This document shows positions 1 to 64,000 of a stretch of 64,000 nt of DNA, piece after piece. The notes below the pieces were generated by a model. It was given only the letters and a program-made list of their open reading frames with translations, was not told the origin of the DNA and searched no databases. Numbering within the stretch: position 1 is the stretch's first letter; the number at the start of each line of letters is the position of its first letter. The DNA comes from a virus, in the IMG/VR virus record IMGVR_UViG_3300045988_128358. The stretch is one strand, 5' to 3'. The position numbers were made by a program, and so were the translations under genes.

Positions 1-1401
1 TATTCTGTCAATTTCTTCTTCAACTACATCCATAGCACCATTATACCATAATGGAATTTCTAACGGGTTTGATGTTATCCAAGAGCCAGTAATAATATAT
101 GAATCTTGTAAACAACATGATTTATCAACAAAAATAGCAATCGTTTTATCAATTTTACTTAAATTAGCCCATTTCTCATCAATAATGCCTGCTTTTGCAT
201 ATTCATATACAAATTTAACATAATCTGTATAAAAGATTTGATGAGGGTATAAAACAAGATTATCAAAAGTCTTTTTAAGATTTAAGAACTGGTCTTTATC
301 ATAAATCCAAGCAGATTCATTATTTGTTTGAACATATTTTGCGGCAAGTCCATTCATATCATTATGGTCTTTCATATTATTATGATAATCTACATAATCA
401 TCAAACATACCTCTGTGACACATAGTATATTTTCCATCATGAATAGGAACTACTACATGGGAGAATGAACCGCACCCTCCGCCGCAGAATGGCTTTGAAC
501 AATCTAAGCATTTTTTCTTATTAAATGAATTATCGTCTCTTAATCTACCTAATAAGAATTCTACACTTGGAATATATGTTTCATAATTTGGAATCCAGCC
601 ATCTAATTGTTTTATTTTTGGAGTTACCTCTTGGATTGAACGATAAATTTTTGCTACTTCAAGACCATCTTCTTTTGTCCATTCTGCGGGAGTCGCATAA
701 TTAAAAAGACAAGGTAAAAAAAACCATTTTCTAGTCTTTCTGTTTTTATAAGGCTGATACATTTCTTTATCAAAAAATTCAAACCATTCATATGCTTTTT
801 CTGGTGTATCTACAAAATGAAATGTAGGTTTTGAAAAAGTTGGTTTAGTATGAACGTATAAATCAATTTTAGAATCATCAAATTCTAATTCGCATAAATC
901 TCTAAAATTCTTTAAGAACTTTTTAGTAACGCCTTTACCTCTTCCAAAATCATTCATCTCTTCAGGCCCATCAATTGAGACCTGAAGATCAAAATGAAAT
1001 TTTTGATTACCATGATAATGTTTAATAATTGTATCAAACAATTTTTTTAAAGATTCAACTTGGTTTGGAAGAGTAAAATTTGTTGAAGTATCTATTTCAT
1101 TAAAGTTTGGAAAAGCTTCTAAATATTCTTCAAAATGGTCTATAAAACGTTCTATATGAAGAAAAGGTTCTCCTCCCCATAAAGTAATATGTTTAATATG
1201 TTTATCTGCTTCTGGGTCAACATCATAGACTTGTTTAATTTGGCTTCCATTTTCAAAATCTTTTGCCAAATCATCATCTATTTGTTTTAAACACCCAGTA
1301 GCATCCTTACAAATATAACAATATCCACAATTAAGATTACATAAAGCAGTAGTAAATAAAGTTATATTTGTAAAGTAAATTTTTTCATTATTTTCTATCA
1401 T
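1..1401 (-). CDS. radical SAM / SPASM-domain enzyme (partial; C-terminus runs past window start)
   Basis: Minus-strand ORF starts at the ATG at 1401..1399 (MIENNEK...). It has a CNLNCGYC CxxxCxxC radical SAM cluster and a GGEP motif, plus a later Cys cluster CLDCSKPFCGGGCGS that is SPASM/twitch-like. Not in the ORF track because it is truncated at the window edge. Confidence 0.7.
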   Translation of the reverse strand, partial: MIENNEKIYFTNITLFTTALCNLNCGYCYICKDATGCLKQIDDDLAKDFENGSQIKQVYDVDPEADKHIKHITLWGGEPFLHIERFIDHFEEYLEAFPNFNEIDTSTNFTLPNQVESLKKLFDTIIKHYHGNQKFHFDLQVSIDGPEEMNDFGRGKGVTKKFLKNFRDLCELEFDDSKIDLYVHTKPTFSKPTFHFVDTPEKAYEWFEFFDKEMYQPYKNRKTRKWFFLPCLFNYATPAEWTKEDGLEVAKIYRSIQEVTPKIKQLDGWIPNYETYIPSVEFLLGRLRDDNSFNKKKCLDCSKPFCGGGCGSFSHVVVPIHDGKYTMCHRGMFDDYVDYHNNMKDHNDMNGLAAKYVQTNNESAWIYDKDQFLNLKKTFDNLVLYPHQIFYTDYVKFVYEYAKAGIIDEKWANLSKIDKTIAIFVDKSCCLQDSYIITGSWITSNPLEIPLWYNGAMDVVEEEIDRI

Positions 1402-1431
1402 TAATAACTCCTTTTACTCTTTAAAAATATA

Positions 1432-2673
1432 TTAAAAATCAACGCCCTCTACTGTATAACTACTATGGACAACAAAACATTTTCTATCAACATTACTAAA
1501 GTTACTTGTATTAACATTAGAATAATTACCACTAAATACTCCAGAGAAATCACTTGGACAAGTATTTACACTAGAATCATTTGTAGCAAAATTACTTGGA
1601 CAGTTACTGGTAAAGAAACCTGTATATCCAGTAGCATTTCCAGAGTAATTAGAAGCATTATCTCCTACACAGCTACTACCAAAACTTGTAAACTGAGTGG
1701 AATTATTTCCAGAACAACTTGTTGTATGTCCAGTAAACTTAGTATCATTATTTGCAGTATATCCACCTGTATGGAAGGAGCTTCTTTTAGCATTATTAAC
1801 AGTAGTTCTGTTAGTGCTATTTGTTCCATTTCCAGAAAATTTAGAAGCATTATGTCCGTCAAAATTACCTCTTTTAATAGCATTACCAGATAATTGAACA
1901 TCTTTACTTCCACTACTGGCCCAATTAAATACCCAATAAGAATAATGATGATGGTATTTTCCAGTTGCGAATCCACTTTTATTACCATTATGGACTTTTG
2001 AAAATTTAGAACTATTACTTCCAAAAGAACTAAAATTTGAACCATCATTAGTTGCCCATTTGGTACTAAAAAATCCACTATTAAAAGTATGATGATGTCC
2101 GCTTCTAAAAGCATTATTATAGCCCCTTCTATTAGAAGTATTATTACTAGTTCTATTACCACCACAATAACCATCTTTATGACTACCAAAATAACCATTT
2201 CTGTGACCACTGTTACCAATTACATTAAAAGTAGTATCATTAGAAGTTCTATGTACGCCATAATGTCCAGACCTATTGGCATTAAAACTACCAAAAATAC
2301 CATAATTAGAACTATTAAAACCTCCACGACGACTTGAAAAATGCTCTCGGCAAGCTTGTTCCATCATTCCAATACTTTTTTCAATTTGAGCCATAGACCT
2401 TTTTCCAATTGCGGAGCTACCTTGAGTAACTCCAACAGGAACTAAGATTGAAACGCCATTTACAAATGAAACAGTATTTTTTGTATTTACAACACTTTCA
2501 AAAATTTCATTCATAATTTGTGCGCTGGTGATTTTAACACCAAATCCAACGCTTCCTCGGTTAGAAATAGCAGAATATCTACCATTCCAAGTTCTAATAG
2601 CGTCCAATCTGTCATAATAATCTTTAATAGTAGAGGCTTGAATTGGCTGACCTGTATATACTATTCTTGCCAT
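1432..2673 (-). CDS. repeat-rich protein, candidate substrate of the downstream radical SAM enzyme
   Basis: 413 aa. The N-terminal ~120 aa look globular. The remainder is low-complexity and rich in N/S/G/T/F/H/Y (GHxxG, NxS/T repeats, HHH runs) with 5 Cys clustered near the C-terminus. The rSAM gene follows immediately on the same strand. Confidence 0.6.
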   Translation of the reverse strand: MARIVYTGQPIQASTIKDYYDRLDAIRTWNGRYSAISNRGSVGFGVKITSAQIMNEIFESVVNTKNTVSFVNGVSILVPVGVTQGSSAIGKRSMAQIEKSIGMMEQACREHFSSRRGGFNSSNYGIFGSFNANRSGHYGVHRTSNDTTFNVIGNSGHRNGYFGSHKDGYCGGNRTSNNTSNRRGYNNAFRSGHHHTFNSGFFSTKWATNDGSNFSSFGSNSSKFSKVHNGNKSGFATGKYHHHYSYWVFNWASSGSKDVQLSGNAIKRGNFDGHNASKFSGNGTNSTNRTTVNNAKRSSFHTGGYTANNDTKFTGHTTSCSGNNSTQFTSFGSSCVGDNASNYSGNATGYTGFFTSNCPSNFATNDSSVNTCPSDFSGVFSGNYSNVNTSNFSNVDRKCFVVHSSYTVEGVDF

Positions 2674-2687
2674 TCAATCACCTCTCT

Positions 2688-3062
2688 TTAAAGTCTTGGA
2701 TTTGTTTGAAAAGAAATATCTATATAATATTCTGGAGTTTCTGCGGTTTGGTCATAATCTCCTTTTGCATTTGAAATAGCTGTATATTTAGTAGTTTCAA
2801 AAACAATTTTTTCTCCATCTTTAATAGTTATATTTTTAATAGAATTATCAACTTTAAAATATGGAAGAAAATCTACTAAACTAATATTATCAAAAGTATT
2901 TACTTCTTCGCCACTGTCTGCGGAAATATAAGTAGTGATATATAAAGCCGCTGTAGTTTCTTTTTTACCAGAATTATCTGGTAATTCTCTTATTTCTAAG
3001 CCTTCTGTAAAGCTTTTAATATGGCATTGTAATTCGCCATTATTTATAATTAAAGTATACAT
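2688..3062 (-). CDS. hypothetical protein
   Basis: 124-aa ORF in the same direction with tight spacing. Confidence 0.45.
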   Translation of the reverse strand: MYTLIINNGELQCHIKSFTEGLEIRELPDNSGKKETTAALYITTYISADSGEEVNTFDNISLVDFLPYFKVDNSIKNITIKDGEKIVFETTKYTAISNAKGDYDQTAETPEYYIDISFQTNPRL

Positions 3063-3112
3063 AATTTTCTCTCTCCTTTTTAAGAAATGAAAAAAAAGAG
3101 AAAATACTTTCT

Positions 3113-3610
3113 TTAATCAGACCAGTCATGTATCTTTTCTCTTGCTTTTTCATTAACAATATATGTCCCAATACAAATCGCGTCACATTCATCTTGAGTA
3201 GCTTTTATTCCATATGTATCAAGAACATATTGTTGAGCATTTCTTTTTTGTTCAGGACGAGTGCGCCCTTTTATATTTAATGCAGATTTCCATACACTTG
3301 CTAAAGTTGCACTATTTGGTATTTTTAATTCTGTTACTAATTCATAAATAACTCCGAACACTTCTGCTAAAACCTTAAAGGTTTGAACATTATTAGTAAC
3401 ATTTCCTTGAAGTTGAATATCTTCAAAAGCTACTTCATTAATATTAAATTCTTCAATAAGTTTATTTACTTCATTTTTAATGAAGAAAAGTCTTTCCCCA
3501 ATATCTTCTTGAGTAGCATTAAATTTACCATGAGCTTCAAGCTGACCTTCATTGAAGAAGGCCCAGCCTGAAATTCGACTTGCTTGGTCTAATGCGAGTA
3601 ATCGGCTCAT
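3113..3610 (-). CDS. RuvC-like Holliday junction resolvase
   Basis: N-terminal LALDQASRISGWAFF resembles the catalytic Asp region of phage RuvC-family resolvases. 165 aa. Confidence 0.55.
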   Translation of the reverse strand: MSRLLALDQASRISGWAFFNEGQLEAHGKFNATQEDIGERLFFIKNEVNKLIEEFNINEVAFEDIQLQGNVTNNVQTFKVLAEVFGVIYELVTELKIPNSATLASVWKSALNIKGRTRPEQKRNAQQYVLDTYGIKATQDECDAICIGTYIVNEKAREKIHDWSD

Positions 3611-4272
3611 TAAGCTTCTTGCAGCACTGGCTGACTTGCCGCATCTGTAGAACCAAAACCGCCTTCCCGCAAATCAACTGTATTATCATCCTCAGTTTTT
3701 AAATAAGGTTTAATAATACCTTGACCAATACAGTCACCTTTCTTTAAGATAATAGGAACTGGGGAAAAATTAATCATCTGAAAAAAGATATGTCCCTCAT
3801 TATCTGGATTATTATAATAATCACCATCTATAATTCCTACACTATTAGCCATTACTAACCAATATTTAAGTGGACAAGAACTACGAACTGAAAGCTCTAA
3901 ATATGTGCCAGGGTCAAGTTTAACTTTAACACCTGTTGGAACTAAAGTGGGTTTTGATAAAGTTTCTTTAGTAAAAGCAGCAACTTCATCAAGCGACATA
4001 GGTCTTTCAAGATATTTTTCTTCAAGTTTTTTAGACAGCATTTCTGCAAAAATACCCTGTGAAAGATTTGAAAAATGATAATGATATGGAAGAATTATTG
4101 TATCTTCTGCTACAATAAAGTCATATCCAGCAGATTCTATAGTCTTTCTTTTAGGAAGTAAATCATTTTCGCCTTGAAATTTTTTAATTAACTCAAATTT
4201 AGCCAAATTAGATTCCCTCCTCATAAGTAACATTGATATGCTGCTCTGGATCTTTTTCTGGAGTAAATTCAA
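3610..4272 (-). CDS. dut: dUTP diphosphatase
   Basis: dUTPase motifs are present: AGYDF, GIIDGDY, REGGFGST. The true start may be an internal Met. Confidence 0.8.
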   Translation of the reverse strand: MNLLQKKIQSSISMLLMRRESNLAKFELIKKFQGENDLLPKRKTIESAGYDFIVAEDTIILPYHYHFSNLSQGIFAEMLSKKLEEKYLERPMSLDEVAAFTKETLSKPTLVPTGVKVKLDPGTYLELSVRSSCPLKYWLVMANSVGIIDGDYYNNPDNEGHIFFQMINFSPVPIILKKGDCIGQGIIKPYLKTEDDNTVDLREGGFGSTDAASQPVLQEA

Positions 4273-4456
4273 TCTTAGCTTTTACAAGCTGATACTCTTC
4301 GATAATCTCACCTTTAGCTTTAATGTATTTAGTTGTATAACTAAAATTTGTTAATTCTCCGTAAGGATTTTCAGAAAGTTCATCTCTTAAAGCTAAAGCA
4401 TCTTCTACTGTTGGAACTCTAAATACTAATGTGTTGTTAATTAAATATTTATTCAT
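4208..4456 (-). CDS. hypothetical protein
   Basis: 82-aa ORF that overlaps the annotated dut N-terminus. Confidence 0.35.
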   Translation of the reverse strand: MNKYLINNTLVFRVPTVEDALALRDELSENPYGELTNFSYTTKYIKAKGEIIEEYQLVKAKIEFTPEKDPEQHINVTYEEGI

Positions 4457-4459
4457 AAA

Positions 4460-4714
4460 TTAATTTACCTCGATTTCTAAATTATTTTCTCCATATGTTG
4501 TAATTTCACTTGCTCTAATTTTATCAGCAACACCATCACAAAAAGCAGTATCGCCATATAAATGAATTTTATTGATATTTTCTGCGGAGCAAACTTGTGG
4601 CAAAAAGCCAGGCAAGTTTGCTAAAGAAATTTGTTCTTCTTGACCGTCACTGTATTGAACCTTTTGGTAAATAGAAAATATATCAATAAAACATACAATC
4701 TCATTACTGTTCAT
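4460..4714 (-). CDS. hypothetical protein
   Basis: 84-aa ORF. Confidence 0.4.
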   Translation of the reverse strand: MNSNEIVCFIDIFSIYQKVQYSDGQEEQISLANLPGFLPQVCSAENINKIHLYGDTAFCDGVADKIRASEITTYGENNLEIEVN

Positions 4715-5249
4715 AAACTACAATTCCTTCTTCATAATCAAATAAATACATGCAGGTAACTACATCTTCATATTTAACCCAAATTTCAATAGAAGAAGCA
4801 GAACCATCTTCGAGCTTATTAATCGCAACAGATTTAACTGGACCTAAAGCCGTCAAACATTCTTTTACAGCTTTAAACAAAGTCTCAAAATCTGTTTTTT
4901 CATCTAACAAAGTTTTCTTTTTAAAGATTGTAAAATAATTTATTTCTCTGCCATAAAGCATAAAATATTTACAAGTCTTTCCCTCTAACCATTCTTTAAA
5001 AACACTTTCAGCGCCTTCCCACTGACTATCCTCAAAATCAGGGAGCTGAGAAATAATATTTCTATTCAGCTCATAAAGATTAAGCTGAAGTCCACTGGAA
5101 GTCATTTCTCCTTGGACTGGGAACCAAGCTTTATTCTGATAAAGGAAATATTCATTGCCATTATCATTTTCTATATAAGCAACCTGTCCATCAACAGGGT
5201 CTTTTATATCATTTAATTCATTTGTTGTTGTAATCTTAATTAAATCCAT
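4704..5249 (-). CDS. hypothetical protein
   Basis: 181-aa ORF with a sigma70-like promoter just upstream. Confidence 0.5.
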   Translation of the reverse strand: MDLIKITTTNELNDIKDPVDGQVAYIENDNGNEYFLYQNKAWFPVQGEMTSSGLQLNLYELNRNIISQLPDFEDSQWEGAESVFKEWLEGKTCKYFMLYGREINYFTIFKKKTLLDEKTDFETLFKAVKECLTALGPVKSVAINKLEDGSASSIEIWVKYEDVVTCMYLFDYEEGIVVYEQ

Positions 5250-5270
5250 ATTAATTAGAACTCCTTTATT

Positions 5271-5299
5271 TTATATCTATATAATATCATATTTTTTTT
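5271..5299 (-). promoter_or_regulatory. sigma70-like promoter (TTGATT-N17-TATTAT)
   Basis: Minus-strand -35 at 5294..5299 and -10 at 5271..5276 with a 17-nt spacer. It overlaps the nrdG stop. Confidence 0.5.
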
Positions 5300-5778
5300 T
5301 AAAAATCAATACCTTTTTTAAGAATATGCTGATTAGATGAACCCCTCATAAATAATGTTATATCTCTTTTATCTTTCTCAAAAGGTCCATCTATTATATA
5401 ATCAACTTTATCTAAAATTTGTTCAATTCTATTATTATTAAAATCTAAATCTTTTAAATAATATCCTGTCCATAAATAAACTTTAGTGTCAGGAAGTTTT
5501 TCTTTAACAGAATTAATAATTAAATTAGTTAAAAATTGATTTTCTGGACAAAGAGGCTCTCCTCCCATAATACATAAATTACGGTGTAATCCATTAGCAG
5601 TAATAGCTTCAATAACGTCTAAAATAGTATCATGAGTAACTTCTTCTCCGCCTTCAAAGTCCCAAGTCTCTGGATTGTGGCAACCCTCACATCTGTGAGG
5701 GCAACCTTGTGTAAAAAAAGTTACACTTACTCCAGGAGCCGCAGAAAAATCATTTTTAATAATTCCTGCATAACGCAT
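5299..5778 (-). CDS. nrdG: anaerobic ribonucleoside-triphosphate reductase activating protein
   Basis: CPHRCEGCHN radical SAM motif plus GGEP, about 160 aa. Start placed at MRYAG instead of the upstream ATG in the track. Confidence 0.85.
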   Translation of the reverse strand: MRYAGIIKNDFSAAPGVSVTFFTQGCPHRCEGCHNPETWDFEGGEEVTHDTILDVIEAITANGLHRNLCIMGGEPLCPENQFLTNLIINSVKEKLPDTKVYLWTGYYLKDLDFNNNRIEQILDKVDYIIDGPFEKDKRDITLFMRGSSNQHILKKGIDF

Positions 5779-5783
5779 TATAA

Positions 5784-5981
5784 TTATTCCTCCCAATCAA
5801 AAAGCTTGCGGCCGCAGATAGGGCAGTATTTAATATGTCGAATATATTCAAATCCTATTCCGCCATCCCAGTCGTTTGCCATATATAAAGTATCATCTGC
5901 ATCTAATTCTCTACAATATCTACATTCTTCTGCTTGTTTTAAGTATTCTTCTTTGTCGTGCCAGGTTTTATCTGCGCCCAT
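5784..5981 (-). CDS. small zinc-ribbon protein (uncertain)
   Basis: 65 aa with two CxxC pairs. It overlaps the nrdD 3' end in another frame. Confidence 0.3.
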   Translation of the reverse strand: MGADKTWHDKEEYLKQAEECRYCRELDADDTLYMANDWDGGIGFEYIRHIKYCPICGRKLFDWEE

Positions 5982-6457
5982 TCTCTTTTTCCTCCATGTT
6001 TAACACGATGTTCAACTTCATCTTGCTTACCAAGATTAAAAGCAGTTTTATAATTTCCTGTTAAATATCCAGTAACTCTTCTAAGCTGTTGGATATGAGT
6101 GCTTCCGCAAATAGGACATCTATCATTAAATTCATCTGTATAACCGCACTCAAGGCATGTGTCGTTCGGTACATTAACTGCAAAATATGGAATGTCTTTA
6201 TCCATAGCATAATTTACAATTTGCTCTAATGCTTCAAGATTATTTTTAATACCAGAATCTAATTCAACATAAGTAATACATCCCGCAGATGAATAACCAG
6301 TTAATTGAGATTCAATATCAATTTTTTCAAATGGAGACATTTCTTTCCAAACAGGAACGTGAATTGAATTAGTAAAGAATTCTTTATCACTTACATTTTC
6401 AATTACTCCATATTTTGCTTTAAAGTTTTTTAAAGCTTTATAGCAAAGGTTTTCGGC
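5939..6457 (-). CDS. nrdD: anaerobic ribonucleotide reductase NrdD, exon 3 (C-terminal)
   Basis: Contains the zinc ribbon CLECG...CPICG and the glycyl radical motif RRVTGYL. Upstream it aligns to the exon 2 end as YYTP|AENLCY. Confidence 0.8.
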   Translation of the reverse strand, partial: AENLCYKALKNFKAKYGVIENVSDKEFFTNSIHVPVWKEMSPFEKIDIESQLTGYSSAGCITYVELDSGIKNNLEALEQIVNYAMDKDIPYFAVNVPNDTCLECGYTDEFNDRCPICGSTHIQQLRRVTGYLTGNYKTAFNLGKQDEVEHRVKHGGKREWAQIKPGTTKKNT

Positions 6458-7429
6458 CATTCGAACCCTCGGTTTCCCGATATTTCATAAAAAAGGGGAT
6501 TAGACTATATTATCATCTTATTATTCTATTACCAAATAATAAGAGCTCTGTCTTTCGGATATAATATCCTACTCTACTCACTTCTTCATTATAAATATTT
6601 CTTTTATAACTATGTTTTTGATAGTCGTTAGAGAACAAATCCATTGGTTTTATATTCAGTCAAGTATCTAAACCAATATCCACAACGAGGTTTTGTTTTT
6701 ACATTGTGATTACATTGATTTAATATTGTTGTTTTTGTAACGTGTAATTCTCTTGAAGCTTCTCCTACAGAGCCATACATCTTTAATAGATTGCCCTGTA
6801 AATCAAAACTACAAATATGAATTGATTGATTATCATCCCAACTTTTATCATTTTTAGCAAGACCATCTTTATAAGCATCTTTAGTATTTTTTGAATTAGT
6901 CCCCCATTCAAGATTAGATACTTCAGGGTTTGCTTTATTATTATCTTTATGCATTACTACTGTATAATTATTTGGATTAGGCAAAAAAGCTTCTGCAACT
7001 AAAATATGCACTCTTCTTTGTCTTTGTCCTTCTGGATAAGTTATACTGGAATATAAATATCCATTATTTTTATTTATAAAATTTGCTTTGGGATAAAATA
7101 AATCATTTCCATAATCTTTATAAATATTACCTTTTGAAGAAATATAATCAGTTTCACTTCCATTAATTAATCGTATTTCTTCATTAATTTGACTTCTTTT
7201 AATTAATTTATCTGTCATTTTTCTACGTGCCATAAAAAATTCACTCTCCTTCTATATTATATGAATTTTTATTATACACGACTGAAAACTTGTGTCCAAT
7301 GAATTTACCCTACGGGATTAACTTGCCTTATTACAGGTTTAGTCTCTCTTATCATCTTATTACGATTGCCCGTTTAACAGAGTTGTTTTTTCACACAATC
7401 ACTTGTGCGACTCCCAATCCGAAAAGTTT
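6458..7429 (-). mobile_element. group I intron (nrdD intron 2) carrying an HNH homing endonuclease
   Basis: Exon 2 ends in U (cct) at 7430 and the intron ends in G at 6458, giving an in-frame junction. P7-like elements gatagtcg (~6616..6634) and gactatattatc (~6495..6520) are present. Confidence 0.7.
6628..7233 (-). CDS. HNH homing endonuclease (intron-encoded)
   Basis: The HILVAEAFLPNP...VMHKDNNKANPEVSNLEWGT motif is an HNH_3-type signature. Confidence 0.8.
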   Translation of the reverse strand: MARRKMTDKLIKRSQINEEIRLINGSETDYISSKGNIYKDYGNDLFYPKANFINKNNGYLYSSITYPEGQRQRRVHILVAEAFLPNPNNYTVVMHKDNNKANPEVSNLEWGTNSKNTKDAYKDGLAKNDKSWDDNQSIHICSFDLQGNLLKMYGSVGEASRELHVTKTTILNQCNHNVKTKPRCGYWFRYLTEYKTNGFVL

Positions 7430-7948
7430 AGGAGTATAATATACACCAAAATTAAGCTTATATTCTTCTTTAAATTCCGCACATCTATCTTTAAATAACT
7501 GTTCAATTCTTTTAGCCAATTTCATTCCTTCTGGAGTGGTATGGTCTGTACCAATAAGAATTTGAAGAGTCTCAGCAAGTCCTAACTGACCTACTGCTAA
7601 AGTCCCATGCTTCAATGCACTTCTGATTCCTTCTTCTGGAATATATCCTTTCATTGTACCGTTCTCATACATGAAGGTTGCAGCAGAAGCATCCTGAGAA
7701 CAAATCCAATCAAAGCGTTCAATCAACATATCTTTTGCCTGATGAATTTTTTCATCTAAAAGAGTCATAAAATACTCAATTGCAAAAGCTTCTTTTGCAT
7801 CTTCACCAGTTAAAGCATATTGAGACATAAAGTTTTGTTTAGCCTCCATTGCTAATGTAGGTAAGATAATTGTTACAGGACAAATATTTCCACGACCATC
7901 TTTTAACTGACCAAAACCGTTAATATCGTACCCATTGGCAGTTCTGCA
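7430..7948 (-). CDS. nrdD: NrdD exon 2
   Basis: The frame opens upstream of the track's Met and reads CRTANGYDINGFGQLKDGRGNICPVTIILPTLA. This is the conserved NrdD GRGN...TINLP region. Splicing to exon 1 yields MGC|R. Confidence 0.8.
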
Positions 7949-8838
7949 CGTGTTTATCTGATGTCACCATCAGCACTGACTATATTATCATTCTATTTAA
8001 AAGTAAATAGAGTTGTCTTCCGCTTCGGTTCTCAGTTGCTTCGTTTCCTAAAACAACGACGGTGCTTATCTCCGTCCCTACTCCCATACATTCATCAGGG
8101 ATAGTCGATACACTTTATTCATTATAATATTCAAAAATCCAAGTATTTTTATAAGGACTTTTTATTTGTCCATTTAATCTGGCCGAAATAGATGTTTTAC
8201 CATTTTTAATTCCACAAGCTTTAGCACAACTAATAACAGTATCAAATATATCCACTTCATTAGTAATAATATTTGTTCGTTTAACTTTTCGTGCCATAGA
8301 GTTTTTAGAACCTATTTTTGTTTGTCGAATTTTTTCTTTGATAATTTCCATCTCTTCTTCAGTTTTAGAACGATATGTATTGCCTCCGCATTTAGATATT
8401 GCATCTGTTTCATTATATCCTTCTTCAACTGAATTATAAAATCTAATCCAATATTGCTCTTTTTGGTTTAATTCATCTTGAGTTTGAGCGGTATCAATTT
8501 CTTCTATGATAAAACTGTCTTTGCCATATTTCCTAATAGCTCTGGCAAAATGTGTATCTAAAATATTATTGACAGCATCATTCAGATGTCGATGAAATCT
8601 TTGATTTATTGGCCGTATTGTTTGACCAATATAAACTTTATTATTTTGAATATTTGTTATTTTATATATCCACATATAGCCTCCTCCTATGTGTGAATAT
8701 TATAATGAATCTTAGCACGGTCTCATCTTAACAACAAACTGCAAAGTCATTAAGACCTAACCGTTAGCTTATATATTAGAATATATAAACACCTGTTAGC
8801 ACAGTTCAAAAGATTTTAAATGGGCTGAGTTTTCGCTT
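7949..8838 (-). mobile_element. group I intron (nrdD intron 1) carrying a GIY-YIG homing endonuclease
   Basis: Exon 1 ends in U (ggt) at 8839 and the intron ends in G at 7949. Splicing restores the MGCR active-site loop. Conserved core elements gggatagtcgatacac (8098..8113) and tgtcaccatcagcactgactat (7962..7985) are shared with the gyrB introns. Confidence 0.75.
8115..8675 (-). CDS. GIY-YIG homing endonuclease (intron-encoded)
   Basis: IYKITNIQNNKVYIGQT, R..., YWIRFYNS and N make up the GIY-YIG motifs. Confidence 0.85.
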   Translation of the reverse strand: MWIYKITNIQNNKVYIGQTIRPINQRFHRHLNDAVNNILDTHFARAIRKYGKDSFIIEEIDTAQTQDELNQKEQYWIRFYNSVEEGYNETDAISKCGGNTYRSKTEEEMEIIKEKIRQTKIGSKNSMARKVKRTNIITNEVDIFDTVISCAKACGIKNGKTSISARLNGQIKSPYKNTWIFEYYNE

Positions 8839-10134
8839 ACCCATTGTAGAGAAGTAGGTACGAGGGTCGTTGATGTCATATCCTGCGTTTCCAGACCAGT
8901 CGACATTAGCATAATTTGGGTACAGTCTTGTGGCGGTTGAACGTAATGCGAGTTTAAACAAATCGTAATTTGGGTCTCCTTCTTCACGATTAACTCCTTT
9001 CATACATTGAAAAATTCCGCAAGGGAAAATAGAAGTTTTATGAAGCTTCCCAATACCTTTAATAGATACGTTTAATAGAGCTTCTATTACTAATCTTCCT
9101 TCTGGTAAAGTACATGTACCATAATTAATAGAAGTAAAAGGTAATTGGTTTCCGCTTCGAGATTGTAATGTATTAAGATTGTGATACATTCCTTCTACGG
9201 CTTGATAAGTTTCTTTTGTTGTCATATCTATAGCATATTTATAAGCTACTTCATTTCTAACAAATACGTCATCATTAATAGAAGCATCAGCCTTAATCCA
9301 TATTTCTTTTGCATTAGATAAGTCAAAATCTTCATAGGTTCCAGCTAATCCAAGCATTTGATCTTTTTGACAATACTTAATACCTTCTAAGAAATGTTTA
9401 TAAAAACTTTTACGAACATAAGGAACCATACTCCAGTCTAAGTGAGTAGCAGATACTCCTCCAAACTGTTGTAATGATTGTAACTGGAATAATACTGCCA
9501 AAAGCTGAAAAGCTGTATTAACAGATTGCGCGGGACGAACATCCGTCTGACGAGTATTAAAACCATCTCTAAGTAAATCATCTATAGGCAATGACAAACA
9601 ATTATGCATTCCAACAGCATAACTATCTAAGTCATGAATATAAATCTCATTGTTTAAATGATTATCTCTTGACATTTTAGATACGATATAATCTAAAGCA
9701 TATTTTTTTGTCATAACTGAACTTGCTTCACCCATACGTCCACCAAAAGAATGTTCATCTACATTAGCATTTTGATTTTGAACGTTGCGGGCTTCCAATT
9801 TTTCACTATAAGTTTTAACAAAAACTGCCTCGTGCTCTCTCTTTGCTTCTTGTTTATATCTATAACGAATATATGCTCTTGCGACATCTCTTCTTTCAGA
9901 TTGCATTAATAAATCTTCTACACAATCCTGAATAGTTTCTACAGAAATAGTTGTCTTAGAGCGTTTAGCCATTTCTTCAATTTCAGTAGCAATGTCTTCT
10001 GAAGTATCTGCTTCATAAAGGATTTTATCTACTTCAATCATTGCTCTGTTTACTGCATCAATAATTTTTTCTTTATCAAATGGGACAATATCACCATTTC
10101 GTTTTTGGACTTCTAACATATTGTATCCCTCCAT
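8839..10134 (-). CDS. nrdD: NrdD exon 1 (N-terminal, ATP-cone)
   Basis: N-terminal ATP-cone VQKRNGDIVPFDKEKIIDAV. The ORF reads on to 8806 but those residues are intron read-through. Confidence 0.85.
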
Positions 10135-10193
10135 CTATATTTAGTAAAATTTTTTAAGTCTTAACACTATATATGGTTTTTGCGATAGATAAA

Positions 10194-10766
10194 TTATCCA
10201 ATCCTGTTCTCCAACCGCTGTGCCGCGGCAGATACAACTTTCACATTGAAGTCCATATTTTTTCTATCTTCATTTATTAATTCATTATAATGAAAATCTA
10301 AATCGGCAAAATCTTCTCTATCAGCTTTATATCTTCTGATAATTTCATCAACATTTGGATTTTCTTCTCTATTCAACTGCCGCAATAATCGAGTCTTATC
10401 TTTGGCAGTTACATAATATACTACAAGCTCAATGTTTTTATGAGCCATTAAACTATCAATTCCTTCTGGATTAAAGACTCCGATATTAACACAATCAGAA
10501 CGTAATGAGCCAAAACCAGTTCCATAAAACCAGTCATTGAAACAGGCAGCTTCCAGCATTTCACCTGCCAGAAGCTTTTCTGCAAATTCTTCACCAGAAA
10601 TAAAATGATAATTAATTCCATCTTTTTCTCCCTCTCTTGGAGGTCTTGTTGTAAAACTAACTATCTCATGGAGGTTGTGATTAACTTTTAAAACCTCTTG
10701 CATAAGAGTATCTTTTCCGCTACCAGCTTCTCCAATGATAGCAAGAATTTTATAAGAACCTATCAT
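10194..10766 (-). CDS. guanylate kinase-like nucleoside monophosphate kinase
   Basis: GEAGSGKDT P-loop and TTRPPREGEKDGINYHF match the guanylate kinase signature. Confidence 0.7.
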   Translation of the reverse strand: MIGSYKILAIIGEAGSGKDTLMQEVLKVNHNLHEIVSFTTRPPREGEKDGINYHFISGEEFAEKLLAGEMLEAACFNDWFYGTGFGSLRSDCVNIGVFNPEGIDSLMAHKNIELVVYYVTAKDKTRLLRQLNREENPNVDEIIRRYKADREDFADLDFHYNELINEDRKNMDFNVKVVSAAAQRLENRIG

Positions 10767-11125
10767 ACGCTTGCTTCTTCCTCTTTACCTGTTGACTCTC
10801 CTGCATTAGTATTTTCACCTGGTTTATTTGCTTTATCCATCTCTTCCTGATATTTCCTCATTTCTTCTTGCATAATACTTTCTCTCTGGAAGAATGTACT
10901 TAAATCAGAAACCTCATTATCACTTTCTTTTAATTTAAACAAATCTGTTAAAGTTTTATGAAGAGCAGGAACAATTTTTGGAGCGCACTCTTTACAAATG
11001 TCCATATTATGACTACACATATAGCCCATAGAATTAGCATAATTAAAATTAATATTACCAGTATCTAAATTCTCGGTAATTTCATGTCCACATAAATCAC
11101 AAACTCTTTTTACTACTTGACTCAT
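10763..11125 (-). CDS. hypothetical zinc-finger protein
   Basis: CDLCGH...CKEC cysteine pairs, 120 aa. Confidence 0.45.
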   Translation of the reverse strand: MSQVVKRVCDLCGHEITENLDTGNINFNYANSMGYMCSHNMDICKECAPKIVPALHKTLTDLFKLKESDNEVSDLSTFFQRESIMQEEMRKYQEEMDKANKPGENTNAGESTGKEEEASV

Positions 11126-11164
11126 ATCTTTATTCTCCTTTTTATTGATATATTAGAGAAGATG

Positions 11165-13753
11165 TTAAAAAACATCTTCTCCTTGGTATCTATCGCTTCT
11201 AATTTCCAAACTTCCATCTTCATTGATTTTATCAATTTTATATAATTGATGTCCATTAGAAGAAGCATATTTCTTAGAGATAAAATCATCTCCTGACCTA
11301 ATGCCCATTACTATAATCATATTTCCTCGATTGAACCAAGATTTTTCTCGAACCTTTTTAGTTCCATCTTCTTGTTTTTCAGAAATCTGCTTATCAAATA
11401 ATGAGAAATATTCTTTTCTAAATTTAACATTAACTACTCCAGAAGTTGTCAATATAGTTACTGTACTTTTAGTTTTATTTTTAGCAATGCAAGTGCCGCA
11501 AATTTTATTCAATTTGAATATGTTAATTTGCTTTGCACCTTTTGTAAATGTTCTTTCTATGATAGGTTCTTGCGGCAATTTATCAAAATCAACAAAACCA
11601 TATCTTTGAGTATCAACATGAGATAATTCATGTTCATGGTAATAGAAACATAATGCTTGCATTTCCCAAGCTGATAAAGTTCCTTGAGCATATTTATCCC
11701 AATCATCCTTAAAGATTTTTTCATTTAAGTTCTGAAGAATTTGTTCTTTTTCTTCCGCAATCCAATCTCTGAATATATCCATCCATTTTTGATATACTTT
11801 GTCCCATGCTTTCATATTTAAAGAATAACCCTCTAATAAATCATCATGCTCCATTTCAATCAAAAAGTTCATTGCTCTATCATCTATATGATAATTAGTT
11901 GTATCACCCTTAATTTTACAAACAGATTTTAAATAACGATTAAATTCATAAACTCTTCTCGCCATAATCTGTTGTTCATTTTTTTCTGGAAGAAGATTAT
12001 ACTTAATTAAACCTCCCATATTTTGTAATGTAATTCGTTTCTTTTTATCACAAGTTTCCCAAATATACCAACCCATACAAATCTTGCGGTCAATCATTGT
12101 ATCAAATGCTCCACCTTTAATAAGTGAAATCATCGCTTGTTTATTTGGACGCACTTTTAATAAAAAGTCTTTAGGTGAAATATAAGGTCTATTTTTAATA
12201 ATGTCATCAATTACTGCATCACTAACATTCAATAAACCTTTCATTCCATAAAGAATCTGATTATTTTTAGCATCAGGCTTAAATCCATAATCTGAATTAT
12301 TTATATCAACAAGACTCATTTTAATTCCAGCTGATATAATTTCACCCATCGCCTTTGCAATCTTTCCATAATCAGTTGAAGCTGTTTTCTTTACAGAAAT
12401 AGATTCAGATTCATCATCCTCTTCAATCTCTAAGTTACTATTATCTTCAAGTGAACCACTATTTACAATTAAGCATGCACAATCCCAATAAATAGGATTC
12501 CAATTTGTTGCAATATATAATGTTTGAACACCAATGAAACTATAAGCAAGTGCATGAATAACACTAAAAGAATAACCCATCTGCGGACCAACTCCACATT
12601 TCCATACATACTGTCCAAGCTTCTCACTTGCCGCCTGTGCCAATACTTTTTCATGTAAAGCTGGAATTTTATTCATTTGTTTTTTACCAACAATCTTACG
12701 AGCCGCATTTGCTTCTCCAAGACTAAAGTGACAAATCTTATCATCCATTAACATTCTCATTAACTGTTCCTGTGAAGGCGGAACTCCATAAGAACTCTTA
12801 AAGTAAGGTTCAAGAGTTTTCTGCTCTTCTTCGGTAAGACCAAATTTTGTCATTTCATCATACCATAATTGAATGTTTTGTTTAAAACGATAATATTTAT
12901 CCATTGGGCGCTCTTCTCCATCTTCGCCCATAAGTCTCATCAGACCATTCGCATCGGCCATTTCCAATACATTCTGAGGTTTTAATTTCTTCGCAACCTG
13001 CGCACCAACCTGAGAATCAAACTGAAAAGTATTAATAACAGATACTTTACCCAATGCGTCCCAAATCTTTTGATCGGTTAAAGGTAAAACATTAGGATGA
13101 AAATATTTATCATAGACCTCCCGCAAACTTAATTCTGGTTCAATTTCATTATCCTCTTGGAGTAACTGAATAGTTTGAACCAACTTATCTTGAACTTCAG
13201 TTACAAGAAAATCATATTTTGTTAATCCCATATACTCGGCATCATGTAAATCAAACTGAGTAGTAATCTCACCTTTTGGAGTTTTCATAAAAGCACTATG
13301 CTCAAATGGGTCATCTCCAAATAAAATTACGCCAGATGCATGAGAACCTCTATGGTTTACAAGACCTTCAATAGCTACAATAATATCCAATAAACCTGGA
13401 TATTTATTTACTTCATTAACAAATGTCTTAACAGGTTTACGACCTTTTTCTGGATTTCCATAAACAACTTCTTTAATTGTCCATAAAAATCCTCTTTCTT
13501 CTGGAATTAATGAACTCATATACTGAGCTTCATCAACATCAATTCCCTCTGGATAATCTTCACTTCTATAACCTCTACAAGCTGTTTGAATTGCAGACTT
13601 AGTTCCTTCTGTACCAAAAGTTGCTACAAGAGTACATCCAAGATTTTTCTTTGCCCACTCCATAATATTATCATAAAACATCTTTCCACGTTCTTCTTTA
13701 ATTTTACGAAGAATTTCTGGACGTTTAGATGGACATATATCAATATCAATATC
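11165..13753 (-). CDS. DNA polymerase III alpha-like (DnaE-type), exon 2
   Basis: Begins DIDIDICPSKRP (E. coli DnaE has DFDVDFCMEKRD). GSHASGVILFGD and GLTKYDFL pol III alpha motifs are present. Confidence 0.8.
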   Translation of the reverse strand, partial: DIDIDICPSKRPEILRKIKEERGKMFYDNIMEWAKKNLGCTLVATFGTEGTKSAIQTACRGYRSEDYPEGIDVDEAQYMSSLIPEERGFLWTIKEVVYGNPEKGRKPVKTFVNEVNKYPGLLDIIVAIEGLVNHRGSHASGVILFGDDPFEHSAFMKTPKGEITTQFDLHDAEYMGLTKYDFLVTEVQDKLVQTIQLLQEDNEIEPELSLREVYDKYFHPNVLPLTDQKIWDALGKVSVINTFQFDSQVGAQVAKKLKPQNVLEMADANGLMRLMGEDGEERPMDKYYRFKQNIQLWYDEMTKFGLTEEEQKTLEPYFKSSYGVPPSQEQLMRMLMDDKICHFSLGEANAARKIVGKKQMNKIPALHEKVLAQAASEKLGQYVWKCGVGPQMGYSFSVIHALAYSFIGVQTLYIATNWNPIYWDCACLIVNSGSLEDNSNLEIEEDDESESISVKKTASTDYGKIAKAMGEIISAGIKMSLVDINNSDYGFKPDAKNNQILYGMKGLLNVSDAVIDDIIKNRPYISPKDFLLKVRPNKQAMISLIKGGAFDTMIDRKICMGWYIWETCDKKKRITLQNMGGLIKYNLLPEKNEQQIMARRVYEFNRYLKSVCKIKGDTTNYHIDDRAMNFLIEMEHDDLLEGYSLNMKAWDKVYQKWMDIFRDWIAEEKEQILQNLNEKIFKDDWDKYAQGTLSAWEMQALCFYYHEHELSHVDTQRYGFVDFDKLPQEPIIERTFTKGAKQINIFKLNKICGTCIAKNKTKSTVTILTTSGVVNVKFRKEYFSLFDKQISEKQEDGTKKVREKSWFNRGNMIIVMGIRSGDDFISKKYASSNGHQLYKIDKINEDGSLEIRSDRYQGEDVF

Positions 13754-14920
13754 CATTATATACTTTAAAAGTATTGGACTATCTCTTTCACAATAATTTA
13801 CTGAGAATATTTTACTTCAATTATTGCTAAAACGCGCTACGGAATAGTGCTTATCCTCTATCCCTCTTGAGAATATAAAATATATTTAATTCTCATTTAG
13901 TCTCTACACTCCAAAAATAACCTTTATACATTGTATGCTCTTTAATAGCTTTATTTAATCCTACATGCCCTTTTAATCCTAAAAAATCTAATGCAGCTGT
14001 TTTTGCATTAAAAACTCGAATTAAGTTATTGTTTTCATCATACATATAGATTTTTTTGCCATTAATTGCATTATCTTTACTTTTTCCATACATGCCATTT
14101 TTTTCTCCAGAATTTAATCCTTTACTATGTTCAGACATTAATCGTTTTGATTCTTCTGTGTGATGTTTACCATACATACCATTCTTTTTTCCACTAACTG
14201 CCTTAGACATATTTTTTTTATATTCTGTTGTTTGCATATATGAAGTGTCTCTATTTTGTCTTATTTTATTTTTTGTCTCTTCTGTTAAATGAACACCGTA
14301 TCGAGGATTCTTATCTCCTTTTCTTTGTTCACTTAGTTTTTGAGAATAAGCGGCTTTTTGTTCTAAAGACCATCCAGCGATTGTATTACCCCCATTACCG
14401 CCTTCATGAATATTATAAAAGTTTTTATCTTCTACTGCATTATAAACATTTATAAATTCTTTTTCTTTTTGAGAATTTTCTTCTTCATTTTTAGAAATAT
14501 ATAATATTTCTCTTTTAAAATTCTCTTTACCATATTTTTTAACCGCTTGTTTTAATAAAAGTCCACTTCCTAAGTAACTATCATTTAATTCTCCATGATG
14601 TTTACCTATATATTTATGTCCATTTATTAAATTTGTTGTCATATAAATAAAATATTCCATATCACTACCACCTTTCATATTTTATATAATAAAGGTGATA
14701 TTGACTTTGACAAACATTGACCAAGATATTTTGTTATTTTTAAAGCACGGTATTACAAAGTCCAACCATTTCTGGTCACTCGCTCTCTTAGTCAGCTGAT
14801 TCGTGTATTAATTAAATATACCTTATTTTGCTGATACCGTTAGCACTGTTTTTATAACAGCACACCCTTTAGCAAGGTTCACGTTTTTTATTTACAACTC
14901 GGCAATATCAATATCAGACT
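13754..14920 (-). mobile_element. group I intron (dnaE-like gene) carrying a GIY-YIG homing endonuclease; boundaries approximate
   Basis: Exon 1 aligns to DnaE through FFRYLNEERIELG and exon 2 starts DIDIDIC. P7-like elements cACUAUu (~13840) and gAUAGUcc (13776..13785) lie downstream of the HEG, and the intron ends in G. Confidence 0.55.
13893..14678 (-). CDS. GIY-YIG homing endonuclease (intron-encoded)
   Basis: FIYMTTNLINGHKYIGK forms the GIY-YIG N-terminus. Repeated Lys-rich NUMOD-like C-terminal modules follow. Confidence 0.8.
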   Translation of the reverse strand: MKGGSDMEYFIYMTTNLINGHKYIGKHHGELNDSYLGSGLLLKQAVKKYGKENFKREILYISKNEEENSQKEKEFINVYNAVEDKNFYNIHEGGNGGNTIAGWSLEQKAAYSQKLSEQRKGDKNPRYGVHLTEETKNKIRQNRDTSYMQTTEYKKNMSKAVSGKKNGMYGKHHTEESKRLMSEHSKGLNSGEKNGMYGKSKDNAINGKKIYMYDENNNLIRVFNAKTAALDFLGLKGHVGLNKAIKEHTMYKGYFWSVETK

Positions 14921-16258
14921 ACCGAGTTCGATTCTCTCTTCATTAAGATAACGGAAAAAAGGTAAGTCCCACTCGATTGGATCCAACTGAGTAATTCCCA
15001 TAAGATAATGATTAAGTGCGGCACAACTGGAACCACGACCAGCACCTACCATTGAACCGCAATCCCAAATCATATCAATATAATGCTGAAGTGTATTTGG
15101 ATAACGAAACATATTTGTTTCAAGTTTTTCACTAATGATACTTTTAACTCGTGCCTCTTCCTCAAGCTCATCAAGATAACGTCTATCATTAATTTTTTCA
15201 AGTTTTTCAAGCTGATTTAAACATTCATTTACCCAATAACGATTCTGAATATCATCATCCATTAACATTGCAGATAAATGTGGATACTGCCTAAATCCTC
15301 TTACTTTTGGATAATCTTTAACTTCTACAGATGGAATATCCTGCTTATGAAAAAGACTATAATATTCAATTTTATTCTGTAAATCTAAGGTGTTTTCAAA
15401 AATTACATCTACATATCCATCTGGAAAACATGGAGATAATAATTCTTCTACTTCATCACTATCCATAAGTCTGGCAAATTCATAAAAGTCATCAACTTCA
15501 CGCTCTCCGCCTTTTGAATTAAGATATGCTTTATGAACCATTCTATCTTCTTTTGTTAAATAATGAGAGTCAGTTCCAACAACCATTTTAACATTATATG
15601 CAGTTGCAATTTTAAACAACTGAGAATTTACAGTCATTTGGTCTTCTTTATTAGATGGAGCACATTCAATATAAAAATCATCTCCAAATAAATCAAGTAC
15701 AAAATCCATAAACTCTTGAATTTTTTGCTGAAATTCCATCGCCATTTTTTGGTCATTTACTTTTAAAGCTTCTGCATATAATAAAGACCATGAAGATAAT
15801 TCTCCACCAATACATGCACTTGTTGCAATTAAATGACCTTTATAATGTTTTACAATCTCAGTTAATTCATCTTTTAAAGTTGGAACTCTTTCCATACCTC
15901 TATCCATATATGAATAATACCAAGCTGTAGAACTTAATTCTCTTAATGCTTTATGACCAATTGCATCTTTAGCAATCAAAATAAAGTGATAATATTTCTG
16001 ACCATGATTTCTTGTATCAGTTAAATAAATCTCATTTCCTAACCCAATCACAAAATTAGGATTTGTTTCTCTTAACTCTGTCGCAATTTTATTTATTTCA
16101 ACGTGCGCACAAAGGGCTTCATGGTCAGTTATACAGATACCACTAAGTCCTAATTCGATTGCTTTATTAATTAAATCTTTTGGGTGATTGGTTGAATCCA
16201 AAAGACGTAAGTTTGAATACTCTGTATGGTTATGACAATTAAACCACTTTTTGCTCAT
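14921..16258 (-). CDS. DNA polymerase III alpha-like, exon 1 (PHP domain)
   Basis: PHP motif CHNHTEYSNLRLLDS and GAGRGSSCAALNHYLMGITQLDP (DnaE [23 protein letters not shown]) are present. Confidence 0.8.
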
Positions 16259-16300
16259 CTATTATCTTCCTCTATCTATACTATTCTCAATTATATAATT

Positions 16301-16329
16301 ATTATATCATATTTTTTCAATACTGTCAA
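16301..16329 (-). promoter_or_regulatory. sigma70-like promoter TTGACA-N17-TATAAT
   Basis: -35 at 16324..16329 and -10 at 16301..16306 on the minus strand, upstream of dnaE exon 1. Confidence 0.55.
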
Positions 16330-16948
16330 AAGGATATTCTTTACCTGTGATTTCGCTACAGATAGTATTCCATGAATAAAATAATGGTTGATAAACTGGC
16401 GGAATCCATTCAAAAGAAGAACAAATAATTAAAACATCTGGTGCATATTTGTTATCTTCTAAATTGAAATCCTTTAAGATATAATCCTCTGTAACATATC
16501 TTGCGGCCTCGTTTGGATAAGGGTCAGAATTTTCATTATGAACCCAATAAAAAGTATCAACCATTTTCTTGTCTCTGGCATACTTAACCCAATTACTTAA
16601 ATCATATTTAAACATTGGGCGCATCCAGTCCGCAGACTCCATATCATATCCTAAGTCATGATGATGGTCAATATTATACAAATCAATCTGTTCATCATGT
16701 GGAATCGTTTTAAGAATATCAATCACTTTATCATGGCTATTCACAAAATAAATTTCTTGATTTTGCTTTGCCGCACGTACAATATAGCGAGTTAGATAAT
16801 CATAAATATATAAATCAGCAGGGATATTTGTAAGAAATGAAAATTTATCTACATAATCTTTCATTGGGTCTTCAATATCCACCATATTATTATAAAAACT
16901 AATACTTGGTTCCATAATAATATCAAAATCTATTGTAACTACATTCAT
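16307..16948 (-). CDS. hypothetical protein
   Basis: 213-aa ORF with a His-rich patch HHHDLGYD. Confidence 0.5.
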   Translation of the reverse strand: MNVVTIDFDIIMEPSISFYNNMVDIEDPMKDYVDKFSFLTNIPADLYIYDYLTRYIVRAAKQNQEIYFVNSHDKVIDILKTIPHDEQIDLYNIDHHHDLGYDMESADWMRPMFKYDLSNWVKYARDKKMVDTFYWVHNENSDPYPNEAARYVTEDYILKDFNLEDNKYAPDVLIICSSFEWIPPVYQPLFYSWNTICSEITGKEYPFDSIEKI

Positions 16949-16949
16949 A

Positions 16950-18131
16950 TTATTTTCTCCTTACAATTACTTTTTCAGATGCTCTGGTTATTGCAGTATA
17001 AAGCCATCTTGCATGTTCTAATCTTACTCTTGGAAATGGCTCTTCAAGAACTAAAACATTATCCCATTCAGAACCTTGAGCCTTATGTCCAGTAATTCCA
17101 TATCCATAAGTAAAGAATTTTGGAACCAAATCTCCAACTCTCTCACGATACTTACCAATTTTATAAATATCTCTATTATCAAGACATCTTGCTCCATGAG
17201 TAAGCATAGTTTTATCCACGTATAAATCTTTATAAACATCTCCTTCATCAGTCTCTATATCGCATTGAATGGCTTGTACTGACGGAACAGAAGCTCCAAT
17301 CCAATATGGAAAATAAATAAATCTATTTTTAGGATTTTTTAAATAGCCAATAGTGCCATTAACTAAGGCATTATGGTCATCACTAATATCTTCCCAATAA
17401 TTTTGTCTACAAAGAATTTTATCTCCATCTTCTGGAAGCGGGCCTCTTCCTAATAGATTTCTTGCATAAGTATTAATTTCTTCAACTGCGGCATTAGTTC
17501 CACAAATAATCTGATCAGCCCAAAGAACCATACCAGCTTCATAATCCTTTTGGTCAATTACTTGAACATTTTTTCCTTTAAATAACTCTAAAGGCTTCAT
17601 CTCTCGAATATCAATACTTAATCTAATAATTTCAGAATCCGCGGCCTGCCGCATAATTTCATCTAAGAAGATATGAGGATTATCAAGTAAGTGATTATCT
17701 TGATCTTTCTCTATTGGAGGAATCTGGAATGGGTCGCCTAAACAAATGACATATACTTTATGTTTAAAAAGCTGTTGCATCATGCTTACTGGTACCATTG
17801 AAATCTCATCCACTACAATAATACTATATTCAATAGTAGATTTTGGTTTTCTAAAAAAACCTCCACCTGGTCTGGGAATATGCTCATAAAGTAATTTATG
17901 TAAAGTGCAAGCATTCTTATTTCCCTTTTTACGAAGAACTTCTGCTGCCTTACCAGTAAAAGTGGCATATGCGACTTTGCTTGGCTCGACATCAAGAGCC
18001 TCGATAATGAATTTCACGAGGGTGGACTTACCAGTACCTGCGTACCCAGCTATTACGGTATATTTCTCATTATTATGAAATCTTTCAACTGCAATTTTTA
18101 ATCCCTCTTCTTGTTTTCTAGTTAATTCCAT
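16950..18131 (-). CDS. SF1 DNA helicase (Dda/RecD-like)
   Basis: Walker A GYAGTGKST, motif VVDEISM, and a TGHKAQGSEWD motif VI-like region. Confidence 0.8.
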   Translation of the reverse strand: MELTRKQEEGLKIAVERFHNNEKYTVIAGYAGTGKSTLVKFIIEALDVEPSKVAYATFTGKAAEVLRKKGNKNACTLHKLLYEHIPRPGGGFFRKPKSTIEYSIIVVDEISMVPVSMMQQLFKHKVYVICLGDPFQIPPIEKDQDNHLLDNPHIFLDEIMRQAADSEIIRLSIDIREMKPLELFKGKNVQVIDQKDYEAGMVLWADQIICGTNAAVEEINTYARNLLGRGPLPEDGDKILCRQNYWEDISDDHNALVNGTIGYLKNPKNRFIYFPYWIGASVPSVQAIQCDIETDEGDVYKDLYVDKTMLTHGARCLDNRDIYKIGKYRERVGDLVPKFFTYGYGITGHKAQGSEWDNVLVLEEPFPRVRLEHARWLYTAITRASEKVIVRRK

Positions 18132-18381
18132 TTACTTCATTACTCTCTTTCATATACATTAATCTAACCATTTGCTGTTTAAATGGTGTTGGAATTTTAT
18201 GATAATGCCAATATAAACATATTCGTTCTTTTTTAAATCCCATTATCTTAAAATTTCCATTCCATAAATATGAACTTTTCATATATGTTTTCATGGAAAT
18301 TGAGAATATATCGCTTTTAGTTAATTTAAAAGCTCTAATTGAATTATTATTTGTTTGATCGAAGTGGGTGGTCTTCTGCAT
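18118..18381 (-). CDS. hypothetical protein
   Basis: 87-aa ORF. Confidence 0.3.
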   Translation of the reverse strand: MQKTTHFDQTNNNSIRAFKLTKSDIFSISMKTYMKSSYLWNGNFKIMGFKKERICLYWHYHKIPTPFKQQMVRLMYMKESNEVNGIN

Positions 18382-18652
18382 GGGCTTCTAATATCTCCTC
18401 TAATACGTTATAAAAATGCATACACTGACCGTTTTCCCAAGTTTTACGGGAAAAATGTCTACCTTCTTTTAATGCTTCTTTTTCTTTATATTCACCAAGC
18501 TCTTTGATAGCCATAGCATATCGAAAATATAAGCTATCAAAAGCGAAATTAATTCTTTCAAGTAAAATTTTATTTAACTGGTCTTTATTGATTACTGTTA
18601 CATCTAATTTATTTTTTAACTCTTCAACTTCTCTTGTCATAATATATACCAT
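18347..18652 (-). CDS. hypothetical protein
   Basis: 101-aa ORF preceded by the promoter at 18672..18700. Confidence 0.45.
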   Translation of the reverse strand: MVYIMTREVEELKNKLDVTVINKDQLNKILLERINFAFDSLYFRYAMAIKELGEYKEKEALKEGRHFSRKTWENGQCMHFYNVLEEILEAHAEDHPLRSNK

Positions 18653-18671
18653 CCCTTTTTATTATATAAAT

Positions 18672-18700
18672 ATTATACCATTTTTTAAGTAAAAAATCAA
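18672..18700 (-). promoter_or_regulatory. sigma70-like promoter TTGATT-N17-TATAAT
   Basis: -35 at 18695..18700 and -10 at 18672..18677. Confidence 0.55.
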
Positions 18701-18841
18701 TATAGGGCATTTTTGGTGAAAAATTTCTAAGACCACTTTTTGTTTTGGATTACGGTTGTTAGGACCCATCACCGCCGGAAGACCTGCTATTCTCGCATAT
18801 GGGTACAAAAATATGGCGTACATTATATACGCCATATAATT

Positions 18842-20635
18842 TTAAAAATAGTATTTAGTCTCTCCTGTAATTTCATAATCGCTAACTTTAATCTGAGGAG
18901 TTATACGACCATTCCATTCATTAATTGCACAAGTTCCTATAACTGTAACATTTTTACTACCAGTAGAACTAGCAGGAAGCAATGAATCAAACTCTTCATC
19001 AGTAATTCTGAATTTAATTAAACTTGTTCCATTAGGTAAAGTAATTTTAAATGAAGGACATCTGCCGCCTTTCCCCATGTAAGATAAATTATCTTTAGTC
19101 ACTTTAATATTTTTAATTACAACAACTGGTTCCGCAAGTTCTTGTCCCCAAATAGTGTTCAATTCAGCTAAATCAATAATATCACTTGCTTTAAAATCAT
19201 TTGCATCCCAAATAAAATCAACCTTCTGACATGGAGTAAATGAACATTCTTTTAAAGCTTCATTTGAATATTGAATAAAATCACTAAACTTATCTTCTGG
19301 AATAACTGCACCAAATGCATTAGGATGACCTTCTGCAAGACTGGCATAACCACTATCTCGAATAAATGTTCTTAAATCATTAAAATTAGAAGTTTCATAA
19401 CTTCTACCAGAACCTTCTAAACTAATACTACCATCTTCTTGTGGATGCTCCATAAGAATAAGAAATGGATGATTGTATTTAGCCATTAACTGGTTTGCAA
19501 TAAGTCCAGTTAAGTTTTTATTTATTGCTCCAGCAGCAAGCTTAACTGCAATAATTTTATTTTTTTCAAGAGATTTATCCTTTATAATTCCTTCAATTGT
19601 TTGAAGACTTGCGTCAATAGCTTTAGATTGATTACGTTTAATATTTGTGCAATTGCGACAAGCCTGCTCTACACGAGTTTCAAACTGACCTTTACATCCT
19701 CTTTTAGTAGAAGAGATTTGGTCATAAGCCTTAAAATCTAACATAGATTCAAAAAGCATAAGTTTTTCATTTGCAGAACCCATACGAATAGTTCCATTTA
19801 TTTGCGGCGCAATATAAAAACTAACTGCAAATGGACATAATCCTCCTGCTCTACTAATGGAATAATCTTGCACTTTTACCATTTCTTTAAAGAATGGATT
19901 TTCAACAGATGCTAAACCAAGATTAATAATTTCTCTTGTTTCAAAATCTCGAATATCCATCATATCTGCAATGATTCCAAGCGCTGCTAAATCAAGATAA
20001 TAACTTGCCCAATCTGTTCCCATGATTGAATCAAAATAAGAGCAAAATTTATAAACCATACCTACACCAGATAATGACTTAGTTGGATAATCACATAATT
20101 GATTATTTATTACACATGCATCTTCTGAAACTTTTTCAGCTTCATGGTGGTCAATAACCAATACATCAATCCCAAGCTCTTTAAGCTTTTTATGTACTTC
20201 ATAATTATTGCTTGATGAATCTGGCGCAATAATTAATTTGTAATCTTCATTTACAAAATCTGGAATAAATTCTTCATAAAGTCCGTGTTGTTTACCAGAG
20301 TGTAATCCATATGAAATTTTTGTTTGAGTATACCCTGGAAATAATCGGTTTAAATAATTAATAAGGAATGCCGCAGATGTAAAACCGTCACAGTCACTAT
20401 CTACTTGAATATAAATCTTATCCTGTTGGCTAATATGTCTTGCCAACATTTTTACTCCTTCATCTATATTCATAATTAAGCCAGGATCTAAAATATCTTC
20501 TTTAGTTGTATTAAGATAATGAGGAATATCTTTTGGGTCTACTCCTCTAGTTGCAAATACCCGCTCTACCACTGTATATTCATTTTTAATTGGGAGCAAT
20601 GGTGTTTTTAGTTGATAATCCATAGTTGATTTCAA
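18842..20635 (-). CDS. DHH-family phosphoesterase (RecJ-like exonuclease)
   Basis: DHH motifs DSDCDGFTSAA and IDHHE, with a large C-terminal region. 597 aa. Confidence 0.75.
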   Translation of the reverse strand: MKSTMDYQLKTPLLPIKNEYTVVERVFATRGVDPKDIPHYLNTTKEDILDPGLIMNIDEGVKMLARHISQQDKIYIQVDSDCDGFTSAAFLINYLNRLFPGYTQTKISYGLHSGKQHGLYEEFIPDFVNEDYKLIIAPDSSSNNYEVHKKLKELGIDVLVIDHHEAEKVSEDACVINNQLCDYPTKSLSGVGMVYKFCSYFDSIMGTDWASYYLDLAALGIIADMMDIRDFETREIINLGLASVENPFFKEMVKVQDYSISRAGGLCPFAVSFYIAPQINGTIRMGSANEKLMLFESMLDFKAYDQISSTKRGCKGQFETRVEQACRNCTNIKRNQSKAIDASLQTIEGIIKDKSLEKNKIIAVKLAAGAINKNLTGLIANQLMAKYNHPFLILMEHPQEDGSISLEGSGRSYETSNFNDLRTFIRDSGYASLAEGHPNAFGAVIPEDKFSDFIQYSNEALKECSFTPCQKVDFIWDANDFKASDIIDLAELNTIWGQELAEPVVVIKNIKVTKDNLSYMGKGGRCPSFKITLPNGTSLIKFRITDEEFDSLLPASSTGSKNVTVIGTCAINEWNGRITPQIKVSDYEITGETKYYF

Positions 20636-20653
20636 CCTCCTTTCATTTCTTCA

Positions 20654-20953
20654 TCACTCCCCCTTATCGAAATTAATTTTATTTATTGAACTAATTTCTT
20701 TTCCATATCCAGCTTTTTCATCAAGGGATTTTTTCATTTGATTTATCATATCTACAAATTCATTGAATTCCCAATAATCTTGGAAAGTAAAGCTAATCAT
20801 ATTTGCATCAATTATGTCTAATACCTCTCTATGCATCCGAGAAAATTTACATCTAGCACCATATTTATCTCCATGAACAGGTACTTCTATACTAAATCCT
20901 GCGTAATCTCTTAATGGGTATTTATTAGGGTTAAAAGGTTCATCTACTATCAT
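20654..20953 (-). CDS. hypothetical protein
   Basis: 99-aa ORF. Confidence 0.4.
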   Translation of the reverse strand: MIVDEPFNPNKYPLRDYAGFSIEVPVHGDKYGARCKFSRMHREVLDIIDANMISFTFQDYWEFNEFVDMINQMKKSLDEKAGYGKEISSINKINFDKGE

Positions 20954-22056
20954 AATAAAATCCTTTCTTTAAATAATATAAGAAATTTTTCAGACCCTTC
21001 ATCTATTGGACTTGCTTTATATCCAGTAATCATATTCTTATCAAATATAAAGCTAATATTTACATCATTCTTATATTTTTCATTAATTCTTGTAAGGTTT
21101 CTTGTTAAATGTTTAAATTCTTTGTCTCCAATTTCTTGAAACTGTCTATCAAAAGCAATAATAATTTCTTTTGCTCCAGCTTCTTTTAATAATTGAATTT
21201 GTCTTGCTGATAAGCTTGAACCGCAACAAGCAACTGAAATGTTATTATTCCAACCAAAATAACTTGCATACATTAATACAGATTTTTCAGATTCAAAAAC
21301 AATAGCTTTTCCCATTGTTTTAATATTATCCTTACTCCAATTTAAACCATATAAGTTCATTCCAAGAGGATGATTATATAGTAATTTATTGACTCGCATA
21401 GGTCTATATTTTCCATATATTTCAGCTTCATCCGCAATTAAGGTTCGACCTCTTAAACCAATAAACCTACCATCAACATCAAAATGCGGAATTGTAATTT
21501 GGTCTGCTCCTGGATAATAACCTATTTGAGCAAGCTTCATAACTTCATTAGTTATTCCTTCTTTTATCCAAGGCATAATAATAACATTATAATTAAATCG
21601 TGTTAAAATATCTGTACAAAATTCTTTTAATTCTATTTTATTTTCTCTTAATTCTATTTCTTTTATTTTCTCATAATTCGCTAAAAGTTTCCAATCTTCA
21701 ATTTTATCATCAGCTTCAGAGCCGTCTTCATTTCTTCCCGCAATGCCAAATCTTCTTGCGACCCAACGAACCGCATCATTTAGGTCATATTCTTCTGACC
21801 ATTGGATTTTAGCAACTTTTCTGGTTAATTCAAAAATATCAAAATAACTATCACAACCAGTATAACATCTAAATAAGCCTGAATTACTATAATAATATAG
21901 TTTACGACTTCCTTCTCCTGGTTCATTATGACATATAGTAGAAGAGAGGATTCCAAAGCCAGTATACTCTGGGTCTCCTCCCCACTCTTGCAATAACTCA
22001 AATATATTTTCTAACTCTAAGACTTCTCTAATTTCGCTCTTATCATAATTAATCAT
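20950..22056 (-). CDS. DnaG-like DNA primase
   Basis: Zinc-binding CHNEPGEGSRKLYYY...CYTGC and a Toprim-like region VFESEKSV...IIAFD. Confidence 0.7.
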   Translation of the reverse strand: MINYDKSEIREVLELENIFELLQEWGGDPEYTGFGILSSTICHNEPGEGSRKLYYYSNSGLFRCYTGCDSYFDIFELTRKVAKIQWSEEYDLNDAVRWVARRFGIAGRNEDGSEADDKIEDWKLLANYEKIKEIELRENKIELKEFCTDILTRFNYNVIIMPWIKEGITNEVMKLAQIGYYPGADQITIPHFDVDGRFIGLRGRTLIADEAEIYGKYRPMRVNKLLYNHPLGMNLYGLNWSKDNIKTMGKAIVFESEKSVLMYASYFGWNNNISVACCGSSLSARQIQLLKEAGAKEIIIAFDRQFQEIGDKEFKHLTRNLTRINEKYKNDVNISFIFDKNMITGYKASPIDEGSEKFLILFKERILL

Positions 22057-22245
22057 TTACTTTTCACTTTCTGGCCAAAAGAATGTTAAATCTGTTATTG
22101 CGGTCAAATCTATTCCTGTTTCCTCTTTAAACTCTTTTATTGGACCAGTTATTTTACATTCATCTGCTGGCAGAGTTAATTTTCTGCCAGCAACGAATTT
22201 ATCTTGTCCCATGAGTCTAAAGATTGTTATTTCCCGTTTATCCAT
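22057..22245 (-). CDS. hypothetical protein
   Basis: 62-aa ORF. Confidence 0.3.
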   Translation of the reverse strand: MDKREITIFRLMGQDKFVAGRKLTLPADECKITGPIKEFKEETGIDLTAITDLTFFWPESEK

Positions 22246-22249
22246 AACA

Positions 22250-22540
22250 TTAACCTGGAATAACTCTTACACAAGTTCCAAGCAATCCAAACTGTTCATT
22301 GACCCAGTTACAAAGATATACCTGAGCCTCTCCGCCGTCTTTCTTACACTCTTTAAGAATATCCTCATACATAGGAATAGGCATTTTATATTCAAACTGC
22401 ATGCCAGCTCTGATTTCTTTTGGAGCTACATACTGACGAGCAACTTTCGCCACTCTGCTTTCTTTCTTTTTAGGTTTCTTCTTTATAAAATTGTTCACTT
22501 TATAATTTTTCTTACTATAATTCTTTTCACTCTTCATCAT
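22250..22540 (-). CDS. hypothetical basic protein
   Basis: Lys-rich N-terminus. Start trimmed to an internal Met to reduce overlap with the helicase. Confidence 0.4.
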   Translation of the reverse strand: MMKSEKNYSKKNYKVNNFIKKKPKKKESRVAKVARQYVAPKEIRAGMQFEYKMPIPMYEDILKECKKDGGEAQVYLCNWVNEQFGLLGTCVRVIPG

Positions 22541-24068
22541 CGTCCCAAGCACCTTTCTCTACAATAATTTTTACATCATCCATTTTAATAAGTTCATAAT
22601 CATATGTAGTACAGAACATAGGCTGGATTCTACAAGTTCCTAAATCTGCTTTACACCACATAATAATTCCTTTATATCTACCACGTCTATTCTTATAAAC
22701 AGACATTTTAATAGTAGGCTTTTCAAAAATACTTGAAGAAAGAATTGAATCAAGAGCATCAATATCTTCTTCTTTAACGCTTAATAAAATTGAACCATAG
22801 TCAATCTTATCTGCAATAGATTTTGCACCACGAAGTAAATTTTGGTCAGGAGTTTTTGCTTCTTGATAATCTCCATTTAACTGCGTTGCAGACATAATAA
22901 AGACTCCATATTGATTACAAATATCTTTTAATTTATTTGATAACATAAATAAGATATTATCTTCACGAAGTTTAACGCCACCACTTCTTTTTGTAATTTC
23001 TTCCAAAATTTTCAAACTGGTATGAATATAATCGTGAAAAATATATTTAACATCATGGTCACGAATATTTTTCTTAATTGTATTCTCAACATCTTTTAAA
23101 GAAAAGTCTGGTAATTCTTCTACATACAATGGACTGTTTTCAAGAATCTCTCCAGCTTTAATAACTCGCTCTTCTTCATCGCCCTCATATTCACCATTAA
23201 TGATATGTTCTTCGTTTACATTAGAAAGAAAAGCTAACATCATTGTTTGAATTTCTTCAAGCTCCTGCTCTGTTGTAATAAACAAAGTTGGTTCAGATGT
23301 ACCATTCTTAATCCATCCAAAAGACTCATCATATATTTTATTACAAGCTATATTACAAGCATCGGCAATCATTGAACGAGTCTTACCTATACCAGTTGCC
23401 GCAGACCGCAAATAAAACTTCTTTAATCTTGCTCCACGAGTAACTGTATTTACCAATCTTCCATAAAGAGGAACTCCTACTTCTGGATGGTCTTTAAATT
23501 TCTGAATTAATTGTAAAACACCTTTTCCAGCTTGAATAGCTTCTCCAGTAGTATCATCAACATATTTTAAACGAATATCACTTATCTTGCGGTCAACCCT
23601 ATCCGCAATTTCCTCTAAAGAAGAATTATCTAACAAATCTTCTTGAAGCTGTTTCTTTTTTATATCTAAGATATTATCTGGGTCATAGATATCAGAAACA
23701 TCTACTCCATAATTATCATACGCTCTTAATAATGTCATCTTTTTTAATCTATTATAATAGAAATCAAAAGACAACTGAGATGCGACATCAGCTACTTTTA
23801 ATAGCCATTTATCACCATCGTTTTTCTTATATATTGCCGCAGATTTTGGTCTTGAACTTAAAAAATCCGCTAAATTCTCTAACGTAATGGTTTTTGCTCC
23901 AAGTTCATAAATTTTATAAATAGCACCAAATACAGTTCGATGAAACTCATCTGGGAAATCTTCATCTGTAATAGTATATTTATCTTCAAACTCCAAAATC
24001 TGAGGATTATTATAAACACATCCAATTACCTGCATTATTGCAGTCACATCGACATACTTACTCGCCAC
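22527..24068 (-). CDS. DnaB-family replicative helicase
   Basis: 513 aa with an N-terminal DnaB-like domain. C-terminal RecA-like region with Walker A SAATGIGKT. Confidence 0.75.
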   Translation of the reverse strand: MASKYVDVTAIMQVIGCVYNNPQILEFEDKYTITDEDFPDEFHRTVFGAIYKIYELGAKTITLENLADFLSSRPKSAAIYKKNDGDKWLLKVADVASQLSFDFYYNRLKKMTLLRAYDNYGVDVSDIYDPDNILDIKKKQLQEDLLDNSSLEEIADRVDRKISDIRLKYVDDTTGEAIQAGKGVLQLIQKFKDHPEVGVPLYGRLVNTVTRGARLKKFYLRSAATGIGKTRSMIADACNIACNKIYDESFGWIKNGTSEPTLFITTEQELEEIQTMMLAFLSNVNEEHIINGEYEGDEEERVIKAGEILENSPLYVEELPDFSLKDVENTIKKNIRDHDVKYIFHDYIHTSLKILEEITKRSGGVKLREDNILFMLSNKLKDICNQYGVFIMSATQLNGDYQEAKTPDQNLLRGAKSIADKIDYGSILLSVKEEDIDALDSILSSSIFEKPTIKMSVYKNRRGRYKGIIMWCKADLGTCRIQPMFCTTYDYELIKMDDVKIIVEKGAWDDDEE

Positions 24069-24585
24069 CTTCAGCTTCCTCCTCGTCTAAAAATGCAAAT
24101 AATCTCCGTTTTCTCAAATTCCTTTTTGGGGGTTCGATTTTTATAACTTTTTCTTTTGAAACAAATTTTTGAACATCTTTATTCTGATTCTTTTGATTCG
24201 CTTCCCAAATAGAATAATAGTAATTAAAAGCGTCTTTATAAACATAAGGAACGATACCTATGCCGCCATTTGCCTTTTCTGTAGAATTGCCTTTTATCTC
24301 ATAAAAATAAACTAAAGCTTTTCTAATTCCTGAATAAGTATATTGGTATTGTTCAATGTATGTATTTATTTGTTTTCTAACTCTTGGAGTTATAAAGTCA
24401 TCGCCCAACAATTTAATGATATATTCTTCTAAAGCTATTTTATCAGCTTCTTCTTGTTTTAATCGACTTTGCTCTTTACTTGCACATTCAGTATGAGCAT
24501 ATCTTCTTGGTGAGACTTGAACAAAAGAATATTTATCTCTATCAAACGTTTGATGACAATATATACATTTTACTTTATGTGCCAA
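24058..24585 (-). CDS. hypothetical protein with N-terminal zinc finger (possible helicase-associated factor)
   Basis: CIYCHQ...HTEC cysteine/histidine pairs. Its position next to dnaB prompts the helicase-factor guess. Confidence 0.45.
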   Translation of the reverse strand: MAHKVKCIYCHQTFDRDKYSFVQVSPRRYAHTECASKEQSRLKQEEADKIALEEYIIKLLGDDFITPRVRKQINTYIEQYQYTYSGIRKALVYFYEIKGNSTEKANGGIGIVPYVYKDAFNYYYSIWEANQKNQNKDVQKFVSKEKVIKIEPPKRNLRKRRLFAFLDEEEAEGGE

Positions 24586-24619
24586 ATATTCTTACTCCTT
24601 TCTCCCAATCTATAATAAT

Positions 24620-24648
24620 ATTATATCATTTTTCAATAAAAAAGTCAA
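24620..24648 (-). promoter_or_regulatory. sigma70-like promoter TTGACT-N17-TATAAT with overlapping upstream hairpin
   Basis: -35 at 24643..24648 and -10 at 24620..24625. Hairpin aagtcaatccaagg...ccttggattgactt at 24641..24675. Confidence 0.55.
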
Positions 24649-24688
24649 TCCAAGGATATAACTTGGATTGACTTTAAGATTATATATC

Positions 24689-25666
24689 TTAGCTATGCAT
24701 TAATTCATCTTCAATCTCAGTTACAATTAAGTTAATCATCTCAACTTGCTCTGGAGTTGCATCCGCAATTTTACGACCTTTACCAAGATATTTCTCAATA
24801 ATCTTTGTAATCTTAGGCCCATTAGCTTCAGAAGCTTGCATTAAATTACCAACTAACTCCTGGAACTTATTCATTAATGCATCATAATTTAATTCCTCTT
24901 TCTCAACAGGTTTTTCACGTTCATCTGTAACATACTGATTACCATGCTCAAGAGCTTCTTTATCAATAGCTCTATGAATCTCTTCTACGAGATTATCATA
25001 ACTCATTGGAAACTCACTTGCGATATATTTAAAACGACCACCACAGCTAATAGAATCATCTGGGCAACGAAGTGTTAATACAGACATTTCATTCTTATTA
25101 GACTGATGAGCATATCCATAAATATCAGCCATGCCTTCAATAACCTGTCTTGTTGAATTACTAAGCGCAGGACGAATTACAATTTTTTCTGTTCCATCAT
25201 CATTTGTAATTGTCTGCTCTTTGTGGTGACCGATGAAAAATACTGCATATCCTAACTGAGTTAAACCTCTAAATACATCATTAAATTCATCTTTGAAAGC
25301 AGTCCAACCTTTTCCATATCCGAGGTCTCCAAGAGCCTCAATACCTTTTTGCTGACAAATATATTTCTGACAAAAATCAGAAGCAATATCAATAGTATCA
25401 ACAACTACGGCATCAAAATTAGCCTTAACTTCTGGCTTTTTAAGCTCTCTCATAACCTGCTTCATATCTCCCCAAGAAGTAACATCCTGAGCAATTACAC
25501 CAGGCAATGCATTATATCCACGTTCAAAAGCGAGTAAAAGTGTTTTTGGCATCTGAACTGCTAAAGTTGTTTTTCCTGTTTTAGGAGCCCCATAGATATA
25601 AGTAATATATCCACTTAAATCTTTACTAACCTTATGTGGCTCAATATTTAATAAATTAATTCCCAT
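24689..25666 (-). CDS. Sak4-like RecA-family ATPase (ssDNA annealing/recombination)
   Basis: Walker A YGAPKTGKTT and Walker B VVVDTID. Start placed at MGINLL. Confidence 0.6.
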   Translation of the reverse strand: MGINLLNIEPHKVSKDLSGYITYIYGAPKTGKTTLAVQMPKTLLLAFERGYNALPGVIAQDVTSWGDMKQVMRELKKPEVKANFDAVVVDTIDIASDFCQKYICQQKGIEALGDLGYGKGWTAFKDEFNDVFRGLTQLGYAVFFIGHHKEQTITNDDGTEKIVIRPALSNSTRQVIEGMADIYGYAHQSNKNEMSVLTLRCPDDSISCGGRFKYIASEFPMSYDNLVEEIHRAIDKEALEHGNQYVTDEREKPVEKEELNYDALMNKFQELVGNLMQASEANGPKITKIIEKYLGKGRKIADATPEQVEMINLIVTEIEDELMHS

Positions 25667-25703
25667 TCTTTTCTCCTTCTTGCGGCATTGGCATCCGACC
25701 ACC

Positions 25704-25880
25704 CGCAATTTTTATTTTAATTAATTCTTACAACATCTTTTAAAATTTCACAATTAGGATTTGCACTGTCACCATTATAAAATTCATTTTGTATATAAAT
25801 ATCTTCTTTTGATATAATTCCCATATCATTTACTACAATCGCATCTTTTGGATACGACTGTAGTAAAATAATTAATTCAG
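25704..25880 (-). CDS. small hypothetical ORF (58 aa; below the ORF-track cutoff)
   Basis: Translated by hand: MTVSELIILLQSYPKDAIVV... It fills the gap between flanking genes. Confidence 0.25.
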
Positions 25881-25889
25881 AAACTGTCA

Positions 25890-26837
25890 TTAGAAGTTAA
25901 AAGCGCCGCCGCCCTTTGCAGGAGTTGCAGAAGCTGGAGCAGCTGCCTGTCCTTTAGAAGCTTTATACTCATCTTGACGTTTCTTTACATCAGCAAGATA
26001 AACTTCTCTATTAGCAAGAGCTTCAGTCAGCTCTGCGGCAGTAATTGTGCTTGCATCATCCCATACATATGGGTCTGGAAGAGCCCAAGTAATAACCCAA
26101 TCTTTTCTATTGGACTGAACAGTTCTTACATAAGGCTCACCAAATGCAGACTCTTCAGTAATTGTACGAGAAATAACTTCAGATACCTGACGACCTTTTA
26201 CTTTTGTAAATACAGGCTCTTTTGCAGAAGCACCAAGTCCCTCAAAGTAAGAGATAGCTCCTGGATTAATTGCTGAAAATTCAACAGGAAGAACCGCGCC
26301 TCTGAAATCAAAAATCGCACCTTTGATGATAGCTTTCTCAGGAGTATTCTGCTCCTCATTTGCATCAATAGTTCTTACATTTGTGATAAGAATATCAGCT
26401 TCGAAAGTATTTCTCATTTTCTCGTCTTCATTCAAATCAACACAAGTATGAACAAATCCACCCTCATTTCTTTTAACAGAAACAAGCTTCTCTTCACCAT
26501 TTTTATCAGAATAAAACTCATTTAAGCCAACTGCGGAATCAACACGAACTTTTGCTGCATTCTCTTTACCATGCTCCATTACAGAACCAAGTTCTCCATT
26601 GATAATCTGATTAAGAATACCAAATGTTGCATTGGAATTTCCTTTTGCAGTTGTTGCTGTTACATATGTAAAATGAACAGGTACAATATTTGTCATATCA
26701 TTATCAGTAGCAATACTAAGATTACCCATGATGAATTTAGTTCCTGGATGTTTTGAATTTGCACCAGACTCTCTTAACTGTAAGTCATGCTCATAAATAA
26801 ACCCTTCCACATGTGTACGATTAACCATACTCTTCAT
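25890..26837 (-). CDS. hypothetical protein (possible ssDNA-binding protein)
   Basis: 315 aa in the recombination module next to Sak4, with a Gly/Ala-rich C-terminal tail. No firm motif. Confidence 0.5.
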   Translation of the reverse strand: MKSMVNRTHVEGFIYEHDLQLRESGANSKHPGTKFIMGNLSIATDNDMTNIVPVHFTYVTATTAKGNSNATFGILNQIINGELGSVMEHGKENAAKVRVDSAVGLNEFYSDKNGEEKLVSVKRNEGGFVHTCVDLNEDEKMRNTFEADILITNVRTIDANEEQNTPEKAIIKGAIFDFRGAVLPVEFSAINPGAISYFEGLGASAKEPVFTKVKGRQVSEVISRTITEESAFGEPYVRTVQSNRKDWVITWALPDPYVWDDASTITAAELTEALANREVYLADVKKRQDEYKASKGQAAAPASATPAKGGGAFNF

Positions 26838-26879
26838 ATTATTCTATTCTCCTTAATTATATTTATTCTTTTTATTTAA

Positions 26880-27263
26880 TTAATCATTAATATTAACTGT
26901 TTTTCCATTATCTGTTAAAGCATAGACAACTGGGTCTGACCCAATCTTCTCAACATAGCCATCTTTAACAAGTTTCTGAATTGCACCAGATACAGTTCTT
27001 GAAGAAACAAACATTCCTTCCGCAATATCTTTTGCTTTACCCATTGGCATATCAGAAACATGCTCCTGCATATATTTTAAAATCATCTTTCCATTATCAG
27101 TAAATAATGGTTTATCAGAAGTACCTTTACCTTTAAAAGCCTCCCAATAAGCAATTACATCTGGGTCAATATCTGCCATATCTAAATCTGCAAATAATGA
27201 ATCTATACATTCAATAAATTTTTCTTTTTTACTCATTTCTTTTAACTCGCTTTCATCTTTCAT
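26880..27263 (-). CDS. putative winged-helix DNA-binding protein
   Basis: SSRTVSGAIQKLVKDGYVEK is HTH-like. Its own promoter lies at 27275..27303. Confidence 0.45.
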   Translation of the reverse strand: MKDESELKEMSKKEKFIECIDSLFADLDMADIDPDVIAYWEAFKGKGTSDKPLFTDNGKMILKYMQEHVSDMPMGKAKDIAEGMFVSSRTVSGAIQKLVKDGYVEKIGSDPVVYALTDNGKTVNIND

Positions 27264-27274
27264 CTTATAAGTAT

Positions 27275-27303
27275 ATTATAACATTTTTTTAAATAAAAAT
27301 CAA
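27275..27303 (-). promoter_or_regulatory. sigma70-like promoter TTGATT-N17-TATAAT
   Basis: -35 at 27298..27303 and -10 at 27275..27280. Confidence 0.55.
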
Positions 27304-27310
27304 TACTGTT

Positions 27311-28207
27311 TTACTTACTTTCTGTTGTATTGTTATCTATAAAGATAAAATCATCAGAATAAGGTAAAAGGTGAGCGAATTTAATAAAACTCTCTGTTAC
27401 AAACTCTTCGCCATCTCCAGACCATTCTGTAAGTTTATGATGGCCTCTTTGATGCACCATAGCTAAAACATTTTCATAATTCATTGTAACAGTTCTTGTT
27501 TGAAGCCAAGATTCTGGTAACCAACGAACAAGTTCTTTCCAATAGCGTTTATCTTTAGTCTGTAAATAAGCAAGTCTCAGCTCTTCTAATCTATCAATAA
27601 TGTCATCAACAAACATATCCATATGCCAATGGTCTGTAAAACCATTTTCTCCAGCAAGAGATTGGTCTGTAAAATCAACAGATAAATCTTGGTCATAATC
27701 ATCAATTTCAAAACAATCTTTTGTAATTGGCTTACTTGTAAGTTTATGCATTGTAGAAGTTGAATTAGCTGTAGTACCTACTTTGTAAGTATCAAATTCC
27801 TTCCACCAGAAAAGTGGGGCTGTAATGTCAACTGTTACCATAATTTGTCTCAAAAATTTTCTATGTTCGGAACCAGCATGAATAAGAGTCTTAGCAAGCT
27901 TCATATCATTCGGACCAATAAAAGCAACATTAGCTAATTGATGGTCTAAATTAATTTCAAGAATACCATTATTTAACAGCCATCTATCATATTCCTCTTG
28001 AGCCATAAGAGCCTCATTATCTGCGTCACATGGATAATTAGGAAATTTTTTCTGAACCCACTCTTCAGCAACTTCATAATCATGCTCATCATCATCTATA
28101 TTGATAAGCCCAAAATAACTATCACTTAAATTCCAAGAATTTTTTGGATTTCTCATTCCTCTTAAAGCATTTTCAAAATTATAAACTCTAACATTTTCAA
28201 ATTTCAT
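27311..28207 (-). CDS. hypothetical protein, distant ThyX-like fold with divergent active-site motif (tentative)
   Basis: The segment HAGSEHRKFLRQIMVTVDITAPLFWWKEFDTYKVGTTANSTSTMH parallels ThyX HGHETPFEH..APIF..RQW.RHR.ASYNELSGRY. The RHR is replaced by DTY. Confidence 0.3.
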   Translation of the reverse strand: MKFENVRVYNFENALRGMRNPKNSWNLSDSYFGLINIDDDEHDYEVAEEWVQKKFPNYPCDADNEALMAQEEYDRWLLNNGILEINLDHQLANVAFIGPNDMKLAKTLIHAGSEHRKFLRQIMVTVDITAPLFWWKEFDTYKVGTTANSTSTMHKLTSKPITKDCFEIDDYDQDLSVDFTDQSLAGENGFTDHWHMDMFVDDIIDRLEELRLAYLQTKDKRYWKELVRWLPESWLQTRTVTMNYENVLAMVHQRGHHKLTEWSGDGEEFVTESFIKFAHLLPYSDDFIFIDNNTTESK

Positions 28208-28210
28208 TCT

Positions 28211-28507
28211 TTATTTACCTCTGATTTTTGTATCATAACTAATTGAATATGGTTTCATATCTTCCGCTTTAATTGATAAATTTCCAGTAGTAGTTGTTGT
28301 TACAACATCTGGATTATTTAATAAAGTTACATTACCATTTGTAGCAGTTGTCCAATAGTAAGGACTTGGACGAATCGGATAAGTTGGTATTGGTTTTTCC
28401 CCTTCGTGATAACCTTCCCAATAAGCTTCATTTAAAAGGTCTTGAAGCTCTTTCTGCGTTAAAGTAATATAACCTTTTTGGTCAGTTGTAAATACTTTAA
28501 TCTTCAT
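28211..28507 (-). CDS. hypothetical protein
   Basis: 98-aa ORF. Confidence 0.4.
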   Translation of the reverse strand: MKIKVFTTDQKGYITLTQKELQDLLNEAYWEGYHEGEKPIPTYPIRPSPYYWTTATNGNVTLLNNPDVVTTTTTGNLSIKAEDMKPYSISYDTKIRGK

Positions 28508-28790
28508 TTGATACTGTGAATCCTTTCAACTTAAAATGATTTTTCATTAATATATAATAAGAAAATTGTTCAATATTATCAACAAAGACCTCTTTAGCAG
28601 TATCAGATTTATCTCCTGCGGTAATGGCTTCTTGATAACTAATAAAATCAATCCCAGTAATTCCATAAGAATAAGCTCTTTCTCTCATATCTTGCGGACA
28701 CTGACAAATAATTGGAATACCGGCTTCTTTTGCAAGTAAAAATAATCGAGAAGTTTTTCCTGTTCCTCGTCCATCAATAATTCTATACAT
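28497..28790 (-). CDS. hypothetical small P-loop protein
   Basis: GRGTGKTS near the N-terminus. Confidence 0.4.
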   Translation of the reverse strand: MYRIIDGRGTGKTSRLFLLAKEAGIPIICQCPQDMRERAYSYGITGIDFISYQEAITAGDKSDTAKEVFVDNIEQFSYYILMKNHFKLKGFTVSNED

Positions 28791-28804
28791 AACAATTTTC
28801 TCCT

Positions 28805-29797
28805 TTATTTAATACTATAACCAAATTCTTTTGCCTTAAAAAAATCTTGCCAATAATCTTCTCTATCATTTAATTGAGATTTTGTACATTCTTCAATAAT
28901 TTCAAATGAAAAATTTTCAACTCCAACAGTCTGCATAATAGGATAAAGTTTATTGCGGGTCGGAGTATCTGCGCCCAATCCACGCTTAATATGCTGTTTC
29001 CAACGTTCAGCAATATTCGTACTCTGTCCGACATAACACATATTATTTTGTAAATTTGTGATTTTATAAATGCCGCAATGAACGCCAGAACCAATTACTC
29101 TACCAATTAAATCAGTATATGGCTTTTCATAATATGTTTTCCATATAACCTTATTAACAGGCTCAGGATTTCTAAAATGAGAAATAATTTTTCTTAATTC
29201 ACAAATTTCATCTAAATCATCTTGAGTTAAATTTAATTTATAAAAATTAGTTTTATTCTTATTCTCTTCATTGCGTTTATCATATGCAACTGCGGCCTCT
29301 ACCTTATGCCGCAAATCCTCTAACTGAGATTCTTCAAATTGAATTTTTTCATTTAATTTCTTTATCTTTTGGACACTTTCTTGTTCTTTATCCAAATAAT
29401 CCTGTACCAAATCTTTGGCTAATTCTTCATAGCTATCTTCTAAGCTATGTTTAGTGTCCATAAAAATAGCATGAATTTCTTCTGTATCAGTATGAAATTT
29501 TTGTTTATAAAAATCAAGCATTTGTTGATAATATTTTTTCGCACTTTCTTCTGAAGTCTTATATTCTTTATCAACATCTTGTTTTAATTGTTTATATTCT
29601 TGCAATTTTTGTTCATATTGTTCTTTTAAGTAATCCGTTCTTTGCTCCATTGCTTGTAACTCAAATTGAACGGCTTTATTCTTTTCAAGAATTTCTTTAT
29701 CTTCCTCTTGAGTAACTTTGACTTTTGGTTGCATAAACAGATATACTAACCCAGCCCCCAATATAAGACAAAAAATTGCTATAATTGCAGTAATCAT
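28805..29797 (-). CDS. membrane-anchored coiled-coil protein with C-terminal GIY-YIG nuclease domain
   Basis: N-terminal TM helix ITAIIAIFCLILGAGLVYLF, then a long E/K/Q-rich coiled coil. C-terminal GIYKITNLQNNMCYVGQS...R...E...N GIY-YIG. Confidence 0.7.
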   Translation of the reverse strand: MITAIIAIFCLILGAGLVYLFMQPKVKVTQEEDKEILEKNKAVQFELQAMEQRTDYLKEQYEQKLQEYKQLKQDVDKEYKTSEESAKKYYQQMLDFYKQKFHTDTEEIHAIFMDTKHSLEDSYEELAKDLVQDYLDKEQESVQKIKKLNEKIQFEESQLEDLRHKVEAAVAYDKRNEENKNKTNFYKLNLTQDDLDEICELRKIISHFRNPEPVNKVIWKTYYEKPYTDLIGRVIGSGVHCGIYKITNLQNNMCYVGQSTNIAERWKQHIKRGLGADTPTRNKLYPIMQTVGVENFSFEIIEECTKSQLNDREDYWQDFFKAKEFGYSIK

Positions 29798-29864
29798 ATT
29801 TTTGTTAAAAAAAGAGATAAGTATTACCTTATCTCTTTTAATTTATATTACAAAAATAATTTAA

Positions 29865-30140
29865 TTACTCAGCTTCATCTTCAGCGTCTGGGTCGAAGCT
29901 CATGCCAGCTGGTGTAAGAGACAAGAACTTAACTGCCTTATGACTTCCGTCCTCAAGCTCAACTTCTGCAGGAGTACGAACTCCAAGACCTTTTCTCTGA
30001 ATAGCGGAAGTAAAGATTCCATCTACACGTTTCTTCTCAATTCCGAGTGCCTCCGCTACATCTGCTGCTGTAACCTTTGCATCTCCGATAGTCTTTAAAT
30101 ACTCAAATACTTTACGTGAATTTTCTTTCATTTTTGCCAT
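29865..30140 (-). CDS. hypothetical protein
   Basis: 91-aa acidic C-terminus. Confidence 0.45.
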   Translation of the reverse strand: MAKMKENSRKVFEYLKTIGDAKVTAADVAEALGIEKKRVDGIFTSAIQRKGLGVRTPAEVELEDGSHKAVKFLSLTPAGMSFDPDAEDEAE

Positions 30141-30246
30141 AATAACAAATCTCCTTTTAATTAAATAATTTTATTGTTTGTGTAATTTTCTAAGCTCTCT
30201 TAGCTTATGTAATTATTATATCAAAAAAATATTTTTAAGTCAAGAA

Positions 30247-30435
30247 TTATTTTTCTAAAATTTTCTGAACCATCTCATCGACGCGTTCCATTTCCTCTAA
30301 TGAGGAGAGTTTACTGGATAAAGCAATTATTGTATCCATCGCATATGTTCTTTCCTTTTGATCAGTGGAATTCTGAATAGTTAATTCAGCCTTTGCGATT
30401 TGTTTAGCCAAATTCTTGATTTCTTTCTTATTCAT
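30247..30435 (-). CDS. hypothetical protein
   Basis: 62 aa. Promoter 30470..30498 lies upstream. Confidence 0.4.
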   Translation of the reverse strand: MNKKEIKNLAKQIAKAELTIQNSTDQKERTYAMDTIIALSSKLSSLEEMERVDEMVQKILEK

Positions 30436-30469
30436 ATTTTTTTTCTATCCTTATCTTTATTACAATTTA

Positions 30470-32434
<1,965 letters not shown>

Positions 32435-32476
32435 TTATTCTCCTTTTGGAAAAGATAAGTGGGAAATAAATCCCAC

Positions 32477-34855
32477 TTAAATTTTTGTCACAGAAGTAAT
32501 TTCTCCGTTCTTAATTAACTGATTACCAGTTGCAATTCTACTTGCGAGAGGAATATCTTTTGCGGAAATACAGATTGAACTTAATTTGCCAACAACAAGA
32601 ATATTATCCTCGTCCGCAACTAAAGCACCAGAAACAACTGTTCCTGTTTCATCTGTTGGCTTATAAATAATCAAACCTTTTCCCGCACGTTTTTGAAGAA
32701 CTAATTCATCCATTTCAATCTTCTTTCCGAGACCTTTAGAAGAAAAGATTGCAATGTAATCTGTTTTATTACGAACTGGCAATGCCGCAACTACAAAATC
32801 ATCTTTCTTTAAAGTGATTCCTTTAACACCGGCTGTTGCTCTACCAGAAGCTGAAATTTCTCCAGAATTAATCTTAATTCCCATACCATTAGAAGTTAAA
32901 AGAACTAAATCTTCATCTTTAACAAGATTTACAGATACCAATGTGTCATCCTCTTTAAGATTAATAGCAATAATTCCAGTCTTTTTCTTTGTATTTGTAT
33001 ATTCCTCTAATGAAGTTTTCTTTGTAATTCCATTTTTTGTTACAAATAATAAATATTTTGCATCAGTATCTCTATAAATAGAATAGATTAAATTAGGCTC
33101 TTCATCCATATCCATTGCAATCAAAGACTTAATTGACTGACCTTTAGACACATTTGTACCTACTGGAATATCATTTACAAGGATACGATACATTTTTCCT
33201 TTTGTTGTAAATACCATAAGAGAATCAATAGTATTAGTACGGATTGTAGTTTTTACAACATCGCCTTGTGTTTTAACACCTTTACCATTTCTCCTTTGAG
33301 TTCTAAAACTTGCAGAAGGAATACGTTTAATTAAACCATCTTCTGTCATTACAACAACACATTTTTCTGGTTCTACATATGCAATTTCTTTTTCCTCTTT
33401 TGTGATATTCACCTGTGTGATTGTAGTTCTACGAGCATCTCCATATGAGGTTTTAATCTCAGTGAAATTCTTTTTCATCTCTGGAACTGGATTTAAAAGA
33501 ATCTGATTCAATTCACCTTCTTTAATTAATAAAGAATCTTTTTCATTCCTTATTTCAACAGACTCTAATTTTGCTAAACGAGATAATTTCATATCCAAAA
33601 TTGCTTTAGACTGTGCTTCACTAAGATTATATTTATTCATAAGAACAACTTTTGCTTCAGCCGCACTTGCAGACTTCTTAATAAGTGAAATGATATTATC
33701 AATATCTTCTAAAGCAATAAGCAATCCTTCAAGAATATGAATTTTAGCCTGAACTTTTTCAATATCAAATTTAGTTTTTCTTAAAAGAACATCTTTTTGA
33801 TGCTCAATATAGTTCTCTAATAATTGTTTGATATTAAGAAGTCTTGGCTTTTTGTCAACCAATGCAACTTGGTTGAATGAATACGTACTTTCAAGTCTTG
33901 TGGACTTAAAAAGTTTTGCAATAATTGGAGCTGCTGACACTCCTTTTCCCAATTCAATGACAAACCTGACACCTTTTTGGTTTGATTCATCGCGAATCGT
34001 TGTAATGCCATTAATCTCACCTTGTTCGCAAAGGTTGTCAATTTCAACAGTTAAGTCCTCCTTTGAAACCTTATAAGGCATTGAAGTAAAAACAATACTA
34101 TCTCCAGCCTTAGATGACTCTATTACATACTCTCCTCGGATTCTGGCACGTCCTTTTCCTGTAAGATAAGCTGTTTCAAGTTCATCCTTGTTAATAAGTA
34201 ATCCACCTGTTGGAAAGTCTGGACCTTTAATATAATTTAAAAGTTCTCTAATATCACATTCTGGATTTTCCAAAAGATGAATAGCTGCATCCATAACTTC
34301 TGATAAATTATGCGGAGCAAATGAACAAGCCATTGCCCATGCAATTCCAGAAGTACCATTTACAATAAGATTTGGAATGCGGCCAGGTAAATAAATTGGC
34401 TCCTGCTCTTCATCTGTATAAGCATTCATCCAATCTACTGTATTCTTTTTAATATCTGCAAGCATTTCTTCTCCGAGTTTAGAAAGCTTACACTCTGTAT
34501 ACCTGTATGCAGCTGGTTCATCACCATCTCGACTTCCATTATTACCATGCCAAGAAATAAGTGGATATCTCATATTCCACTCTTGTGACATCCATACTAA
34601 TGCACCATAAATAGAACTATCACCATGTGGGTGAAATCTACCCATTGTATCTCCGACTGGCTGAGCGCACTTTACAAATTTCTTATTATTCATAAAACCT
34701 TTATCAAACATATCATATAAAATACGTCTATTAACAGGTTTTAATCCATCCTCTGCTGAAGGTAAAGCTCGATCTGAAATAATACTCATTCCATAATCAA
34801 GTAAACTCTGTTCAATTTCATCTTTAATATTTACTTGAATAATATTCTCACTCAT
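32477..34855 (-). CDS. type II topoisomerase subunit A (GyrA-like)
   Basis: ALPSAEDGLKPVNRRILY and HPHGDSSIYGALVWMSQ, with the active-site AAYRYTE. A C-terminal beta-pinwheel-like repeat region follows. Confidence 0.9.
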   Translation of the reverse strand: MSENIIQVNIKDEIEQSLLDYGMSIISDRALPSAEDGLKPVNRRILYDMFDKGFMNNKKFVKCAQPVGDTMGRFHPHGDSSIYGALVWMSQEWNMRYPLISWHGNNGSRDGDEPAAYRYTECKLSKLGEEMLADIKKNTVDWMNAYTDEEQEPIYLPGRIPNLIVNGTSGIAWAMACSFAPHNLSEVMDAAIHLLENPECDIRELLNYIKGPDFPTGGLLINKDELETAYLTGKGRARIRGEYVIESSKAGDSIVFTSMPYKVSKEDLTVEIDNLCEQGEINGITTIRDESNQKGVRFVIELGKGVSAAPIIAKLFKSTRLESTYSFNQVALVDKKPRLLNIKQLLENYIEHQKDVLLRKTKFDIEKVQAKIHILEGLLIALEDIDNIISLIKKSASAAEAKVVLMNKYNLSEAQSKAILDMKLSRLAKLESVEIRNEKDSLLIKEGELNQILLNPVPEMKKNFTEIKTSYGDARRTTITQVNITKEEKEIAYVEPEKCVVVMTEDGLIKRIPSASFRTQRRNGKGVKTQGDVVKTTIRTNTIDSLMVFTTKGKMYRILVNDIPVGTNVSKGQSIKSLIAMDMDEEPNLIYSIYRDTDAKYLLFVTKNGITKKTSLEEYTNTKKKTGIIAINLKEDDTLVSVNLVKDEDLVLLTSNGMGIKINSGEISASGRATAGVKGITLKKDDFVVAALPVRNKTDYIAIFSSKGLGKKIEMDELVLQKRAGKGLIIYKPTDETGTVVSGALVADEDNILVVGKLSSICISAKDIPLASRIATGNQLIKNGEITSVTKI

Positions 34856-35133
34856 TAAAACTCTCCCTTATCAAATAATTCTTTATAATATTGCATTTTT
34901 ACATCCATCAAACTTTCATCTATAACTCTTTCTATAAAAGTATAAATTGAATCAGCGCTAACAACAACATCTTCTGATGGAACATATAAATAACCAGAAC
35001 CAGTATTTAAAAGAGGATTTTGTGTACGATATTCTTTCATATATTTATCATACTCTTCTTTCGTCATAGGTTCTTCAACTGATTTAACAAATTGTAGTAA
35101 TTGTTTTTTTAACTGCTCTTTATTTTTATCCAT
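34855..35133 (-). CDS. hypothetical protein
   Basis: 92 aa. Promoter 35141..35169 lies upstream. Confidence 0.45.
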   Translation of the reverse strand: MDKNKEQLKKQLLQFVKSVEEPMTKEEYDKYMKEYRTQNPLLNTGSGYLYVPSEDVVVSADSIYTFIERVIDESLMDVKMQYYKELFDKGEF

Positions 35134-35140
35134 ATATAAT

Positions 35141-35169
35141 ATATTACCATAAAAAAATTAAATTGTCAA
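35141..35169 (-). promoter_or_regulatory. sigma70-like promoter TTGACA-N17-TAATAT
   Basis: -35 at 35164..35169 and -10 at 35141..35146. Confidence 0.5.
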
Positions 35170-35604
35170 ATAGTTACCAGGTTTAATCTTGCCTGTTGCC
35201 AGATTATCTGCCAGCTCATTAAATGGATTTTTAGAATGACCTTTTACTTTTACAAAAGTAACTTCAATCATTTTAGATACTTCAAAAAAAGCCTGCACAA
35301 CCTCTAAATTTTCAGGCGTTTTTCCATCTCCTTTAACCCATCCATTCTTTTCCCAATTATACATCCAGTTTGAAAAAGTATTAATTGCATATGCAGAATC
35401 AGAGTAAATTAATACATCTTCTTTAGCTAATACTCCTTGACAGGCCGCATAAAGAATAGCTTTCATTTCCTGCTCATTATTAGTTGTATTATCTTGTCTA
35501 CTGGAATATGTACTTAAAATATTGCCTTCTGTATCAACTTGAACAACTCCAAAGCCACCTGGACCTGGATTTGGGCTTGCAGAACCGTCTGTATAAAATA
35601 TCAT
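35158..35604 (-). CDS. rnhA: ribonuclease H
   Basis: RNase HI motifs YTDGSASPNPGPGGFG, YSDSAYAIN, VKGHSKNPFNELADNLA. Confidence 0.85.
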   Translation of the reverse strand: MIFYTDGSASPNPGPGGFGVVQVDTEGNILSTYSSRQDNTTNNEQEMKAILYAACQGVLAKEDVLIYSDSAYAINTFSNWMYNWEKNGWVKGDGKTPENLEVVQAFFEVSKMIEVTFVKVKGHSKNPFNELADNLATGKIKPGNYLTI

Positions 35605-35606
35605 AT

Positions 35607-35873
35607 TTACTCCTTTACTTCAATACCTGTATTGCACAAATCTCCAATTACATCATTGTGCGGAAAATATTGCTGCCATAACTTAAATTGTTCAGCAACA
35701 GTATCTATATCTAAATCAAATTTACTTACATCAAAATGTAAAATTATTTTATCCCCATCTTTTATAGGCGTTATTTTAGTAATTGCAGCCATGTCTGGTT
35801 TCTGAGAAAAATCTCCAGCTAATTCAATTATCTTTTTTTCTTCCATTCTGTTACCTCTTTTAAAACTGTACAT
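35607..35873 (-). CDS. hypothetical protein
   Basis: 88-aa ORF. Confidence 0.4.
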   Translation of the reverse strand: MYSFKRGNRMEEKKIIELAGDFSQKPDMAAITKITPIKDGDKIILHFDVSKFDLDIDTVAEQFKLWQQYFPHNDVIGDLCNTGIEVKE

Positions 35874-36187
35874 TTTTCAACTTCAGTAATATTATCATCA
35901 AAGTCATAATAATCTTCTTGCATTTCTGTTAAGCCTCTGTCATAGCAAACAGAAAAATAGCGTCCATTAATACAAACAACCCCTTCTACAATTTGATTCC
36001 ATCTACGAGGTTCATCATATGACTCATCTGATAATCCATATTCCCATATAAGAAATTGAGTTATTGTACCATAATCATAAACATCACTAAAATTATTTTT
36101 AGGTTTGCCCGCTTCATACCATTTTAAAAATTGGGGTTCAAAGTGTTCTGACTCTTCTGGTACAAATTCAAATATTTTTGTTTCCAT
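35828..36187 (-). CDS. hypothetical protein
   Basis: 119-aa ORF. Confidence 0.4.
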   Translation of the reverse strand: METKIFEFVPEESEHFEPQFLKWYEAGKPKNNFSDVYDYGTITQFLIWEYGLSDESYDEPRRWNQIVEGVVCINGRYFSVCYDRGLTEMQEDYYDFDDNITEVEKCTVLKEVTEWKKKR

Positions 36188-36283
36188 TTAATAACCTCTT
36201 TAGCTTTTAAATAATCTTTCCACACTTTTGGAGTTACATGTATCCAGCCGTCTTCAACTCCAACGGCCAGATACATTGCATCA

Positions 36284-36471
36284 TTATACGTCAATATTTG
36301 CTCTCCACGCATTTTCTTCGATAAATTTCTTTCTGTAAACAACTGACTCACCCATCAATCCCATAAAAGTTTTAGCAGCTTCTTCTGCATCTTCCATGCA
36401 TATCTGTTTAAGAGTTCTGGTCTCTGGGTTCATAACTGTTTCTGCCATTTCGGACGGGTCCATCTCGCCTA
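36284..36471 (-). CDS. GyrB-like topoisomerase subunit, exon 3 (C-terminal tail)
   Basis: Hand translation (L)GEMDPSEMAETVMNPETRTLKQ...ENAWRANIDV* matches the GyrB C-terminus GLGEMNPEQLWETTMDP...ENALKAANIDI. Absent from the ORF track because it has no Met. Confidence 0.8.
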
Positions 36472-37504
36472 CGTATTACTCCAATGTCACCATTGGTACT
36501 GACTATTTCTTCACTCCGGCTAACGTATTAACTGCCTTCATCATGTCCACCTTTTTGAAATACGTATCAATAGTATTTCTACTTCCCGACAAAGGGAATA
36601 GTCGATACAGGCTTAAACTATAATTTTTTTCCAATTTCTATAAGACCAAACATTTTCAAAAGATTTATAAGTTAATTTGTCAGAATAATCATTGTAAACG
36701 GAAGATAACTGCTCTCCATTTTTCTTTCTTAAGCGAATATTTTTAACATCTTCTTCTGTTAATTTAGACCTTCCGTTTTTAGAACCTACATTTGAAGTAT
36801 TATGAGCATGAAAATCTTTATTTTCTTTGGTATAAACTTCTGGCATTATTGTTTTCCATGTTGAACCATTCCAAATTTTATGAAAGCCAGATTCCCCAAT
36901 TAAATGAGCATATAATAAATAAACGTCTTTTTTTCTTTCGTGATTTTTATATCTCGTTCTAATATCAATCACATCCTTTTCAGTTAATTTATGACTTGGA
37001 TGACATTCACCTGCATTAAATTGTCCTCCTTGAGTCATATTATATTGATTAGGATATGTATTATAATATCCAATCCAATATTGTTCTTTATCATTTAATT
37101 CTTCTTTTTTGCATTCTTCTAAAACGGAAAAATCAAAATTTTGTAATCCAAATTGAATAAATGCTTTATAAAGACTTTTATTAGATTCTCTTGCCCAATT
37201 TGTAGGATTTTTATGTTCTATAAATCTTTCTTCTATTTGAGTGCTTTGTCCAATATAAGCATCTCCATTAATTTTGTTTGTTATCTTATAAATTCCTATC
37301 ATATTGAATACCTCACATAATAAAATGTAAGATAATCTCTTATAGTTTTTTCCCACGAGATTATCTCCAATAATATTTAAGTTTTATCCATTTCAGGATT
37401 TCCTGAAATACCCAAAATATTTTGAAGACTGCCTCGTTAGCTATTATCTAAGATAATAACCCCTCTGATTAGAGGAAAAGTGGATAAGGGCCAGACTATC
37501 TCTT
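36472..37504 (-). mobile_element. group I intron (gyrB-like intron 2) carrying a GIY-YIG homing endonuclease
   Basis: Exon 2 ends ...AAAGGGU and exon 3 begins UAGGCGAGAUG, so splicing gives RMKG-L-GEM in frame. The intron ends in G. Core elements lie at 36484..36512 and 36591..36613. Confidence 0.8.
36613..37356 (-). CDS. GIY-YIG homing endonuclease (intron-encoded)
   Basis: IGIYKITNKINGDAYIGQS forms the GIY-YIG N-terminus. Lys-rich NUMOD-like C-terminal modules follow. Confidence 0.85.
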   Translation of the reverse strand: MGKNYKRLSYILLCEVFNMIGIYKITNKINGDAYIGQSTQIEERFIEHKNPTNWARESNKSLYKAFIQFGLQNFDFSVLEECKKEELNDKEQYWIGYYNTYPNQYNMTQGGQFNAGECHPSHKLTEKDVIDIRTRYKNHERKKDVYLLYAHLIGESGFHKIWNGSTWKTIMPEVYTKENKDFHAHNTSNVGSKNGRSKLTEEDVKNIRLRKKNGEQLSSVYNDYSDKLTYKSFENVWSYRNWKKIIV

Positions 37505-37706
37505 ACCCTTTCATACGACCCAGCTCAAAAGATTTTTTAGCTGTCTTTCTGAACTCTTCAAGAGCCGCATCATCTTTCAGATAAGTAATCTTAGTTCCCT
37601 GTGTAACTTTATAAAGTGGAGGAACAGCTGCAAAAATATATCCATCTTCAATTAACTGTGGAGCAAATTTCCAAATGAATGTTAAAAACAATGCTCTAAT
37701 ATGTGA
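37505..37706 (-). CDS. GyrB-like subunit, exon 2
   Basis: SHIRALFLTFIWKFAPQLIEDGYIFAAVPPLYKV matches GyrB SHIRTLLLTFF...GHVYIAQPPLYKV. Confidence 0.8.
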
Positions 37707-38796
37707 CATTTATTCCAATATTACTATTGGCACTGACTATCTTTTACTTGATAAATTTTATTTTATCAAGGAAACCATTTCGGCTTTTAACAGGCTTCGT
37801 TTCCTAAAACCTGGCTGCGTATCAATAGCAGTCCTACTCCCCCGCCCAAAAGGCCTGGGGGATAGTCGATACAGGTTCAAATATTAATCCATTTTTTCTC
37901 TTTTTTCTTGTAAATTGGTAAATGAGAATAATGTCTTCCCCATAATAATTGCTGTAAAGTTTGATAAGACATTATATCCTTATAGTCTTCATAAATCTCT
38001 CTTGCAGATTCTTTAACATATCTTTTTCTTATTTTTATAACTTCTTCATCTGTAAGATTAGAATTTTTTCCATTTTGTCCTTGACTATTTTTATAGATAT
38101 AATAATTTTTATTTTCTTCTGTAAAAACTTCTGGCATTACATTACTCCAAATCCTTCCTTGCCAAACATTTTGGAAATGTCCAAAAGAAATTTTATCAGA
38201 AAATAATTCATATACTTCAGATTGTTTCTTATGATTGTTATAAGCTTTTCTAATTAAAATAACATCTTTTTCGGTTAATTTACTTCTACCATTATTTTCT
38301 CCAGAAGATTGAGAACTCCCACCATCATTGCAATTATATCCATCTTCTTTTGTATGATATTTTTTTATCCAATATGTTTCTTTTTCATTTAATTCTTCTA
38401 ACTTACATTCTTCAACTATATCATAAGAAAACATATCTTTTCCATATTTTTTAATTGCAATATCAACTGGAATTCTACTCGATTCTCCTTTTTGTTGATG
38501 TTCTTTAAATCTTCTTTCTATATTATTACTTTGTCCAATATAAGTTTTACCATTTACAAGGTTTGTAATTTTATATATACCTATCACTTTTATTTCTCCT
38601 TAATTATTATATTAAGAAGAAAGGATTAATATAAGTTTCCCACGGGATTAAGTTAATAACCCTTCCCCGTTAGCATAAAATCTTTTCTTCTCAATATTAT
38701 ATGATGAATGTACATATCACATATAATATCTCTGACCAAAAAATTTTATACCCGCTTTGATGATTAAGCGAAAAGTTTTTCACTGGCCCACATTTG
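37707..38796 (-). mobile_element. group I intron (gyrB-like intron 1) carrying a GIY-YIG homing endonuclease
   Basis: Exon 1 ends GAUGUAGAUGGU (DADVDG) and exon 2 starts UCACAUAUU (SHI), restoring DADVDGSHIR. The intron ends in G. Core elements lie at 37717..37745 and 37857..37880. Confidence 0.8.
37877..38587 (-). CDS. GIY-YIG homing endonuclease (intron-encoded)
   Basis: MIGIYKITNLVNGKTYIGQSNNIERRFKEH is the GIY-YIG N-terminus. Confidence 0.85.
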   Translation of the reverse strand: MIGIYKITNLVNGKTYIGQSNNIERRFKEHQQKGESSRIPVDIAIKKYGKDMFSYDIVEECKLEELNEKETYWIKKYHTKEDGYNCNDGGSSQSSGENNGRSKLTEKDVILIRKAYNNHKKQSEVYELFSDKISFGHFQNVWQGRIWSNVMPEVFTEENKNYYIYKNSQGQNGKNSNLTDEEVIKIRKRYVKESAREIYEDYKDIMSYQTLQQLLWGRHYSHLPIYKKKEKKWINI

Positions 38797-40305
38797 ACCA
38801 TCTACATCCGCATCGGCTGTAATAACAATTTTACCGTAACGTAATTTATCTTTATTTACAATTACTTTTCCATCCTTAATTTCAAGTCCAAAAGCAGTAA
38901 TCATACCATCAATTTCTGCATTCTTTAATGCCTTCGCGAGGTCAGCCTTAAGGACGTTAAGAATCTTTCCTCTTACGGGGAACACAGCCTGGGTAGCTCT
39001 ATCTCTGGCTTCTTTTGTTGAACCGGCCGCAGATTTTCCCTCTACAATAAATACTTCACAAGAAGCTCTATTTCGAGAACTCGCATCTGCTAATGTACCA
39101 GGCATTACTGCTCTCTTCTTAACATCTGCTTTACGAACTGTTTCTTTAGCTTTTTTAGCTTTTTCTCTTGCGGCACGTGCTAATAAAGCCTTATTAATAA
39201 TTGCTTTTGCGTCATTAGGATGACTATCAAGCCAAATCGCAATTTCTTTTGATACCAGCTTCTGGACCATTGTACGTCCTTCACTTGAATCAAGTTTCTC
39301 TTTTGTCTGACCAGAAAAGACTGGGTCTGGCATCACAAAAGAAAGAACCAATACAAGACCCTCTTTTAACTCATCGCCTACAATATTAGAATCCTTTTCT
39401 TTAAGAAGTTTATTCTCTCTTGCATAATTATTAATTGCAGAAGTTAATGCAGTTCTAAATCCAGTAAGATGAGTTCCAGCTGTATTTGGAATTGAGTTTG
39501 TATATAATTTATAAGTATCAGTATAACTATCGTTATACAACATTGCTAATTTTACACCAATTCTATCTTCGGAAGCTTCGGCATAAAAAACAGATGTAAT
39601 AGTATTTTTCTTTTTATTTAAATCTTGAATATAATCCAGAATACCATTCTGAGAAACAATTACATCTTCAGCTTTGTCTTTATATTTTAATATAAAAGTC
39701 AATCCAGGAGAAAGATATGCTAATTCCTGAATCTGTCTTTTTAATTCGTCATAATCAAGTGAGATTCCCTCTTTAAAAATCTCAATATCTGGATGAAAAG
39801 TAATAGTTGTTCCAGTATCCTGTCCCGTATACTTTTCAACTTTAAAATCTTTTCTTTCACCTTTTTCAAATGTCATTGTTGCAATTTTACCATCTCTTTT
39901 GGAAGTGACAATAAATTTATCGGATAATGCATTCGTTGCTTTTGCACCAACACCATTCATACCACCAGATGTATTATATCCAGTTTTACCAGAACTATCA
40001 AATTTAGCTCCTGTATGAAGTTTAGTAAAAATATTTTCAAGAGTTTCTGAACCATCTGCGGCTTTTCCAAAAGGAACACCACGTCCATCATCTATTACTG
40101 TTACAACATCATTTTCTGTTACTTCAATATTACACTTTGTACAATATCCATTTAAGTATTCATCAATTACATTGGAAATAATTTCAAGAGTAATATGTCT
40201 AACTCCAGCAGGTCCAACACTACCGATATACATTCCAGCACGTAATCGAATTGCTTCAATACCTTCCAAAGTTTTTATGTCTTTTACACCATAGTTCTCA
40301 GACAT
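38797..40305 (-). CDS. GyrB-like subunit, exon 1 (ATPase + Toprim)
   Basis: GHKL ATPase N-terminus and Toprim EVFIVEGKSAAGS...ITADADVDG. The track ORF reads through into the intron to 38764. Confidence 0.85.
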
Positions 40306-40355
40306 ATAAATCTCCTTTCAACTTTAAAATCATCATTTTTTCTTATCATACATAT

Positions 40356-40384
40356 ATTATAGCATAAAAAAATAATAAAATCAA
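40356..40384 (-). promoter_or_regulatory. sigma70-like promoter TTGATT-N17-TATAAT upstream of the gyrB-like gene
   Basis: -35 at 40379..40384 and -10 at 40356..40361. Confidence 0.55.
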
Positions 40385-40417
40385 TTCTTAAAATTTTAGT
40401 TACGGTCAAAAAAAAAT

Positions 40418-40449
40418 ACCCTAAAAGAGAAAATCTTCTCTTTTAGGGT
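40418..40449 (-). terminator. intrinsic terminator hairpin
   Basis: accctaaaagagaaaatcttctcttttagggt: a perfect stem followed on the minus strand by a T-run, just after the 40460..40861 gene. Confidence 0.55.
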
Positions 40450-40459
40450 TAAAAATTAA

Positions 40460-40861
40460 TTATCCTTTAGCTTTATCTTCGTCAATTTGACGCATTGCTG
40501 TTTCATATGTAATACCGCCTGCGGTATTCTCTTTTGCGGACTTCAATGCATAGACCGCATATCCTACGACCTCACTCACGACCGCACCTATTAATGCGAC
40601 TAATGGAGTGAAATCTGGATTCGCCATGGTAAGAGTTGTTAAATCAAGACTTTTTAAAGTTACAAAGCCTGTGAAAAGTTCTATAATTGTGCAATTTATA
40701 AACAAGAAAAGAATAAGGAGTTTTGAAGTAGATATTTTAGGAAGGAATTGTTTTTTAAATTCTCTTTTTTCTTGTTTTAATTTATATTTTCTTTCAAGAA
40801 CTTCTTTTTCTCTTTGCCAGCGATGTTCTTTGATAGTTATTTCACGTTCTTCTTTAGTCAT
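40460..40861 (-). CDS. putative holin (two TM helices)
   Basis: Two hydrophobic segments LLILFLFINCTIIELFTGFVTL and LVALIGAVVSEVVGYAVYAL. It sits immediately downstream of the endolysin. Confidence 0.4.
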   Translation of the reverse strand: MTKEEREITIKEHRWQREKEVLERKYKLKQEKREFKKQFLPKISTSKLLILFLFINCTIIELFTGFVTLKSLDLTTLTMANPDFTPLVALIGAVVSEVVGYAVYALKSAKENTAGGITYETAMRQIDEDKAKG

Positions 40862-40863
40862 AA

Positions 40864-42567
40864 TTATTTACGTAAATATGTGCTTGAAGCAAATCCTGTA
40901 TAAGTTACGTTCTTATATGTGAATTGGACATAGAGCCATTTACAACCATTGCTAACTGAGTAATATCCATAATTAGCTACTTTTGTTCCTTTTGGAATTG
41001 TAACCATAAGAGCTTTAGATGTACCTGCTCCATGGCGGATATTTAAATCAGCTGTTGTGCGATATGTACCTGCAAGAGATTTATTAAATCCAGTTGCGCC
41101 TTCTTTTGCAGTCATATTTTTACTACTGGATGGTTTTGGTTTAGTAGCTGTAGGAGCTTTCTTTTTAGCTACATATGAATAATAAGTTTTAGTAGAATTA
41201 GAAGTATAAGCATAGCCACATGAAGCACCTGGCCATACAATCTTATACCAACCATTAGATAAAATCTCTAATACTTCTACTTTAGTTCCTTTGGAAATGG
41301 TTCCATAAGAAGAACTATTTGTATTGGAATTACTTCTAATATTCATCTCAGTTTTTGCAGTTGCAGTACCAATTCCTTTTCCAACATAAGCAGTATTAGT
41401 TTTTGCTGGAACTGGGCTTGGTTGTGGTGAGTTAGAATTAGCTGCTAAACGTCCTCTTGTAACATTTGTTGCTGTATGATGAGCATCATTAAGTAAAACA
41501 TCTCCAGGAAGTAAATAATCATATCCAGAAAGATATTTATCTGCGGTTAAAACAGTAAATCCAGCAGCCTTGAAAGCAGCTCTCATATCGCCTGTATAAG
41601 TTGCACGAATATTTTGTAAAGCTGGAATACCAAGTAAATATCCTACTGCTCTAATATTAGCAATTACACCGGCAGAACAATCTGCTTCACATGCAATAGT
41701 AATTTGAGCAGGGTCATAATTAGATGCTTTTAAATGAGCCCAATAAGTATCTCTTTCATATTGGTCATAACCAACTAAATCATTAAGAGCTGCGGCACAG
41801 CTTAATTCAGCCATTTTTTGACCAACTCTTGGATCTTTTTCATATCTTAATACACAATTCCATGGTCTATTATACCAAGAGCGCAAATACCATTCTCTAC
41901 CAGTCTGGTCACCAGCTCTTCCGCTATGATATCCACCATTTTCATCTGAACCTGAATTAGAAATATAGTGAGTACCAGTAGAATTAATATATTTATTATA
42001 ATTTGCCACTATTGAGTTTCCTCCTTTATTAGATGCATATGCATCATAATACTTCTGACCATATTTAGCTCTTGTTGCTTTAACAGTTTCACCTGTATTA
42101 GCAGGACACTCAAAACGAGTTAAAACCATATCAGAAGCTTGTCTTACGCTTGTTGCATTTTTTAAAGTTGATAAAACTGTAGAATAATTATTTTTTAATT
42201 CAGTTATAAGCCATTGCAATTGAATTAATTCATTGCCAATAGAAGCTCGTTTCATTTTTGCTAAATCATATAATCCTGCTTTACGACCTGGACTTGTCCA
42301 TTGACAAAGCCCATATCCATATTGTTTATTAGGAAGTGGATGTAAAAAAGTCTCTCTTGAGATTTTTCCACTATCAACTGCCGAAGTATAAGTAGAATCA
42401 TTCCATACTTGTCCATGTTCTTTTAATCTGTTCAAGCATAAAACTTCTACTCTATTTGGAATCATACCAGATTCAGCATAGATATTACCCATTAATCCGG
42501 CAACACCATATGGATTATTAATTTCTTTAATTAGATAATCCCAAATATTTTTTTCAATTGAAGCCAT
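40864..42567 (-). CDS. endolysin / cell-wall hydrolase with C-terminal SH3-like binding repeats
   Basis: N-terminal GLMGNIYAESG...YGLCQWTSPGRK is a lysozyme/glucosaminidase-like signature. Two C-terminal repeats carry GWYKI/CKWLYVQF-type SH3b features. Confidence 0.75.
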   Translation of the reverse strand: MASIEKNIWDYLIKEINNPYGVAGLMGNIYAESGMIPNRVEVLCLNRLKEHGQVWNDSTYTSAVDSGKISRETFLHPLPNKQYGYGLCQWTSPGRKAGLYDLAKMKRASIGNELIQLQWLITELKNNYSTVLSTLKNATSVRQASDMVLTRFECPANTGETVKATRAKYGQKYYDAYASNKGGNSIVANYNKYINSTGTHYISNSGSDENGGYHSGRAGDQTGREWYLRSWYNRPWNCVLRYEKDPRVGQKMAELSCAAALNDLVGYDQYERDTYWAHLKASNYDPAQITIACEADCSAGVIANIRAVGYLLGIPALQNIRATYTGDMRAAFKAAGFTVLTADKYLSGYDYLLPGDVLLNDAHHTATNVTRGRLAANSNSPQPSPVPAKTNTAYVGKGIGTATAKTEMNIRSNSNTNSSSYGTISKGTKVEVLEILSNGWYKIVWPGASCGYAYTSNSTKTYYSYVAKKKAPTATKPKPSSSKNMTAKEGATGFNKSLAGTYRTTADLNIRHGAGTSKALMVTIPKGTKVANYGYYSVSNGCKWLYVQFTYKNVTYTGFASSTYLRK

Positions 42568-42619
42568 TTATATAAACCTCCTCTTCCAAAATATCTCCTT
42601 CAAAGGTTTTTCCATTATA

Positions 42620-42660
42620 AATAAAAAAACCAGAAGAGATATTAATCTCTTCTGGTTTAT
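42620..42660 (-). terminator. intrinsic terminator after phoH
   Basis: aaaccagaagagatattaatctcttctggttt hairpin, followed on the minus strand by TTTTTTT. Confidence 0.55.
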
Positions 42661-42661
42661 A

Positions 42662-43909
42662 TTATAATCTTTCTGCAATTTTAGCAATTTTAGAACGATG
42701 AATCATTTTTAATTCAATTTCACCATATATATCTTCGCCTCGATAGACTTTTGATACCCGTCTCATACCATTATTATTTCCAGCAAATGCGATGTCATCA
42801 ACTTGTGCTTTTTCATCTCCATCTATAATACATATACTATCTTCACCAATTCTTTGTAAAGCAAGTTTCATAAGTGTAATATCAAGATTTTGAGCTTCTG
42901 AAATATATATCCCAGCATTCATTCCAGTAGTGTCATAACCTCTAATATCAGAAAATGGAAGTAAAACAATTTGTTCTTCATCCATTAATCTTTCTAATTC
43001 GATTCTACTTCCTATTTTACTTGCAAGGACATTTCCGATTTGTGAATCTAAAAGTTTTTCATCTTTAGTACCTGGTAAATATCCTAATTTAGCAGAATTT
43101 TTTGTAGCAACTGTATTACAGAAAATAATAATTTTATCAATCTTGCCACGTTCTAATTGACTCATTAAATATCCAAGAGATAGATATGTTTTACCTGAGC
43201 CCGCAGGTCCTTTTACCAGAGTTATCTTATTATTTGTAAAACTATCTGCGACAAGTGTTTGATAAATATCTCCTTTAAGAGGTTTAACTTCACCAAACCA
43301 TTTAGAATTAAAACTTCTAAACTGAGTATGGCGATATTCAGAACCTGTCCATACGGCTGAATCAACGATTTGTCCATCTTTATTTTTTACAATAATATAT
43401 TCGTTTACTTTTAAGTCATAAGTATTTTCAGTAGGATTAGAATAAAAATTAGACATCATTTCATCATCCATTATAATTTCTTTATATCCGCTGTAATCAT
43501 CTTTTGGAGGGTACATAGATATAATACATTGCACTGGTAAAAATGCGGCAGCAGTAACTTTTAAAGTTAAATCATTCGTTACAAAGAAAAAGTCTTCTCT
43601 CTCACTTATTTTTAAATTATTAAAATAAGAATATGCAGTTGCTAAGATTTTGATATCATTATTTATTTCAAATCCTTTTTCAGTAAAAGGATAAGTAAAA
43701 AATGTTTTATACAATACAACTTCATATTTTGCGGGATTTGCATTTAAAAAAGATAAGATTTTTCTTGCGATATATTTAACTTCAGAATCTTTAGAAGTTG
43801 ATGTTTTAATCTTTTCAAGTTCCGCTAATGTAATAGAAGATATGATGAACTTCTCTTCTGGCATAGCTTCAAAGTTGTCCAATAATGCACATGTGTCATA
43901 AAATTTCAT
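42662..43909 (-). CDS. phoH: PhoH-like ATPase with N-terminal PIN domain
   Basis: N-terminal PIN domain. Walker A GPAGSGKTYLSLG. The conserved PhoH C-terminal region is present. Confidence 0.8.
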   Translation of the reverse strand: MKFYDTCALLDNFEAMPEEKFIISSITLAELEKIKTSTSKDSEVKYIARKILSFLNANPAKYEVVLYKTFFTYPFTEKGFEINNDIKILATAYSYFNNLKISEREDFFFVTNDLTLKVTAAAFLPVQCIISMYPPKDDYSGYKEIIMDDEMMSNFYSNPTENTYDLKVNEYIIVKNKDGQIVDSAVWTGSEYRHTQFRSFNSKWFGEVKPLKGDIYQTLVADSFTNNKITLVKGPAGSGKTYLSLGYLMSQLERGKIDKIIIFCNTVATKNSAKLGYLPGTKDEKLLDSQIGNVLASKIGSRIELERLMDEEQIVLLPFSDIRGYDTTGMNAGIYISEAQNLDITLMKLALQRIGEDSICIIDGDEKAQVDDIAFAGNNNGMRRVSKVYRGEDIYGEIELKMIHRSKIAKIAERL

Positions 43910-44154
43910 TCGTCTTCCTCTTCTTCCTCTGGTTCATTATTTTGTACTACAAACCCAATGGCATGTGTATTTTCTGGCTCAAGTTCTTCTGCCATCTTTT
44001 GGATTCGTATATTATAATTAGAAATTATCATGTTTAGTTTGCCTTTAGCAACTTCTAAAGCAGTGACAATTACTATTGTTAGAGCCTCTATTACAGGAAT
44101 TATTAATTCAATAAAAATTATTCCTAAAATAAAAAATATTAAGTTTTGAATCAT
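43906..44154 (-). CDS. hypothetical small membrane protein
   Basis: Hydrophobic N-terminus IFFILGIIFIELIIPVIEALTIVIV and an acidic tail. Confidence 0.4.
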   Translation of the reverse strand: MIQNLIFFILGIIFIELIIPVIEALTIVIVTALEVAKGKLNMIISNYNIRIQKMAEELEPENTHAIGFVVQNNEPEEEEEDE

Positions 44155-44200
44155 TTGTTCCTCCTTTTTAACTCCTTATATATATTTGAAAATAGAGAGA

Positions 44201-44659
44201 TTAAATTGAAGGTTTTTGTCCTACATTGTCTTTCTTTGTTCTATTGGCTCTAATTCTTTGATAAAACTTATCTTTTTCAGAGATGTACTGTTTAAGTTTT
44301 TTCTTAGTATTAGCTAATAAATAACGAATTGTATCTAAGTCAGATTCTACTTGATAGAAGTTTCTTAATAAAGCTCTATTTTCGTAAGATTTTGGATTAA
44401 ATCGTTTACTATATTTCATTTCATCTAATACTTTTTTCAATGCTTTTAAAGCTGGTTTTAATTCATTGTCACGAATATGAGTATAATATTTAATCTCTGC
44501 TCTCCACAAAGCAATCTGATAACCAGTCTTTTCGTTAGCCATATCTATATCATCTGGATGTGCGCTAGCAATACCTGTAAATATATTATTTCCATCTGCC
44601 AAAATGCAAGTTGCAGTTTTAGTAGTATCATCCCAGTAGAACTTAGGTTGTTGTTTCAT
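44201..44659 (-). CDS. hypothetical protein
   Basis: 152 aa with its own promoter at 44679..44707. Confidence 0.5.
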   Translation of the reverse strand: MKQQPKFYWDDTTKTATCILADGNNIFTGIASAHPDDIDMANEKTGYQIALWRAEIKYYTHIRDNELKPALKALKKVLDEMKYSKRFNPKSYENRALLRNFYQVESDLDTIRYLLANTKKKLKQYISEKDKFYQRIRANRTKKDNVGQKPSI

Positions 44660-44678
44660 ATAAAGTCCTCCTTATATT

Positions 44679-44707
44679 ATATAAAAATATTATATCACAA
44701 AAATAAG
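44679..44707 (-). promoter_or_regulatory. sigma70-like promoter TTGATT-N17-TATAAT
   Basis: -35 at 44702..44707 and -10 at 44679..44684. Confidence 0.55.
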
Positions 44708-44808
44708 GGAAAATCAAAAAGGGGACATTTTGCTAAAAAAAATTGGTGGGTGCGATTTTTAAGCGGCAACGGTCGCTGAGGGCGCCTACGAGCCCGAATT
44801 TTCTGGCA

Positions 44809-44840
44809 CAAAAAAAAATAGAGTCTTAAAAGACTCTATT
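44809..44840 (-). terminator. intrinsic terminator (bidirectional hairpin)
   Basis: atagagtctt-aaa-agactctat hairpin flanked by an A9 run on the plus strand, which is a T9 run on the minus strand. Confidence 0.6.
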
Positions 44841-44848
44841 TTATCTTA

Positions 44849-45226
44849 TTACATAAATTCTCGTTTGGGATTCCACTTTCCAAACTCATCCCAGCCCGCA
44901 AACCAATATCCTAAATTCTCTTCAGTATAAGGTTTAAAAGGACATCCAAATCTTCCAAACACTTCATTATTCTCATTTGGTTCTCTAATAAACTTAGAGT
45001 TTAAAATACAAGGACAGTTTTTCTCAACCCATTCTTTTGGAGCTGTAACGCAATAATTTAATGACATATCAATTATTGTTTCAACTACAATAATTTTATT
45101 TTCTATCAGCCAAGGTTCTTTTCTAAAAGTTAAATTGTCAACATCTAACCAAGTATCAAATGGTTCACAATCTGGACAATCTTTTCCTGGACTCCAATCA
45201 TTAACTTCAAAATAAATAATTTCCAT
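44849..45226 (-). CDS. hypothetical Cys-containing protein
   Basis: 125 aa with CPDCEP...CPC. Confidence 0.45.
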   Translation of the reverse strand: MEIIYFEVNDWSPGKDCPDCEPFDTWLDVDNLTFRKEPWLIENKIIVVETIIDMSLNYCVTAPKEWVEKNCPCILNSKFIREPNENNEVFGRFGCPFKPYTEENLGYWFAGWDEFGKWNPKREFM

Positions 45227-45279
45227 ACTTAATTCCTTCTTATAAAAAAAAGAGGGGCTTTTAAGCCCCTCCCAGTTAA

Positions 45280-46812
45280 TTACTCTTCAGTCGGAGCAAC
45301 AACTGTATCAGCGTTAATAGTTACACCTTTGTTTGCGGCTAAGTTACCACCCATGAAACCAGCCAGAAGAGTCTTCAGGTCGATTCCAAGAGATTCGCTC
45401 AGTCCTTCAGATACCTGAGTTACATTGGTCATGATGTCGCCGGCAAGCTTAGAGGTGTCTCCACCAAACATCATAATCTTATCAACATTTGTGTATCCTT
45501 TACCAACAGCTTCAGCGATTGCCGGTAACTGCTCAAAGTATACTTTAAGTGCCTGTAACTGCATATCCTGCTTAGCAGCTTCACCATACTGTTTCATAGC
45601 TTCTGCCTTCTTCTGAAGACCTTCAGCCTCAGCTTCAAGTTTAGCTCTAATAGCGGCAGCTTCTGCTTCACCTTTTGCCTGGGCTGCAGCTGCATCAGCT
45701 TCGCCCTGTGCTTTTACGGCTTCTGCAAGAGCTTTCTTAGCATCTGCATCTCTCTGTGCTTCTGCAAGAGCAGCCTCTGCCTGTTTTGTTCTTTCGAACA
45801 GCTCAGCCTCAGATTTCTTCTGAGTCTCATACAGTTTAGCATCTGCTCTCTGCTGTACTGCATACTTCTCAGCTTCAGCAGTTTTCTTAACTTCAGCTTC
45901 CAGAGCACGCTCTTTAATAGCAACTTCTCTTTCTTTCAGTTCAATCTGCTTTTCCTGACGAGCAATATCTGCTTCAGTAGCAGCAACGTCTCTTAACTGA
46001 CGCTGTTTCTCTTCCTCAATTGCCTGTGCCGCATTAGCCTGAGCCTTTGCAGTATCAGCAGTCTTTTTGAGGTCTGCCTGCTTCATTTCGAACTCGTTGT
46101 TACGAACTGCGATTTCCTCAGCTGCCTGAACTTTAGCATCATTAGACTTCTTTGCGTTAGCTGCTTCAGCAACAGCGATTTCTCTCTGTGCATCAGATTT
46201 AGCGATTGCTGCATTCTTTCTAATCTGCTCAACGTTATCAATACCTAAGTTATCAATAACGCCACCCTCATCAGAAAAGTTCTGAACATTAAAGGAAACA
46301 AGCTCAAGTCCGAATCTCGCAAGGTCAGGAACTACATTCTGCTGAACTTTTTCACTAAACGCTTTTCTATCAGATACCATCTCAGTCAGTTTCATCTGAC
46401 CAACGATTTCACGAATATTACCTTCCAGGAGGTCATTAACTCTTTCTGCAATTACTTCACGTTTAACATTCAAGAAGTTCTGAGCCGCAAGTGCAATCAT
46501 TTCATCAGTTCTTCCAACCTGTACAGAAACAGTAGAATCAACTTTTACGTTAATGTACTCTGCTGTTGGAACGGCGGTACGAGTTTTTACATCAATCTGA
46601 ATCGCACCAAGAGACAACTTATCAAGTTTCTCAAAGAATGGAATCTTAATACCAGATTTGCCAATCAAGATTCGAGGTTTCTTGTGCGGACCAGAGATGA
46701 TGTAAGCCACATCCGGTGAGGACTTTACATATCCTGTTGCAAGGACCGCAATCAATACCACTGCAATAACAATTACAGGGATAAATGGAAGAATTGAACT
46801 TAAAATATTCAT
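45280..46812 (-). CDS. flotillin / SPFH (band 7) domain membrane protein
   Basis: N-terminal TM, an SPFH-like region, a long Ala/Glu/Lys/Gln coiled coil (AEAEKYAVQQRADAKL...), and a flotillin-type C-terminus. The local GC is visibly higher than in its neighbours. Confidence 0.75.
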   Translation of the reverse strand: MNILSSILPFIPVIVIAVVLIAVLATGYVKSSPDVAYIISGPHKKPRILIGKSGIKIPFFEKLDKLSLGAIQIDVKTRTAVPTAEYINVKVDSTVSVQVGRTDEMIALAAQNFLNVKREVIAERVNDLLEGNIREIVGQMKLTEMVSDRKAFSEKVQQNVVPDLARFGLELVSFNVQNFSDEGGVIDNLGIDNVEQIRKNAAIAKSDAQREIAVAEAANAKKSNDAKVQAAEEIAVRNNEFEMKQADLKKTADTAKAQANAAQAIEEEKQRQLRDVAATEADIARQEKQIELKEREVAIKERALEAEVKKTAEAEKYAVQQRADAKLYETQKKSEAELFERTKQAEAALAEAQRDADAKKALAEAVKAQGEADAAAAQAKGEAEAAAIRAKLEAEAEGLQKKAEAMKQYGEAAKQDMQLQALKVYFEQLPAIAEAVGKGYTNVDKIMMFGGDTSKLAGDIMTNVTQVSEGLSESLGIDLKTLLAGFMGGNLAANKGVTINADTVVAPTEE

Positions 46813-46860
46813 GTACTTAACTCCTTTTTCTCTTATAATAATTTATTTAATTTTCAAGGT

Positions 46861-47130
46861 TCAACAATGATACTCATATTTCACTAGCCAATATTCTTTG
46901 CCATCTTCTTTATAAAGAACAGCATGGTCATCATATGACGTTGTTACCAAACTTTTAAGTTTTTGAACAGCTTCATTTTTATTTCTATAAACTGCATTTT
47001 TATGAAAAGTTAAATTTCCATGATACCCACTTGATTCTTGCGGGTCATAAGCAAAACTGTTTAAATCTCGTAAAATTTGGGATTCTTTTATAGAGCTGTC
47101 ATAGCTCTTATACCCAATTAAATGGCTCAT
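46861..47130 (-). CDS. hypothetical protein
   Basis: 89-aa ORF. Confidence 0.4.
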   Translation of the reverse strand: MSHLIGYKSYDSSIKESQILRDLNSFAYDPQESSGYHGNLTFHKNAVYRNKNEAVQKLKSLVTTSYDDHAVLYKEDGKEYWLVKYEYHC

Positions 47131-47678
47131 AGCATATCTTTACACTCCTCATATTTATTTTTTATATCTTCAATAACTGTATCAAGTGAAACTGGATAAC
47201 AGTTATGAGAATCAATTCCTACATGATACATGAAAAAGTTATCTTCATAAAAATTATCTTTTTGATGTGTATGACCAAATAAATTTAAGGTCATATGATG
47301 CAATCCTGAATCATCAACATTACCAGTTAATGTTGGATAATGACTCATATAGAAATTATATTTCCTATATTTTAAAACTGTCGAATATCCAAGACATTCA
47401 AGACCATTTTCTTTATAAAGATTAACTCTTGTATTTGTATCATGGTTTCCAATAATAAAATACTTTTTACCATTCAGCCGTTTTAAACATTCAAGTCCGT
47501 GTTCATTATCTTTCAGCATTAAATCGCCTAAGATATACACTTCATCTTCTGGCTGCACCAGCTCATTCCATCTTCTAATAATTTCTTCATCATGGTCAAC
47601 AATATTCGGAAAACCTCTTGGTTCGTAGATAAAACCTTTATCATGACGAAAATGAAGGTCTGAAGTAACATAAATCAT
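47127..47678 (-). CDS. calcineurin-like metallophosphoesterase
   Basis: Phosphoesterase motifs DLHF.H, GDLM, GNHD. The stop overlaps the upstream kinase gene. Confidence 0.75.
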   Translation of the reverse strand: MIYVTSDLHFRHDKGFIYEPRGFPNIVDHDEEIIRRWNELVQPEDEVYILGDLMLKDNEHGLECLKRLNGKKYFIIGNHDTNTRVNLYKENGLECLGYSTVLKYRKYNFYMSHYPTLTGNVDDSGLHHMTLNLFGHTHQKDNFYEDNFFMYHVGIDSHNCYPVSLDTVIEDIKNKYEECKDML

Positions 47679-48193
47679 TCTACATACTCCTTATCAGCAT
47701 CTCCTACAATCAAAATATGTTTGTAGGTATATTTTTCATTGTAAGTTGGTTTATCAAAAGTATAAAACATTCTTCTGATTGTTCCTCTTGGAACATATGC
47801 ACGTCCCATTCCTTTTCGATTCTCATTCTGAGCAAGAATCTGAGCAAGTGGTAAATTAAATACAACTGGAATAATATCTACTCCATCCAAATCAAGTCTA
47901 TCAAGAACTCGATTTCTCGCTTTCTCACTCAGATGAGTTGCGTCTGCGAAAACTGCAATATCATCAGTTGCTTCATTTAAAGCATTTTTAATTCTATTAC
48001 AGAACTCATCAAAGACATCATCTTCATATTTGAAGATGTTTTTATCATCTTCGTTTAAAAACTCAGCTCTTACTTCATCTCTTGACACATGTACACACTT
48101 GTAAGTTGTTGCCTGTGCCATTTCCTTCTTGACGTAAGTCGTCTTCCCTGATCCCGCAGGACCGCACATAAGAAAGAGAATCTTGTGCTTCAT
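47675..48193 (-). CDS. P-loop polynucleotide-kinase-like kinase
   Basis: ILFLMCGPAGSGKTTYV is an AAA_33/PNK-type Walker A. Start set at MKHKILF. The full ORF runs to 48259. Confidence 0.6.
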   Translation of the reverse strand: MKHKILFLMCGPAGSGKTTYVKKEMAQATTYKCVHVSRDEVRAEFLNEDDKNIFKYEDDVFDEFCNRIKNALNEATDDIAVFADATHLSEKARNRVLDRLDLDGVDIIPVVFNLPLAQILAQNENRKGMGRAYVPRGTIRRMFYTFDKPTYNEKYTYKHILIVGDADKEYVE

Positions 48194-48425
48194 CTTTATA
48201 CACCCCATTTTCAAAATTTTCTTTAAACTCAAGAACATCTTCATATGATTTACATTCAATATGATTTACTTCTTGTTTGCAGAATACACAGTACATTTTC
48301 TTTCTATGAAATCTACCATGCTGATAACTATTACGACGTGGTAAACTCATATTCTTATGACCGCAATTCATACAATAAAAATCATTGATTATCATTTTTC
48401 CATTTCTTCGTCCCATTAGTATCAA
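48075..48425 (-). CDS. zinc-ribbon protein (extent uncertain; overlaps kinase ORF)
   Basis: CMNCGH...CVFCKQ. It is preceded by the promoter at 48454..48482 and overlaps the kinase frame for about 118 nt. Confidence 0.35.
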   Translation of the reverse strand: MILMGRRNGKMIINDFYCMNCGHKNMSLPRRNSYQHGRFHRKKMYCVFCKQEVNHIECKSYEDVLEFKENFENGVYKDEAQDSLSYVRSCGIREDDLRQEGNGTGNNLQVCTCVKR

Positions 48426-48453
48426 TTCCTTTTAATTATTTATTACATATATA

Positions 48454-48482
48454 TTATATAATATTTTTTATAAATTATCAAT
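48454..48482 (-). promoter_or_regulatory. sigma70-like promoter TTGATA-N17-TATAAT
   Basis: -35 at 48477..48482 and -10 at 48454..48459. Confidence 0.55.
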
Positions 48483-48502
48483 TAAGATAATTTATTGAGT
48501 AT

Positions 48503-48528
48503 TGGAAAGGATTTTTAAAAATCCTTTC
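48503..48528. repeat. perfect inverted repeat hairpin between two tandem promoter copies
   Basis: ggaaaggatttttaaaaatcctttcc. Confidence 0.5.
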
Positions 48529-48546
48529 CTTAACTTTCTATATATA

Positions 48547-48575
48547 TTATATAATATTTTTTATAAAATATCAAT
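48547..48575 (-). promoter_or_regulatory. sigma70-like promoter TTGATA-N17-TATAAT (second tandem copy)
   Basis: -35 at 48570..48575 and -10 at 48547..48552. It has the same about 40-nt block as at 48448..48485. Confidence 0.5.
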
Positions 48576-48799
48576 TAAATATCAATTTCTGCATCTAACA
48601 TAAAATTTTCAGCCTTAATTTTTTCCCAAGCCTCTTCTCTCTTCTTTTTTCGATGGAAGATAGATTTAACTTTCATAACTTCTGATATTGCTTCTGCACT
48701 GACCATAGCAGTAAGCATTGACCATTGCCCATCACAAGCTCGTCTATTAGCCCATTCAGAGAATTCATCAAATGTAACATCTTTCATTTCTTTCTTCAT
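48575..48799 (-). CDS. hypothetical protein
   Basis: 74-aa ORF. Confidence 0.4.
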   Translation of the reverse strand: MKKEMKDVTFDEFSEWANRRACDGQWSMLTAMVSAEAISEVMKVKSIFHRKKKREEAWEKIKAENFMLDAEIDI

Positions 48800-48801
48800 T
48801 C

Positions 48802-49980
48802 TTATCTCCTTTGTGTAATTCCAAAAGGACTATCACTATAATAGTCTCCTTCAATTTGCGGAGCATACTCATTACAATGAGTAATAATTATCTTTTTAGA
48901 AAATCTTGTATCAAGTTTGACTTTTTCAAAATCATTGTCGATTCGAGTAATTACATCACTCTTTTTCATTACACCATATCTTAATCCGCCCTGGAAATCA
49001 TTGTGTACATTTGTTTTATCAAACATCTCTGTATTGATTTCTTTTTTCTGAGCTTCCTGTTCAATAGGACCAATTCCATGTCTAGTCACATATGAACGTG
49101 TTACATAACAAGCATCAACTGAAATATCTTTTTTATCTGCTAAAATCTCAAAAGGATATGTTACTCCTGTGCGGGAGGTTGTATGCCAGATATCATCATA
49201 ATAAAAATCAAGTCCTAATCCTTGACCATTCTCAAAGATAAAACTATCAAACTTATTATAAAGACTATCAAAAGTGATAATTTCATTTCTCTCAAGGAAA
49301 AATAATATATCACTTCTAAAATTACAAATTAAAGATTGTCTACCAATAGAATGTTTATCAAAATATTCTCTATAAGTAGTAATTTTATCAAGCTGCACTC
49401 CACGTTTAAAAAGGATTACAAGGCAATCTCTCCAAATTTCTTCCATATGAAAAAGATACTCTTCTTCGGTCCAGCTTGCAAAATCAGCAATCGTAAAATG
49501 AGTTTTCATCGTAGGGTCGCCATATCTGTCCTCAATAGCACACCAAGAGCCAAAACCGCAAGAACCATATTCTCTTTCGCCATTCTGTTCGGCAATCCAA
49601 TTTTCTGTAACATGGTCAATCATCATATCAAAAGGAGTAATTACTTTTGCTTCTGGATCAACATATCCTTTTAAATTCAAAGGAAATAAATGCTGTTCTA
49701 ATAACTCATAATATTCCTTTGTATAAGTCATAGGGTGAACAAAGAAAGTTTTCGCAAAAAAAGTTGGGACTCCTTTTGCGGTTCCGCTTCCAAAATGATG
49801 ATATACATGCCGCAATTTTGCTGTATAATCAACTGTATGACCACGCTGAGCCGTTCCGTTATGAAAGATTACTACTGGTTTTAAGCCTCGGTTAAGAGCG
49901 TCCTCACAGAAATGATTTGTTACAAGACCTTTTCCTTCATCTCCAAAATTTGCTCCAATAACAATTTTACTTTCTTTCAT
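48802..49980 (-). CDS. adenylosuccinate synthetase homolog (PurA/PurZ-like)
   Basis: N-terminal VIGANFGDEGKGLVTNHF (PurA has GxQWGDEGKGKIVD) and HNGTAQRGHTV (PurA has GGHNAGHT). 392 aa, shorter than bacterial PurA, and the P-loop is GDEGKGL rather than GDEGKGK. Confidence 0.7.
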   Translation of the reverse strand: MKESKIVIGANFGDEGKGLVTNHFCEDALNRGLKPVVIFHNGTAQRGHTVDYTAKLRHVYHHFGSGTAKGVPTFFAKTFFVHPMTYTKEYYELLEQHLFPLNLKGYVDPEAKVITPFDMMIDHVTENWIAEQNGEREYGSCGFGSWCAIEDRYGDPTMKTHFTIADFASWTEEEYLFHMEEIWRDCLVILFKRGVQLDKITTYREYFDKHSIGRQSLICNFRSDILFFLERNEIITFDSLYNKFDSFIFENGQGLGLDFYYDDIWHTTSRTGVTYPFEILADKKDISVDACYVTRSYVTRHGIGPIEQEAQKKEINTEMFDKTNVHNDFQGGLRYGVMKKSDVITRIDNDFEKVKLDTRFSKKIIITHCNEYAPQIEGDYYSDSPFGITQRR

Positions 49981-49981
49981 C

Positions 49982-50284
49982 TCAATCTAACCTTTCATCA
50001 CAGTATTTATCTACAAAAGTTTCAAAACCCATTCTTGCACAGATTTCGTCAAGTTCATCAGTTGTCTTTTCAATGGAATCTTTAATTGAATAAATAATCC
50101 AATTATACTCCTGCTCGACTTCTTCATCCTCATCGGTTAATCCATAAGACTCAGCGACATTAAAAGCCATTTCATAACCATATTCATCAGCTTCTTTAAT
50201 ATCACTTACATCTACAACTTGGCAATTATAAACTCCATGCAATCCTTGATAAGTGCCTTCAGTTGCATAAATATAAACTCTCAT
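49982..50284 (-). CDS. hypothetical acidic protein
   Basis: 100 aa. Promoter and terminator cassette lie upstream. Confidence 0.4.
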   Translation of the reverse strand: MRVYIYATEGTYQGLHGVYNCQVVDVSDIKEADEYGYEMAFNVAESYGLTDEDEEVEQEYNWIIYSIKDSIEKTTDELDEICARMGFETFVDKYCDERLD

Positions 50285-50318
50285 AAAAAATCAATTCCTT
50301 TCTTAACTTTCTATATAT

Positions 50319-50347
50319 ATTATATTATATTTTTAATAAAAAATCAA
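50319..50347 (-). promoter_or_regulatory. sigma70-like promoter TTGATT-N17-TATAAT
   Basis: -35 at 50342..50347 and -10 at 50319..50324. Confidence 0.55.
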
Positions 50348-50370
50348 AGGAGGACTATTGTCCTCCTTTT
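50347..50370 (-). terminator. intrinsic terminator
   Basis: aaaggaggactattgtcctccttt hairpin after the vWA gene. Its T-run overlaps the -35. Confidence 0.55.
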
Positions 50371-50375
50371 ATATT

Positions 50376-51296
50376 TTAAATATTCCAGCTTACTTCAGAA
50401 GAAGCTGTATCATTGTCATTAATGTCAATCTTAACTGGACCAGTTTCAAAAGCTGTTTCTGTTTTGTCGCCATGACTGATTACAATATCTGTAATAATCT
50501 TTGCGAGACCATTTAAGCCAGATACAAAATAGTGGTCATTTCCTACGAGTTTTCTCCAAGACTCGTCCAAGTCTGGGTGTCTACTGCACAGCCATCTGTA
50601 AGAGCTATCGTTGTCATCAATGGAAATATGATAAACGTCAAATTTTTCCAAAACTTCTTTCTGTAAATCTTCTGTTTCAACATCGCCCTGAAGAGAATCT
50701 CCAGTAGAACCAACTAATCCCCATTTTGGTAAATATGGATTAGGCTTTTCATCTCCCATTGTAATAATGATGCCTTTCTGACCTCTATCCCAGCAGTCAA
50801 GTTTACAATGATTTAATCCCATGTACCAAGCGGCTGTATAGGATTCAAAACTATTACCACCACCGCCGCCTTCAAAGAACATTTTATCAAGCTGCTCCGC
50901 AATTCGAATATCAGATTCAAACTGAGACATCTGAATTGGCGCTTTGTCATAAGCAAGGTCTCCAATTCCCATTACGCAGAACTCAACATCTTTAATGGAA
51001 TTATCTGCATAAATATCAGTCATAATCTCATTAAGTTTCTTAGCAACCTGAACTGCGGCATCGCCCATAGAGCCAGTTACGTCAAGTGCCAGAATAACTG
51101 GAACTGTATGCGGATGTTCATCAGAATCACAACATTCACGCATTACTCCTTTTGGATTTAAAGCTGCGTCAAGCTTACGAGATGTATAAAACTCCTGTGC
51201 TGAAAAAGCCATTGTATCAAACTCGTCAAGGGAAACTCCCCTTGAACGAGATGTATAATCACTAAACGCCTTAGTTGTCCAACTTCCTCCACCCAT
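50376..51296 (-). CDS. von Willebrand factor A domain protein
   Basis: MIDAS-like motif ILALDVTGSMGD. Confidence 0.7.
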   Translation of the reverse strand: MGGGSWTTKAFSDYTSRSRGVSLDEFDTMAFSAQEFYTSRKLDAALNPKGVMRECCDSDEHPHTVPVILALDVTGSMGDAAVQVAKKLNEIMTDIYADNSIKDVEFCVMGIGDLAYDKAPIQMSQFESDIRIAEQLDKMFFEGGGGGNSFESYTAAWYMGLNHCKLDCWDRGQKGIIITMGDEKPNPYLPKWGLVGSTGDSLQGDVETEDLQKEVLEKFDVYHISIDDNDSSYRWLCSRHPDLDESWRKLVGNDHYFVSGLNGLAKIITDIVISHGDKTETAFETGPVKIDINDNDTASSEVSWNI

Positions 51297-52057
51297 TAGT
51301 CTTCGTCCTCCTCATCATCATCTGCATTAATTACCGGGGCATCACCAAAATCAAAGGCTCCATCAAACATATTCTCAAACATGTTTCCGCCATTTCCCAT
51401 CATCATAAACATCATAGGATTCATGCCGCCCATATTCATAGAACCGCCTGTGTTATTTCCATTAAACATCTGGCTCATTATCATCATGCTCATCATAGAG
51501 GACATAGAACCATTGTCCTTAGTCATATTCATAAACGGACTGAAAATCTTACCGTAGCAGTATGTTTTTCCCATAAAAACATGATGCTCTGGAATAGTCT
51601 CCTGGATAGTAGAGTCTTTATAGCTGAAAGTCTTAATAGAATTTTTTCCTACCTCAATAACCGCTCTTGGTTCATTATTAACCAGGATAATATCACCAAC
51701 GGCAACTTTAAATGTAGGAACTACCCAGAATGCTCCATCCATATCAAAAGCGAAATTATCGCAATTTGTAAGTTTCATTGTTTTAACATTGAAAGTTTTG
51801 TAACCATTCTGCACCTTAATGGCAATCTTACCATTGGCGCCCATCTTACAATAGCCTTTTGCTACTGGCTTAAACATTCCATTAAACATATTTCCAAAAT
51901 CAAACATATTCTCTTCTTTCCTTTCCTTCTGCTCTTTTTCTGTGTCTTTGACAATAGCCCAATGATCCATTATATCGCCTATATTTCTTAAAGTTTTATC
52001 TAAAATCTCTGAAAAGTTTGGATCATCAATACCGAAAGCATATCCATTTTTTATCAT
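51296..52057 (-). CDS. hypothetical protein with Met/Gly/Asn-rich low-complexity C-terminus and acidic tail
   Basis: SMSSMMSMMIMSQMFNGNNTGGSMNMGGMNPMMFMMMGNGG...DDDEEDED. Confidence 0.5.
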   Translation of the reverse strand: MIKNGYAFGIDDPNFSEILDKTLRNIGDIMDHWAIVKDTEKEQKERKEENMFDFGNMFNGMFKPVAKGYCKMGANGKIAIKVQNGYKTFNVKTMKLTNCDNFAFDMDGAFWVVPTFKVAVGDIILVNNEPRAVIEVGKNSIKTFSYKDSTIQETIPEHHVFMGKTYCYGKIFSPFMNMTKDNGSMSSMMSMMIMSQMFNGNNTGGSMNMGGMNPMMFMMMGNGGNMFENMFDGAFDFGDAPVINADDDEEDED

Positions 52058-52082
52058 TTCTTTTCTTTAACTTTCTATATAT

Positions 52083-52111
52083 ATTATATTATATTTTTTT
52101 TATTTTATCAA
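52083..52111 (-). promoter_or_regulatory. sigma70-like promoter TTGATA-N17-TATAAT
   Basis: -35 at 52106..52111 and -10 at 52083..52088. Confidence 0.55.
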
Positions 52112-52119
52112 TTTACATA

Positions 52120-52422
52120 TTACTTATCCTCATCATCATAACAGTAAAACTGTTCATCAGGGTCTTTTCTTACAGAATCCATACATCCATTAGGGACTTC
52201 AAGAGCTTGAACTGGAGTTAAATCTCCATATAGTTTTTGATACCAACTTGGATGATAGCATTTAATATAAGCAGGGTCGCCTACACAATCCGTATATCCT
52301 CTCGGACATACTGGATTATATATCCGAAACTGAGAATACTGAGGTACTTCTGCATATATAGGATTTTCTCTGCACTTAATGCAAAGACTTTTTGGTGCTA
52401 CGCATTTATCACATCTTGTCAT
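52120..52422 (-). CDS. hypothetical Cys-rich protein
   Basis: CDKCVAPKSLCIKCRE...CPRGYTDC. Start trimmed to the internal Met. Confidence 0.4.
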   Translation of the reverse strand: MTRCDKCVAPKSLCIKCRENPIYAEVPQYSQFRIYNPVCPRGYTDCVGDPAYIKCYHPSWYQKLYGDLTPVQALEVPNGCMDSVRKDPDEQFYCYDDEDK

Positions 52423-52426
52423 TTTA

Positions 52427-53167
52427 TTAATCCTCATAACCGCTATTTGCGTCAAACAATACATTTTGTTCCCAAGTATCCAAATCAATTAATGGTAAGC
52501 TTCCTGTAAAGAAACATCCACCATCAATATCAATTTTATGAGCTTTTCCCGCAGAATCTTTACAATAGAAATATGCTCCAGGAGAAGCTTTCTTTCCACT
52601 CATTTCACACATATATTCATAACAATAATGGCTTAAAAGAGGAACAGGAGTATGTCCATGAATCATAACTACATTATCCATTCCACCTTCTTCATCCCAT
52701 TCATCATCAAAATGTTCTCTATTCCAAATGAAATCATCTTCAAACTCTGGAAATCCTAAGTGCGGTCCAGGCGTAAAACCTGAATGAGATAAGATTACAA
52801 CTTCTCCATTTTTATTATCATAGCGATACCATTTAGGAAGATTGTCGATAATATCAATGTATTTTTCATCGCTTCCATCTGCCTCCCATTCTTCAACAGT
52901 AGATTGACCACCGTTAAAAGAGTGAAGTCTTGTGCAATGTTTTGCTCGCATAGAATCCGCAAACATCTGTTCGTGATTGCCGCAGATTAAAAAGAAATGT
53001 TTAGAATCTTCAAGAACTTCTTTTAAAATTTTAAATCCTTCTGGACCTCTATCTACACAATCACCTAAAACATAACAAAAACTATTGTCTGCATATACAA
53101 TATTTTTTACCATTTCCCATAAACCATACTGACCATGAAGGTCAGAACAACAATATACATGACTCAT
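52427..53167 (-). CDS. PPP-family Ser/Thr protein phosphatase (lambda-phosphatase-like)
   Basis: PPP phosphoesterase motifs DLHG, GDCVDRG, GNHE, HGHT. Confidence 0.75.
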   Translation of the reverse strand: MSHVYCCSDLHGQYGLWEMVKNIVYADNSFCYVLGDCVDRGPEGFKILKEVLEDSKHFFLICGNHEQMFADSMRAKHCTRLHSFNGGQSTVEEWEADGSDEKYIDIIDNLPKWYRYDNKNGEVVILSHSGFTPGPHLGFPEFEDDFIWNREHFDDEWDEEGGMDNVVMIHGHTPVPLLSHYCYEYMCEMSGKKASPGAYFYCKDSAGKAHKIDIDGGCFFTGSLPLIDLDTWEQNVLFDANSGYED

Positions 53168-53199
53168 ATTTTACACCTCATATCTTTTTACAATAATTA

Positions 53200-53373
53200 T
53201 TTGTTATTTACTTGAAAAGACGTTACTAAAAGTCCTTCATTTTTTAACAGAGCGACAATTTCATCTTCTGGAATTTCATACCATCCAGGATTCTGGTATT
53301 GAAGAACTTGATAAGCTAAAGACTCTAAAGCATCTTCCAGTTCACATCTGTCACAACCACCAAATTCAATCAT
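53200..53373 (-). CDS. small hypothetical ORF (57 aa, hand-translated)
   Basis: MIEFGGCDRCELEDALESLAYQ... It follows the promoter at 53410..53438. Confidence 0.25.
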
Positions 53374-53409
53374 TTTTTATTTTTCCTTTCTCTTTCATTT
53401 GATATATAT

Positions 53410-53438
53410 ATTATATAATATTTTTTATAAAAAATCAA
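53410..53438 (-). promoter_or_regulatory. sigma70-like promoter TTGATT-N17-TATAAT with upstream terminator hairpin
   Basis: -35 at 53433..53438 and -10 at 53410..53415. Hairpin gccctatctttttgatagggc at 53439..53462. Confidence 0.55.
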
Positions 53439-53614
53439 TGCCCTATCTTTTTGATAGGGCATTACGTTAGTAATGGATTATATTTAAAATAATCTGTGCG
53501 AGTCCGCCAAAAATAAAACCTGTTAAATAAATATGATTTGGCTCATTAAATTTAGTGCTTAAAATAGCACCTACCGCACAAACTACAATAAATAAAATGA
53601 AAAAAAGAATATCT

Positions 53615-54154
53615 TTAGCCCAACGTTTGAAATTCAAAATTTCCACCTCTCTCTTTCATCTCAGCCTGATATACATTTCTGTCGTAAGAACCATGTGCAT
53701 AAGCCGCATTCATTGCTTTTTGATGGCAAATATCACATCTACAAACTCCAGAAGTACCAATACCTGTTGGATAAAATAGATATGTATATCCGCCGCCTGA
53801 ACAGCCATGATATCCATGTGGATTCATATGAACCTCAGTGTCATGTTTCTTTTTCCAATCTCTAATAGCTACACTTTCACTCTCAGTAATTGGAAAACCT
53901 CTCCACATATCAGCTAATGCTGCATCTCTCTGTTTCTTCATATCCTGCATTTCTTTAGTTGCATATGCTTCTTTTTCAAAACCATCTATTTTTTCTCTTA
54001 AAGAATCAATAGTTTTTTGTTTATCAAGAAGATTAACCTTAATATTATCAAGGTATTCATCAATAGTTTCTTCTCTTTTTAAAATAGGAATAGCACGACT
54101 TACAGATTTACCGTTTTGAAATCTATACATTGTTCCATCTGGACTATTAAACAT
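53615..54154 (-). CDS. hypothetical protein
   Basis: 179 aa with a Cys/His cluster GCSGGG...CRCDICH. Confidence 0.45.
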   Translation of the reverse strand: MFNSPDGTMYRFQNGKSVSRAIPILKREETIDEYLDNIKVNLLDKQKTIDSLREKIDGFEKEAYATKEMQDMKKQRDAALADMWRGFPITESESVAIRDWKKKHDTEVHMNPHGYHGCSGGGYTYLFYPTGIGTSGVCRCDICHQKAMNAAYAHGSYDRNVYQAEMKERGGNFEFQTLG

Positions 54155-54164
54155 ATATAACCTC

Positions 54165-54626
54165 CTACTGGTTCAAAAGTTCAGTAAGAACTTTATTGAT
54201 AAGTTTTCCATCTGCTTTGCCTTTAAGTTTAGGCATAATATTTTTCATAACCATGCCCTTCATTTTTGGTCCAATAGGCTCAGTAACGACCTGAGTAAGC
54301 TCAATTAACTCTTCATTAATAAAAGCTCGAATTTCATCTTCTGTCATAAGGGTTGGAGCAAATTCTTTAATTACTTCAAGTCGATATTTATAAGACTCTA
54401 AAAGGTCTGTTCTTGCGGCAGGGCAAGTATCAATCATCTCCTGCATAGTCTTTTGCTCTTTTAAGATAACTGCATCAACCATATCTTCTGGAATGTTATT
54501 TCGACAATTTTTATCAATAGCCGCCTTTTTAATGGCGTCAACAAGACTGGAAATAACATCTTTTCGAGCCTTATCTTTAGCCTTCATTGCGGTAACCATC
54601 TCTTTCATAACCATATCAAGTGTCAT
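54165..54626 (-). CDS. GatB/YqeY-domain protein
   Basis: N-terminal MTLDMVMKEMVTAMKAKDKARKDVISSLVDAIKKAAIDK matches the YqeY helical pattern. Confidence 0.5.
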   Translation of the reverse strand: MTLDMVMKEMVTAMKAKDKARKDVISSLVDAIKKAAIDKNCRNNIPEDMVDAVILKEQKTMQEMIDTCPAARTDLLESYKYRLEVIKEFAPTLMTEDEIRAFINEELIELTQVVTEPIGPKMKGMVMKNIMPKLKGKADGKLINKVLTELLNQ

Positions 54627-54627
54627 T

Positions 54628-54924
54628 TTAATCTTCTCCTTTATAATATTCTTTTACAAAATCTTCTGCTGGCGTAAAAGCTCTATAAGTTGACGATAGT
54701 GCAACTAATTCTTTTATTCCGACAATTCCTGGAATATTTAAAAGCTCTTTAATTGCTAATGTTTCATTCGGAAATTGCTGTCTTTCAATATGACATTCTA
54801 AGTCATCTTCATTTAAACATGGAATAAAGACATATCTCCATGTATTAAACATCTCATCTTTTGAAATACAAACTTTCCGATATGAGTTTTTATTATCTTT
54901 TGAAATATGTAATTCAAGAAACAT
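54628..54924 (-). CDS. hypothetical protein
   Basis: 98-aa ORF. Confidence 0.35.
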   Translation of the reverse strand: MFLELHISKDNKNSYRKVCISKDEMFNTWRYVFIPCLNEDDLECHIERQQFPNETLAIKELLNIPGIVGIKELVALSSTYRAFTPAEDFVKEYYKGED

Positions 54925-55178
54925 TATTTTCCTAACCTCTCTTCAAAAGTGGTGATAAAATCTTCAACGCTTCTTTTTGGAGAAGCTGTTAAAAGAATTT
55001 CTGTAATATTTGGATATTTTCGTAAATCTCTAATAGCATCTAATTCTGATGCAAAAGTGCATTTACAAATATGATGTTTAGTAAGATTTACATAACGATA
55101 TTTCTGGAGATTCTTATCAAAAAGAATCTCCACTTCCTGCGGCTCTTTATCTGAATAAAAGATTTTAAAATGGAACAT
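54924..55178 (-). CDS. hypothetical protein
   Basis: 84-aa ORF. Confidence 0.35.
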   Translation of the reverse strand: MFHFKIFYSDKEPQEVEILFDKNLQKYRYVNLTKHHICKCTFASELDAIRDLRKYPNITEILLTASPKRSVEDFITTFEERLGK

Positions 55179-55369
55179 TAATATTTCTCCTTCCTTAAAA
55201 TCCTATCCATTTTTTGTCTGCGGTTATCCGTTCTGGCGGGCTTACCACCTGGTTTAGCCCGATATGTTTTGCAAGTCTGGCAATGACCATAGAAGTCAGC
55301 CTCTTTGCCTAAATCACATTTTCCGTTACATACATAATGAATACAAGCAACTTCTCGTGTCTTTGCCAT
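55178..55369 (-). CDS. hypothetical zinc-binding protein
   Basis: CIHYVCNGKC...CQTC. Confidence 0.35.
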   Translation of the reverse strand: MAKTREVACIHYVCNGKCDLGKEADFYGHCQTCKTYRAKPGGKPARTDNRRQKMDRILRKEKY

Positions 55370-55374
55370 AAATT

Positions 55375-55608
55375 TTATCTCCTTGTCTTAAACCAATCTC
55401 TAATACGACTAACAAACATAATACCATTCAAAATTGTACAAACTGTCCAACATACACAACATATAATTGCACAAACAAGTTGGGTTGTTGTTGTTGCCAT
55501 TGTAATTACAATCCCATATAACGCTGCAAGGACTAAATTTAATGTAGTTAAAAATCCATATAATGCAATCATTTTTTTATACCTTTCTTTTTTACTCCAT
55601 TTCCACAT
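55375..55608 (-). CDS. hypothetical membrane protein
   Basis: Two hydrophobic helices. Confidence 0.35.
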   Translation of the reverse strand: MWKWSKKERYKKMIALYGFLTTLNLVLAALYGIVITMATTTTQLVCAIICCVCWTVCTILNGIMFVSRIRDWFKTRR

Positions 55609-56798
55609 TAAGAGTGAAAACGGAGTAAAAATTCATTAGATACTGCTTTAAAAGATTTAATACCATCCTGAGACCTGAATACAAGACCTTCTCTCATGCC
55701 ACCATCAAGCACAGACTCTCCAGTAGCAATGTCAAGTAATTCATCAACAGTATCAGGTAGAACAAATTCTTTATCTACAATAGGAACCCATGGAATACCA
55801 AACTCAGCCATTGCTTTTTCAGCCATTACAGAGTTCCAACGACCTTCCGCAGATGTGATAAAGTTAAAGCCCATAAAGCAATGCTCTTTTGTAGAGTAAT
55901 CTCTCTTCTGGATACCATCTCCATAAGTCTCGCCCTGTAAAGTTACCCACTCCAAATCTGGACGGTTCATCAGAATCTGTTTTAAAGTTTTCTCAATCTG
56001 ATATTTCTCTGCCATTTCAGTGTAAACATTGGTGTCATAAAAGCAAGCTTTATCAGGCTTATCAAAAACTACGTTACGAGAACATACATAAAAATCAAAC
56101 TTTTCTTTCTTCAAGAAACGAGTTTTTCTACGAATCATAGTGAAAGTAGTAGAAGTACCATCAATTTTTTCAGTGGCAACCCAATGAGATTTGTCCTCAA
56201 GAATCCATGGCATATTCTGAACTCGCTCTTCATCAGTCTTAGAAACCCAAGCCGGCCAGGTTGCCTTCTTATCGCCTTTCTTACCAAAAAATACGAAAAG
56301 TAATTTTTTGCCCCAGGTTCTTCTCATTAACCATCTGAATGGCTGGTGCGCAAATAGCTTACCATTTCTCTGTGCCATTCTCTTATATTTGTCCACAGAA
56401 GGAGCTTTTCTGATATTATCTTCCTCAACAGAATAAGTTACTTCAAGCTCTTTGGTCAAAAAATCTCCAAGTTTGTGAGCATCTTTATCCCATCCAAAAT
56501 CTTCAAAACCCATTAAAAGTCCCTGAGAAATTACAGTACCCTTGAAGTATTTCTGAGTTTTAATTTTAAAATGCTTTCCTTCAAGGAACATAAATGGTTC
56601 TTTTGCCGGTACTTTAGAGTCAATCTCAAAGTAAACCGCTAAATCACCTGGCTTAAACTGGTCTTTACGAACCATGATATGCCAACCATTTACGACAGCT
56701 ATTTCTACTCTGTCAGCTCCTTCGATAGGACGAATCTCATCAACTTTAACAACATAAGCAAGCTCTCTTTCTTTCTTCTCATTCAGCATACCTATCAT
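55608..56798 (-). CDS. RNA ligase (Rnl-type nucleotidyltransferase with N-terminal OB-like domain)
   Basis: KxDG motif ATEKIDGTSTTF. N-terminal beta-barrel-like VVKVDEIRPIEGADRVEIAVVNG...GDLAVYF resembles the Rnl5/NgrRnl-type OB domain. Confidence 0.65.
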   Translation of the reverse strand: MIGMLNEKKERELAYVVKVDEIRPIEGADRVEIAVVNGWHIMVRKDQFKPGDLAVYFEIDSKVPAKEPFMFLEGKHFKIKTQKYFKGTVISQGLLMGFEDFGWDKDAHKLGDFLTKELEVTYSVEEDNIRKAPSVDKYKRMAQRNGKLFAHQPFRWLMRRTWGKKLLFVFFGKKGDKKATWPAWVSKTDEERVQNMPWILEDKSHWVATEKIDGTSTTFTMIRRKTRFLKKEKFDFYVCSRNVVFDKPDKACFYDTNVYTEMAEKYQIEKTLKQILMNRPDLEWVTLQGETYGDGIQKRDYSTKEHCFMGFNFITSAEGRWNSVMAEKAMAEFGIPWVPIVDKEFVLPDTVDELLDIATGESVLDGGMREGLVFRSQDGIKSFKAVSNEFLLRFHS

Positions 56799-56821
56799 TC
56801 TCCTTTATTTATTATGAATAT

Positions 56822-56850
56822 ATTATATAAAAATTTTAAAAATAAATCAA
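56822..56850 (-). promoter_or_regulatory. sigma70-like promoter TTGATT-N17-TATAAT
   Basis: -35 at 56845..56850 and -10 at 56822..56827. Confidence 0.55.
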
Positions 56851-57422
56851 TTAAGATTTGTTTCTTTCAAACAATCGTGGTAAATTTTAATAAGGTTTTT
56901 CTTATTTAGAAATGCCTTATTTCCAATACCATTTTGCTCTCTCCACGCTAAACGATATAATACTTTATCTATAAACATTTTAGTCGCAGGGTGCATGGCA
57001 ATAGGATTTTTGGTTTTATTCTGCCACCATTTATATTCTCCTTGATATGTAAAAGTATCTCCCATATAAGCGTGTCCCGCACCTAAATAATCACAGAGCA
57101 GCTCTAAAAGATATTTGTCTGGCATTGGTAGCGCAGTGCCGCCTTTATCGAGGTTGTCAAACCAGTACTCGTAATGATGTCGATTCCGACCTTTATGATG
57201 CTGCCAAGCTAAAGACATCCCGTTCTCCTCTTTACAAGCATCTATTGGAGAACGAGTCCCCTGCCAATATTTGACACCTTCCCAAAATTCAACGGGAGAA
57301 AATTTGGATAAGTCATGTGTAATTCCCTGCTTATAAAGACCAACTTTAAAACAGTATTTTCCTACCCAATATTTATGTTTGCATACAGTTTTTAAATGTC
57401 CAAAAAAGTTTTTAATTTTCAT
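56847..57422 (-). CDS. hypothetical protein (His-rich conserved block HHKGRNRHHYEYW)
   Basis: 191-aa ORF. Confidence 0.45.
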   Translation of the reverse strand: MKIKNFFGHLKTVCKHKYWVGKYCFKVGLYKQGITHDLSKFSPVEFWEGVKYWQGTRSPIDACKEENGMSLAWQHHKGRNRHHYEYWFDNLDKGGTALPMPDKYLLELLCDYLGAGHAYMGDTFTYQGEYKWWQNKTKNPIAMHPATKMFIDKVLYRLAWREQNGIGNKAFLNKKNLIKIYHDCLKETNLN

Positions 57423-57425
57423 ATT

Positions 57426-57812
57426 TTATTCCTCTAAATATTTATACTCTATTTTATGTAAAGAATCATCTTTTTTATAGTAAATATAGGTGCATTTTAC
57501 CTGTATTTCATCTCCTTCCTTAATAGTATTAAATATAGAAGAAGAAACTGTTACTTTTTCATTATTTACGCCATATAAATAATATGAATGAGTTGTAACA
57601 GGAATAAGAACCTTCCCACTCATTACCACAGAATGATGCACATCATCCTCTTTATTTATAACTTCAACTGTTCTTACTTCAGTTTTTAAATAAAATTGGT
57701 CATAATACTTCCTTATCCCAGCTACAATCCCAATACAAGCTGCGACAATAAGCACTACAATTACAATGTGCTTCATAATTTCTTTTAGTCTTTGTTTTTT
57801 CCAATATTCCAT
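57426..57812 (-). CDS. hypothetical membrane-anchored protein
   Basis: N-terminal TM IVIVVLIVAACIGIVAGI. Confidence 0.4.
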   Translation of the reverse strand: MEYWKKQRLKEIMKHIVIVVLIVAACIGIVAGIRKYYDQFYLKTEVRTVEVINKEDDVHHSVVMSGKVLIPVTTHSYYLYGVNNEKVTVSSSIFNTIKEGDEIQVKCTYIYYKKDDSLHKIEYKYLEE

Positions 57813-58141
57813 TATTCAACTCTCCAACCAGCTTTTTCACAAACTTTTTTCATATTCTGAACTCCAACAGGATTCATACTATGAAATTTAAAAGTTGCAT
57901 AAATCTTCCATTTCCGCAATCTTTGACATGCTTCAAGCCAATCAAGAATCTTGATATAATCTCCACCATTCTGATAATAATCTCCCGCATCATGGTCAAG
58001 ATTAATTTCATCTACTTCAAGAATACTTCCTTCTGGTCTCACCCGAGTAGTAAGATAAGTTTTTGCTTCCCAAACACTTTTAAGCCAAATATAAGAATCA
58101 TCTGGGGCCGGCCGCATATCATCAATCCAAAACTTAATCAT
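57812..58141 (-). CDS. hypothetical protein with DDxR...LDHD motifs
   Basis: WIDDMRPAP and INLDHDAGDYY form a conserved phage small-protein pattern. Confidence 0.45.
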   Translation of the reverse strand: MIKFWIDDMRPAPDDSYIWLKSVWEAKTYLTTRVRPEGSILEVDEINLDHDAGDYYQNGGDYIKILDWLEACQRLRKWKIYATFKFHSMNPVGVQNMKKVCEKAGWRVE

Positions 58142-58969
58142 TTATTTCACCTCAAACTTCCAATAATAAAAGTTATACTGTTTCTTTGTATTATAAGACT
58201 TTTTAATCCTCTTGGCAACATTTTTTACATTTACAGTCGGGTTATTTTTCATACTCTTATCATATGATTTAATAAACTCAACTGCTTCTTTAAGATTTTC
58301 AAACTTTTTAGTTTTTTCCTCTTCAAAGTTTTTTGTAGAACAACAAAAGACATCAAAACGAGTATCTTCATATTCAATCTGATCGGTTGTAATTTCTTTA
58401 TATTCCATAAAGACGTTTGCATCTACCTCTGAAGCTTTTTCATTTTTACAGCCTTCATAAACCTCTTTTAACATCTTCGCATCATCAAGAGAATTATGGG
58501 ACTGAACAATTTCCTCGCCTCTGAAATATTCGCAGACTTTGGCGAGATTAATTAATTTAATCAAACCAAAATGAACCTTAACAGCAGGAGCAAAATCTTT
58601 CATATCTGTATTCATATAGCCAAGAATTGCTTTTGCTTTAAAGTTATTTGTTTTGCGGAAGGTTGCTTTAATAAAATCTGTATCACAATTCCCATAGCAA
58701 TAAAACTCAGGAATATCATCGCCGCAATCCTCAAAACAAAAATCAAAAAACTTATTGAATACTTCTTCTGGAGAGGGAGCGTCCGCAACCATTTCTGTAG
58801 TAATACCTGTTAAGTCGGTAATAAACTTAGAAACATTCTTCTTTGTATTTTCTGGCGTATGTACAAGAGAATAAAACTCTTTACCATCTTCTCTTACACA
58901 TCCAACAGAAATAATATAATTGGAAAACTGCATTGCTTCAAAGTCAATAAAATATTTCATATATATCAA
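58142..58969 (-). CDS. DEDDh 3'-5' exonuclease (DnaQ/epsilon-like)
   Basis: Exo I FIDFEAM and Exo III HNSLDDAKML, with a C-terminal extension. Confidence 0.7.
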   Translation of the reverse strand: MIYMKYFIDFEAMQFSNYIISVGCVREDGKEFYSLVHTPENTKKNVSKFITDLTGITTEMVADAPSPEEVFNKFFDFCFEDCGDDIPEFYCYGNCDTDFIKATFRKTNNFKAKAILGYMNTDMKDFAPAVKVHFGLIKLINLAKVCEYFRGEEIVQSHNSLDDAKMLKEVYEGCKNEKASEVDANVFMEYKEITTDQIEYEDTRFDVFCCSTKNFEEEKTKKFENLKEAVEFIKSYDKSMKNNPTVNVKNVAKRIKKSYNTKKQYNFYYWKFEVK

Positions 58970-58977
58970 TCCCTCTC

Positions 58978-59160
58978 TTAGTCAAGTTTTACTTTTTTGG
59001 TATAAAGTTTCTTTTCAACGATACTTCCACAATCTGGACATCTAAAGTAAGAGAAAATAGAATTTCGACATTCATCTTGTGATGCAATAAATACACAACG
59101 ACATTTTGGACATTTTAACCGATAACCATATTTTTCACCAGGTTTAAGAATTTTAATCAT
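58978..59160 (-). CDS. small zinc-ribbon protein
   Basis: CPKCRC...CPDCG. Confidence 0.4.
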   Translation of the reverse strand: MIKILKPGEKYGYRLKCPKCRCVFIASQDECRNSIFSYFRCPDCGSIVEKKLYTKKVKLD

Positions 59161-59195
59161 TTTCTTTTTTATCCTTTCCTTAACTTTCTATATAT

Positions 59196-59224
59196 ATTAT
59201 ATTATAATTTTAATAAAAAATCAA
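59196..59224 (-). promoter_or_regulatory. sigma70-like promoter TTGATT-N17-TATAAT with upstream terminator
   Basis: -35 at 59219..59224 and -10 at 59196..59201. Hairpin aaaggaaaaac...gtttttccttt at 59226..59254. Confidence 0.55.
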
Positions 59225-59236
59225 TAAAGGAAAAAC

Positions 59237-60049
59237 TTATTCAGTTTTTCCTTTATCAAAATTAGGAGATTTTCTGAAATAAGTTGAAGATAAATAATTT
59301 GGGTCGTTCCATCTATTCCATACCTCCTCTAAATCTTCGATTGCTTTAAAATATTGTTCAACGTGCGGGCGTTCAAATCTATCTGCATGGAAGTGACCAA
59401 AAAGCCAAACGTTCCAATTAATTTTATCTTTAAAAGAATCAAGCCAAACTTCCATAGAATCATCTACGGTAGACTGGTCAATCATAGATAAAAATAAATC
59501 AGTCGGTTCCCAACTTAATGGACAAGTATGAGTAAAAACAAAATCAAAGCTTTGTCCCGCATACATTGCCTCAATAGCTTGCATTTCGGCTTCTGTAAGT
59601 TGTTCATTTGGATACCAAGTAAAATGATTTTCAAGTCTATACCATTTATCTACAGAATAAGCTCCACCTATAACCAATGTATTATGACCAAGAAAATCAT
59701 AATTAGAGCCGTCCATGAGATAATGGATATGAGGATAACCGGGTTCAATGAAAACATAATTCGCAACATCATCATCCCAGACTTCTTTAATACCTTCAAC
59801 ATCTTCTGGACGAGCTTCATGATTCCCCCTTACTAAATAAAAAGTACATCCATAATTTTCAAGTTGCATCTTGATATCATGCCGCCTTGCCTTACTTTTA
59901 TAAAAATTTACGCCTGCATCTCCCAAGATAATAATACCAGTCTCTTTTGGATTTTTTATTTCAAGCCATTCAAAACGGTCCATGCAGCCATGAGTATCTC
60001 CTGTTATGAAAAATTGTTTAATCATTTCTTTCCTCCAATTCAAAAGCAA
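59237..60049 (-). CDS. calcineurin-like metallophosphoesterase
   Basis: Phosphoesterase motifs GDTHG, GDAG, GNHE, GHFH. Confidence 0.7.
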   Translation of the reverse strand: MLLNWRKEMIKQFFITGDTHGCMDRFEWLEIKNPKETGIIILGDAGVNFYKSKARRHDIKMQLENYGCTFYLVRGNHEARPEDVEGIKEVWDDDVANYVFIEPGYPHIHYLMDGSNYDFLGHNTLVIGGAYSVDKWYRLENHFTWYPNEQLTEAEMQAIEAMYAGQSFDFVFTHTCPLSWEPTDLFLSMIDQSTVDDSMEVWLDSFKDKINWNVWLFGHFHADRFERPHVEQYFKAIEDLEEVWNRWNDPNYLSSTYFRKSPNFDKGKTE

Positions 60050-60842
60050 TACTTTTCTTTATAATTTCTGCTTGGACTTCTTGAAGAAGATTTTCAGCTT
60101 CTTCATTGGTATGATTAAATTCAGAATCTTTTGTATATGGAATACAAATTTCATTAATGTGAGCCATATGTTCATCTGCGACTTTAATAGCTTCTTCTCT
60201 TGAATAAAGACCAGTTTTAATATCTTTTAAATATTGCGGATTAGCTGGACAAAGACATTCTTTATACGGGGCCCCTGCGATATATTTATCGAGATATTCA
60301 TCAATTCTCACAAGCTGATAAAGCTGTTTGGGGTCATAATCGAATTTTTCAAAAGCTTCTTTATGTGTTTCGGTTTCTTTGGTAAGAGCATATCTTTTTC
60401 CAAGAGCAATACCAGACATAGCCTTTACTGCAAAGTAAGGGTTATAATGTGCGATAATCTCATTTGCCGCAATTAATTTATTCCATTCTTTTGCATACAT
60501 TGGATTAATGATTTTATAATCCGTAAAAAGAATTTCAATAAAATTTAGATTTTGTTTGCGGAAAGTGTCAAACATAAGTCTAATATCTTTAAAATCAATA
60601 TGTTCTTTATTAGCTCTAACATGAGTTGTTGACATAGGTTTACGATTATAAATGAACTCATTTAAAGTCGGAGTGGTAATAAGTTTTGTATCAATGTCAG
60701 AATCCTCAGTTTCAAGACCATAATTCTGACTACCTTGAAGAAAAATACCAACAATATTATTTTCAGCAAAATATTGTTTGGATTCAAGATAGTGTTCTTG
60801 AATACCACTTGCTGTTTTAATCACTTTATTAAGATTTGCCAT
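60018..60842 (-). CDS. Pol-beta-superfamily nucleotidyltransferase
   Basis: GSQNYGLETEDSDID follows the GS...D.D nucleotidyltransferase signature. Confidence 0.55.
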   Translation of the reverse strand: MANLNKVIKTASGIQEHYLESKQYFAENNIVGIFLQGSQNYGLETEDSDIDTKLITTPTLNEFIYNRKPMSTTHVRANKEHIDFKDIRLMFDTFRKQNLNFIEILFTDYKIINPMYAKEWNKLIAANEIIAHYNPYFAVKAMSGIALGKRYALTKETETHKEAFEKFDYDPKQLYQLVRIDEYLDKYIAGAPYKECLCPANPQYLKDIKTGLYSREEAIKVADEHMAHINEICIPYTKDSEFNHTNEEAENLLQEVQAEIIKKSIAFELEERND

Positions 60843-60874
60843 ATTTTCTCACCTTCCTTTAATTCTCTATATAT

Positions 60875-60903
60875 ATTATAATAAAATTTTAATAAAAAAT
60901 CAA
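60875..60903 (-). promoter_or_regulatory. sigma70-like promoter TTGATT-N17-TATAAT with upstream terminator
   Basis: -35 at 60898..60903 and -10 at 60875..60880. Hairpin aagggagaaagt...actttctccctt at 60905..60936. Confidence 0.55.
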
Positions 60904-60933
60904 AAAAGGGAGAAAGTATTTAAACTTTCTCCC

Positions 60934-61290
60934 TTAATCATCGGTTGCCCATTGTCCCCTTTTAACCAGTCTTATAAGTTCATAATCATGCTGGGTCGGC
61001 TCAACATAAAACTTATATTTTGCAGAAGCATATTCTGGAATATCAAAATGATGATTTGCATTCCATACATAATCTAAACAATCAATAACAGCTTGTTGTT
61101 TATCTTTGTCAGTTCCTTCTGTATTTGCAGAAATATAAGCTAAGACTTCTTCTTCTTCACTTCCCCAGTCATAAGATGGAAAAATTTGCATTTTTTCAGC
61201 AGGTTTAGGACGAAAAGAAAAACTTAAAGATGTAAATAATACACATAAAAGAATAATTAAAAACATTTTTTCTTTCCAACTAAAATTCAT
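60934..61290 (-). CDS. hypothetical secreted/membrane protein
   Basis: N-terminal signal-like segment MFLIILLCVLFTSLSFS. Confidence 0.45.
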   Translation of the reverse strand: MNFSWKEKMFLIILLCVLFTSLSFSFRPKPAEKMQIFPSYDWGSEEEEVLAYISANTEGTDKDKQQAVIDCLDYVWNANHHFDIPEYASAKYKFYVEPTQHDYELIRLVKRGQWATDD

Positions 61291-61304
61291 ACATGAATCC
61301 TTTC

Positions 61305-61733
61305 TTATAAGAAATAATGTAATACAGGAATATATTTATCCCGCAATTTTTCAGTAAGCGTATCAGTTAAAGTCATATGGTCTTTCATATCTGCCTGCTT
61401 AACGATGAAAGCATAATCATCTTTTGCGTCAAGAATTTTATGAATATAATCTTCATAATTTTCTTGTGCATTTTTAGTTAAAAGAACTACTGAATTATAG
61501 CTTTCTATGCCTAAAATAGACATTAAATCTTCTTTTGGACATTCAGTATCTTCTAATAAATCGTGTGCCAATGCAATCATATAAGCTTCTGTTATATCCA
61601 TCCTTAAAAGTTCAGCTTTTGCGGTCGCATATTCAGCAACCCGCAAAGCATGAGCTAATTTTTTCTTAGGATAATATTGAACTGCCAAATTAAATAATTT
61701 ATTCACTTTTGTAATATCATAATTACAACCCAT
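61305..61733 (-). CDS. HD-domain phosphohydrolase
   Basis: The H...HD motif is HALRVA...AHDLLED. 142 aa. Confidence 0.6.
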   Translation of the reverse strand: MGCNYDITKVNKLFNLAVQYYPKKKLAHALRVAEYATAKAELLRMDITEAYMIALAHDLLEDTECPKEDLMSILGIESYNSVVLLTKNAQENYEDYIHKILDAKDDYAFIVKQADMKDHMTLTDTLTEKLRDKYIPVLHYFL

Positions 61734-61903
61734 TAACGTCCCTCCTCACAAAGACCTAAAGAAATTTCTCCTGTATATCCACAATAATACATAGAAAGTC
61801 GTTTAGAACCTTTTTTAGAAAAATAATACCAAGTATCCTGTTCCCAACCATTAGTATCCCAGTCATCATCTCTATCATAACCAAGTTTATCAAAAACATC
61901 CAT
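61733..61903 (-). CDS. small hypothetical ORF (56 aa)
   Basis: MDVFDKLGYDRDDDWDTNGWEQDTWYYFSKKGSKRLSMYYCGYTGEISLGLCEEGR. Its stop overlaps the HD start (taATGg). Confidence 0.25.
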   Translation of the reverse strand: MDVFDKLGYDRDDDWDTNGWEQDTWYYFSKKGSKRLSMYYCGYTGEISLGLCEEGR

Positions 61904-61906
61904 AAA

Positions 61907-62041
61907 CTAACATGGACCAAGATTTAAAAGGCTAAGTTCAATATTTGTAGCATTACCGACTTCAAGCTCATGAATCACTCCTCTTATAAAAGGCATTACT
62001 CTATCAATTTCTTCCTTAGAAATACTATACCCTCTTACCAT
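61907..62041 (-). CDS. small hypothetical ORF (44 aa) ending at in-frame TAG
   Basis: MVRGYSISKEEIDRVMPFIRGVIHELEVGNATNIELSLLNLGPC, then TAG. The next ATG is 3 nt downstream in the same frame. Confidence 0.25.
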   Translation of the reverse strand: MVRGYSISKEEIDRVMPFIRGVIHELEVGNATNIELSLLNLGPC

Positions 62042-62911
62042 TTATTCTTCTCCTATATAAATTAAATCATCAACGTATTTACGGTCTTCACCTTTTAAAA
62101 TAGGCATGTTTCTATCAATAGCCCAAATAGGTCTTTCTTCAATAATTGTAGTTGTAACTTTATCTTCTCCAAAAGGCTGAGGTTCTCTTTTTATATTTTC
62201 AGTTACTTTTGTTGCGACTTTAATACATGCTGTACCTCGTTTACATGGTACTGTAAAATTATTCCAATTAATGCCATACTTGGTCATTAGCATATCTTGA
62301 ATCATATCACAAGTTTTATTTTGAAGTTCATCATGTGAGAAATTAGCCTGTCCAACCATCTGAATACTATTTCTGGTTGCATCAAGCTGTCGCCAATAAA
62401 TAAGGTTAGTTACTTCTTCTTTTGGAATATTAAAACATCTGGCATCAAAACATGCCCCTCTTTCTACTGCACTTATATAATTATCAAGTAAACCTTCTCT
62501 TCTTTTTACAAGAGGGTCATTAGTTAAATTATATTCAACTACATTTTCAGAAAAATATTTATTAAAAGCCATTGTTGCCATAGAAGCTGATACAGAAGTT
62601 AATTTTTGAACTTCATAATCAAACCAAGCATCTGAAGTGAATTTTTGATAATCTACTAAAATCAGAGTAATTTCATCTGACTGGGTATATCCAAAAACGC
62701 AGCCTTGAATATTTTCACATAAATATTTCATTGTTTTTTGCATTGCATCCATTAGCACAAAGTCAAATGGTTTTTGAAAACCCCTTGTAAAAGTATGAAA
62801 TGCCTTGCCGTCCAGCCTAATTGCTACTGGAGTTCTTCTCATAAGTCGAGTCTTTGGAATATTTTCATAAAAGACTTTCATACGAGTGCCTAAATCATCT
62901 CTTATCGGCAT
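62042..62911 (-). CDS. Thg1-like protein (tRNA-His guanylyltransferase family, 3'-5' nucleotidyltransferase)
   Basis: VAIRLDGKAFHTFTRGFQKPFDFVLMDAM...GYTQSDEITLIL...SASMATMAF...IYWRQLDATRN parallels Thg1 VVRLDGRNFHRF..KPND..L.LM...GQSDEYSFVF...ASQFAS...SWRQADCHIN. Start set at MPIRDD. Confidence 0.75.
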   Translation of the reverse strand: MPIRDDLGTRMKVFYENIPKTRLMRRTPVAIRLDGKAFHTFTRGFQKPFDFVLMDAMQKTMKYLCENIQGCVFGYTQSDEITLILVDYQKFTSDAWFDYEVQKLTSVSASMATMAFNKYFSENVVEYNLTNDPLVKRREGLLDNYISAVERGACFDARCFNIPKEEVTNLIYWRQLDATRNSIQMVGQANFSHDELQNKTCDMIQDMLMTKYGINWNNFTVPCKRGTACIKVATKVTENIKREPQPFGEDKVTTTIIEERPIWAIDRNMPILKGEDRKYVDDLIYIGEE

Positions 62912-62959
62912 TTTATTTATTCCTTTCTTTCTATTTTTTTTAGAGTTTTTATACATTTA

Positions 62960-63169
62960 TTATAATTTTGGACACCAGCCTGGAATGTCAGTATATCTTC
63001 TTAAATGCCAATCATCTCCTGCAACCAATTTGTCATGTCCTTTTACATCTTTAACGAGTTTACAATAACATCCTTCCTCATGGTCCCAAGAGTCTGGGGT
63101 ATAAATAGGACGAACATCATGGTCTGGACAATCAAGACAATTTGTGACTGTAATAGTAAAAGAATTCAT
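62960..63169 (-). CDS. hypothetical Cys-rich protein
   Basis: 69 aa, CLDCPDH...CYC. Confidence 0.4.
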   Translation of the reverse strand: MNSFTITVTNCLDCPDHDVRPIYTPDSWDHEEGCYCKLVKDVKGHDKLVAGDDWHLRRYTDIPGWCPKL

Positions 63170-63170
63170 A

Positions 63171-63980
63171 TTAACTCTCCTCTAACAATTCATCAAACTT
63201 TTCTTGAAATTTACTGTAATTGGTAGAATCATCATTAATAATAGGAATTGCGAAAATCACTTTTTTAAATTCAGTTGCATAATCTGTAACCAATAGATTG
63301 ATAAAAATTTCTGCAACATCATTTGCGTCCTGTCCAAATACTCCGCATCCAAAAGCTCCTAAAATAAGAGTATCAACCTGATTCTGTTTTGCTACTTCAA
63401 AAACAAATCGAATTCTTGATTCAAGAACTTTTTTATTTTCATCTCTATCTACGTTGCAGTACCTTGCAGCGGCAGTAAAATTAGGTGCGGCGCAAGTAAT
63501 TACATCGCAATATTTTTCAATACCAGAATGCTCAAATCTGATATTTGGAGAATAAATTGCTCTATTCTCATAAAGAGCACGATTTTTATGTCCTTCATTC
63601 CAATCATAATAGTTTGGAACTTGACTTAATACATTATAAAGAAAAGATTCATGGCACAAACACTCTTCCTGGGCACGTGAACCTCTTATAAACATTCCGC
63701 CAGGGTTTTTATATGAAGCAAAATTAAGAACCGCAACTTTTCCATCTGTAGAATCACAAGCTACAATAGCTTCAACACTTCCAACAGCATCAAGAGCAAT
63801 ATCTGCTTCTCCTAATTTTCTTGCGGGCGTTGTCGCAGTAAAATTTTTACTATAAATTTTACTATTTATTACACTTTCCGCAATCTCACTGGCAAACTGT
63901 TCATTCATTTGCTGAGTATGCTCTTGTGCAATAGTTGCTCTTTGAGCTTTATCTGCCCAATAATAGCTAATATCTTTCAT
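63171..63980 (-). CDS. macro/PARG-like protein (TIGR02452-type family)
   Basis: VLNFASYKNPGGMFIRGSRAQEECLC and LILGAFGCGVFGQD fit the macro-like ADP-ribose-processing fold pattern. Confidence 0.5.
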   Translation of the reverse strand: MKDISYYWADKAQRATIAQEHTQQMNEQFASEIAESVINSKIYSKNFTATTPARKLGEADIALDAVGSVEAIVACDSTDGKVAVLNFASYKNPGGMFIRGSRAQEECLCHESFLYNVLSQVPNYYDWNEGHKNRALYENRAIYSPNIRFEHSGIEKYCDVITCAAPNFTAAARYCNVDRDENKKVLESRIRFVFEVAKQNQVDTLILGAFGCGVFGQDANDVAEIFINLLVTDYATEFKKVIFAIPIINDDSTNYSKFQEKFDELLEES

Positions 63981-64000
63981 TTTTTTTATCCTCTTTCTCA

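Follow-up and report, generated by a model that had tools for sequence, protein, structure and literature searches.

Why does a phage carry a radical-SAM gene directly behind a gene for a long, low-complexity repeat protein? The locus that raises this question lies in a 64,000-nt stretch of DNA (the window) from an uncultured gut phage of ~195 kb. The initial annotation described two adjacent genes on the same strand, about 30 nt apart, and took them for a thioether- or crosslink-forming maturase paired with its substrate. We found the arrangement to be as described, with the repeat gene (2673..1432) followed on the minus strand by rSAM1 (1401..1) across a 30-nt spacer. The full contig, however, extends the pair to a cassette of 5–7 genes in the order 124-aa protein, repeat protein, rSAM1, rSAM2, 224-aa protein, and two paralogous U32-like proteins. 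The packing is operon-like, with no terminator-like sites found between the cassette genes on the minus strand, and the genes inside the window probably make up the 5′ portion of an operon. The cassette comes after NrdD/NrdG, dUTPase, RuvC, and guanylate kinase genes, in a replication and nucleotide-metabolism block and not in a structural module. The features are as follows.

2688..3062, minus strand: 124-aa small protein, first gene of the cassette, 14 nt upstream of the repeat gene
1432..2673, minus strand: repeat protein, the putative maturase substrate ("precursor"), 413 aa; ATG at 2673, stop at 1434-1432
2335..2673, minus strand: N-terminal domain of the repeat protein, aa 1–113; three predicted helices, motif D(I)xxYYxRLNxxR..G; ends at junction Cys108 (codon 2352-2350)
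1966..2325, minus strand: repeat region 1, aa 117–236; ~15 octads with consensus [N/F/H]-R-[S/N]-G-[Y/F/H]-x-x-[S/A/T]; dN/dS 0.32
1888..1965, minus strand: central conserved motif, aa 237–262, TGKYHHHYSYWVFNWA...KDVQL; dN/dS 0.16
1480..1887, minus strand: repeat region 2, aa 263–398; ~17 looser octads rich in F/Y-S-G-N and N-x-S/T, holding C320, C335, C358, and C372
1435..1479, minus strand: C-terminal motif, aa 399–413, CFVVHSSYTVEGVDF; nearly invariant in the 413-column alignment; dN/dS 0.11
1402..1431, minus strand: 30-nt spacer between repeat gene and rSAM1; Shine–Dalgarno sequence AAAGGAG at 1414-1408, 6 nt before the ATG at 1401, as read from the sequence
1..1401, minus strand: rSAM1, divergent radical-SAM enzyme, aa 1–467 of 474, cut by the window edge 7 residues before the C-terminus
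1318..1341, minus strand: radical-SAM cluster motif C21-x3-C25-x2-C28 of rSAM1, invariant in 76 sequences
1165-1179, minus strand: WGGEP, aa 75–79 of rSAM1, invariant
418..513, minus strand: auxiliary-cluster Cys region of rSAM1, aa 297–328, CLDCSKPFCGGGCG...MCHRG
L001:12694-14088, just outside the window: rSAM2, second radical-SAM enzyme, with a full 7-Cys SPASM motif

The repeat gene is, by its pattern of substitution, a real coding gene under purifying selection. By region, dN/dS is 0.21–0.32 among 14 close relatives, with 0.11–0.32 as the range for the 413-aa protein and its motifs, and 20 homologues with identity down to 65% are all exactly 413 aa long, with zero gaps over 413 columns. 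A spurious low-complexity frame or a decaying gene would be in keeping with the several overlapping ORFs in alternative frames, the very low confidence of the AF2 model (pLDDT 26.5 with 20 close homologues, unusable), and the lack of any database domain. We give this explanation practically no weight because the evolutionary data already refute it: dN/dS is below 0.35 in every segment, the alignment is ungapped, the Shine–Dalgarno sequence and operon packing are good, and dozens of divergent proteins share the architecture. The alternative-frame ORFs (1465-1893, plus strand; 1665-2219, minus strand; 2089-2337, plus strand) are by-products of low-complexity sequence. Values of dN/dS near 0.3 also rule out diversifying selection on the repeats of the kind found in receptor-binding proteins.

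Residues ~117–398 make up the degenerate N/S/G/T/F/H/Y-rich array that had been noted at the outset (N+S+T+G = 0.48), with a weak 8-residue period (identity autocorrelation 0.15 at lag 8 versus a baseline of 0.10). Because TRF sees only a single 24-nt period of 2.3 copies in the gene (2152-2207), the array is a degenerate protein repeat rather than a tandem repeat in the DNA. Arg occupies octad position 2 in 44% of the units, and 14% of the repeat residues are aromatic. Relative to shuffled sequences, N-x-S/T is in excess in repeat region 2 (23 observed versus 11.7), as is [FYW]-x-[ST] in the protein (18 versus 11.5 ± 2.6, p ~0.009); the generic aromatic-x-X motif (29 versus 31.9) and, in the repeats, the general aromatic-x-[polar] motif show no enrichment. 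The N-terminal helices are taken from a low-confidence AF2 model, and the motif of the N-domain is family-wide. The central motif is an invariant block in the 413-column alignment and can be recognised in L003 (DHHYWLFHA), L032, and L005 (L numbers denote lineages), and [FY]xVEG[ILV]D closes the homologues in L003, L005, L021, L032, and P0145-P0158.

Across the family, precursors are 140–474 aa long; most retain the N-domain and the junction Cys, whereas both the unit and the composition of the repeats are hypervariable. A phmmer search of the N-domain against 1.84e9 representatives returned 21 proteins with the same architecture, and its profile found 17 unnamed proteins, without domain fusions, in a 5.8e9-protein set; against PDB and Pfam the profile gave only noise and no homologue. 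The repeat protein itself had no match in Pfam, NCBIfam, PHROG, or GenBank phages. The window protein has seven Cys for ~32 repeat units, namely C108, C169, and the five near the C-terminus (C320, C335, C358, C372, and C399) to which the initial annotation drew attention. Those five are present as claimed but are not conserved across the family, in which the Cys count runs from 3 to 57. The only near-universal Cys is the one at the border of N-domain and repeats (C108 is kept in at least 90% in an alignment of 15 divergent members). Most of the examined repeats have Ser and Thr among their commonest residues. None of the residue types is enriched in all lineages, and the L011, L049, and L037 clades have only ~3% aromatics in their repeats. 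Given this lack of a lineage-wide enrichment, and of an excess of generic aromatic-x-X, the target chemistry cannot be read from the sequence. Two candidate general properties were rejected: N-glycosylation-type N-x-S/T sequons are enriched twofold in the window clade and not in the L011, L037, L043, and L044 clades, and basic nucleic-acid binding is not a family trait, the pI spanning 4.1 to 10.2 across lineages (9.6 for the repeat region in the window clade).

The window edge removes the C-terminus of rSAM1 and not, as first thought, its N-terminal side. The enzyme belongs to the radical-SAM superfamily, having the CxxxCxxC motif, whose Cys are ligands of the SAM-binding [4Fe-4S] cluster, and a partial TIM-barrel core with a GGE-type SAM-binding motif, and PF04055 matches it with 31.6 bits (cutoff 29.5). 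The claim of two Cys clusters holds for the invariant CxxxCxxC but not in full for the second: the window enzyme carries C297-x2-C300-x5-C306-x3-C310, of which the first two are not conserved in the family, C306 is mostly conserved, and, within the auxiliary region, only C310 and C328 are invariant (C430, at nt 112-114, is a further invariant Cys). Neither PF13186 nor TIGR04085, the SPASM HMMs, matches rSAM1, which lacks the SPASM set of seven Cys, C-x9-15-G-x4-C ... C-x2-C-x5-C-x3-C ... C, by which two auxiliary clusters are bound. Because neither the C-terminal Cys of the substrate nor the Cx2Cx5Cx3C of rSAM1 is conserved, thioether formation at those Cys is not a general mechanism. At the level of fold, the rSAM1 model (AF2, pLDDT 91) has ChlB, anSME, CteB, and TigE as its nearest structures, all of them peptide- or protein-modifying, with MoaA and BlsE clearly lower. 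The top NCBIfam matches of the cassette rSAMs are likewise all peptide-maturase families, each far below its cutoff and mostly covering the N-terminal core alone. A search of the rSAM gene for an RRE, which had been recommended, found no room for one: the cluster motif begins at residue 21 in rSAM1 and 33 in rSAM2, the model opens at core strand β1, and neither enzyme has an N-terminal RRE. PqqD did not match the 124-aa or the 224-aa protein, although a divergent stand-alone RRE may escape such detection. Tier-2 rSAM1 matches (~28% identity) are distant rSAM1-type enzymes and not the paralogue rSAM2, and an apparent intron in the rSAM1 of the close relative L020 is an artefact, the second HSP lying on the paralogous rSAM2.

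rSAM2 has the seven-Cys SPASM set, with C316, C334, C382, C385, C391, C395, and C414 invariant in 14 orthologues (TIGR04085, 18 bits against a cutoff of 27), and its profile matches CteB in the PDB (5wgg, E 9e-7) over the core and SPASM region. The 124-aa protein has no Pfam, NCBIfam, or PHROG match; genes of 107–124 aa at the same position in L003, L005, L021, L031, and L032 are linked to it by BLASTP (1e-4 to 1e-22), and positional analogues occur in L007, L009, L025, L027, and L063. The two U32-like proteins lie side by side just outside the window and are paralogous with a probability of 97.4% (hhalign). PF01136 matches three of eight members (best 1.3e-5), the window-phage copy having no significant Pfam match; C189, C193, and C221 are invariant, including a C-x3-C, and most members have a Cys at the C46 position; the U32 family is characterised by four conserved Cys that hold a [4Fe-4S] cluster. 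No conserved transporter or dedicated leader protease was found in the cassette.

We then asked how constant the arrangement is. A low-complexity repeat protein stands directly upstream of rSAM1 and rSAM2 in 26 of the 29 divergent lineages that carry an rSAM1-type gene (it is missing in L039, L046/47, and L048), and rSAM2 immediately follows rSAM1 wherever sequence exists. Most lineages have the conserved N-domain; L010 and L036 have a short N-terminus followed by a Cys-rich repeat. The flanking genes vary, being replication genes in the window phage, tail genes in L049 and L050, and endolysin and holin genes in L007 and L011. Tandem duplicate precursor genes occur in L036, L045, and L051; L005, and apparently L058 too, have M28-like peptidase genes close by. 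In L037 a YcaO cyclodehydratase (PF02624, E 1.6e-35) abuts a Cys/Ser/Thr-rich precursor, and YcaO is present also in L036 and L052. The phages that carry the cassette are uncultured and come from several independent series of metagenome samples, human gut among them. Among the GenBank phages of INPHARED we found it in no cultured phage: no match came from a 6-kb megablast query or from tblastn queries with the repeat protein, the L011 rSAM2, and P0075, and rSAM1 gave one weak partial match, to an unannotated 6-kb faecal contig. We found no description of the cassette in the literature.

The initial annotation had named two outcomes that would speak against it, and neither occurred: the classification of rSAM1 does not place it among nucleotide or cofactor enzymes, and co-conservation of repeat protein and rSAM is strong across differing neighbourhoods. 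Thus, a dedicated maturase for a protein-sized, phage-encoded substrate stands, even though thioether formation at the C-terminal Cys does not hold as a general mechanism. We infer with strong confidence that the repeat protein is the substrate of the cassette rSAMs, and, because the arrangement is kept across very different phages, the cassette is most likely a protein-sized RiPP pathway, previously undescribed. As in RiPP pathways, the precursor adjoins its modifying enzymes and combines a conserved leader-like N-domain with a variable core; a product of <10 kDa released by leader proteolysis is not indicated (the precursor has 413 aa, the "core" ~300), and no RRE was recognised in the maturases or in the 124-aa and 224-aa proteins.

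The mechanism that we favor, with a probability of roughly 65%, is leader-guided, iterative radical maturation of a whole phage protein, as RiPP pathways do for peptides. The 413-aa protein would be the dedicated substrate, with the predicted three-helix N-domain up to junction Cys108 as a leader-like handle for the enzymes and the ~32 degenerate octads as a very long "core." rSAM1 would serve as a divergent SPASM/twitch-like enzyme and rSAM2, a relative of PapB and CteB, as a canonical SPASM enzyme with all 7 Cys. Each would generate a 5′-deoxyadenosyl radical from SAM and abstract C–H hydrogens in the repeat units, presumably acting iteratively along the array. Expected products would be C–C or C–O crosslinks at aromatic-x-Ser/Thr, C–S bonds at the few Cys, and/or oxidised Ser/Thr, and the UbiU/UbiV-like U32 pair of the window phage clade probably adds O2-independent hydroxylation. 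Such maturation would yield a large protein, made rigid by covalent bonds, that functions whole. Because the cassette adjoins tail-fibre and lysis genes in several lineages, a virion-associated or lysis-released surface structure is weakly suggested as the most plausible role; the fibre, adhesin, or effector roles proposed at the start may be held no more firmly. Only tentatively do we postulate that, in phages of anaerobic habitats, the repeat protein is stitched and oxidised over its full length by the two rSAMs, with U32 hydroxylases or YcaO in some clades, and then serves as virion fibre, adhesive coat, or anti-protease armour.

Two other explanations accept the genes as real. In one, the repeat protein is a multi-core precursor, comparable with fungal dikaritin precursors or PqqA: once modified, it would be cut at regularly spaced Arg/Lys, and the many short modified peptides, or a small molecule derived from them, would act as a signal, antimicrobial, or cofactor after release at lysis. 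The Arg at octad position 2, the U32 "peptidase"-family genes within the cassette, the M28-like peptidase genes of L005 and apparently L058, and the tandem precursor genes of some lineages are consistent with such processing. We nonetheless consider it improbable: the units are degenerate and not near-identical cores, neither a transporter nor a leader protease is conserved, and characterised U32 members are Fe–S hydroxylases, not proven proteases (PMC6747719, PMC10990095). Moreover, the length is strictly 413 aa, and conservation is highest in two unique motifs, the central and the C-terminal one (dN/dS 0.16 and 0.11); both argue for a protein that works as one piece.

The remaining explanation, somewhat less probable again, is that the rSAMs and the U32 pair modify nucleic acid (phage DNA, or host tRNA or rRNA bases, as RlhA and TrhP do) or a small molecule, and that the repeat protein is unmodified, disordered or fibrous, and merely travels along. 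Characterised U32 enzymes do target quinones and RNA (PMC6747719, PMC10990095), the window cassette follows nucleotide-metabolism genes, its repeat region is basic, and cultured phages such as CP220 hold anSME-like rSAMs in what seem to be sugar- or base-modification clusters. Against this, the order precursor–rSAM1–rSAM2 persists whether replication, tail, or lysis genes flank it, the structures nearest to rSAM1 all act on peptides or proteins, and YcaO adjoins Cys/Ser/Thr-rich precursors. Nor can nucleic-acid binding be general, given repeat regions of the opposite charge (pI 4.1) in other lineages.

Leader-guided maturation of the whole protein has partial parallels among known systems. PapB works repeatedly on a repeated motif within one precursor, and QhpD (rSAM-SPASM) and MCR maturation (YcaO and rSAM) are precedents for modifying a protein subunit and not a peptide. 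The likeness to PapB and CteB lies in the 7-Cys SPASM of rSAM2, whose L011 orthologue aligns with positions 3–321 of 330 of the PapB model; thioether chemistry has been described for PapB (PMC12373016). In contrast to these enzymes, the cassette rSAMs score 25–49 bits against cutoffs of 340–425, lack an N-terminal RRE, and always come as two phage-borne paralogues. Their substrates have 140–474 aa with a novel ~100-aa N-domain and not <60 aa rich in Cys, and in many lineages the Cys content is low and variable; the window precursor, with 7 Cys for ~32 units, does not offer a donor Cys at every site. TIGR03906, the QhpD family, is the top NCBIfam match of rSAM2, but with 30 bits against a cutoff of 453, and the substrates of QhpD/QhpC and of MCR maturation are enzyme subunits with few defined sites, not hypervariable repeat arrays. 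anSME enzymes (AtsB/AslB) share the full-length protein substrate, need no RRE, and oxidise Ser or Cys; TIGR03942, however, scores 27.7 bits against a cutoff of 349, rSAM1 has no conserved full SPASM Cys set, and the window repeat protein lacks the C/S-x-P/A-x-R sulfatase motif, there being no sulfatase gene either.

Triceptide synthases (ChlB, OscB/GrrM, FxsB) act on aromatic-X-X motifs, in which they link the aromatic ring to Cβ of residue three (PMC11499958). ChlB ranks first among the structural matches of rSAM1 and [FYW]-x-[ST] is enriched in the window repeats, but HMM scores of the cassette enzymes fall far under the cutoffs, and with ~3% aromatics in L011, L049, and L037 cyclophane formation cannot be the universal reaction. 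CXXX-repeat systems with an rSAM (TIGR04115/TIGR04117) resemble the CxxxC-repeat substrates of the distant family members L010, L050, and L036 (the L010 protein matches TIGR04117 with 28.8 bits, below cutoff), and His-Xaa-Ser systems also have paired rSAMs according to their NCBIfam descriptions. These Haft-type and other repeat-target systems, including Cys-every-fifth and His-Xaa-Ser, are bacterial, act on short peptides, and are themselves uncharacterised, whereas the phage family has a distinct N-domain and a fixed rSAM1–rSAM2 pair. UbiU and UbiV form an Fe–S heterodimer that hydroxylates aromatic rings without O2 (PMC6747719, PMC10990095). Like UbiU/UbiV, RlhA, and TrhP, the U32-like paralogues are paired and have conserved Cys, with very weak similarity; a protein substrate would be unprecedented for the U32 family.

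To our knowledge, nearly all radical-SAM/SPASM maturases described so far act on short peptides of bacteria. The phage cassette follows the same logic with putative substrates of 140–474 residues, which combine a conserved handle with a variable core and have dedicated enzymes; if the proposed pathway is correct, this would be a new kind of post-translational maturation for phage proteins. Should the product be a stitched fibre, no other virion or phage structural protein would be known to owe its maturation to radical-SAM chemistry, and SPASM enzymes would gain a new class of substrate. For enzymology, the cassette would provide two as yet uncharacterised clades of rSAMs that come with their own poly-site substrate; anaerobic U32 hydroxylases, too, may have a protein as substrate here. 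In biotechnology, an enzyme pair able to act on dozens of degenerate repeats would make a tolerant tool for protein crosslinking. The proposed role further bears on the many orphan radical-SAM genes of phages: the 11–12 of Campylobacter phage CP220, as far as we know, have been without a functional assignment since 2010. We considered the CP220 cluster as a cultured analogue of the cassette, but its radical-SAM genes lie with amidinotransferase and glycosyltransferase genes and without a repeat protein, and it is a different system.

The initial annotation placed a repeat-protein gene and a radical-SAM gene next to each other on one strand about 30 nt apart, and we indeed found both on the minus strand (which carries every long ORF of the window), with a 30-nt spacer bearing an AAAGGAG ribosome-binding site. 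The radical-SAM gene (rSAM1) starts at 1401 and leaves the window at base 1; because it encodes 474 aa on L001, a 134.7-kb human-gut metagenome contig on which the same sequence occurs, only its last 7 residues are missing from the window. The proposal that an upstream part of the enzyme was missing and might hold a RiPP recognition element (RRE) is thus moot, since the N-terminus lies inside the window and CxxxCxxC begins at residue 21. An N-terminal RRE is absent from both rSAM1 and the second radical-SAM protein, rSAM2. We found no terminator-like sites between the cassette genes in the window.

Gene order of the cassette on L001 (window coordinates where applicable)
3062..2688, minus strand: small protein, 124 aa, conserved inside the gut clade
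2673..1432, minus strand: repeat protein, 413 aa
1401..1, minus strand, cut by the window edge: rSAM1, 474 aa
4-nt overlap with rSAM1: rSAM2, 464 aa
after rSAM2: protein without assigned function, 224 aa (helical, poorly conserved)
after the 224-aa gene: U32-like protein, 263 aa
after the 263-aa gene: U32-like protein, 332 aa
final gene ahead of opposite-strand genes: protein without assigned function, 194 aa

Homologues of rSAM1 fell into two tiers (33-97% and ~23-30% identity), and contigs were fetched from both; collections of viruses, genomes, and metagenomes were scanned as well. Of 29 distinct lineages, 26 have a low-complexity repeat protein (140-474 aa) encoded directly ahead of the rSAM1-type gene, and rSAM2 lay directly downstream of that gene in every lineage with sequence available there. 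In the window phage the cassette borders on replication genes; lineage L049 has Sipho_Gp37 and fiber-like tail genes beside it, L050 fn3/fiber-like genes, and L007 and L011 an endolysin and a holin. A fixed three-gene core amid changing surroundings is strong evidence for functional coupling.

The repeat protein had no match in Pfam, NCBIfam, or PHROG, and tblastn found none among GenBank phages. All 20 homologues (65-99% identity) share its length of exactly 413 aa, and the alignment contains no gap. Conservation is highest over the first ~113 residues, in the central block GKYHHHYSYWVFNWA, and at the C-terminal CFVVHSSYTVEGVDF; the two regions between these blocks vary through substitution only. 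The dN/dS values (Nei-Gojobori, 14 genes) were 0.21 for the N-domain, 0.32 and 0.29 for the repeats, 0.16 for the central block, and 0.11 for the C-terminus, with 0.07 for rSAM1. We conclude that the 413-aa gene is real and constrained and that its repeats are relaxed rather than diversifying. Because selection acts on this frame, we rejected as genes the alternative-frame ORFs of 82-184 aa at 1465-1893 (plus), 1665-2219 (minus), and 2089-2337 (plus), which are rich in I/L/V or S/T/I and are by-products of biased codon content. The repeats show a weak 8-residue period and are barely repetitive at the DNA level. AlphaFold2 gave no usable model of the protein (pLDDT 26.5). A search of the window protein for the sulfatase motif found none; [FYW]-x-[ST] was enriched (18 versus 11.5), and the generic triceptide motif was not.

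rSAM1 clears the Pfam radical-SAM threshold by a narrow margin, and its best NCBIfam matches (GggB, PapB, a twitch family, YhhB, AmcB, CefB, QhpD, and anSME) are all peptide- or protein-modifying, far under their cutoffs, and confined to the N-terminal core. The AlphaFold2 model, built on a 76-sequence alignment, was confident (pLDDT 90.8, pTM 0.91), and the C-terminal part of the enzyme (aa 330-474) is helical; Foldseek ranked anSME top (E 5.5e-8), followed by TigE, and structural comparison gave scores of 18.1 for the triceptide synthase ChlB (PMC11499958), 17.9 for anSME, 17.6 for CteB, 16.4 for TigE, and 14 or lower for BlsE, MoaA, SuiB, SkfB, PqqE, and EpeE. Among 76 homologues C21, C25, C28, C310, C328, and C430 are invariant and C306 is mostly kept, while conservation fails at C297 and C300, which belong to an apparent Cx2Cx5Cx3C motif, and C31 is absent from the distant tier. 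This pattern indicates that rSAM1 is not a canonical seven-Cys SPASM protein, and a single, twitch-like auxiliary cluster fits it better. rSAM2, for its part, keeps seven auxiliary Cys in a SPASM arrangement, and its profile matches CteB (E 9e-7) in the core as well as in the SPASM region; its orthologue in L011 aligned over nearly all of the PapB model. A "CHR" motif common to the two enzymes suggests that they are old paralogues.

Between lineages the repeat unit itself changes.

Repeat units of the putative substrate by lineage
Window: NRSG[YFH] octads
L003: TFHS/TVHS octads
L005: ~20-mer NRSTFTKAVNGTNFS
L021: 24-mer VNYTFAAHCxxYC
L011, L049: xSNGT pentads
L037: HGTQTNTAC
L010, L036, L050: CxxxC arrays
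L045, L054: acidic D/S/Y repeats

Most of these proteins share an N-terminal domain (~75-110 residues) with a near-universal Cys at its end; in L010 and L036 just a short N-terminus precedes the Cys-rich repeats. A C-terminal strand motif is shared within clades. Composition ranges widely (3-57 Cys, 3-23% aromatics, pI 4.1-10.2), N-x-S/T enrichment is limited to some clades, and no residue class is present in the repeats of all lineages, Ser/Thr coming nearest. In L049 and L011, of the pentad clades, 10 of 11 and 5 of 8 Cys, respectively, lie within N-x-x-C; this placement resembles the NxxC beta-thioether motif but may just reflect the repeat period. Precursor genes occur as tandem pairs in L036, L045, and L051. 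A YcaO cyclodehydratase gene (PF02624, E 1.6e-35) abuts the precursor in L037 (L037:3084-4964), and YcaO is also present in L036 (L036:2-1153) and L052 (L052:4565-5767); precursors of this sub-clade are rich in Cys/Ser/Thr/His.

The cassette has the pattern of a RiPP pathway: its precursors, duplicated in places, join a conserved N-terminal handle to a hypervariable core, and its enzymes are dedicated and of SPASM type, with a YcaO on occasion. To our knowledge, its putative substrate is several times bigger than any known RiPP precursor core. The repeat protein's fixed length and the unique motifs conserved in its center and at its C-terminus speak for a protein that functions intact and against one cut into units, and we therefore favor a scheme in which the whole repeat protein would undergo iterative, leader-guided radical modification. 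Enzymes and substrates may have diversified together. As to role, a virion-associated or lysis-released structure is favored by the tail and lysis neighborhood in several lineages, though not by the replication module that houses the cassette in the window phage.

U32-like genes are found alongside the core in at least 10 lineages. Three of eight members of the 332-aa family match Peptidase_U32 (best 1.3e-5), with a weak match to the U32 structure 5d88; C189-x3-C193 and C221 are invariant, and most members have a Cys at the C46 position. The 263-aa protein is a paralogue of the 332-aa protein (hhalign 97.4%). Characterized U32 proteins are Fe-S, O2-independent hydroxylases, of which UbiU and UbiV, themselves paralogues, join as a heterodimer (PMC6747719, PMC10990095). 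The adjacent U32-like pair (L001:14758-16534), encoded directly past base 1 of the window, resembles these two anaerobic hydroxylases and has conserved Cys. Acting on a protein would be a novelty for the U32 family.

We found no description of the cassette in curated families, solved structures, cultured phages, or the searched literature. We class it with known rSAM/SPASM maturase systems, from which it differs in that the putative substrate is hypervariable and of protein scale, the twin rSAMs are obligate, and the system is carried by phages. Cultured phages such as CP220-type, KVP40, and Derbicus carry distant anSME-like rSAMs but lack a repeat-protein substrate. Campylobacter phage CP220 (FN667788:70690-77721) has five radical-SAM genes, of a fold related to rSAM1, alongside one amidinotransferase gene and two for glycosyltransferase-like proteins, but no repeat-protein partner; this cluster has had no role assigned since 2010 (PMC2853527).

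In-frame TAGs within the precursor and rSAM genes of L007 (7160-7981; for example, L007:7306 and 7327), L009, L025, L035, L037, L044, L063, and L065, at 2-7 per rSAM1 gene, indicate TAG stop-codon reassignment in these contigs; the window phage keeps to the standard code. The 277-kb contig L010 holds four radical-SAM genes within one 17-kb stretch (1429-13925), together with a 243-aa CxxxC-repeat protein, a separate 402-aa protein with an N-domain and SN(K/Q)TY repeats, and an aldo-keto-reductase/ferredoxin fusion. This very large phage, or other element, may carry a multi-substrate form of the system. In environmental clades the precursor is closely preceded by a gene for a protein of 62-107 aa with the ending "...(I/L)W(I/V)D(S/T)...LK(Y)YNG..W..I" (L043:493-723; L049:4726-4932; a 107-aa ORF in L034; L054:194-400; L010:7745-7933); this protein may be an additional cassette component.

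Near-identical viral genomes in IMG/VR span 117-196 kb. Upstream of the cassette lie NrdD, interrupted by homing-endonuclease ORFs, NrdG, dUTPase, RuvC, guanylate kinase, and Pol III alpha. Homing endonucleases are unusually abundant in this replication module.

Interrupted and inserted genes of the replication module
5939-10134, minus strand: NrdD (anaerobic ribonucleotide reductase) in three ORFs, 8806-10134, 7391-7849, and 5939-6460
8115-8675: GIY-YIG endonuclease, between NrdD pieces
6628-7233: HNH endonuclease, between NrdD pieces
11165-16258, minus strand: DNA polymerase III alpha in two ORFs, 456 aa (14888-16258) and 863 aa (11165-13756)
13893-14678: GIY-YIG/NUMOD3 endonuclease, between the Pol III alpha pieces
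28805-29797: GIY-YIG ORF
36613-37356: GIY-YIG ORF, between both topoisomerase II subunit genes

NrdD is a single 769-aa ORF on the related contig L003, and its interruptions in the window are probably homing-endonuclease-bearing introns. Also amid the replication genes are an endolysin-like 567-aa protein (phrog_20388; 40864-42567, minus strand) and an SPFH/flotillin-like 510-aa protein (45280-46812, minus strand).

Follow-up and report, generated by a model that had tools for sequence, protein, structure and literature searches.

Is the minus-strand gene island at the right-hand end of this phage DNA a dedicated RNA-repair locus, or a set of scattered housekeeping homologs? The window, the whole stretch of 64,000 nucleotides analysed here, derives from an uncultured phage of ~195 kb, whose host probably belongs to the Firmicutes/Clostridia. 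A preliminary description placed eight RNA-repair genes in the interval 47127-62956. Strand and coordinates are right for all eight ORFs; each falls in the superfamily named for it in profile searches, and motif inspection finds metal-binding and catalytic motifs intact in every protein. The inventory was incomplete, however: genes for a cREC protein, a DEDDh exonuclease, a third phosphoesterase (MPE2, lambda/Pnkp-like), a Zn-ribbon protein and a DUF5662 protein had been overlooked inside the interval, and a PARG/macro gene just beyond its edge. The gene cluster is real and conserved in phages. The explanation that accounts for it best, and that we consider likely, is an RNA (mainly tRNA) damage-reversal region with two conserved backbones amid unrelated accessory genes; as read from sequence, a role in RNA/tRNA repair is well supported by inference from the protein families, their intact motifs, a conserved operon, synteny and upstream tRNA arrays. 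The heal-and-seal genes are the following:

55608..56798, minus strand: Rnl5 (NgrRnl/DraRnl)-type ATP-dependent RNA ligase, with N-terminal OB and nucleotidyltransferase domains
48075..48425, minus strand: Zn-ribbon protein (CxxC...CxxC), kinase partner domain by synteny, fusions and AF2 model
47675..48193, minus strand: PNK-type P-loop 5'-kinase (AAA_33, 2.9e-17; phrog_505 'polynucleotide kinase', 9.5e-18)
47127..47678, minus strand: MPE1, small aq_1665-type metallophosphoesterase (Metallophos_2 PF12850, 8e-8; phrog_547, 1.6e-43)
52427..53167, minus strand: MPE2, lambda-phosphatase / Pnkp-phosphatase-like metallophosphoesterase (phrog_246, 3.3e-33)

The ligase is, as proposed, an RNA ligase with a KxDG motif (KIDG, residues 211-214), but of the Rnl5/NgrRnl type (OB plus nucleotidyltransferase domains) and not the T4 Rnl1 type; it matches PDB 5cot (Naegleria RNA ligase) over both domains (9e-25), TIGR02306 RNA_lig_DRB0094 (6e-25), PF21189 (PHA02142 OB, 3.3e-21) and PF09414 (RNA_ligase, 2.1e-20), and keeps K211 (motif I), E290 (III), E370 (IV) and K384 (V). 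Rnl5 ligases (NgrRnl, DraRnl) are sealers of nicks in duplexes; they are not known to repair anticodon-loop breaks. An NAD-dependent DNA ligase, encoded separately in the window (30485-32431), covers DNA joining; the Rnl5-type ligase is thus not needed for DNA.

The kinase keeps the P-loop, D39 and R42. Its likeness to characterised PNKs is weak (T4 PNK, 0.067; best PDB match 4gp7, the C. thermocellum Pnkp kinase domain, 3.5e-4), with TIGRFAM matches to TIGR03574 PSTK (6e-10) and bacter_Pnkp (2.8e-6); its only GenBank (cultured) phage relatives directly follow a 'tRNA ligase' gene. The final 119 nt of the Zn-ribbon ORF are shared with the kinase ORF, and in at least four representative clusters (P0223, P0278, P0331, P0336) the two form a single in-frame polypeptide. 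The AF2 model of the Zn-ribbon protein is a four-stranded Zn ribbon plus a helix, for which the best PDB folds are bacterial ribosome chains of ~45-54 residues (TM to target 0.75-0.82, E 0.08-0.2). MPE1, translationally coupled to the kinase by an ATGA overlap, matches PDB 1xm7 (5e-7) and keeps DxH, GD, GNHD, H113 and GHTH; members of its family are found in 1430 phage records, and MPE1 alone is therefore not RNA-specific. A Pnkp-like kinase-phosphatase module had been suggested for this pair, and MPE1 is indeed the partner of the kinase by operon, but the Pnkp-like phosphatase by homology is MPE2, which matches positions 227-323 of TIGR04075 bacter_Pnkp (1.8e-6) and positions 174-347 of phrog_8238, a 737-position RNA-ligase profile whose positions 2-139 are matched by the kinase; MPE2 keeps DxH, GDxxDRG, GNHE and GH.

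Ligase, Zn-ribbon, kinase and MPE1 are all present in 12 of the 13 assessable lineages (ligase identity down to 47%); in as many, the Zn-ribbon gene is flanked by the ligase and kinase genes, and MPE1 follows the kinase in all 13. They form a same-strand operon of 2.6-4.5 kb in 10 lineages besides the window's; in one more (L100) ligase, kinase and MPE1 lie within 3.9 kb, and a Zn-ribbon was not detected there. In the window, ~7 kb of inserted genes split the ligase from Zn-ribbon, kinase and MPE1. The end-restoration genes lie upstream in the direction of transcription:

62042..62956, minus strand: bacterial-type Thg1-like protein (TLP), a 3'-5' nucleotidyltransferase (PF04446, Thg1, 1e-29)
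61305..61733, minus strand: RelA/SpoT-type small alarmone hydrolase (SAH)-like HD protein (HD, 7.6e-5)
60934..61290, minus strand: 118-aa protein with hydrophobic N-terminus, which travels with the TLP-HD-RlaP block
60018..60842, minus strand: divergent RlaP-family Pol-beta nucleotidyltransferase (10 of 16 family members match PF10127, RlaP)
59237..60049, minus strand: metallophosphoesterase MPE3 (Metallophos PF00149, 6.4e-8; phrog_1649, 5e-23)

The proposed Thg1-like enzyme was borne out on alignment, which shows the catalytic acidic residues D49 (RLDG) and D94-E95 (SDE) to be kept, and can be refined to a bacterial-type TLP, as it is far closer to the B. thuringiensis TLP (PDB 4kgk, E 6.5e-54) than to eukaryotic and archaeal Thg1 (~1e-8); it also matches phrog_4717 (2.7e-84), and the start first given, 62911, is as plausible as 62956. 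The nucleotidyltransferase does belong to the Pol-beta family, but a CCA-adding enzyme is rejected, the family being RlaP: the best family member reaches 9e-8 against PF10127 and the window protein 16.4 bits, below the cutoff of 23. Its Polbeta and NTP_transf_2 matches are weak, a sequence match in the PDB was not found, and it matches phrog_388 (1.7e-18) and keeps G37-S38 and D47/D49/D51. Similarly, the HD protein is of the HD superfamily, but a CCA-enzyme-type HD is ruled out by its PDB matches to a (p)ppApp hydrolase (7smg, the best, 3.3e-5), RSH hydrolase domains and Mesh1. It matches TIGR00691 spoT_relA (1.4e-4), with motif residues H28, H57-D58-x2-E61-D62 and D115; its gene follows that of the TLP in 3-4 lineages, with HDxxED in every case.

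MPE3 keeps DxH, GD, GNHE and GHFH; its start is overlapped by the RlaP gene, the two being coupled, and they remain neighbors in L035, L063 and L104. It is the TLP neighbor with the widest lineage spread (7 of 26). The 118-aa protein has no Pfam or PHROG match; its homologs (39-44% identity) sit between the HD and nucleotidyltransferase genes in L035 and L063. Published biochemistry fits the repair reading: RlaP extends damaged RNA by 1-2 NMP at its 3'-OH, restoring aminoacylation (PMC12776372), and SAH enzymes strip the pyrophosphate added by toxSAS from the tRNA CCA end (bioRxiv 10.1101/2021.04.30.441581). The accessory genes are:

63171..63980, minus strand: microbial PARG / macro-domain protein of the TIGR02452 family (PF10021, 2.2e-28)
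58142..58969, minus strand: DEDDh (RNase T-type) 3'-5' exonuclease (PF00929, 1.1e-16)
57812..58141, minus strand: cREC ('cyclic-phosphate processing receiver') domain protein (PF20274, 3.6e-14, over cutoff)
56847..57422, minus strand: DUF5662 all-alpha protein, directly upstream of the ligase (PF18907, 9.5e-34)
54165..54626, minus strand: YqeY / GatB-C-terminal-like protein (PF09424, 3.9e-24)
53615..54154, minus strand: 179-aa Cys-containing protein (g53615), conserved between ligase and MPE2

The PARG/macro gene (TIGR02452, 4.4e-59, over cutoff) is the first of the island in transcription direction and is the neighbor of the TLP in every close relative; in L010, PARG and DUF5662 homologs are also close to the TLP. 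The exonuclease keeps D9-x-E11 and H158-x3-D162 and has a C-terminal extension of ~100 aa; its gene is abutted by that of the cREC protein, which is found near the TLP in 5 lineages and whose family Iyer et al. 2021 (PMC7824862) defined and tied to RNA ligases. DUF5662 yields a confident AF2 model (pLDDT 94.2) with no significant match among PDB folds, those to the HD superfamily being non-significant; its invariant His/Asp cluster includes H36-D37, H75-H76 and H82-H83. The YqeY-like protein, possibly a tRNA-binding accessory, is encoded directly upstream of the TLP in L008; in L107 it is found along with an AAA_33 kinase and DUF5662. The 179-aa protein has no Pfam or PHROG match.

Evidence against scattered housekeeping homologs, beyond the operon shared by divergent phages, comes from the divergent contig L104, where ten window homologs (36-62% identity) keep the window order within ~9.5 kb, the TLP included: TLP, HD, RlaP, MPE3, exonuclease, ligase, g53615-like (35% identical, same position), MPE2, Zn-ribbon, kinase. 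There the first four are translationally coupled, the exonuclease gene is immediately upstream of the ligase, and MPE2 immediately upstream of Zn-kinase. L035 and L063 keep the order TLP, HD, g60934, RlaP, MPE3, exonuclease, cREC, YqeY, MPE2. Three lineages, the window's own clade included, carry tRNA gene arrays at 4-10 kb upstream of the TLP. Weighing against the repair reading, in most of the 26 sampled TLP lineages the TLP sits amid apparent replication genes (SSB-like, DnaB-like, judged by eye from sequences), with other repair genes absent within 6 kb.

The island had also been said to be driven by strong promoters, which the element TTGATW-N17-TATAAT substantiates: it occurs at 13 sites against 0.35 expected, on the coding strand only, 8 of them between 48.4 and 60.9 kb and 4 directly after hairpin terminators. 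A generic sigma-70 scan shows no enrichment (77 sites against 83 +/- 9 expected). Elements in the island are:

60875..60903, minus strand: promoter-like TTGATT-N17-TATAAT upstream of RlaP-MPE3, directly after hairpin 60906-60935
59196..59224, minus strand: promoter-like element upstream of a small Zn ORF, exonuclease, cREC and DUF5662, after hairpin 59221-59259
56822..56850, minus strand: promoter-like element upstream of the ligase
53410..53438, minus strand: promoter-like element upstream of g53197 and MPE2, after hairpin 53436-53464
48453..48574, minus strand: two tandem promoter-like elements (48546-48574, 48453-48481) upstream of Zn-kinase-MPE1

A further point against that reading is that the island falls into at least eight promoter-bounded units and is interrupted by genes whose link to RNA is not evident, among them those for a PurA-like enzyme, for a vWA-like protein and for small membrane proteins.

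From these families we infer the substrate of each enzyme, and a counter-defence role, as follows. The region would be expressed early during infection. MPE1 would remove 2',3'-cyclic or 3'-phosphates, as perhaps would MPE2 and cREC. Phosphates would be placed on 5'-OH ends by the PNK-type kinase, with the Zn-ribbon protein as its guide; the 3'-OH/5'-P nick that results, kept together by a duplex or stem, would next be closed by the Rnl5-type ligase. Where nucleotides are missing at a 5' end, the bacterial-type TLP may restore them by templated 3'-5' synthesis; where a 3' end has been trimmed, RlaP may extend it by one or two nucleotides. The DEDDh exonuclease would trim, and MPE3 would clear phosphates. 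The SAH-type HD enzyme could take 3'-pyrophosphate off the CCA end of tRNAs, or it could destroy (p)ppGpp/(p)ppApp, and the PARG/macro protein could handle ADP-ribose adducts or by-products.

A counter-defence toolkit of this kind has already been described in phages, and the suggestion that adding a Thg1-like enzyme makes it broader than commonly described does not hold: the RNA-repair and counter-defence complement of jumbo phages catalogued by comparative genomics (PMC7824862) lists polynucleotide kinases, phosphoesterases, RNA ligases, RlaP, Thg1, cREC, Macro and HD-alarmone hydrolases, and TLP homologs occur in 164 GenBank phage records, most among the matches listed being annotated as tRNA-His guanylyltransferase.

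The island is a run of minus-strand genes for which the most economical reading is a two-part system that reverses damage to RNA, chiefly tRNA. What is observed is family membership, intact active sites, conservation of operons and synteny, one domain fusion and early-type promoters; the substrates named below are all ones we infer. Profile searches recover every ORF of the preliminary description in place and in the superfamily assigned to it there, and add genes that it had missed (MPE2 and the cREC, DEDDh exonuclease, DUF5662, PARG/macro and Zn-ribbon proteins). From high to low coordinates, the genes discussed are:

63171-63980, minus strand, PARG/macro protein
62042-62956, minus strand, Thg1-like protein (TLP)
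61305-61733, minus strand, HD protein, putative small alarmone hydrolase (SAH)
60018-60842, minus strand, nucleotidyltransferase (NTase), RlaP-like
59237-60049, minus strand, metallophosphoesterase MPE3
58142-58969, minus strand, DEDDh exonuclease
57812-58141, minus strand, cREC protein
56847-57422, minus strand, DUF5662 protein
55608-56798, minus strand, RNA ligase
54165-54626, minus strand, YqeY-like protein
52427-53167, minus strand, metallophosphoesterase MPE2
48075-48425, minus strand, Zn-ribbon protein
47675-48193, minus strand, kinase
47127-47678, minus strand, metallophosphoesterase MPE1

Conservation was followed in viral loci centred on homologs of TLP (80 loci) or of the ligase (21 loci), with handles from L002 to L107 below, which were searched with all island proteins; the loci extend 10 kb to either side only, tblastn at 1e-5 misses distant homologs, lineages were clustered at 85% identity or more, so that their counts depend on this threshold, and the IMG/VR contigs and MAG bins were taken as given. 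The 21 ligase loci form 14 lineages, of which 13 are assessable (L084, whose locus ends 128 bp after the ligase, was left out). Kinase and MPE1 accompany the ligase in 13 of 13, and in 12 of them the ligase, Zn-ribbon, kinase and MPE1 genes all lie on one strand; no Zn-ribbon gene was detected in the ligase module of L100. Outside the window's clade this module is compact (2.6-4.5 kb for the four genes in ten lineages); within it some 7 kb of other genes (from 55608 down to 48425), inserted between ligase and Zn-ribbon, widen the span to 9.7-10.7 kb. An SPFH/flotillin-like protein of 510 aa is encoded immediately downstream of the kinase-MPE1 unit (45280-46812), and L092, L098 and L100 also have homologs (53-59% identity) within a few kb of their ligase module.

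The ligase resembles the Naegleria Rnl5 ligase (PDB 5cot) across the OB and nucleotidyltransferase domains (E 9e-25); PF21189 covers residues 13-96 and PF09414 residues 205-386, there is no C-terminal domain, and motifs I (K211-I-D-G), III (LQGE290), IV (E370GLVF) and V (FK384AVS) align to NgrRnl. Against TIGR02306, the model for DRB0094, it scores 87.8 bits where the equivalog cutoff is 151. Judged by its sequence, it is an Rnl5 (NgrRnl/DraRnl) type ligase; a T4 Rnl1-type assignment was considered and rejected, as Pfam returns PF09414 and PF21189 alone and the PDB search Naegleria Rnl5 entries alone. It has the same domain build and aligned motifs as the Rnl5 ligases of Naegleria gruberi and Deinococcus radiodurans, at about 30% identity, but is longer (396 vs 340 aa, with a longer inter-domain linker) and sits in a phage operon with a kinase and a phosphoesterase. 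Since the window encodes a separate NAD-dependent DNA ligase, we argue that this one is not for DNA.

The nearest structural relative of the kinase is the kinase domain of Clostridium thermocellum Pnkp (4gp7, 3.5e-4); T4 PNK (1ly1) is matched at 0.067. Profile matches are to TIGR04075 (2.8e-6), PSTK (6e-10) and phrog_505 (9.5e-18), the NCBIfam scores lying far below the equivalog cutoffs. The Walker A P-loop GPAGSGKT occupies residues 11-18; the SSD/R of C. thermocellum Pnkp is matched in the alignment by S-R-D39 and R42, and an N-x-x-R is aligned as well. The only relatives in cultured phages are in Tsamsa-like Bacillus phages, directly after a gene annotated as tRNA ligase. DxH, GD, GNH(D/E) and GH(x)H are present in all three metallophosphoesterases. 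Its PDB match assigns MPE1 to the small aq_1665 type, and MPE2 resembles the Pnkp/lambda phosphatase (TIGR04075 positions 227-323; phrog_8238). Of the likeness to bacterial Pnkp that had been seen in the adjacent kinase and MPE1, the kinase part is matched with modest scores; by homology the Pnkp-like phosphatase is MPE2. The cREC protein (PF20274, 53.6 bits vs a cutoff of 27) is encoded 1 kb from the ligase, with the PARG/macro gene in the same island, and the exonuclease has its motifs intact (DxE ... H-x3-D).

For the Zn-ribbon protein there is no Pfam family and no tblastn match in GenBank phages, and its profile finds one doubtful match among PDB sequences (HEPN/UPF0332, E 0.011). A profile search of 1.84 billion representatives yields 383 clusters, in most of which the protein stands alone and is 80-110 aa long; in-frame Zn-ribbon-kinase fusions account for at least four clusters and tie the Zn ribbon functionally to the kinase, and in the two fusions compared (clusters P0223 and P0278) the kinase halves are 34% identical to the window kinase. 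The fold is predicted to be a four-stranded zinc ribbon with a helix. Its best superposition is on chains of about 45-54 residues from bacterial ribosome entries, presumably bL33 (TM to target 0.75-0.82); the E-values of these matches are non-significant, so an RNA-binding role is offered as a hint. The kinase ORF begins within that of the Zn ribbon, its start codon being in the +1 frame and following directly on a conserved GVYKD (DNA ...TATAAAGATGA...), and the position of this ATG is that of the in-frame fusion junction in other members of the family. The two ORFs overlap by 119 nt in the window (48075-48193) and by 71 nt in L104 (11620-11690; 39-45% identical). The overlap could reflect gene fission with an internal start, or a fusion made by frameshifting; a plain internal start is the simpler reading than a programmed frameshift, because a candidate ribosome-binding site, GGGG, precedes the ATG by 10-13 nt. 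Whether fused to the kinase or encoded beside it, the Zn-ribbon domain is likely the substrate-targeting part.

TLP (PF04446, 1e-29) matches the TLP of Bacillus thuringiensis with E 6.5e-54, whereas Thg1 of human, yeast-type and archaeal origin gives 1e-8 to 5e-7; this places it in the bacterial-type subgroup, and its relationship to the eukaryotic G-1-adding Thg1 is only distant. The catalytic acidic residues, singled out for checking in the preliminary description, are present: D49 (RLDG) and D94-E95 (QSDEIT) align to identical residues of 4kgk, and TLP residue 43 aligns to residue 23 of 3otb, putting D49 at position 29, where the carboxylates of human Thg1 are D29, D76 and E77. Its near sequence relative, the B. 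thuringiensis protein (4kgk/4kgm), also has these carboxylates; the window TLP differs in being phage-encoded, in an insertion of about 30 residues in its C-terminal half and in its adjoining SAH, RlaP and MPE genes. Bacterial and archaeal TLPs are said, from work of the Jackman laboratory, to repair tRNA 5' ends in vitro.

The NTase itself reaches 16.4 bits against PF10127 (RlaP), below the cutoff of 23; of 16 homologs that are 50-84% identical to it, ten match this family (best 9.1e-8), and three have a precomputed PF10127 match. Its motifs are G37-S38 and D47/D49/D51, of which S38, D49 and D51 are invariant across the NTase family. We regard it as a probable divergent branch of RlaP; against the PDB, neither the single sequence nor the family profile gives a match. 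In the window 3.2 kb separate the gene from that of the ligase; in L096 it is part of the ligase operon. A preprint by Carruthers, Fatma and Huang (2025, PMC12776372) shows that RlaP extends the 3' ends of damaged RNA by one or two NMPs. As with the RlaP of Pseudomonas RtcB/RtcA operons (PMC12776372), a Pol-beta nucleotidyltransferase is genomically tied to an RNA ligase; here, however, its partners are a metallophosphoesterase and a 5'-phosphate (ATP-dependent) ligase system, not RtcB.

The HD protein carries H28, H57-D58-L-L-E61-D62 and D115, and HDxxED is found in 12 of 12 orthologs adjoining TLP. Its top matches, all with modest scores, are the (p)ppApp hydrolase 7smg (3.3e-5) and 7qps/7qpr (2.7e-4), then Mesh1 and Rel hydrolase domains; the spoT_relA model is matched at 1.4e-4. 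By these matches it would be a small alarmone hydrolase of the RSH type. Other SAHs strip the pyrophosphate that toxSAS enzymes add to the CCA end of tRNA (Kurata et al. 2021; bioRxiv 10.1101/2021.04.30.441581). The window protein has the HDxxED signature in common with them, and its best matches are SAH/RSH hydrolase domains (7smg); it differs in belonging to a very short phage subfamily (142 aa) with its own C-terminal KxADMKDH...DTLT motif and in the linkage of its gene to TLP, not to a toxSAS gene. A DatZ-like (Z-genome) identity of the HD protein was set aside in view of its RSH/SAH type. The suggestion that NTase and HD protein together act in CCA or other 3'-end repair does not hold in the form of a CCA-adding enzyme: the class II PolyA_pol head is absent (no PF01743 match), the NTase is RlaP-like and the HD protein RSH-type.

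Around TLP, conservation takes a looser form. No partner gene is universal in the 26 TLP lineages, in most of which TLP lies amid replication-type genes (judged by eye); MPE3-like genes are near it in 7 lineages and cREC in 5. For SAH, the 85% threshold gives 5 clusters in which it is near TLP, the window's own clade accounting for two of them; it is usually immediately downstream of TLP. L035 and L063 have the order TLP, SAH, g60934 (an ORF without family), RlaP, MPE3, exonuclease, cREC, YqeY, MPE2, at 38-65% identity. The two sets of genes meet in L104, a 12.8-kb contig that within about 9.5 kb and at 36-62% identity encodes TLP, SAH, RlaP, MPE3, two unknown ORFs, exonuclease, ligase, an ORF like g53615 (also without family), MPE2, Zn-ribbon and kinase, in the order of the window; TLP, SAH, RlaP and MPE3 are translationally coupled there. 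The preliminary description had allowed that the genes might be scattered homologs with no conservation as a set in related phages; the order kept in L104 shows such conservation.

It is now clear that hosts commonly defend themselves by cutting, trimming or chemically blocking tRNAs. The reading of the island as a two-part damage-reversal system assigns each enzyme a step against such injuries. In the heal-and-seal part, MPE1 (or, alternatively, MPE2 or cREC) would clear the 2',3'-cyclic or 3'-phosphate, the kinase, assisted by the Zn ribbon, would phosphorylate the 5'-OH, and the Rnl5 ligase would close the nick. The second part would restore lost nucleotides and take off blocking groups: TLP would act at the 5' end and RlaP with the exonuclease at the 3' end, MPE3 would clear phosphates, SAH would act on 3'-pyrophosphate or alarmones, and the macro/PARG protein on ADP-ribose-linked products. 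The island is thus a compact, syntenically conserved set with a candidate enzyme of intact active site for every step, from 3'-phosphate removal, 5'-phosphorylation and sealing to the refilling of 5' and 3' nucleotides and possibly the removal of pyrophosphate from the CCA end; with a bacterial-type TLP in a defined operon beside SAH and RlaP, the function of TLP becomes testable. In a bolder form, which is possible but which we advance only tentatively, the TLP-SAH-RlaP-MPE and ligase-Zn-ribbon-kinase-MPE operons would be one integrated tRNA-rescue machine reversing three chemically different attacks: cleavage in anticodon or stem by heal-and-seal, 5' and 3' nucleotide loss by TLP and RlaP, and CapRel/toxSAS pyrophosphorylation of the 3'-CCA by SAH, with the Zn ribbon as an RNA-targeting subunit of the kinase. 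If true, this would make a small ribosomal-protein-like Zn ribbon a previously unrecognised subunit of this kind and give a bacterial-type Thg1-like protein its first physiological role.

The tRNA genes near the island bear on a different reading, in which the enzymes would mature and maintain the phage's own tRNA transcripts instead of countering defences: TLP would build or correct 5' ends (for example the -1 of tRNA-His, or 5' ends mis-cut where tRNA genes are tightly packed), the shaping of 3' ends would fall to RlaP and the exonuclease, and the ligase set would serve quality control. tRNA and Rfam scans of the 64-kb window give no match; in three lineages, the window's nearest relatives included, tRNA arrays are found 4-10 kb upstream of TLP. 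In the latter, tRNA-Leu(UAA), Gly(UCC), Lys(UUU) and Cys(GCA) form an array upstream of the PARG-TLP end (L002 2802-4423, L005 3594-5215), which corresponds to a place some 5.6-7.2 kb past the right end of the window (coordinate 64000), and L035 and L063 have 6-7 tRNAs at the same relative position. In L008 (5508-5657), about 4 kb upstream of TLP, no spacer separates a tRNA-His gene from the 3' end of tRNA-Pro, and the -1 position of this tRNA-His is T, its position 73 (the discriminator) A; post-transcriptional 5' addition would make sense there, and this tRNA-His is a possible natural substrate for it. TLP homologs are encoded in 164 GenBank phage records (among the matches listed, most are annotated as tRNA-His guanylyltransferase), whose organisms or hosts include Bacillus, Caulobacter and Prevotella Lak phages; large phages of that kind often have many tRNA genes. 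Ordinary bacterial tRNA maturation, however, proceeds without 5'-OH or cyclic-phosphate ends and leaves an operon of kinase, phosphoesterase and ligase needless, SAH, macro/PARG and cREC have no known role in it, and many TLP loci are without a tRNA gene within 10 kb. We thus consider maturation unlikely as the main purpose of the island, although it and counter-defence are not mutually exclusive. Separately, L100, a contig that carries the ligase module, has a tRNA predicted by ARAGORN (15879-15954) whose anticodon, CUA, would read amber codons; it may point to stop-codon suppression or recoding.

That the genes are unrelated early accessories, brought together by a permissive insertion region beside replication genes, is improbable: phosphoesterases, HD and macro proteins would then degrade host immune signals (cyclic oligonucleotides, alarmones, ADP-ribose derivatives), nucleotides would be the substrates of the kinase, and replication would supply ligase and exonuclease with their targets, DNA nicks that are RNA-primed or contain ribonucleotides. 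This fits the location of the island in a region of replication and nucleotide metabolism, its many transcription units with unrelated genes interspersed, the ORFs resembling RNase H and a GyrB/topoisomerase II subunit that follow the ligase operon in L089 and L094 (by eye from translations), and the preference of Rnl5 enzymes for duplex nicks whose 3'-OH strand is RNA, but leaves unexplained the strict ligase, Zn-ribbon, kinase, MPE1 operon over 12 lineages, the Zn-ribbon-kinase fusion, the affinity of the kinase to the Pnkp, PSTK and T4 PNK clade and the L104 order from TLP to kinase, TLP and RlaP being moreover RNA-end enzymes in all published biochemistry. Counter-signalling is also among the roles given to HD-alarmone hydrolases, Macro and calcineurin-like enzymes in the survey by Iyer et al. 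(2021; PMC7824862).

To our knowledge, T4 Pnkp/Rnl1 is the only phage answer to tRNA damage that has been worked out experimentally; T4 Pnkp and Rnl1 repair tRNA-Lys cleaved by PrrC. The damage-reversal system of the window would follow the same logic, with the 2',3'-cyclic phosphate taken off, the 5'-OH phosphorylated and the break sealed at the expense of ATP, and its kinase would belong to the same P-loop PNK clade. It differs in the phosphatase, a metallophosphoesterase on a separate polypeptide where T4 has a HAD domain fused to the kinase, in the ligase, Rnl5-type with an N-terminal OB domain, and in the additional Zn-ribbon subunit. The bacterial Pnkp/Hen1 system (C. thermocellum) provides the best structural match of the kinase, at a modest score, and the window's system has in common with it the likeness of MPE2 to the Pnkp phosphatase segment and, as predicted, metallophosphoesterase chemistry for 3'-end healing; here, however, kinase, MPEs and ligase are separate ORFs, the ligase being a stand-alone Rnl5 and not the C-terminal adenylyltransferase of Pnkp, and no Hen1-like methyltransferase is found among the island ORFs scanned.

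The survey by Iyer, Anantharaman, Krishnan, Burroughs and Aravind (2021, Viruses 13:63, PMC7824862), which reportedly builds on work by Burroughs and Aravind from 2016 (NAR), treats the RNA-repair complement of jumbo phages. It lists polynucleotide kinases, HAD/calcineurin/HD phosphatases, ATP-dependent ligases, RlaP, CCA enzyme, Thg1, cREC, Macro and HD-alarmone hydrolases. There, the same parts list, phage tRNAs included, is read as a counter to host attack on the translation apparatus; the main ligases are Rnl1, Rnl2 and RtcB where the window has an Rnl5/NgrRnl type, Thg1 is sporadic where the window TLP lies in a syntenic block with SAH, RlaP and MPE, and the sections considered here make no mention of a Zn-ribbon kinase partner (PMC7824862). 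The phage itself, at about 195 kb, is just under the usual jumbo-phage threshold of 200 kb. Because this parts list is in print and TLP homologs recur in the 164 phage records, the combination is not broader than what has been described, as had been claimed for it. A literature search for phage Thg1-like tRNA repair found no paper. The advance is incremental, the concept and all enzyme families being already in the literature; two features are undescribed in the parts of the literature examined, the strict operon that joins an Rnl5-type ligase to an aq_1665-type phosphoesterase and a kinase with a Zn-ribbon partner, and the TLP-SAH-RlaP-MPE linkage.

The window is AT-rich (GC about 0.32), with all credible genes on the minus strand. 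Upstream of the island are genes for DNA polymerase, topoisomerase II subunits, NAD-dependent DNA ligase, RecJ, a DnaB-type helicase, NrdD, PhoH and an endolysin-like protein, so the window would be the replication and early-accessory region of a large phage. A DNA-level search of GenBank phages finds no close annotated relative (a 73-bp match only); close relatives in IMG/VR are 188-196 kb long. The ligase is also carried by 3 contigs binned into Clostridia or 'Bacillales' MAGs, a weak hint at a Firmicutes host with which the sigma-A-like promoter consensus agrees. The "strong promoters" ascribed to the island are real in a specific sense: a generic sigma-70 scan finds 77 sites vs 83 +/- 9 expected, no enrichment, whereas for the extended element TTGATW-N17-TATAAT there are 13 sites, every one on the coding strand, vs 0.35 expected, 8 of them lying between 48.4 and 60.9 kb. 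Hairpin terminators are enriched as well (17 vs 6.5 +/- 2.5), and 4 of the 13 elements come after one; this layout divides the island into at least eight short promoter-bounded units. The hairpins at 60906-60935, 59221-59259, 53436-53464 and 50346-50369 directly precede the -35 box of TTGATT-N17-TATAAT, overlapping it by 2-4 nt in three of the four cases, as a recurring terminator-promoter cassette between accessory-gene units.

Some further features of the region are recorded here. The DNA polymerase is seemingly split, with ORF 14888-16258 resembling the N-terminal and ORF 11165-13756 the C-terminal part of phrog_405, and a 261-aa ORF (13893-14678) between them. A PurA-like gene (48802-49980), a vWA-like gene (50376-51296; DxTxS motif, the label being read from the sequence and Pfam giving no match) and a gene for a Gly/Met-rich protein with an acidic tail (51296-52057) form a trio (48802-52057); 23 of the 80 loci, representing 5 lineages, have this trio at 3-8 kb from TLP. 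The PHROG label is the sole pointer to PurZ, of the 2-aminoadenine pathway, for the PurA-like gene, and this identity was rejected: the PurA-type GDEGKG and GHT are kept, and the PDB search gives PurA weakly (2.7e-5) and no PurZ entry at E<=1e-3. PurZ is marked by substitutions at substrate-contact sites conserved in PurA, for example S23 in S-2L (PMC8342488), which would correspond to the P-loop Asp of the PurA-like gene. A PADLOC scan for anti-phage defence returns a generic DEDDh match and a weak dCTPase match, nothing else. The DUF5662 protein, finally, is modelled as all-alpha (pLDDT 94), has invariant His/Asp residues (H36-D37, H75-H76, H82-H83, D111) and gives no significant match in a fold search of its model against the PDB; it is found with YqeY, AAA_33 kinase and topoisomerase genes in the unrelated contig L107.

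Follow-up and report, generated by a model that had tools for sequence, protein, structure and literature searches.

The gene on the minus strand at 62042-62911 of the window (the whole 64-kb stretch of viral DNA analysed) is, on the evidence of its sequence, a bona fide member of the Thg1 family and belongs to the bacterial Thg1-like protein (TLP) type rather than to eukaryotic Thg1. We predict that the encoded protein is a catalytically competent, template-dependent 3'-5' RNA polymerase, and we suggest as the best explanation that it maintains or repairs tRNA 5' ends during infection, acting with the enzymes of a neighbouring RNA end-processing island against host nucleases or toxins. Taken as a whole, from the predicted activity to the role in repair, we regard this explanation as somewhat probable. 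The source is a large, ~195 kb human-gut phage, the host of which is probably one of the Clostridia or another Firmicute.

The reading frame given in a preliminary description of this DNA, 62042-62956, coincides exactly with a 304-aa ORF that runs from ATG to stop on the minus strand, and the plus-strand frame over the same interval is riddled with stops. It is the start that probably has to be moved: the ATG at 62911, giving a protein of 289 aa, is preferred because an AGGA sits 9-10 nt upstream of it, while the ATG at 62956 is without a ribosome-binding site. The latter ATG abuts the TAATAA of the preceding gene; metagenome gene calls of the identical protein have the 289-aa form, and the exact 304-aa form is without any record. 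The four Thg1 motif blocks read earlier from the translation are all present (in the numbering of the 304-aa form, RLDGKAFHTF at 47-56, KPFD at 62-65, GYTQSDE at 89-95 and WRQLD at 188-192), and the catalytic stretch from D49 to D94-E95, in the same numbering, is encoded at 62812-62672.

Family membership, which had been proposed from these motifs, is borne out by profile and structure searches. The protein matches Pfam Thg1 (PF04446) with E=1e-29 and a score of 103.6 bits (gathering cut-off 29.2), over profile positions 3-130 of 130; PHROG 4717, 'tRNA-His guanylyltransferase', with E=2.7e-84; and PDB 4KGK, the TLP of Bacillus thuringiensis (BtTLP), with E=6.5e-54. The C-terminal domain profile PF14413 gives 20.2 bits, under its cut-off of 26.3, and the same region aligns to BtTLP. 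Compared with the match to BtTLP, those to archaeal TLP and eukaryotic Thg1 reach only ~1e-8 (1.3e-8 for human Thg1), which places the protein with the bacterial TLPs. In the AlphaFold2 monomer model (pLDDT 95, pTM 0.90) a palm-domain (RRM-like) polymerase fold and fingers are present as in the solved Thg1/TLP structures. The best 32 Foldseek matches in the PDB are all Thg1/TLP structures, the next match having E=0.018, and the BtTLP structure superimposes on the model with a TM score of 0.90-0.93 at 36-39% sequence identity.

The phage TLP retains each of the nine catalytic residues that have been defined by experiment. The metal-binding carboxylates D30, D75 and E76 of BtTLP (D29, D76 and E77 in human Thg1) correspond to D49, D94 and E95, so that the acidic residues named in the preliminary description are conserved in a structure-based comparison as well; the basic residues of nucleotidyl transfer (R28, K99 and R131 in BtTLP) are identical at R47, K118 and R173; and those of the activation site (K43, S74 and M158) are identical at K62, S93 and M200. 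Among 82 diverse homologues the catalytic columns are at least 90% conserved.

BtTLP (PDB 4KGK/4KGM) is the best match in both sequence and structure, but it is bacterial rather than phage-encoded, and the two proteins are not the same throughout. The phage TLP is ~45 aa longer, with a helical segment of 38 residues compared with ~15 in BtTLP and a beta-hairpin of 36 residues compared with ~17, and BtTLP R16 and D6 are replaced by K and T. We rejected the idea that the helical segment and the hairpin are novelties specific to this clade, the lengths of both falling within a continuous range among homologues. Eukaryotic Thg1 enzymes (human, 3OTB; yeast; Candida, 3WBZ) share the fold and the two-metal active site at ~20% identity. 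Their HINNLYN block with its activation Asn is absent from the phage TLP, which has ATRNSIQM instead, with the TLP-type Met200 at the position of Thg1 N161; templated rather than non-templated G addition is therefore predicted. The archaeal TLP of Methanosarcina acetivorans (MaTLP, PDB 5AXK-5AXN) also shares the fold, at an identity of only ~22%, and has been described as an anticodon-independent tRNA 5'-repair enzyme in which a beta-hairpin touches the tRNA elbow and limits extension. A long beta-hairpin is predicted at the equivalent place in the phage TLP (strands 227-241 and 253-266 in the numbering of the 289-aa form), where the sequence is poorly conserved, as has been reported for this region of TLPs. 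Given that it is about twice as long as in MaTLP, the geometry of this 'ruler' may differ.

The TLP gene lies within a series of minus-strand genes for RNA end processing, including the three neighbours that had been pointed out before, namely a PARG-like gene, an HD protein and a nucleotidyltransferase. The PARG-like macrodomain hydrolase (TIGR02452/PF10021; 63171-63980) has a PGG-x8-QEE signature and matches its Pfam and TIGRFAM profiles with E=2.2e-28 and E=4.4e-59, respectively; it is the putative first gene of the TLP transcription unit. Between it and the TLP gene lies a 69-aa Cys-rich ORF without a family match (62960-63169) that is conserved only in the closest relatives. Two small ORFs abut the TLP stop (61907-62041, 44 aa; 61733-61903, 56 aa) and are followed by the HD protein (61305-61733), which is of the RelA/SpoT hydrolase type and resembles small alarmone hydrolases: it has an HDLLEDT motif and a match to Pfam HD (E=7.6e-5), its best PDB match is the (p)ppApp hydrolase 7SMG (E=3.3e-5) followed by SpoT 7QPS, and TIGR00691 (spoT_relA) matches weakly. 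A 118-aa ORF with a hydrophobic N-terminus and no family match (60934-61290) is the last gene before a terminator-like hairpin (12-bp stem and T-run, 60906-60935), the putative end of the TLP unit.

Downstream of this hairpin a promoter-like site (60903-60875) precedes the Pol-beta superfamily nucleotidyltransferase (NTase; 60018-60842), which has weak Polbeta, NTP_transf_2 and RlaP matches and falls in PHROG 388, and a calcineurin-type metallophosphoesterase identified by profile matches (59237-60049), after which a second terminator-like hairpin is found (59259-59221). Both hairpins and the promoter-like site come from consensus scans; they suggest a transcript on which the TLP gene is joined by the macrodomain and HD genes but not by the NTase or the ligase. 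The series continues with a 60-aa zinc-ribbon ORF (58978-59160), a DEDD (RNase T/DnaQ-like) 3'-5' exonuclease (58142-58969), a protein with a cREC domain (57812-58141; PF20274, E=3.6e-14), which according to the published interpretation is a receiver domain for cyclic-phosphate processing, a 128-aa membrane-like ORF (57426-57812), a DUF5662 protein (56847-57422) and an ATP-dependent RNA ligase (55608-56798). The ligase has the N-terminal OB module and adenylyltransferase domain of the DraRnl (Rnl5) type, a family described as nick-sealing; it matches PF21189, PF09414 and PHROG 968 (E=7.8e-62), and its match to TIGR02306 (RNA_lig_DRB0094; E=6.1e-25, 87.8 bits) is below the cut-off of 151. About 14 kb from the TLP gene, a P-loop polynucleotide-kinase-like protein (47675-48259; Pnkp kinase domain, E=1.8e-6, far under the cut-off) overlaps a Metallophos_2 phosphoesterase (47127-47678), and together (47127-48259) they form a candidate end-healing pair. 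Candidates for the kinase, phosphoesterase and RNA ligase classes are thus all encoded in the window, the kinase match and the TIGR02306 match of the ligase being below cut-off. Together with cREC and a Pol-beta NTase, these are the component classes of known heal-and-seal systems (T4 Pnkp and Rnl1; bacterial Pnkp-Hen1 and Pnkp1-Rnl-Hen1; the RlaP/cREC systems of the Aravind group). Unlike in those systems, no Hen1 methyltransferase was seen in the window, the ligase is of the DraRnl rather than the Rnl1 type and the kinase is 14 kb away; beyond them, the window adds the TLP, the PARG-like hydrolase and the alarmone-hydrolase-like HD protein.

The second element of context is a tRNA array. It lies outside the window and was deduced from four relatives with 89-92% DNA identity, in which at least 28 tRNA genes are found on the same strand as the TLP gene, the array ending ~5.6 kb upstream of it. 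Among 80 divergent loci, tRNA clusters occur near the TLP gene in about one third. In this lineage the tRNA-His gene of each of the four relatives encodes G-1, facing C73, and the TLP-adjacent tRNA-His genes of two further loci (L224 and L242) likewise encode G-1. Acceptor stems are regular: mismatches were found in none of the 55 tRNAs near TLPs in the IMG/VR loci, and among 27 tRNAs of locus L342 pair 1:72 is mismatched only in an initiator-like tRNA-Met; in a second tRNA-Met (70 nt) pairs 5 and 7 are mismatched, perhaps through an artefact of parsing. An encoded G-1:C73 pair and regular acceptor stems together mean that neither tRNA-His maturation nor 5'-editing is required in this lineage.

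Combining the gene context with the published enzymology, we infer that repair of tRNA 5' ends is the best-supported role. Bacterial-type TLPs were shown to have tRNA 5'-repair activity in vitro in 2010, and repair of 5'-truncated tRNA by BtTLP is far more efficient than extension of the full-length molecule. In this model, the starting end would be either a 5'-triphosphate or a 5'-monophosphate activated by the TLP with ATP or GTP, and from this 5' end the enzyme would lengthen the truncated acceptor stem of a tRNA with nucleotides templated by Watson-Crick pairing. The substrates would be host and/or phage tRNAs during infection; the PARG-like, HD, NTase, phosphoesterase, exonuclease and cREC proteins, the nick-sealing ligase and the polynucleotide kinase may act as partners that clean or reseal ends; and the purpose would be to counter tRNA-disabling nucleases or toxins of the host.

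A more specific version of this model, which we put forward tentatively and consider rather unlikely in its full form, is that the PARG-like hydrolase, the TLP and the RelA/SpoT-type HD protein constitute a dedicated unit for the rescue of tRNA acceptor ends from several kinds of lesion. The macrodomain enzyme would strip ADP-ribose off RNA ends, the HD enzyme would take 3'-pyrophosphate off tRNA CCA ends modified by toxSAS/CapRel-type toxins or destroy the (p)ppApp product of such toxins, and 5' strands that had been nibbled back would be restored by the TLP, after which the downstream NTase, phosphoesterase, exonuclease, cREC protein and nick-sealing ligase would complete the repair. If this version is correct, the ~28 tRNAs brought by the phage would come with a kit for mending several kinds of tRNA lesion, and for the first time the in vivo role of a TLP would be defined in a bacterial setting.

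Alternatively, the TLP could be a tRNA-His identity enzyme that adds or restores G-1 on phage or host tRNA-His for charging. BtTLP adds G-1 opposite C73 efficiently (kcat/KM ~5500 M-1 s-1), tRNA-His can also be bound by TLPs in a second mode that depends on the anticodon, and the lineage does encode a tRNA-His with C73. Moreover, among 71 phage tRNA-His genes sampled, 18 do not encode G-1, and related phages whose TLPs are 58-64% identical (L013/L142 and L134) carry a U-1:A73 tRNA-His without an encoded G-1 4-7 kb upstream of the TLP gene; a pattern scan of viral sequences for such U-1:A73 genes returned only those three. However, as G-1 is already encoded in the present lineage and in L224 and L242, its addition would be needless for maturation, and we have downgraded tRNA-His maturation as a required role on this ground. 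The TLP-type Met200 and the lack of a HINNLYN block likewise argue against it, as does the finding that a TLP gene flanks only two of 80 tRNA-His loci, those two being from phages related to each other, and putting back a lost G-1 would be repair in any case. We therefore give this alternative a small probability.

The same small weight falls on a broader alternative, in which the TLP extends the broken 5' end of any duplex RNA on a complementary template and the DraRnl-type ligase seals the nick, with rRNA, phage transcripts or structured small RNAs as substrates. TLPs including BtTLP extend simple RNA duplexes, a review has raised the possibility of non-tRNA substrates, the ligase of the island is of a nick-sealing family, and an Rnl gene lies 1-3 kb from the TLP gene in five divergent loci (L191, L200, L207, L211 and L221). 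Against such generic gap filling, the model predicts that the hairpin matching the tRNA-elbow-binding element is retained, tRNA arrays are the most consistent feature beside TLP genes, and the ligase here is apparently in a separate transcription unit.

That the gene is non-functional and decaying, or is bacterial and lies on a contig wrongly classed as viral, is very unlikely. No capsid or terminase gene is present in the 64-kb window and many relatives have been binned with bacterial MAGs; nevertheless, the reading frame is unbroken, no catalytic residue is missing and the model is confident, the TLP is full length in hundreds of 80-99% identical variants, the replication genes of the window form a module typical of phages (DnaE/YorL-like polymerase, Dda-like helicase, primase, Sak4, topoisomerase II and a homing endonuclease) and the relatives are viral genomes of 190-200 kb in IMG/VR. 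Finally, 5'-editing of phage tRNAs mismatched in the first acceptor-stem pairs, as in amoebozoan mitochondria, is reportedly the one repair-type role of TLPs established in vivo in eukaryotic organelles, and the phage has many tRNA genes, but this reading is effectively refuted by the regular acceptor stems of those genes and was rejected.

The preliminary description overstated the case in calling a phage copy next to such genes unusual. The family has its dedicated PHROG, homologues are found in 164 of 50,697 GenBank phage records, most of them already annotated, and close relatives of this TLP clade alone occur on 376 IMG/VR contigs. The phage TLPs of PHROG 4717 (Fusobacterium phage Fnu1 gp147; Bacillus phages G, Bc431v3, Eldridge and FADO; Pseudomonas phage 201phi2-1) all come from large genomes, and the copies from cultured phages are 39-44% identical to the present one. 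The best GenBank phage match is a 4.2-kb faecal fragment at 55%, with no close cultured relative, and megablast of the 55-64 kb region against GenBank phages gave no match.

The island is far more restricted than the TLP itself. Its gene order recurs on independent contigs of close relatives, and only in these does the full island accompany the TLP gene; within 10 kb of the TLP gene, tblastn did not detect any island gene in most of 80 IMG/VR loci (TLPs 59-71% identical), and in Fnu1 no repair neighbours are annotated near the TLP, compared with the unusually complete RNA-end-processing island found here. The linkage is therefore facultative. Even so, in more divergent genomes the TLP gene is repeatedly linked, in shuffled order, to a PARG-like gene, Rnl, PNK, cREC and NTase (e.g. 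L207, L211 and L191), with a kinase/phosphatase pair at most 5 kb from the TLP gene in the compact versions of L207 and L211.

Phage TLPs are thus already catalogued and already proposed for RNA repair, the association of Thg1 with macrodomain, RNA ligase and kinase genes and a repair role in phages having been published in 2010 and 2021, and the present gene adds another member. The locus alone leaves existing knowledge unchanged; what it adds is a well-resolved case in which the active site is intact, the gene context is operon-like and, in relatives, a tRNA array adjoins. In the literature searched we found no assay of any phage TLP, and the enzymology papers do not mention viral copies. 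Phage copies in RNA-repair or tRNA-rich contexts offer a genetically tractable setting in which to study what bacterial-type TLPs do in the cell and whether 3'-5' polymerisation serves as counter-defence.

A 2-aminoadenine genome of the PurZ/DatZ type, with the HD protein as a DatZ-like dATPase, was also considered and rejected: the PurA-like protein has weak generic PurA matches and none to PurZ, and the HD protein belongs with the RelA/SpoT-type hydrolases. The PurA-like gene itself lies at 48802-49980 and recurs 2-8 kb upstream of the TLP gene in 23 of 80 relatives.

The minus strand of 62042-62956 translates as a 304-codon ATG-to-stop ORF, and the corresponding plus-strand frame is interrupted by many stops. 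The Thg1 motifs quoted in the preliminary description were all located in this translation (RLDGKAFHTF at residues 47-56, KPFD at 62-65, GYTQSDE at 89-95 and WRQLD at 188-192; residues of this Thg1-like protein, TLP, are numbered on the 304-aa form). The second ATG, at 62911, is the likely start and would give a protein of 289 aa: AGGA sits 9-10 nt 5' of it, and the ATG at 62956 abuts the TAATAA of the preceding gene without a Shine-Dalgarno sequence. Gene callers chose the 289-aa form on independent metagenome contigs, with the exact protein recorded on 10 contigs, and the exact 304-aa form is absent from the same metagenome protein records.

The preliminary description had made its assignment to the Thg1 family depend on an HMM match and on the metal-binding carboxylates; both came out in its support, and on sequence comparison we regard the assignment as firm. 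The protein matches Pfam Thg1 (PF04446) with E=1e-29 and 103.6 bits (cut-off 29.2) and PHROG 4717 'tRNA-His guanylyltransferase' with E=2.7e-84, and in an exhaustive search 5,450 clusters at 50% identity match it at E<=1e-3; 82 diverse homologues from that search were aligned. By sequence, the closest solved structure by far is the TLP of Bacillus thuringiensis (BtTLP, 4KGK; E=6.5e-54), whereas the E-values for an archaeal TLP and for Thg1 from human, yeast and Candida are only 1e-8 to 4e-6. The predicted structure (mean pLDDT 95, pTM 0.90) retrieves Thg1/TLP chains as all of its best 32 Foldseek matches in the PDB, with BtTLP at the top (target-normalised TM 0.90-0.93) and the next match at E=0.018. 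Mapping by pairwise alignment with BtTLP, combined with published residue roles for BtTLP/Thg1, indicates that all functional positions are kept: the carboxylates D30/D75/E76 of BtTLP correspond to D49/D94/E95, the nucleotidyl-transfer residues R28/K99/R131 to R47/K118/R173, and the activation residues K43/S74 to K62/S93. Eukaryotic Thg1 has Asn at the position of Met200, where BtTLP likewise has Met (M158), and ATRNSIQM stands in place of the eukaryotic HINNLYN block. By these sequence features the protein is specifically a bacterial-type TLP and not Thg1 proper, a type that predicts templated nucleotide addition. A helical segment (38 residues versus about 15) and a beta-hairpin (36 versus about 17) are longer than in BtTLP; in the Methanosarcina acetivorans TLP the beta-hairpin grips the tRNA elbow and halts extension at position +1. 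Given that these lengths vary continuously among homologues (19-62 and 9-41 residues), the longer segments fall inside the homologue range and define nothing new.

The TLP gene lies in an island of co-directional genes with small gaps. The HD hydrolase, nucleotidyltransferase and PARG-like neighbours named in the preliminary description are indeed present together with further genes, and the context is richer than was recognized there. The PARG-like macrodomain protein (minus strand; PF10021, E=2e-28; TIGR02452, E=4e-59), in which a PGG-x8-QEE signature is readable, comes first. It is followed by a 69-aa Cys-rich ORF, the TLP, two small ORFs, the HD protein, a 118-aa ORF, a Pol-beta nucleotidyltransferase, a calcineurin-type phosphoesterase, a zinc-ribbon ORF, a DEDD exonuclease, a cyclic-phosphate-processing receiver (cREC) domain protein, a membrane-like ORF, DUF5662 and an RNA ligase of DraRnl architecture (OB module and adenylyltransferase domain). 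In a consensus scan, two strong terminator-like hairpins are each followed by a promoter-like site, and we therefore propose three putative transcription units: the PARG-like gene to the 118-aa ORF including the TLP, the nucleotidyltransferase with the phosphoesterase, and the exonuclease to the ligase.

The HD protein (61305-61733, minus strand) is not generic. Because its best solved matches are a (p)ppApp hydrolase (7SMG, E=3e-5) and then SpoT, it is of the RelA/SpoT type, resembling a small alarmone hydrolase. The kinship with 7SMG suggests a phage-encoded small alarmone hydrolase, possibly countering toxSAS or (p)ppApp-based host toxins.

Further genes on the minus strand lie farther away. 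At 47127-48259, 14 kb from the TLP, a polynucleotide kinase (PNK)-like P-loop kinase (AAA_33, with weak similarity to PSTK and to the kinase domain of bacterial Pnkp) has a stop codon overlapping the start of a Metallophos_2 phosphoesterase, forming a candidate Pnkp-like healing pair; in two relatives (L207 and L211) this pair adjoins the TLP and the RNA ligase. A NinI-like phosphoesterase (52427-53167) matches PHROG 246 and, partially, the RNA-ligase-associated PHROG 8238. Three metallophosphoesterases (52427-53167, 59237-60049 and 47127-47678) thus lie within 13 kb. A YqeY/GatB-like protein (54165-54626) also adjoins the TLP in several distant relatives (L013, L134). A divergent adenylosuccinate-synthetase-like (PurA-like) gene (48802-49980; PF00709, E=1.6e-18, partial) gave only weak PurA matches in the PDB, with PurZ-specific signal absent; in 23 of 80 related viral loci, a homologue with 33-37% identity precedes the TLP by 2.3-7.8 kb.

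Independent contigs of this lineage show the same island order. When 80 IMG/VR loci (TLP identity 59-95%) were searched by tblastn within 10 kb, the entire island (PARG-like through DUF5662/ligase) was seen with the TLP in the six closest (TLP identity at least 82%). Two loci with TLPs of 64-65% (L039, L071) carry a partial island (HD, 118-aa ORF, nucleotidyltransferase, phosphoesterase, exonuclease, cREC and YqeY), and most of the remaining loci have zero island genes within 10 kb at tblastn sensitivity. In a more divergent sample of 80 TLP copies from bacterial or metagenome-assembled genomes with 8 kb flanks, 32 have at least one island homologue; the specific genes occur in varying orders (RNA ligase 8, PARG-like 6, nucleotidyltransferase 5, cREC 5, PNK 3), and in L207 PARG-like, HD, nucleotidyltransferase, phosphoesterase, ligase, PNK and a second phosphoesterase genes all surround the TLP. 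The linkage is facultative, yet recurrent and shuffled, the pattern expected of a functional association. It resembles the Thg1-kinase-macro-RNA ligase neighbourhoods reported in 2010; in contrast, Fusobacterium phage Fnu1 has no annotated repair neighbours around its Thg1-like gene.

The preliminary description considered a phage Thg1 copy with such neighbours unusual. Phage TLPs are, however, no rare curiosities: they form a PHROG family, 164 GenBank phage records have a homologue (e.g. Bacillus 46, Prevotella 15, Caulobacter 13, Mycobacterium 11), most of the best GenBank phage matches are already annotated as tRNA-His guanylyltransferase, and 376 IMG/VR contigs carry relatives of this TLP clade. 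A phage Thg1 was already pointed out by Anantharaman, Iyer and Aravind (2010), who put forward a role in RNA repair, the partners being polynucleotide kinase, macro and RNA ligase proteins, and Iyer et al. (2021) listed Thg1 among jumbo-phage RNA-repair enzymes beside RlaP, cREC and ligases. The RNA-repair role has thus been published before as a hypothesis, and it is plausible. The Thg1/TLP enzymology literature searched does not mention phage or viral copies, and no assay of any phage TLP was found in it. Cultured phages with TLPs already exist for such work and the gene would not surprise a specialist; as a clean example, the locus could help to bring the long-open function of TLPs in bacterial systems within reach of tests.

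The window contains no tRNA genes. An upstream walk on 195-kb relatives with about 90% DNA identity (L342 1-21287, which is IMGVR_UViG_3300045988_122850:16702-37988; also L344-L346, L263 and L007) revealed at least 28 tRNA genes in an interspersed array. They all share the strand of the TLP and none encodes CCA; on the upstream side of the TLP the array stops about 5.6 kb short of it, just past the window edge (position 64000). The array includes a tRNA-His that encodes G at -1 opposite C73, the ordinary bacterial arrangement, in 4/4 relatives examined. With two exceptions its acceptor stems are regular: one mismatch, at 1:72, is of the initiator type, and those at pairs 5 and 7 of one tRNA-Met may reflect a parsing artefact. 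Of 55 tRNAs close to TLPs in other viral loci, none has an acceptor-stem mismatch. The encoded G-1:C73 and the regular stems rule out creation of G-1 and editing of mismatched 5' ends as required roles of the TLP in this lineage, leaving repair or maintenance as the role that best fits what is known of the closest homologue with characterised enzymology, which has a strong preference for 5'-truncated tRNAs.

For other phages the tRNA-His idea is kept alive by U-1:A73 genes near TLPs. Among 71 phage tRNA-His genes with one anticodon-stem sequence in common (viral loci L086-L165), 49 encode G-1:C73, T at -1 is combined with C73 in 15, and three have U-1:A73. Two loci alone in this sample, L134 and L142 (the same contig as L013), have a TLP in the flank, and both belong to the U-1:A73 class; given that they are related phages, they represent one evolutionary event and not a statistic. 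In the 15 T-1:C73 genes, G-1 would need post-transcriptional addition, templated by C73. A Pro-His-Gln-Cys tRNA cluster recurs in three related contigs (L013 5496-5645, L113 6704-6853, L134 11367-11516); its tRNA-His, 1-2 nt after tRNA-Pro, has U at -1 paired with A73, a eukaryote-like discriminator, and lacks an encoded G-1. In two of the three contigs a TLP lies 4-7 kb downstream, directly after a YqeY gene.

A more specific reading starts from the single transcription unit in which, by the consensus scan, the TLP appears to lie with the PARG-like ADP-ribose hydrolase and the alarmone-hydrolase-like HD protein. KptA-type enzymes ADP-ribosylate 5'-phosphorylated RNA and in some cases share operons with Thg1, and RelA/SpoT-homologue toxins, including anti-phage CapRel, are reported to pyrophosphorylate tRNA CCA ends; the link of the latter to the TLP locus is inferred here. 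Given these activities, the three enzymes could form a kit that would reverse three different tRNA acceptor-end lesions, a proposal that we consider improbable.

Among the tRNA genes of L007, about 3.8-5.3 kb upstream of the TLP start, a 507-aa DUF2828 + DUF7788 (vWA) protein (4654-6177) adjoins an AAA ATPase (1455-2573), both outside the window. DUF2828 proteins are similar to RNA-binding proteins of the Ro60/TROVE type. At L345 9539-9608, L265 237-306, L065 5164-5234 and L078 3809-3879, ARAGORN calls tRNA-like genes whose 'anticodon' (tg) has just two bases. Those of L345 and L265 occupy the tRNA-Pro(tgg) position of sister genomes, suggesting a tRNA-Pro missing one anticodon-loop base, which would be a pseudogene or else decode in an unusual way.

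The host is probably a gut Firmicute, as we infer: TLP relatives in cellular genomes (43-63% identity) are overwhelmingly from gut Clostridia assemblies, with isolates of Roseburia, Blautia, Dysosmobacter, Flavonifractor and Ruminococcus. Over its final 10 kb the window matches an ENA human-associated metagenome contig at 100% identity, and IMG/VR viral genomes of 188-196 kb at 89-92%; no GenBank phage is near-identical to the window DNA. All window ORFs are on the minus strand, with a GC content of about 31%, and encode Dda-like and DnaB-like helicases, primase, Sak4, two topoisomerase II subunits, NAD-dependent ligase, RecJ, NrdD, a PIN + PhoH fusion (42662-43909) and a protein with a C-terminal GIY-YIG homing-endonuclease domain (28805-29797). 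A DnaE/YorL-like DNA polymerase (11165-16258), about 41% identical to Enterococcus and SPbeta-like phage polymerases, is divided between an ORF of 456 aa for the N-terminal part (14888-16258) and a second one of 863 aa (11165-13756), and the 261-aa ORF between them (13893-14678) may be a mobile insertion.
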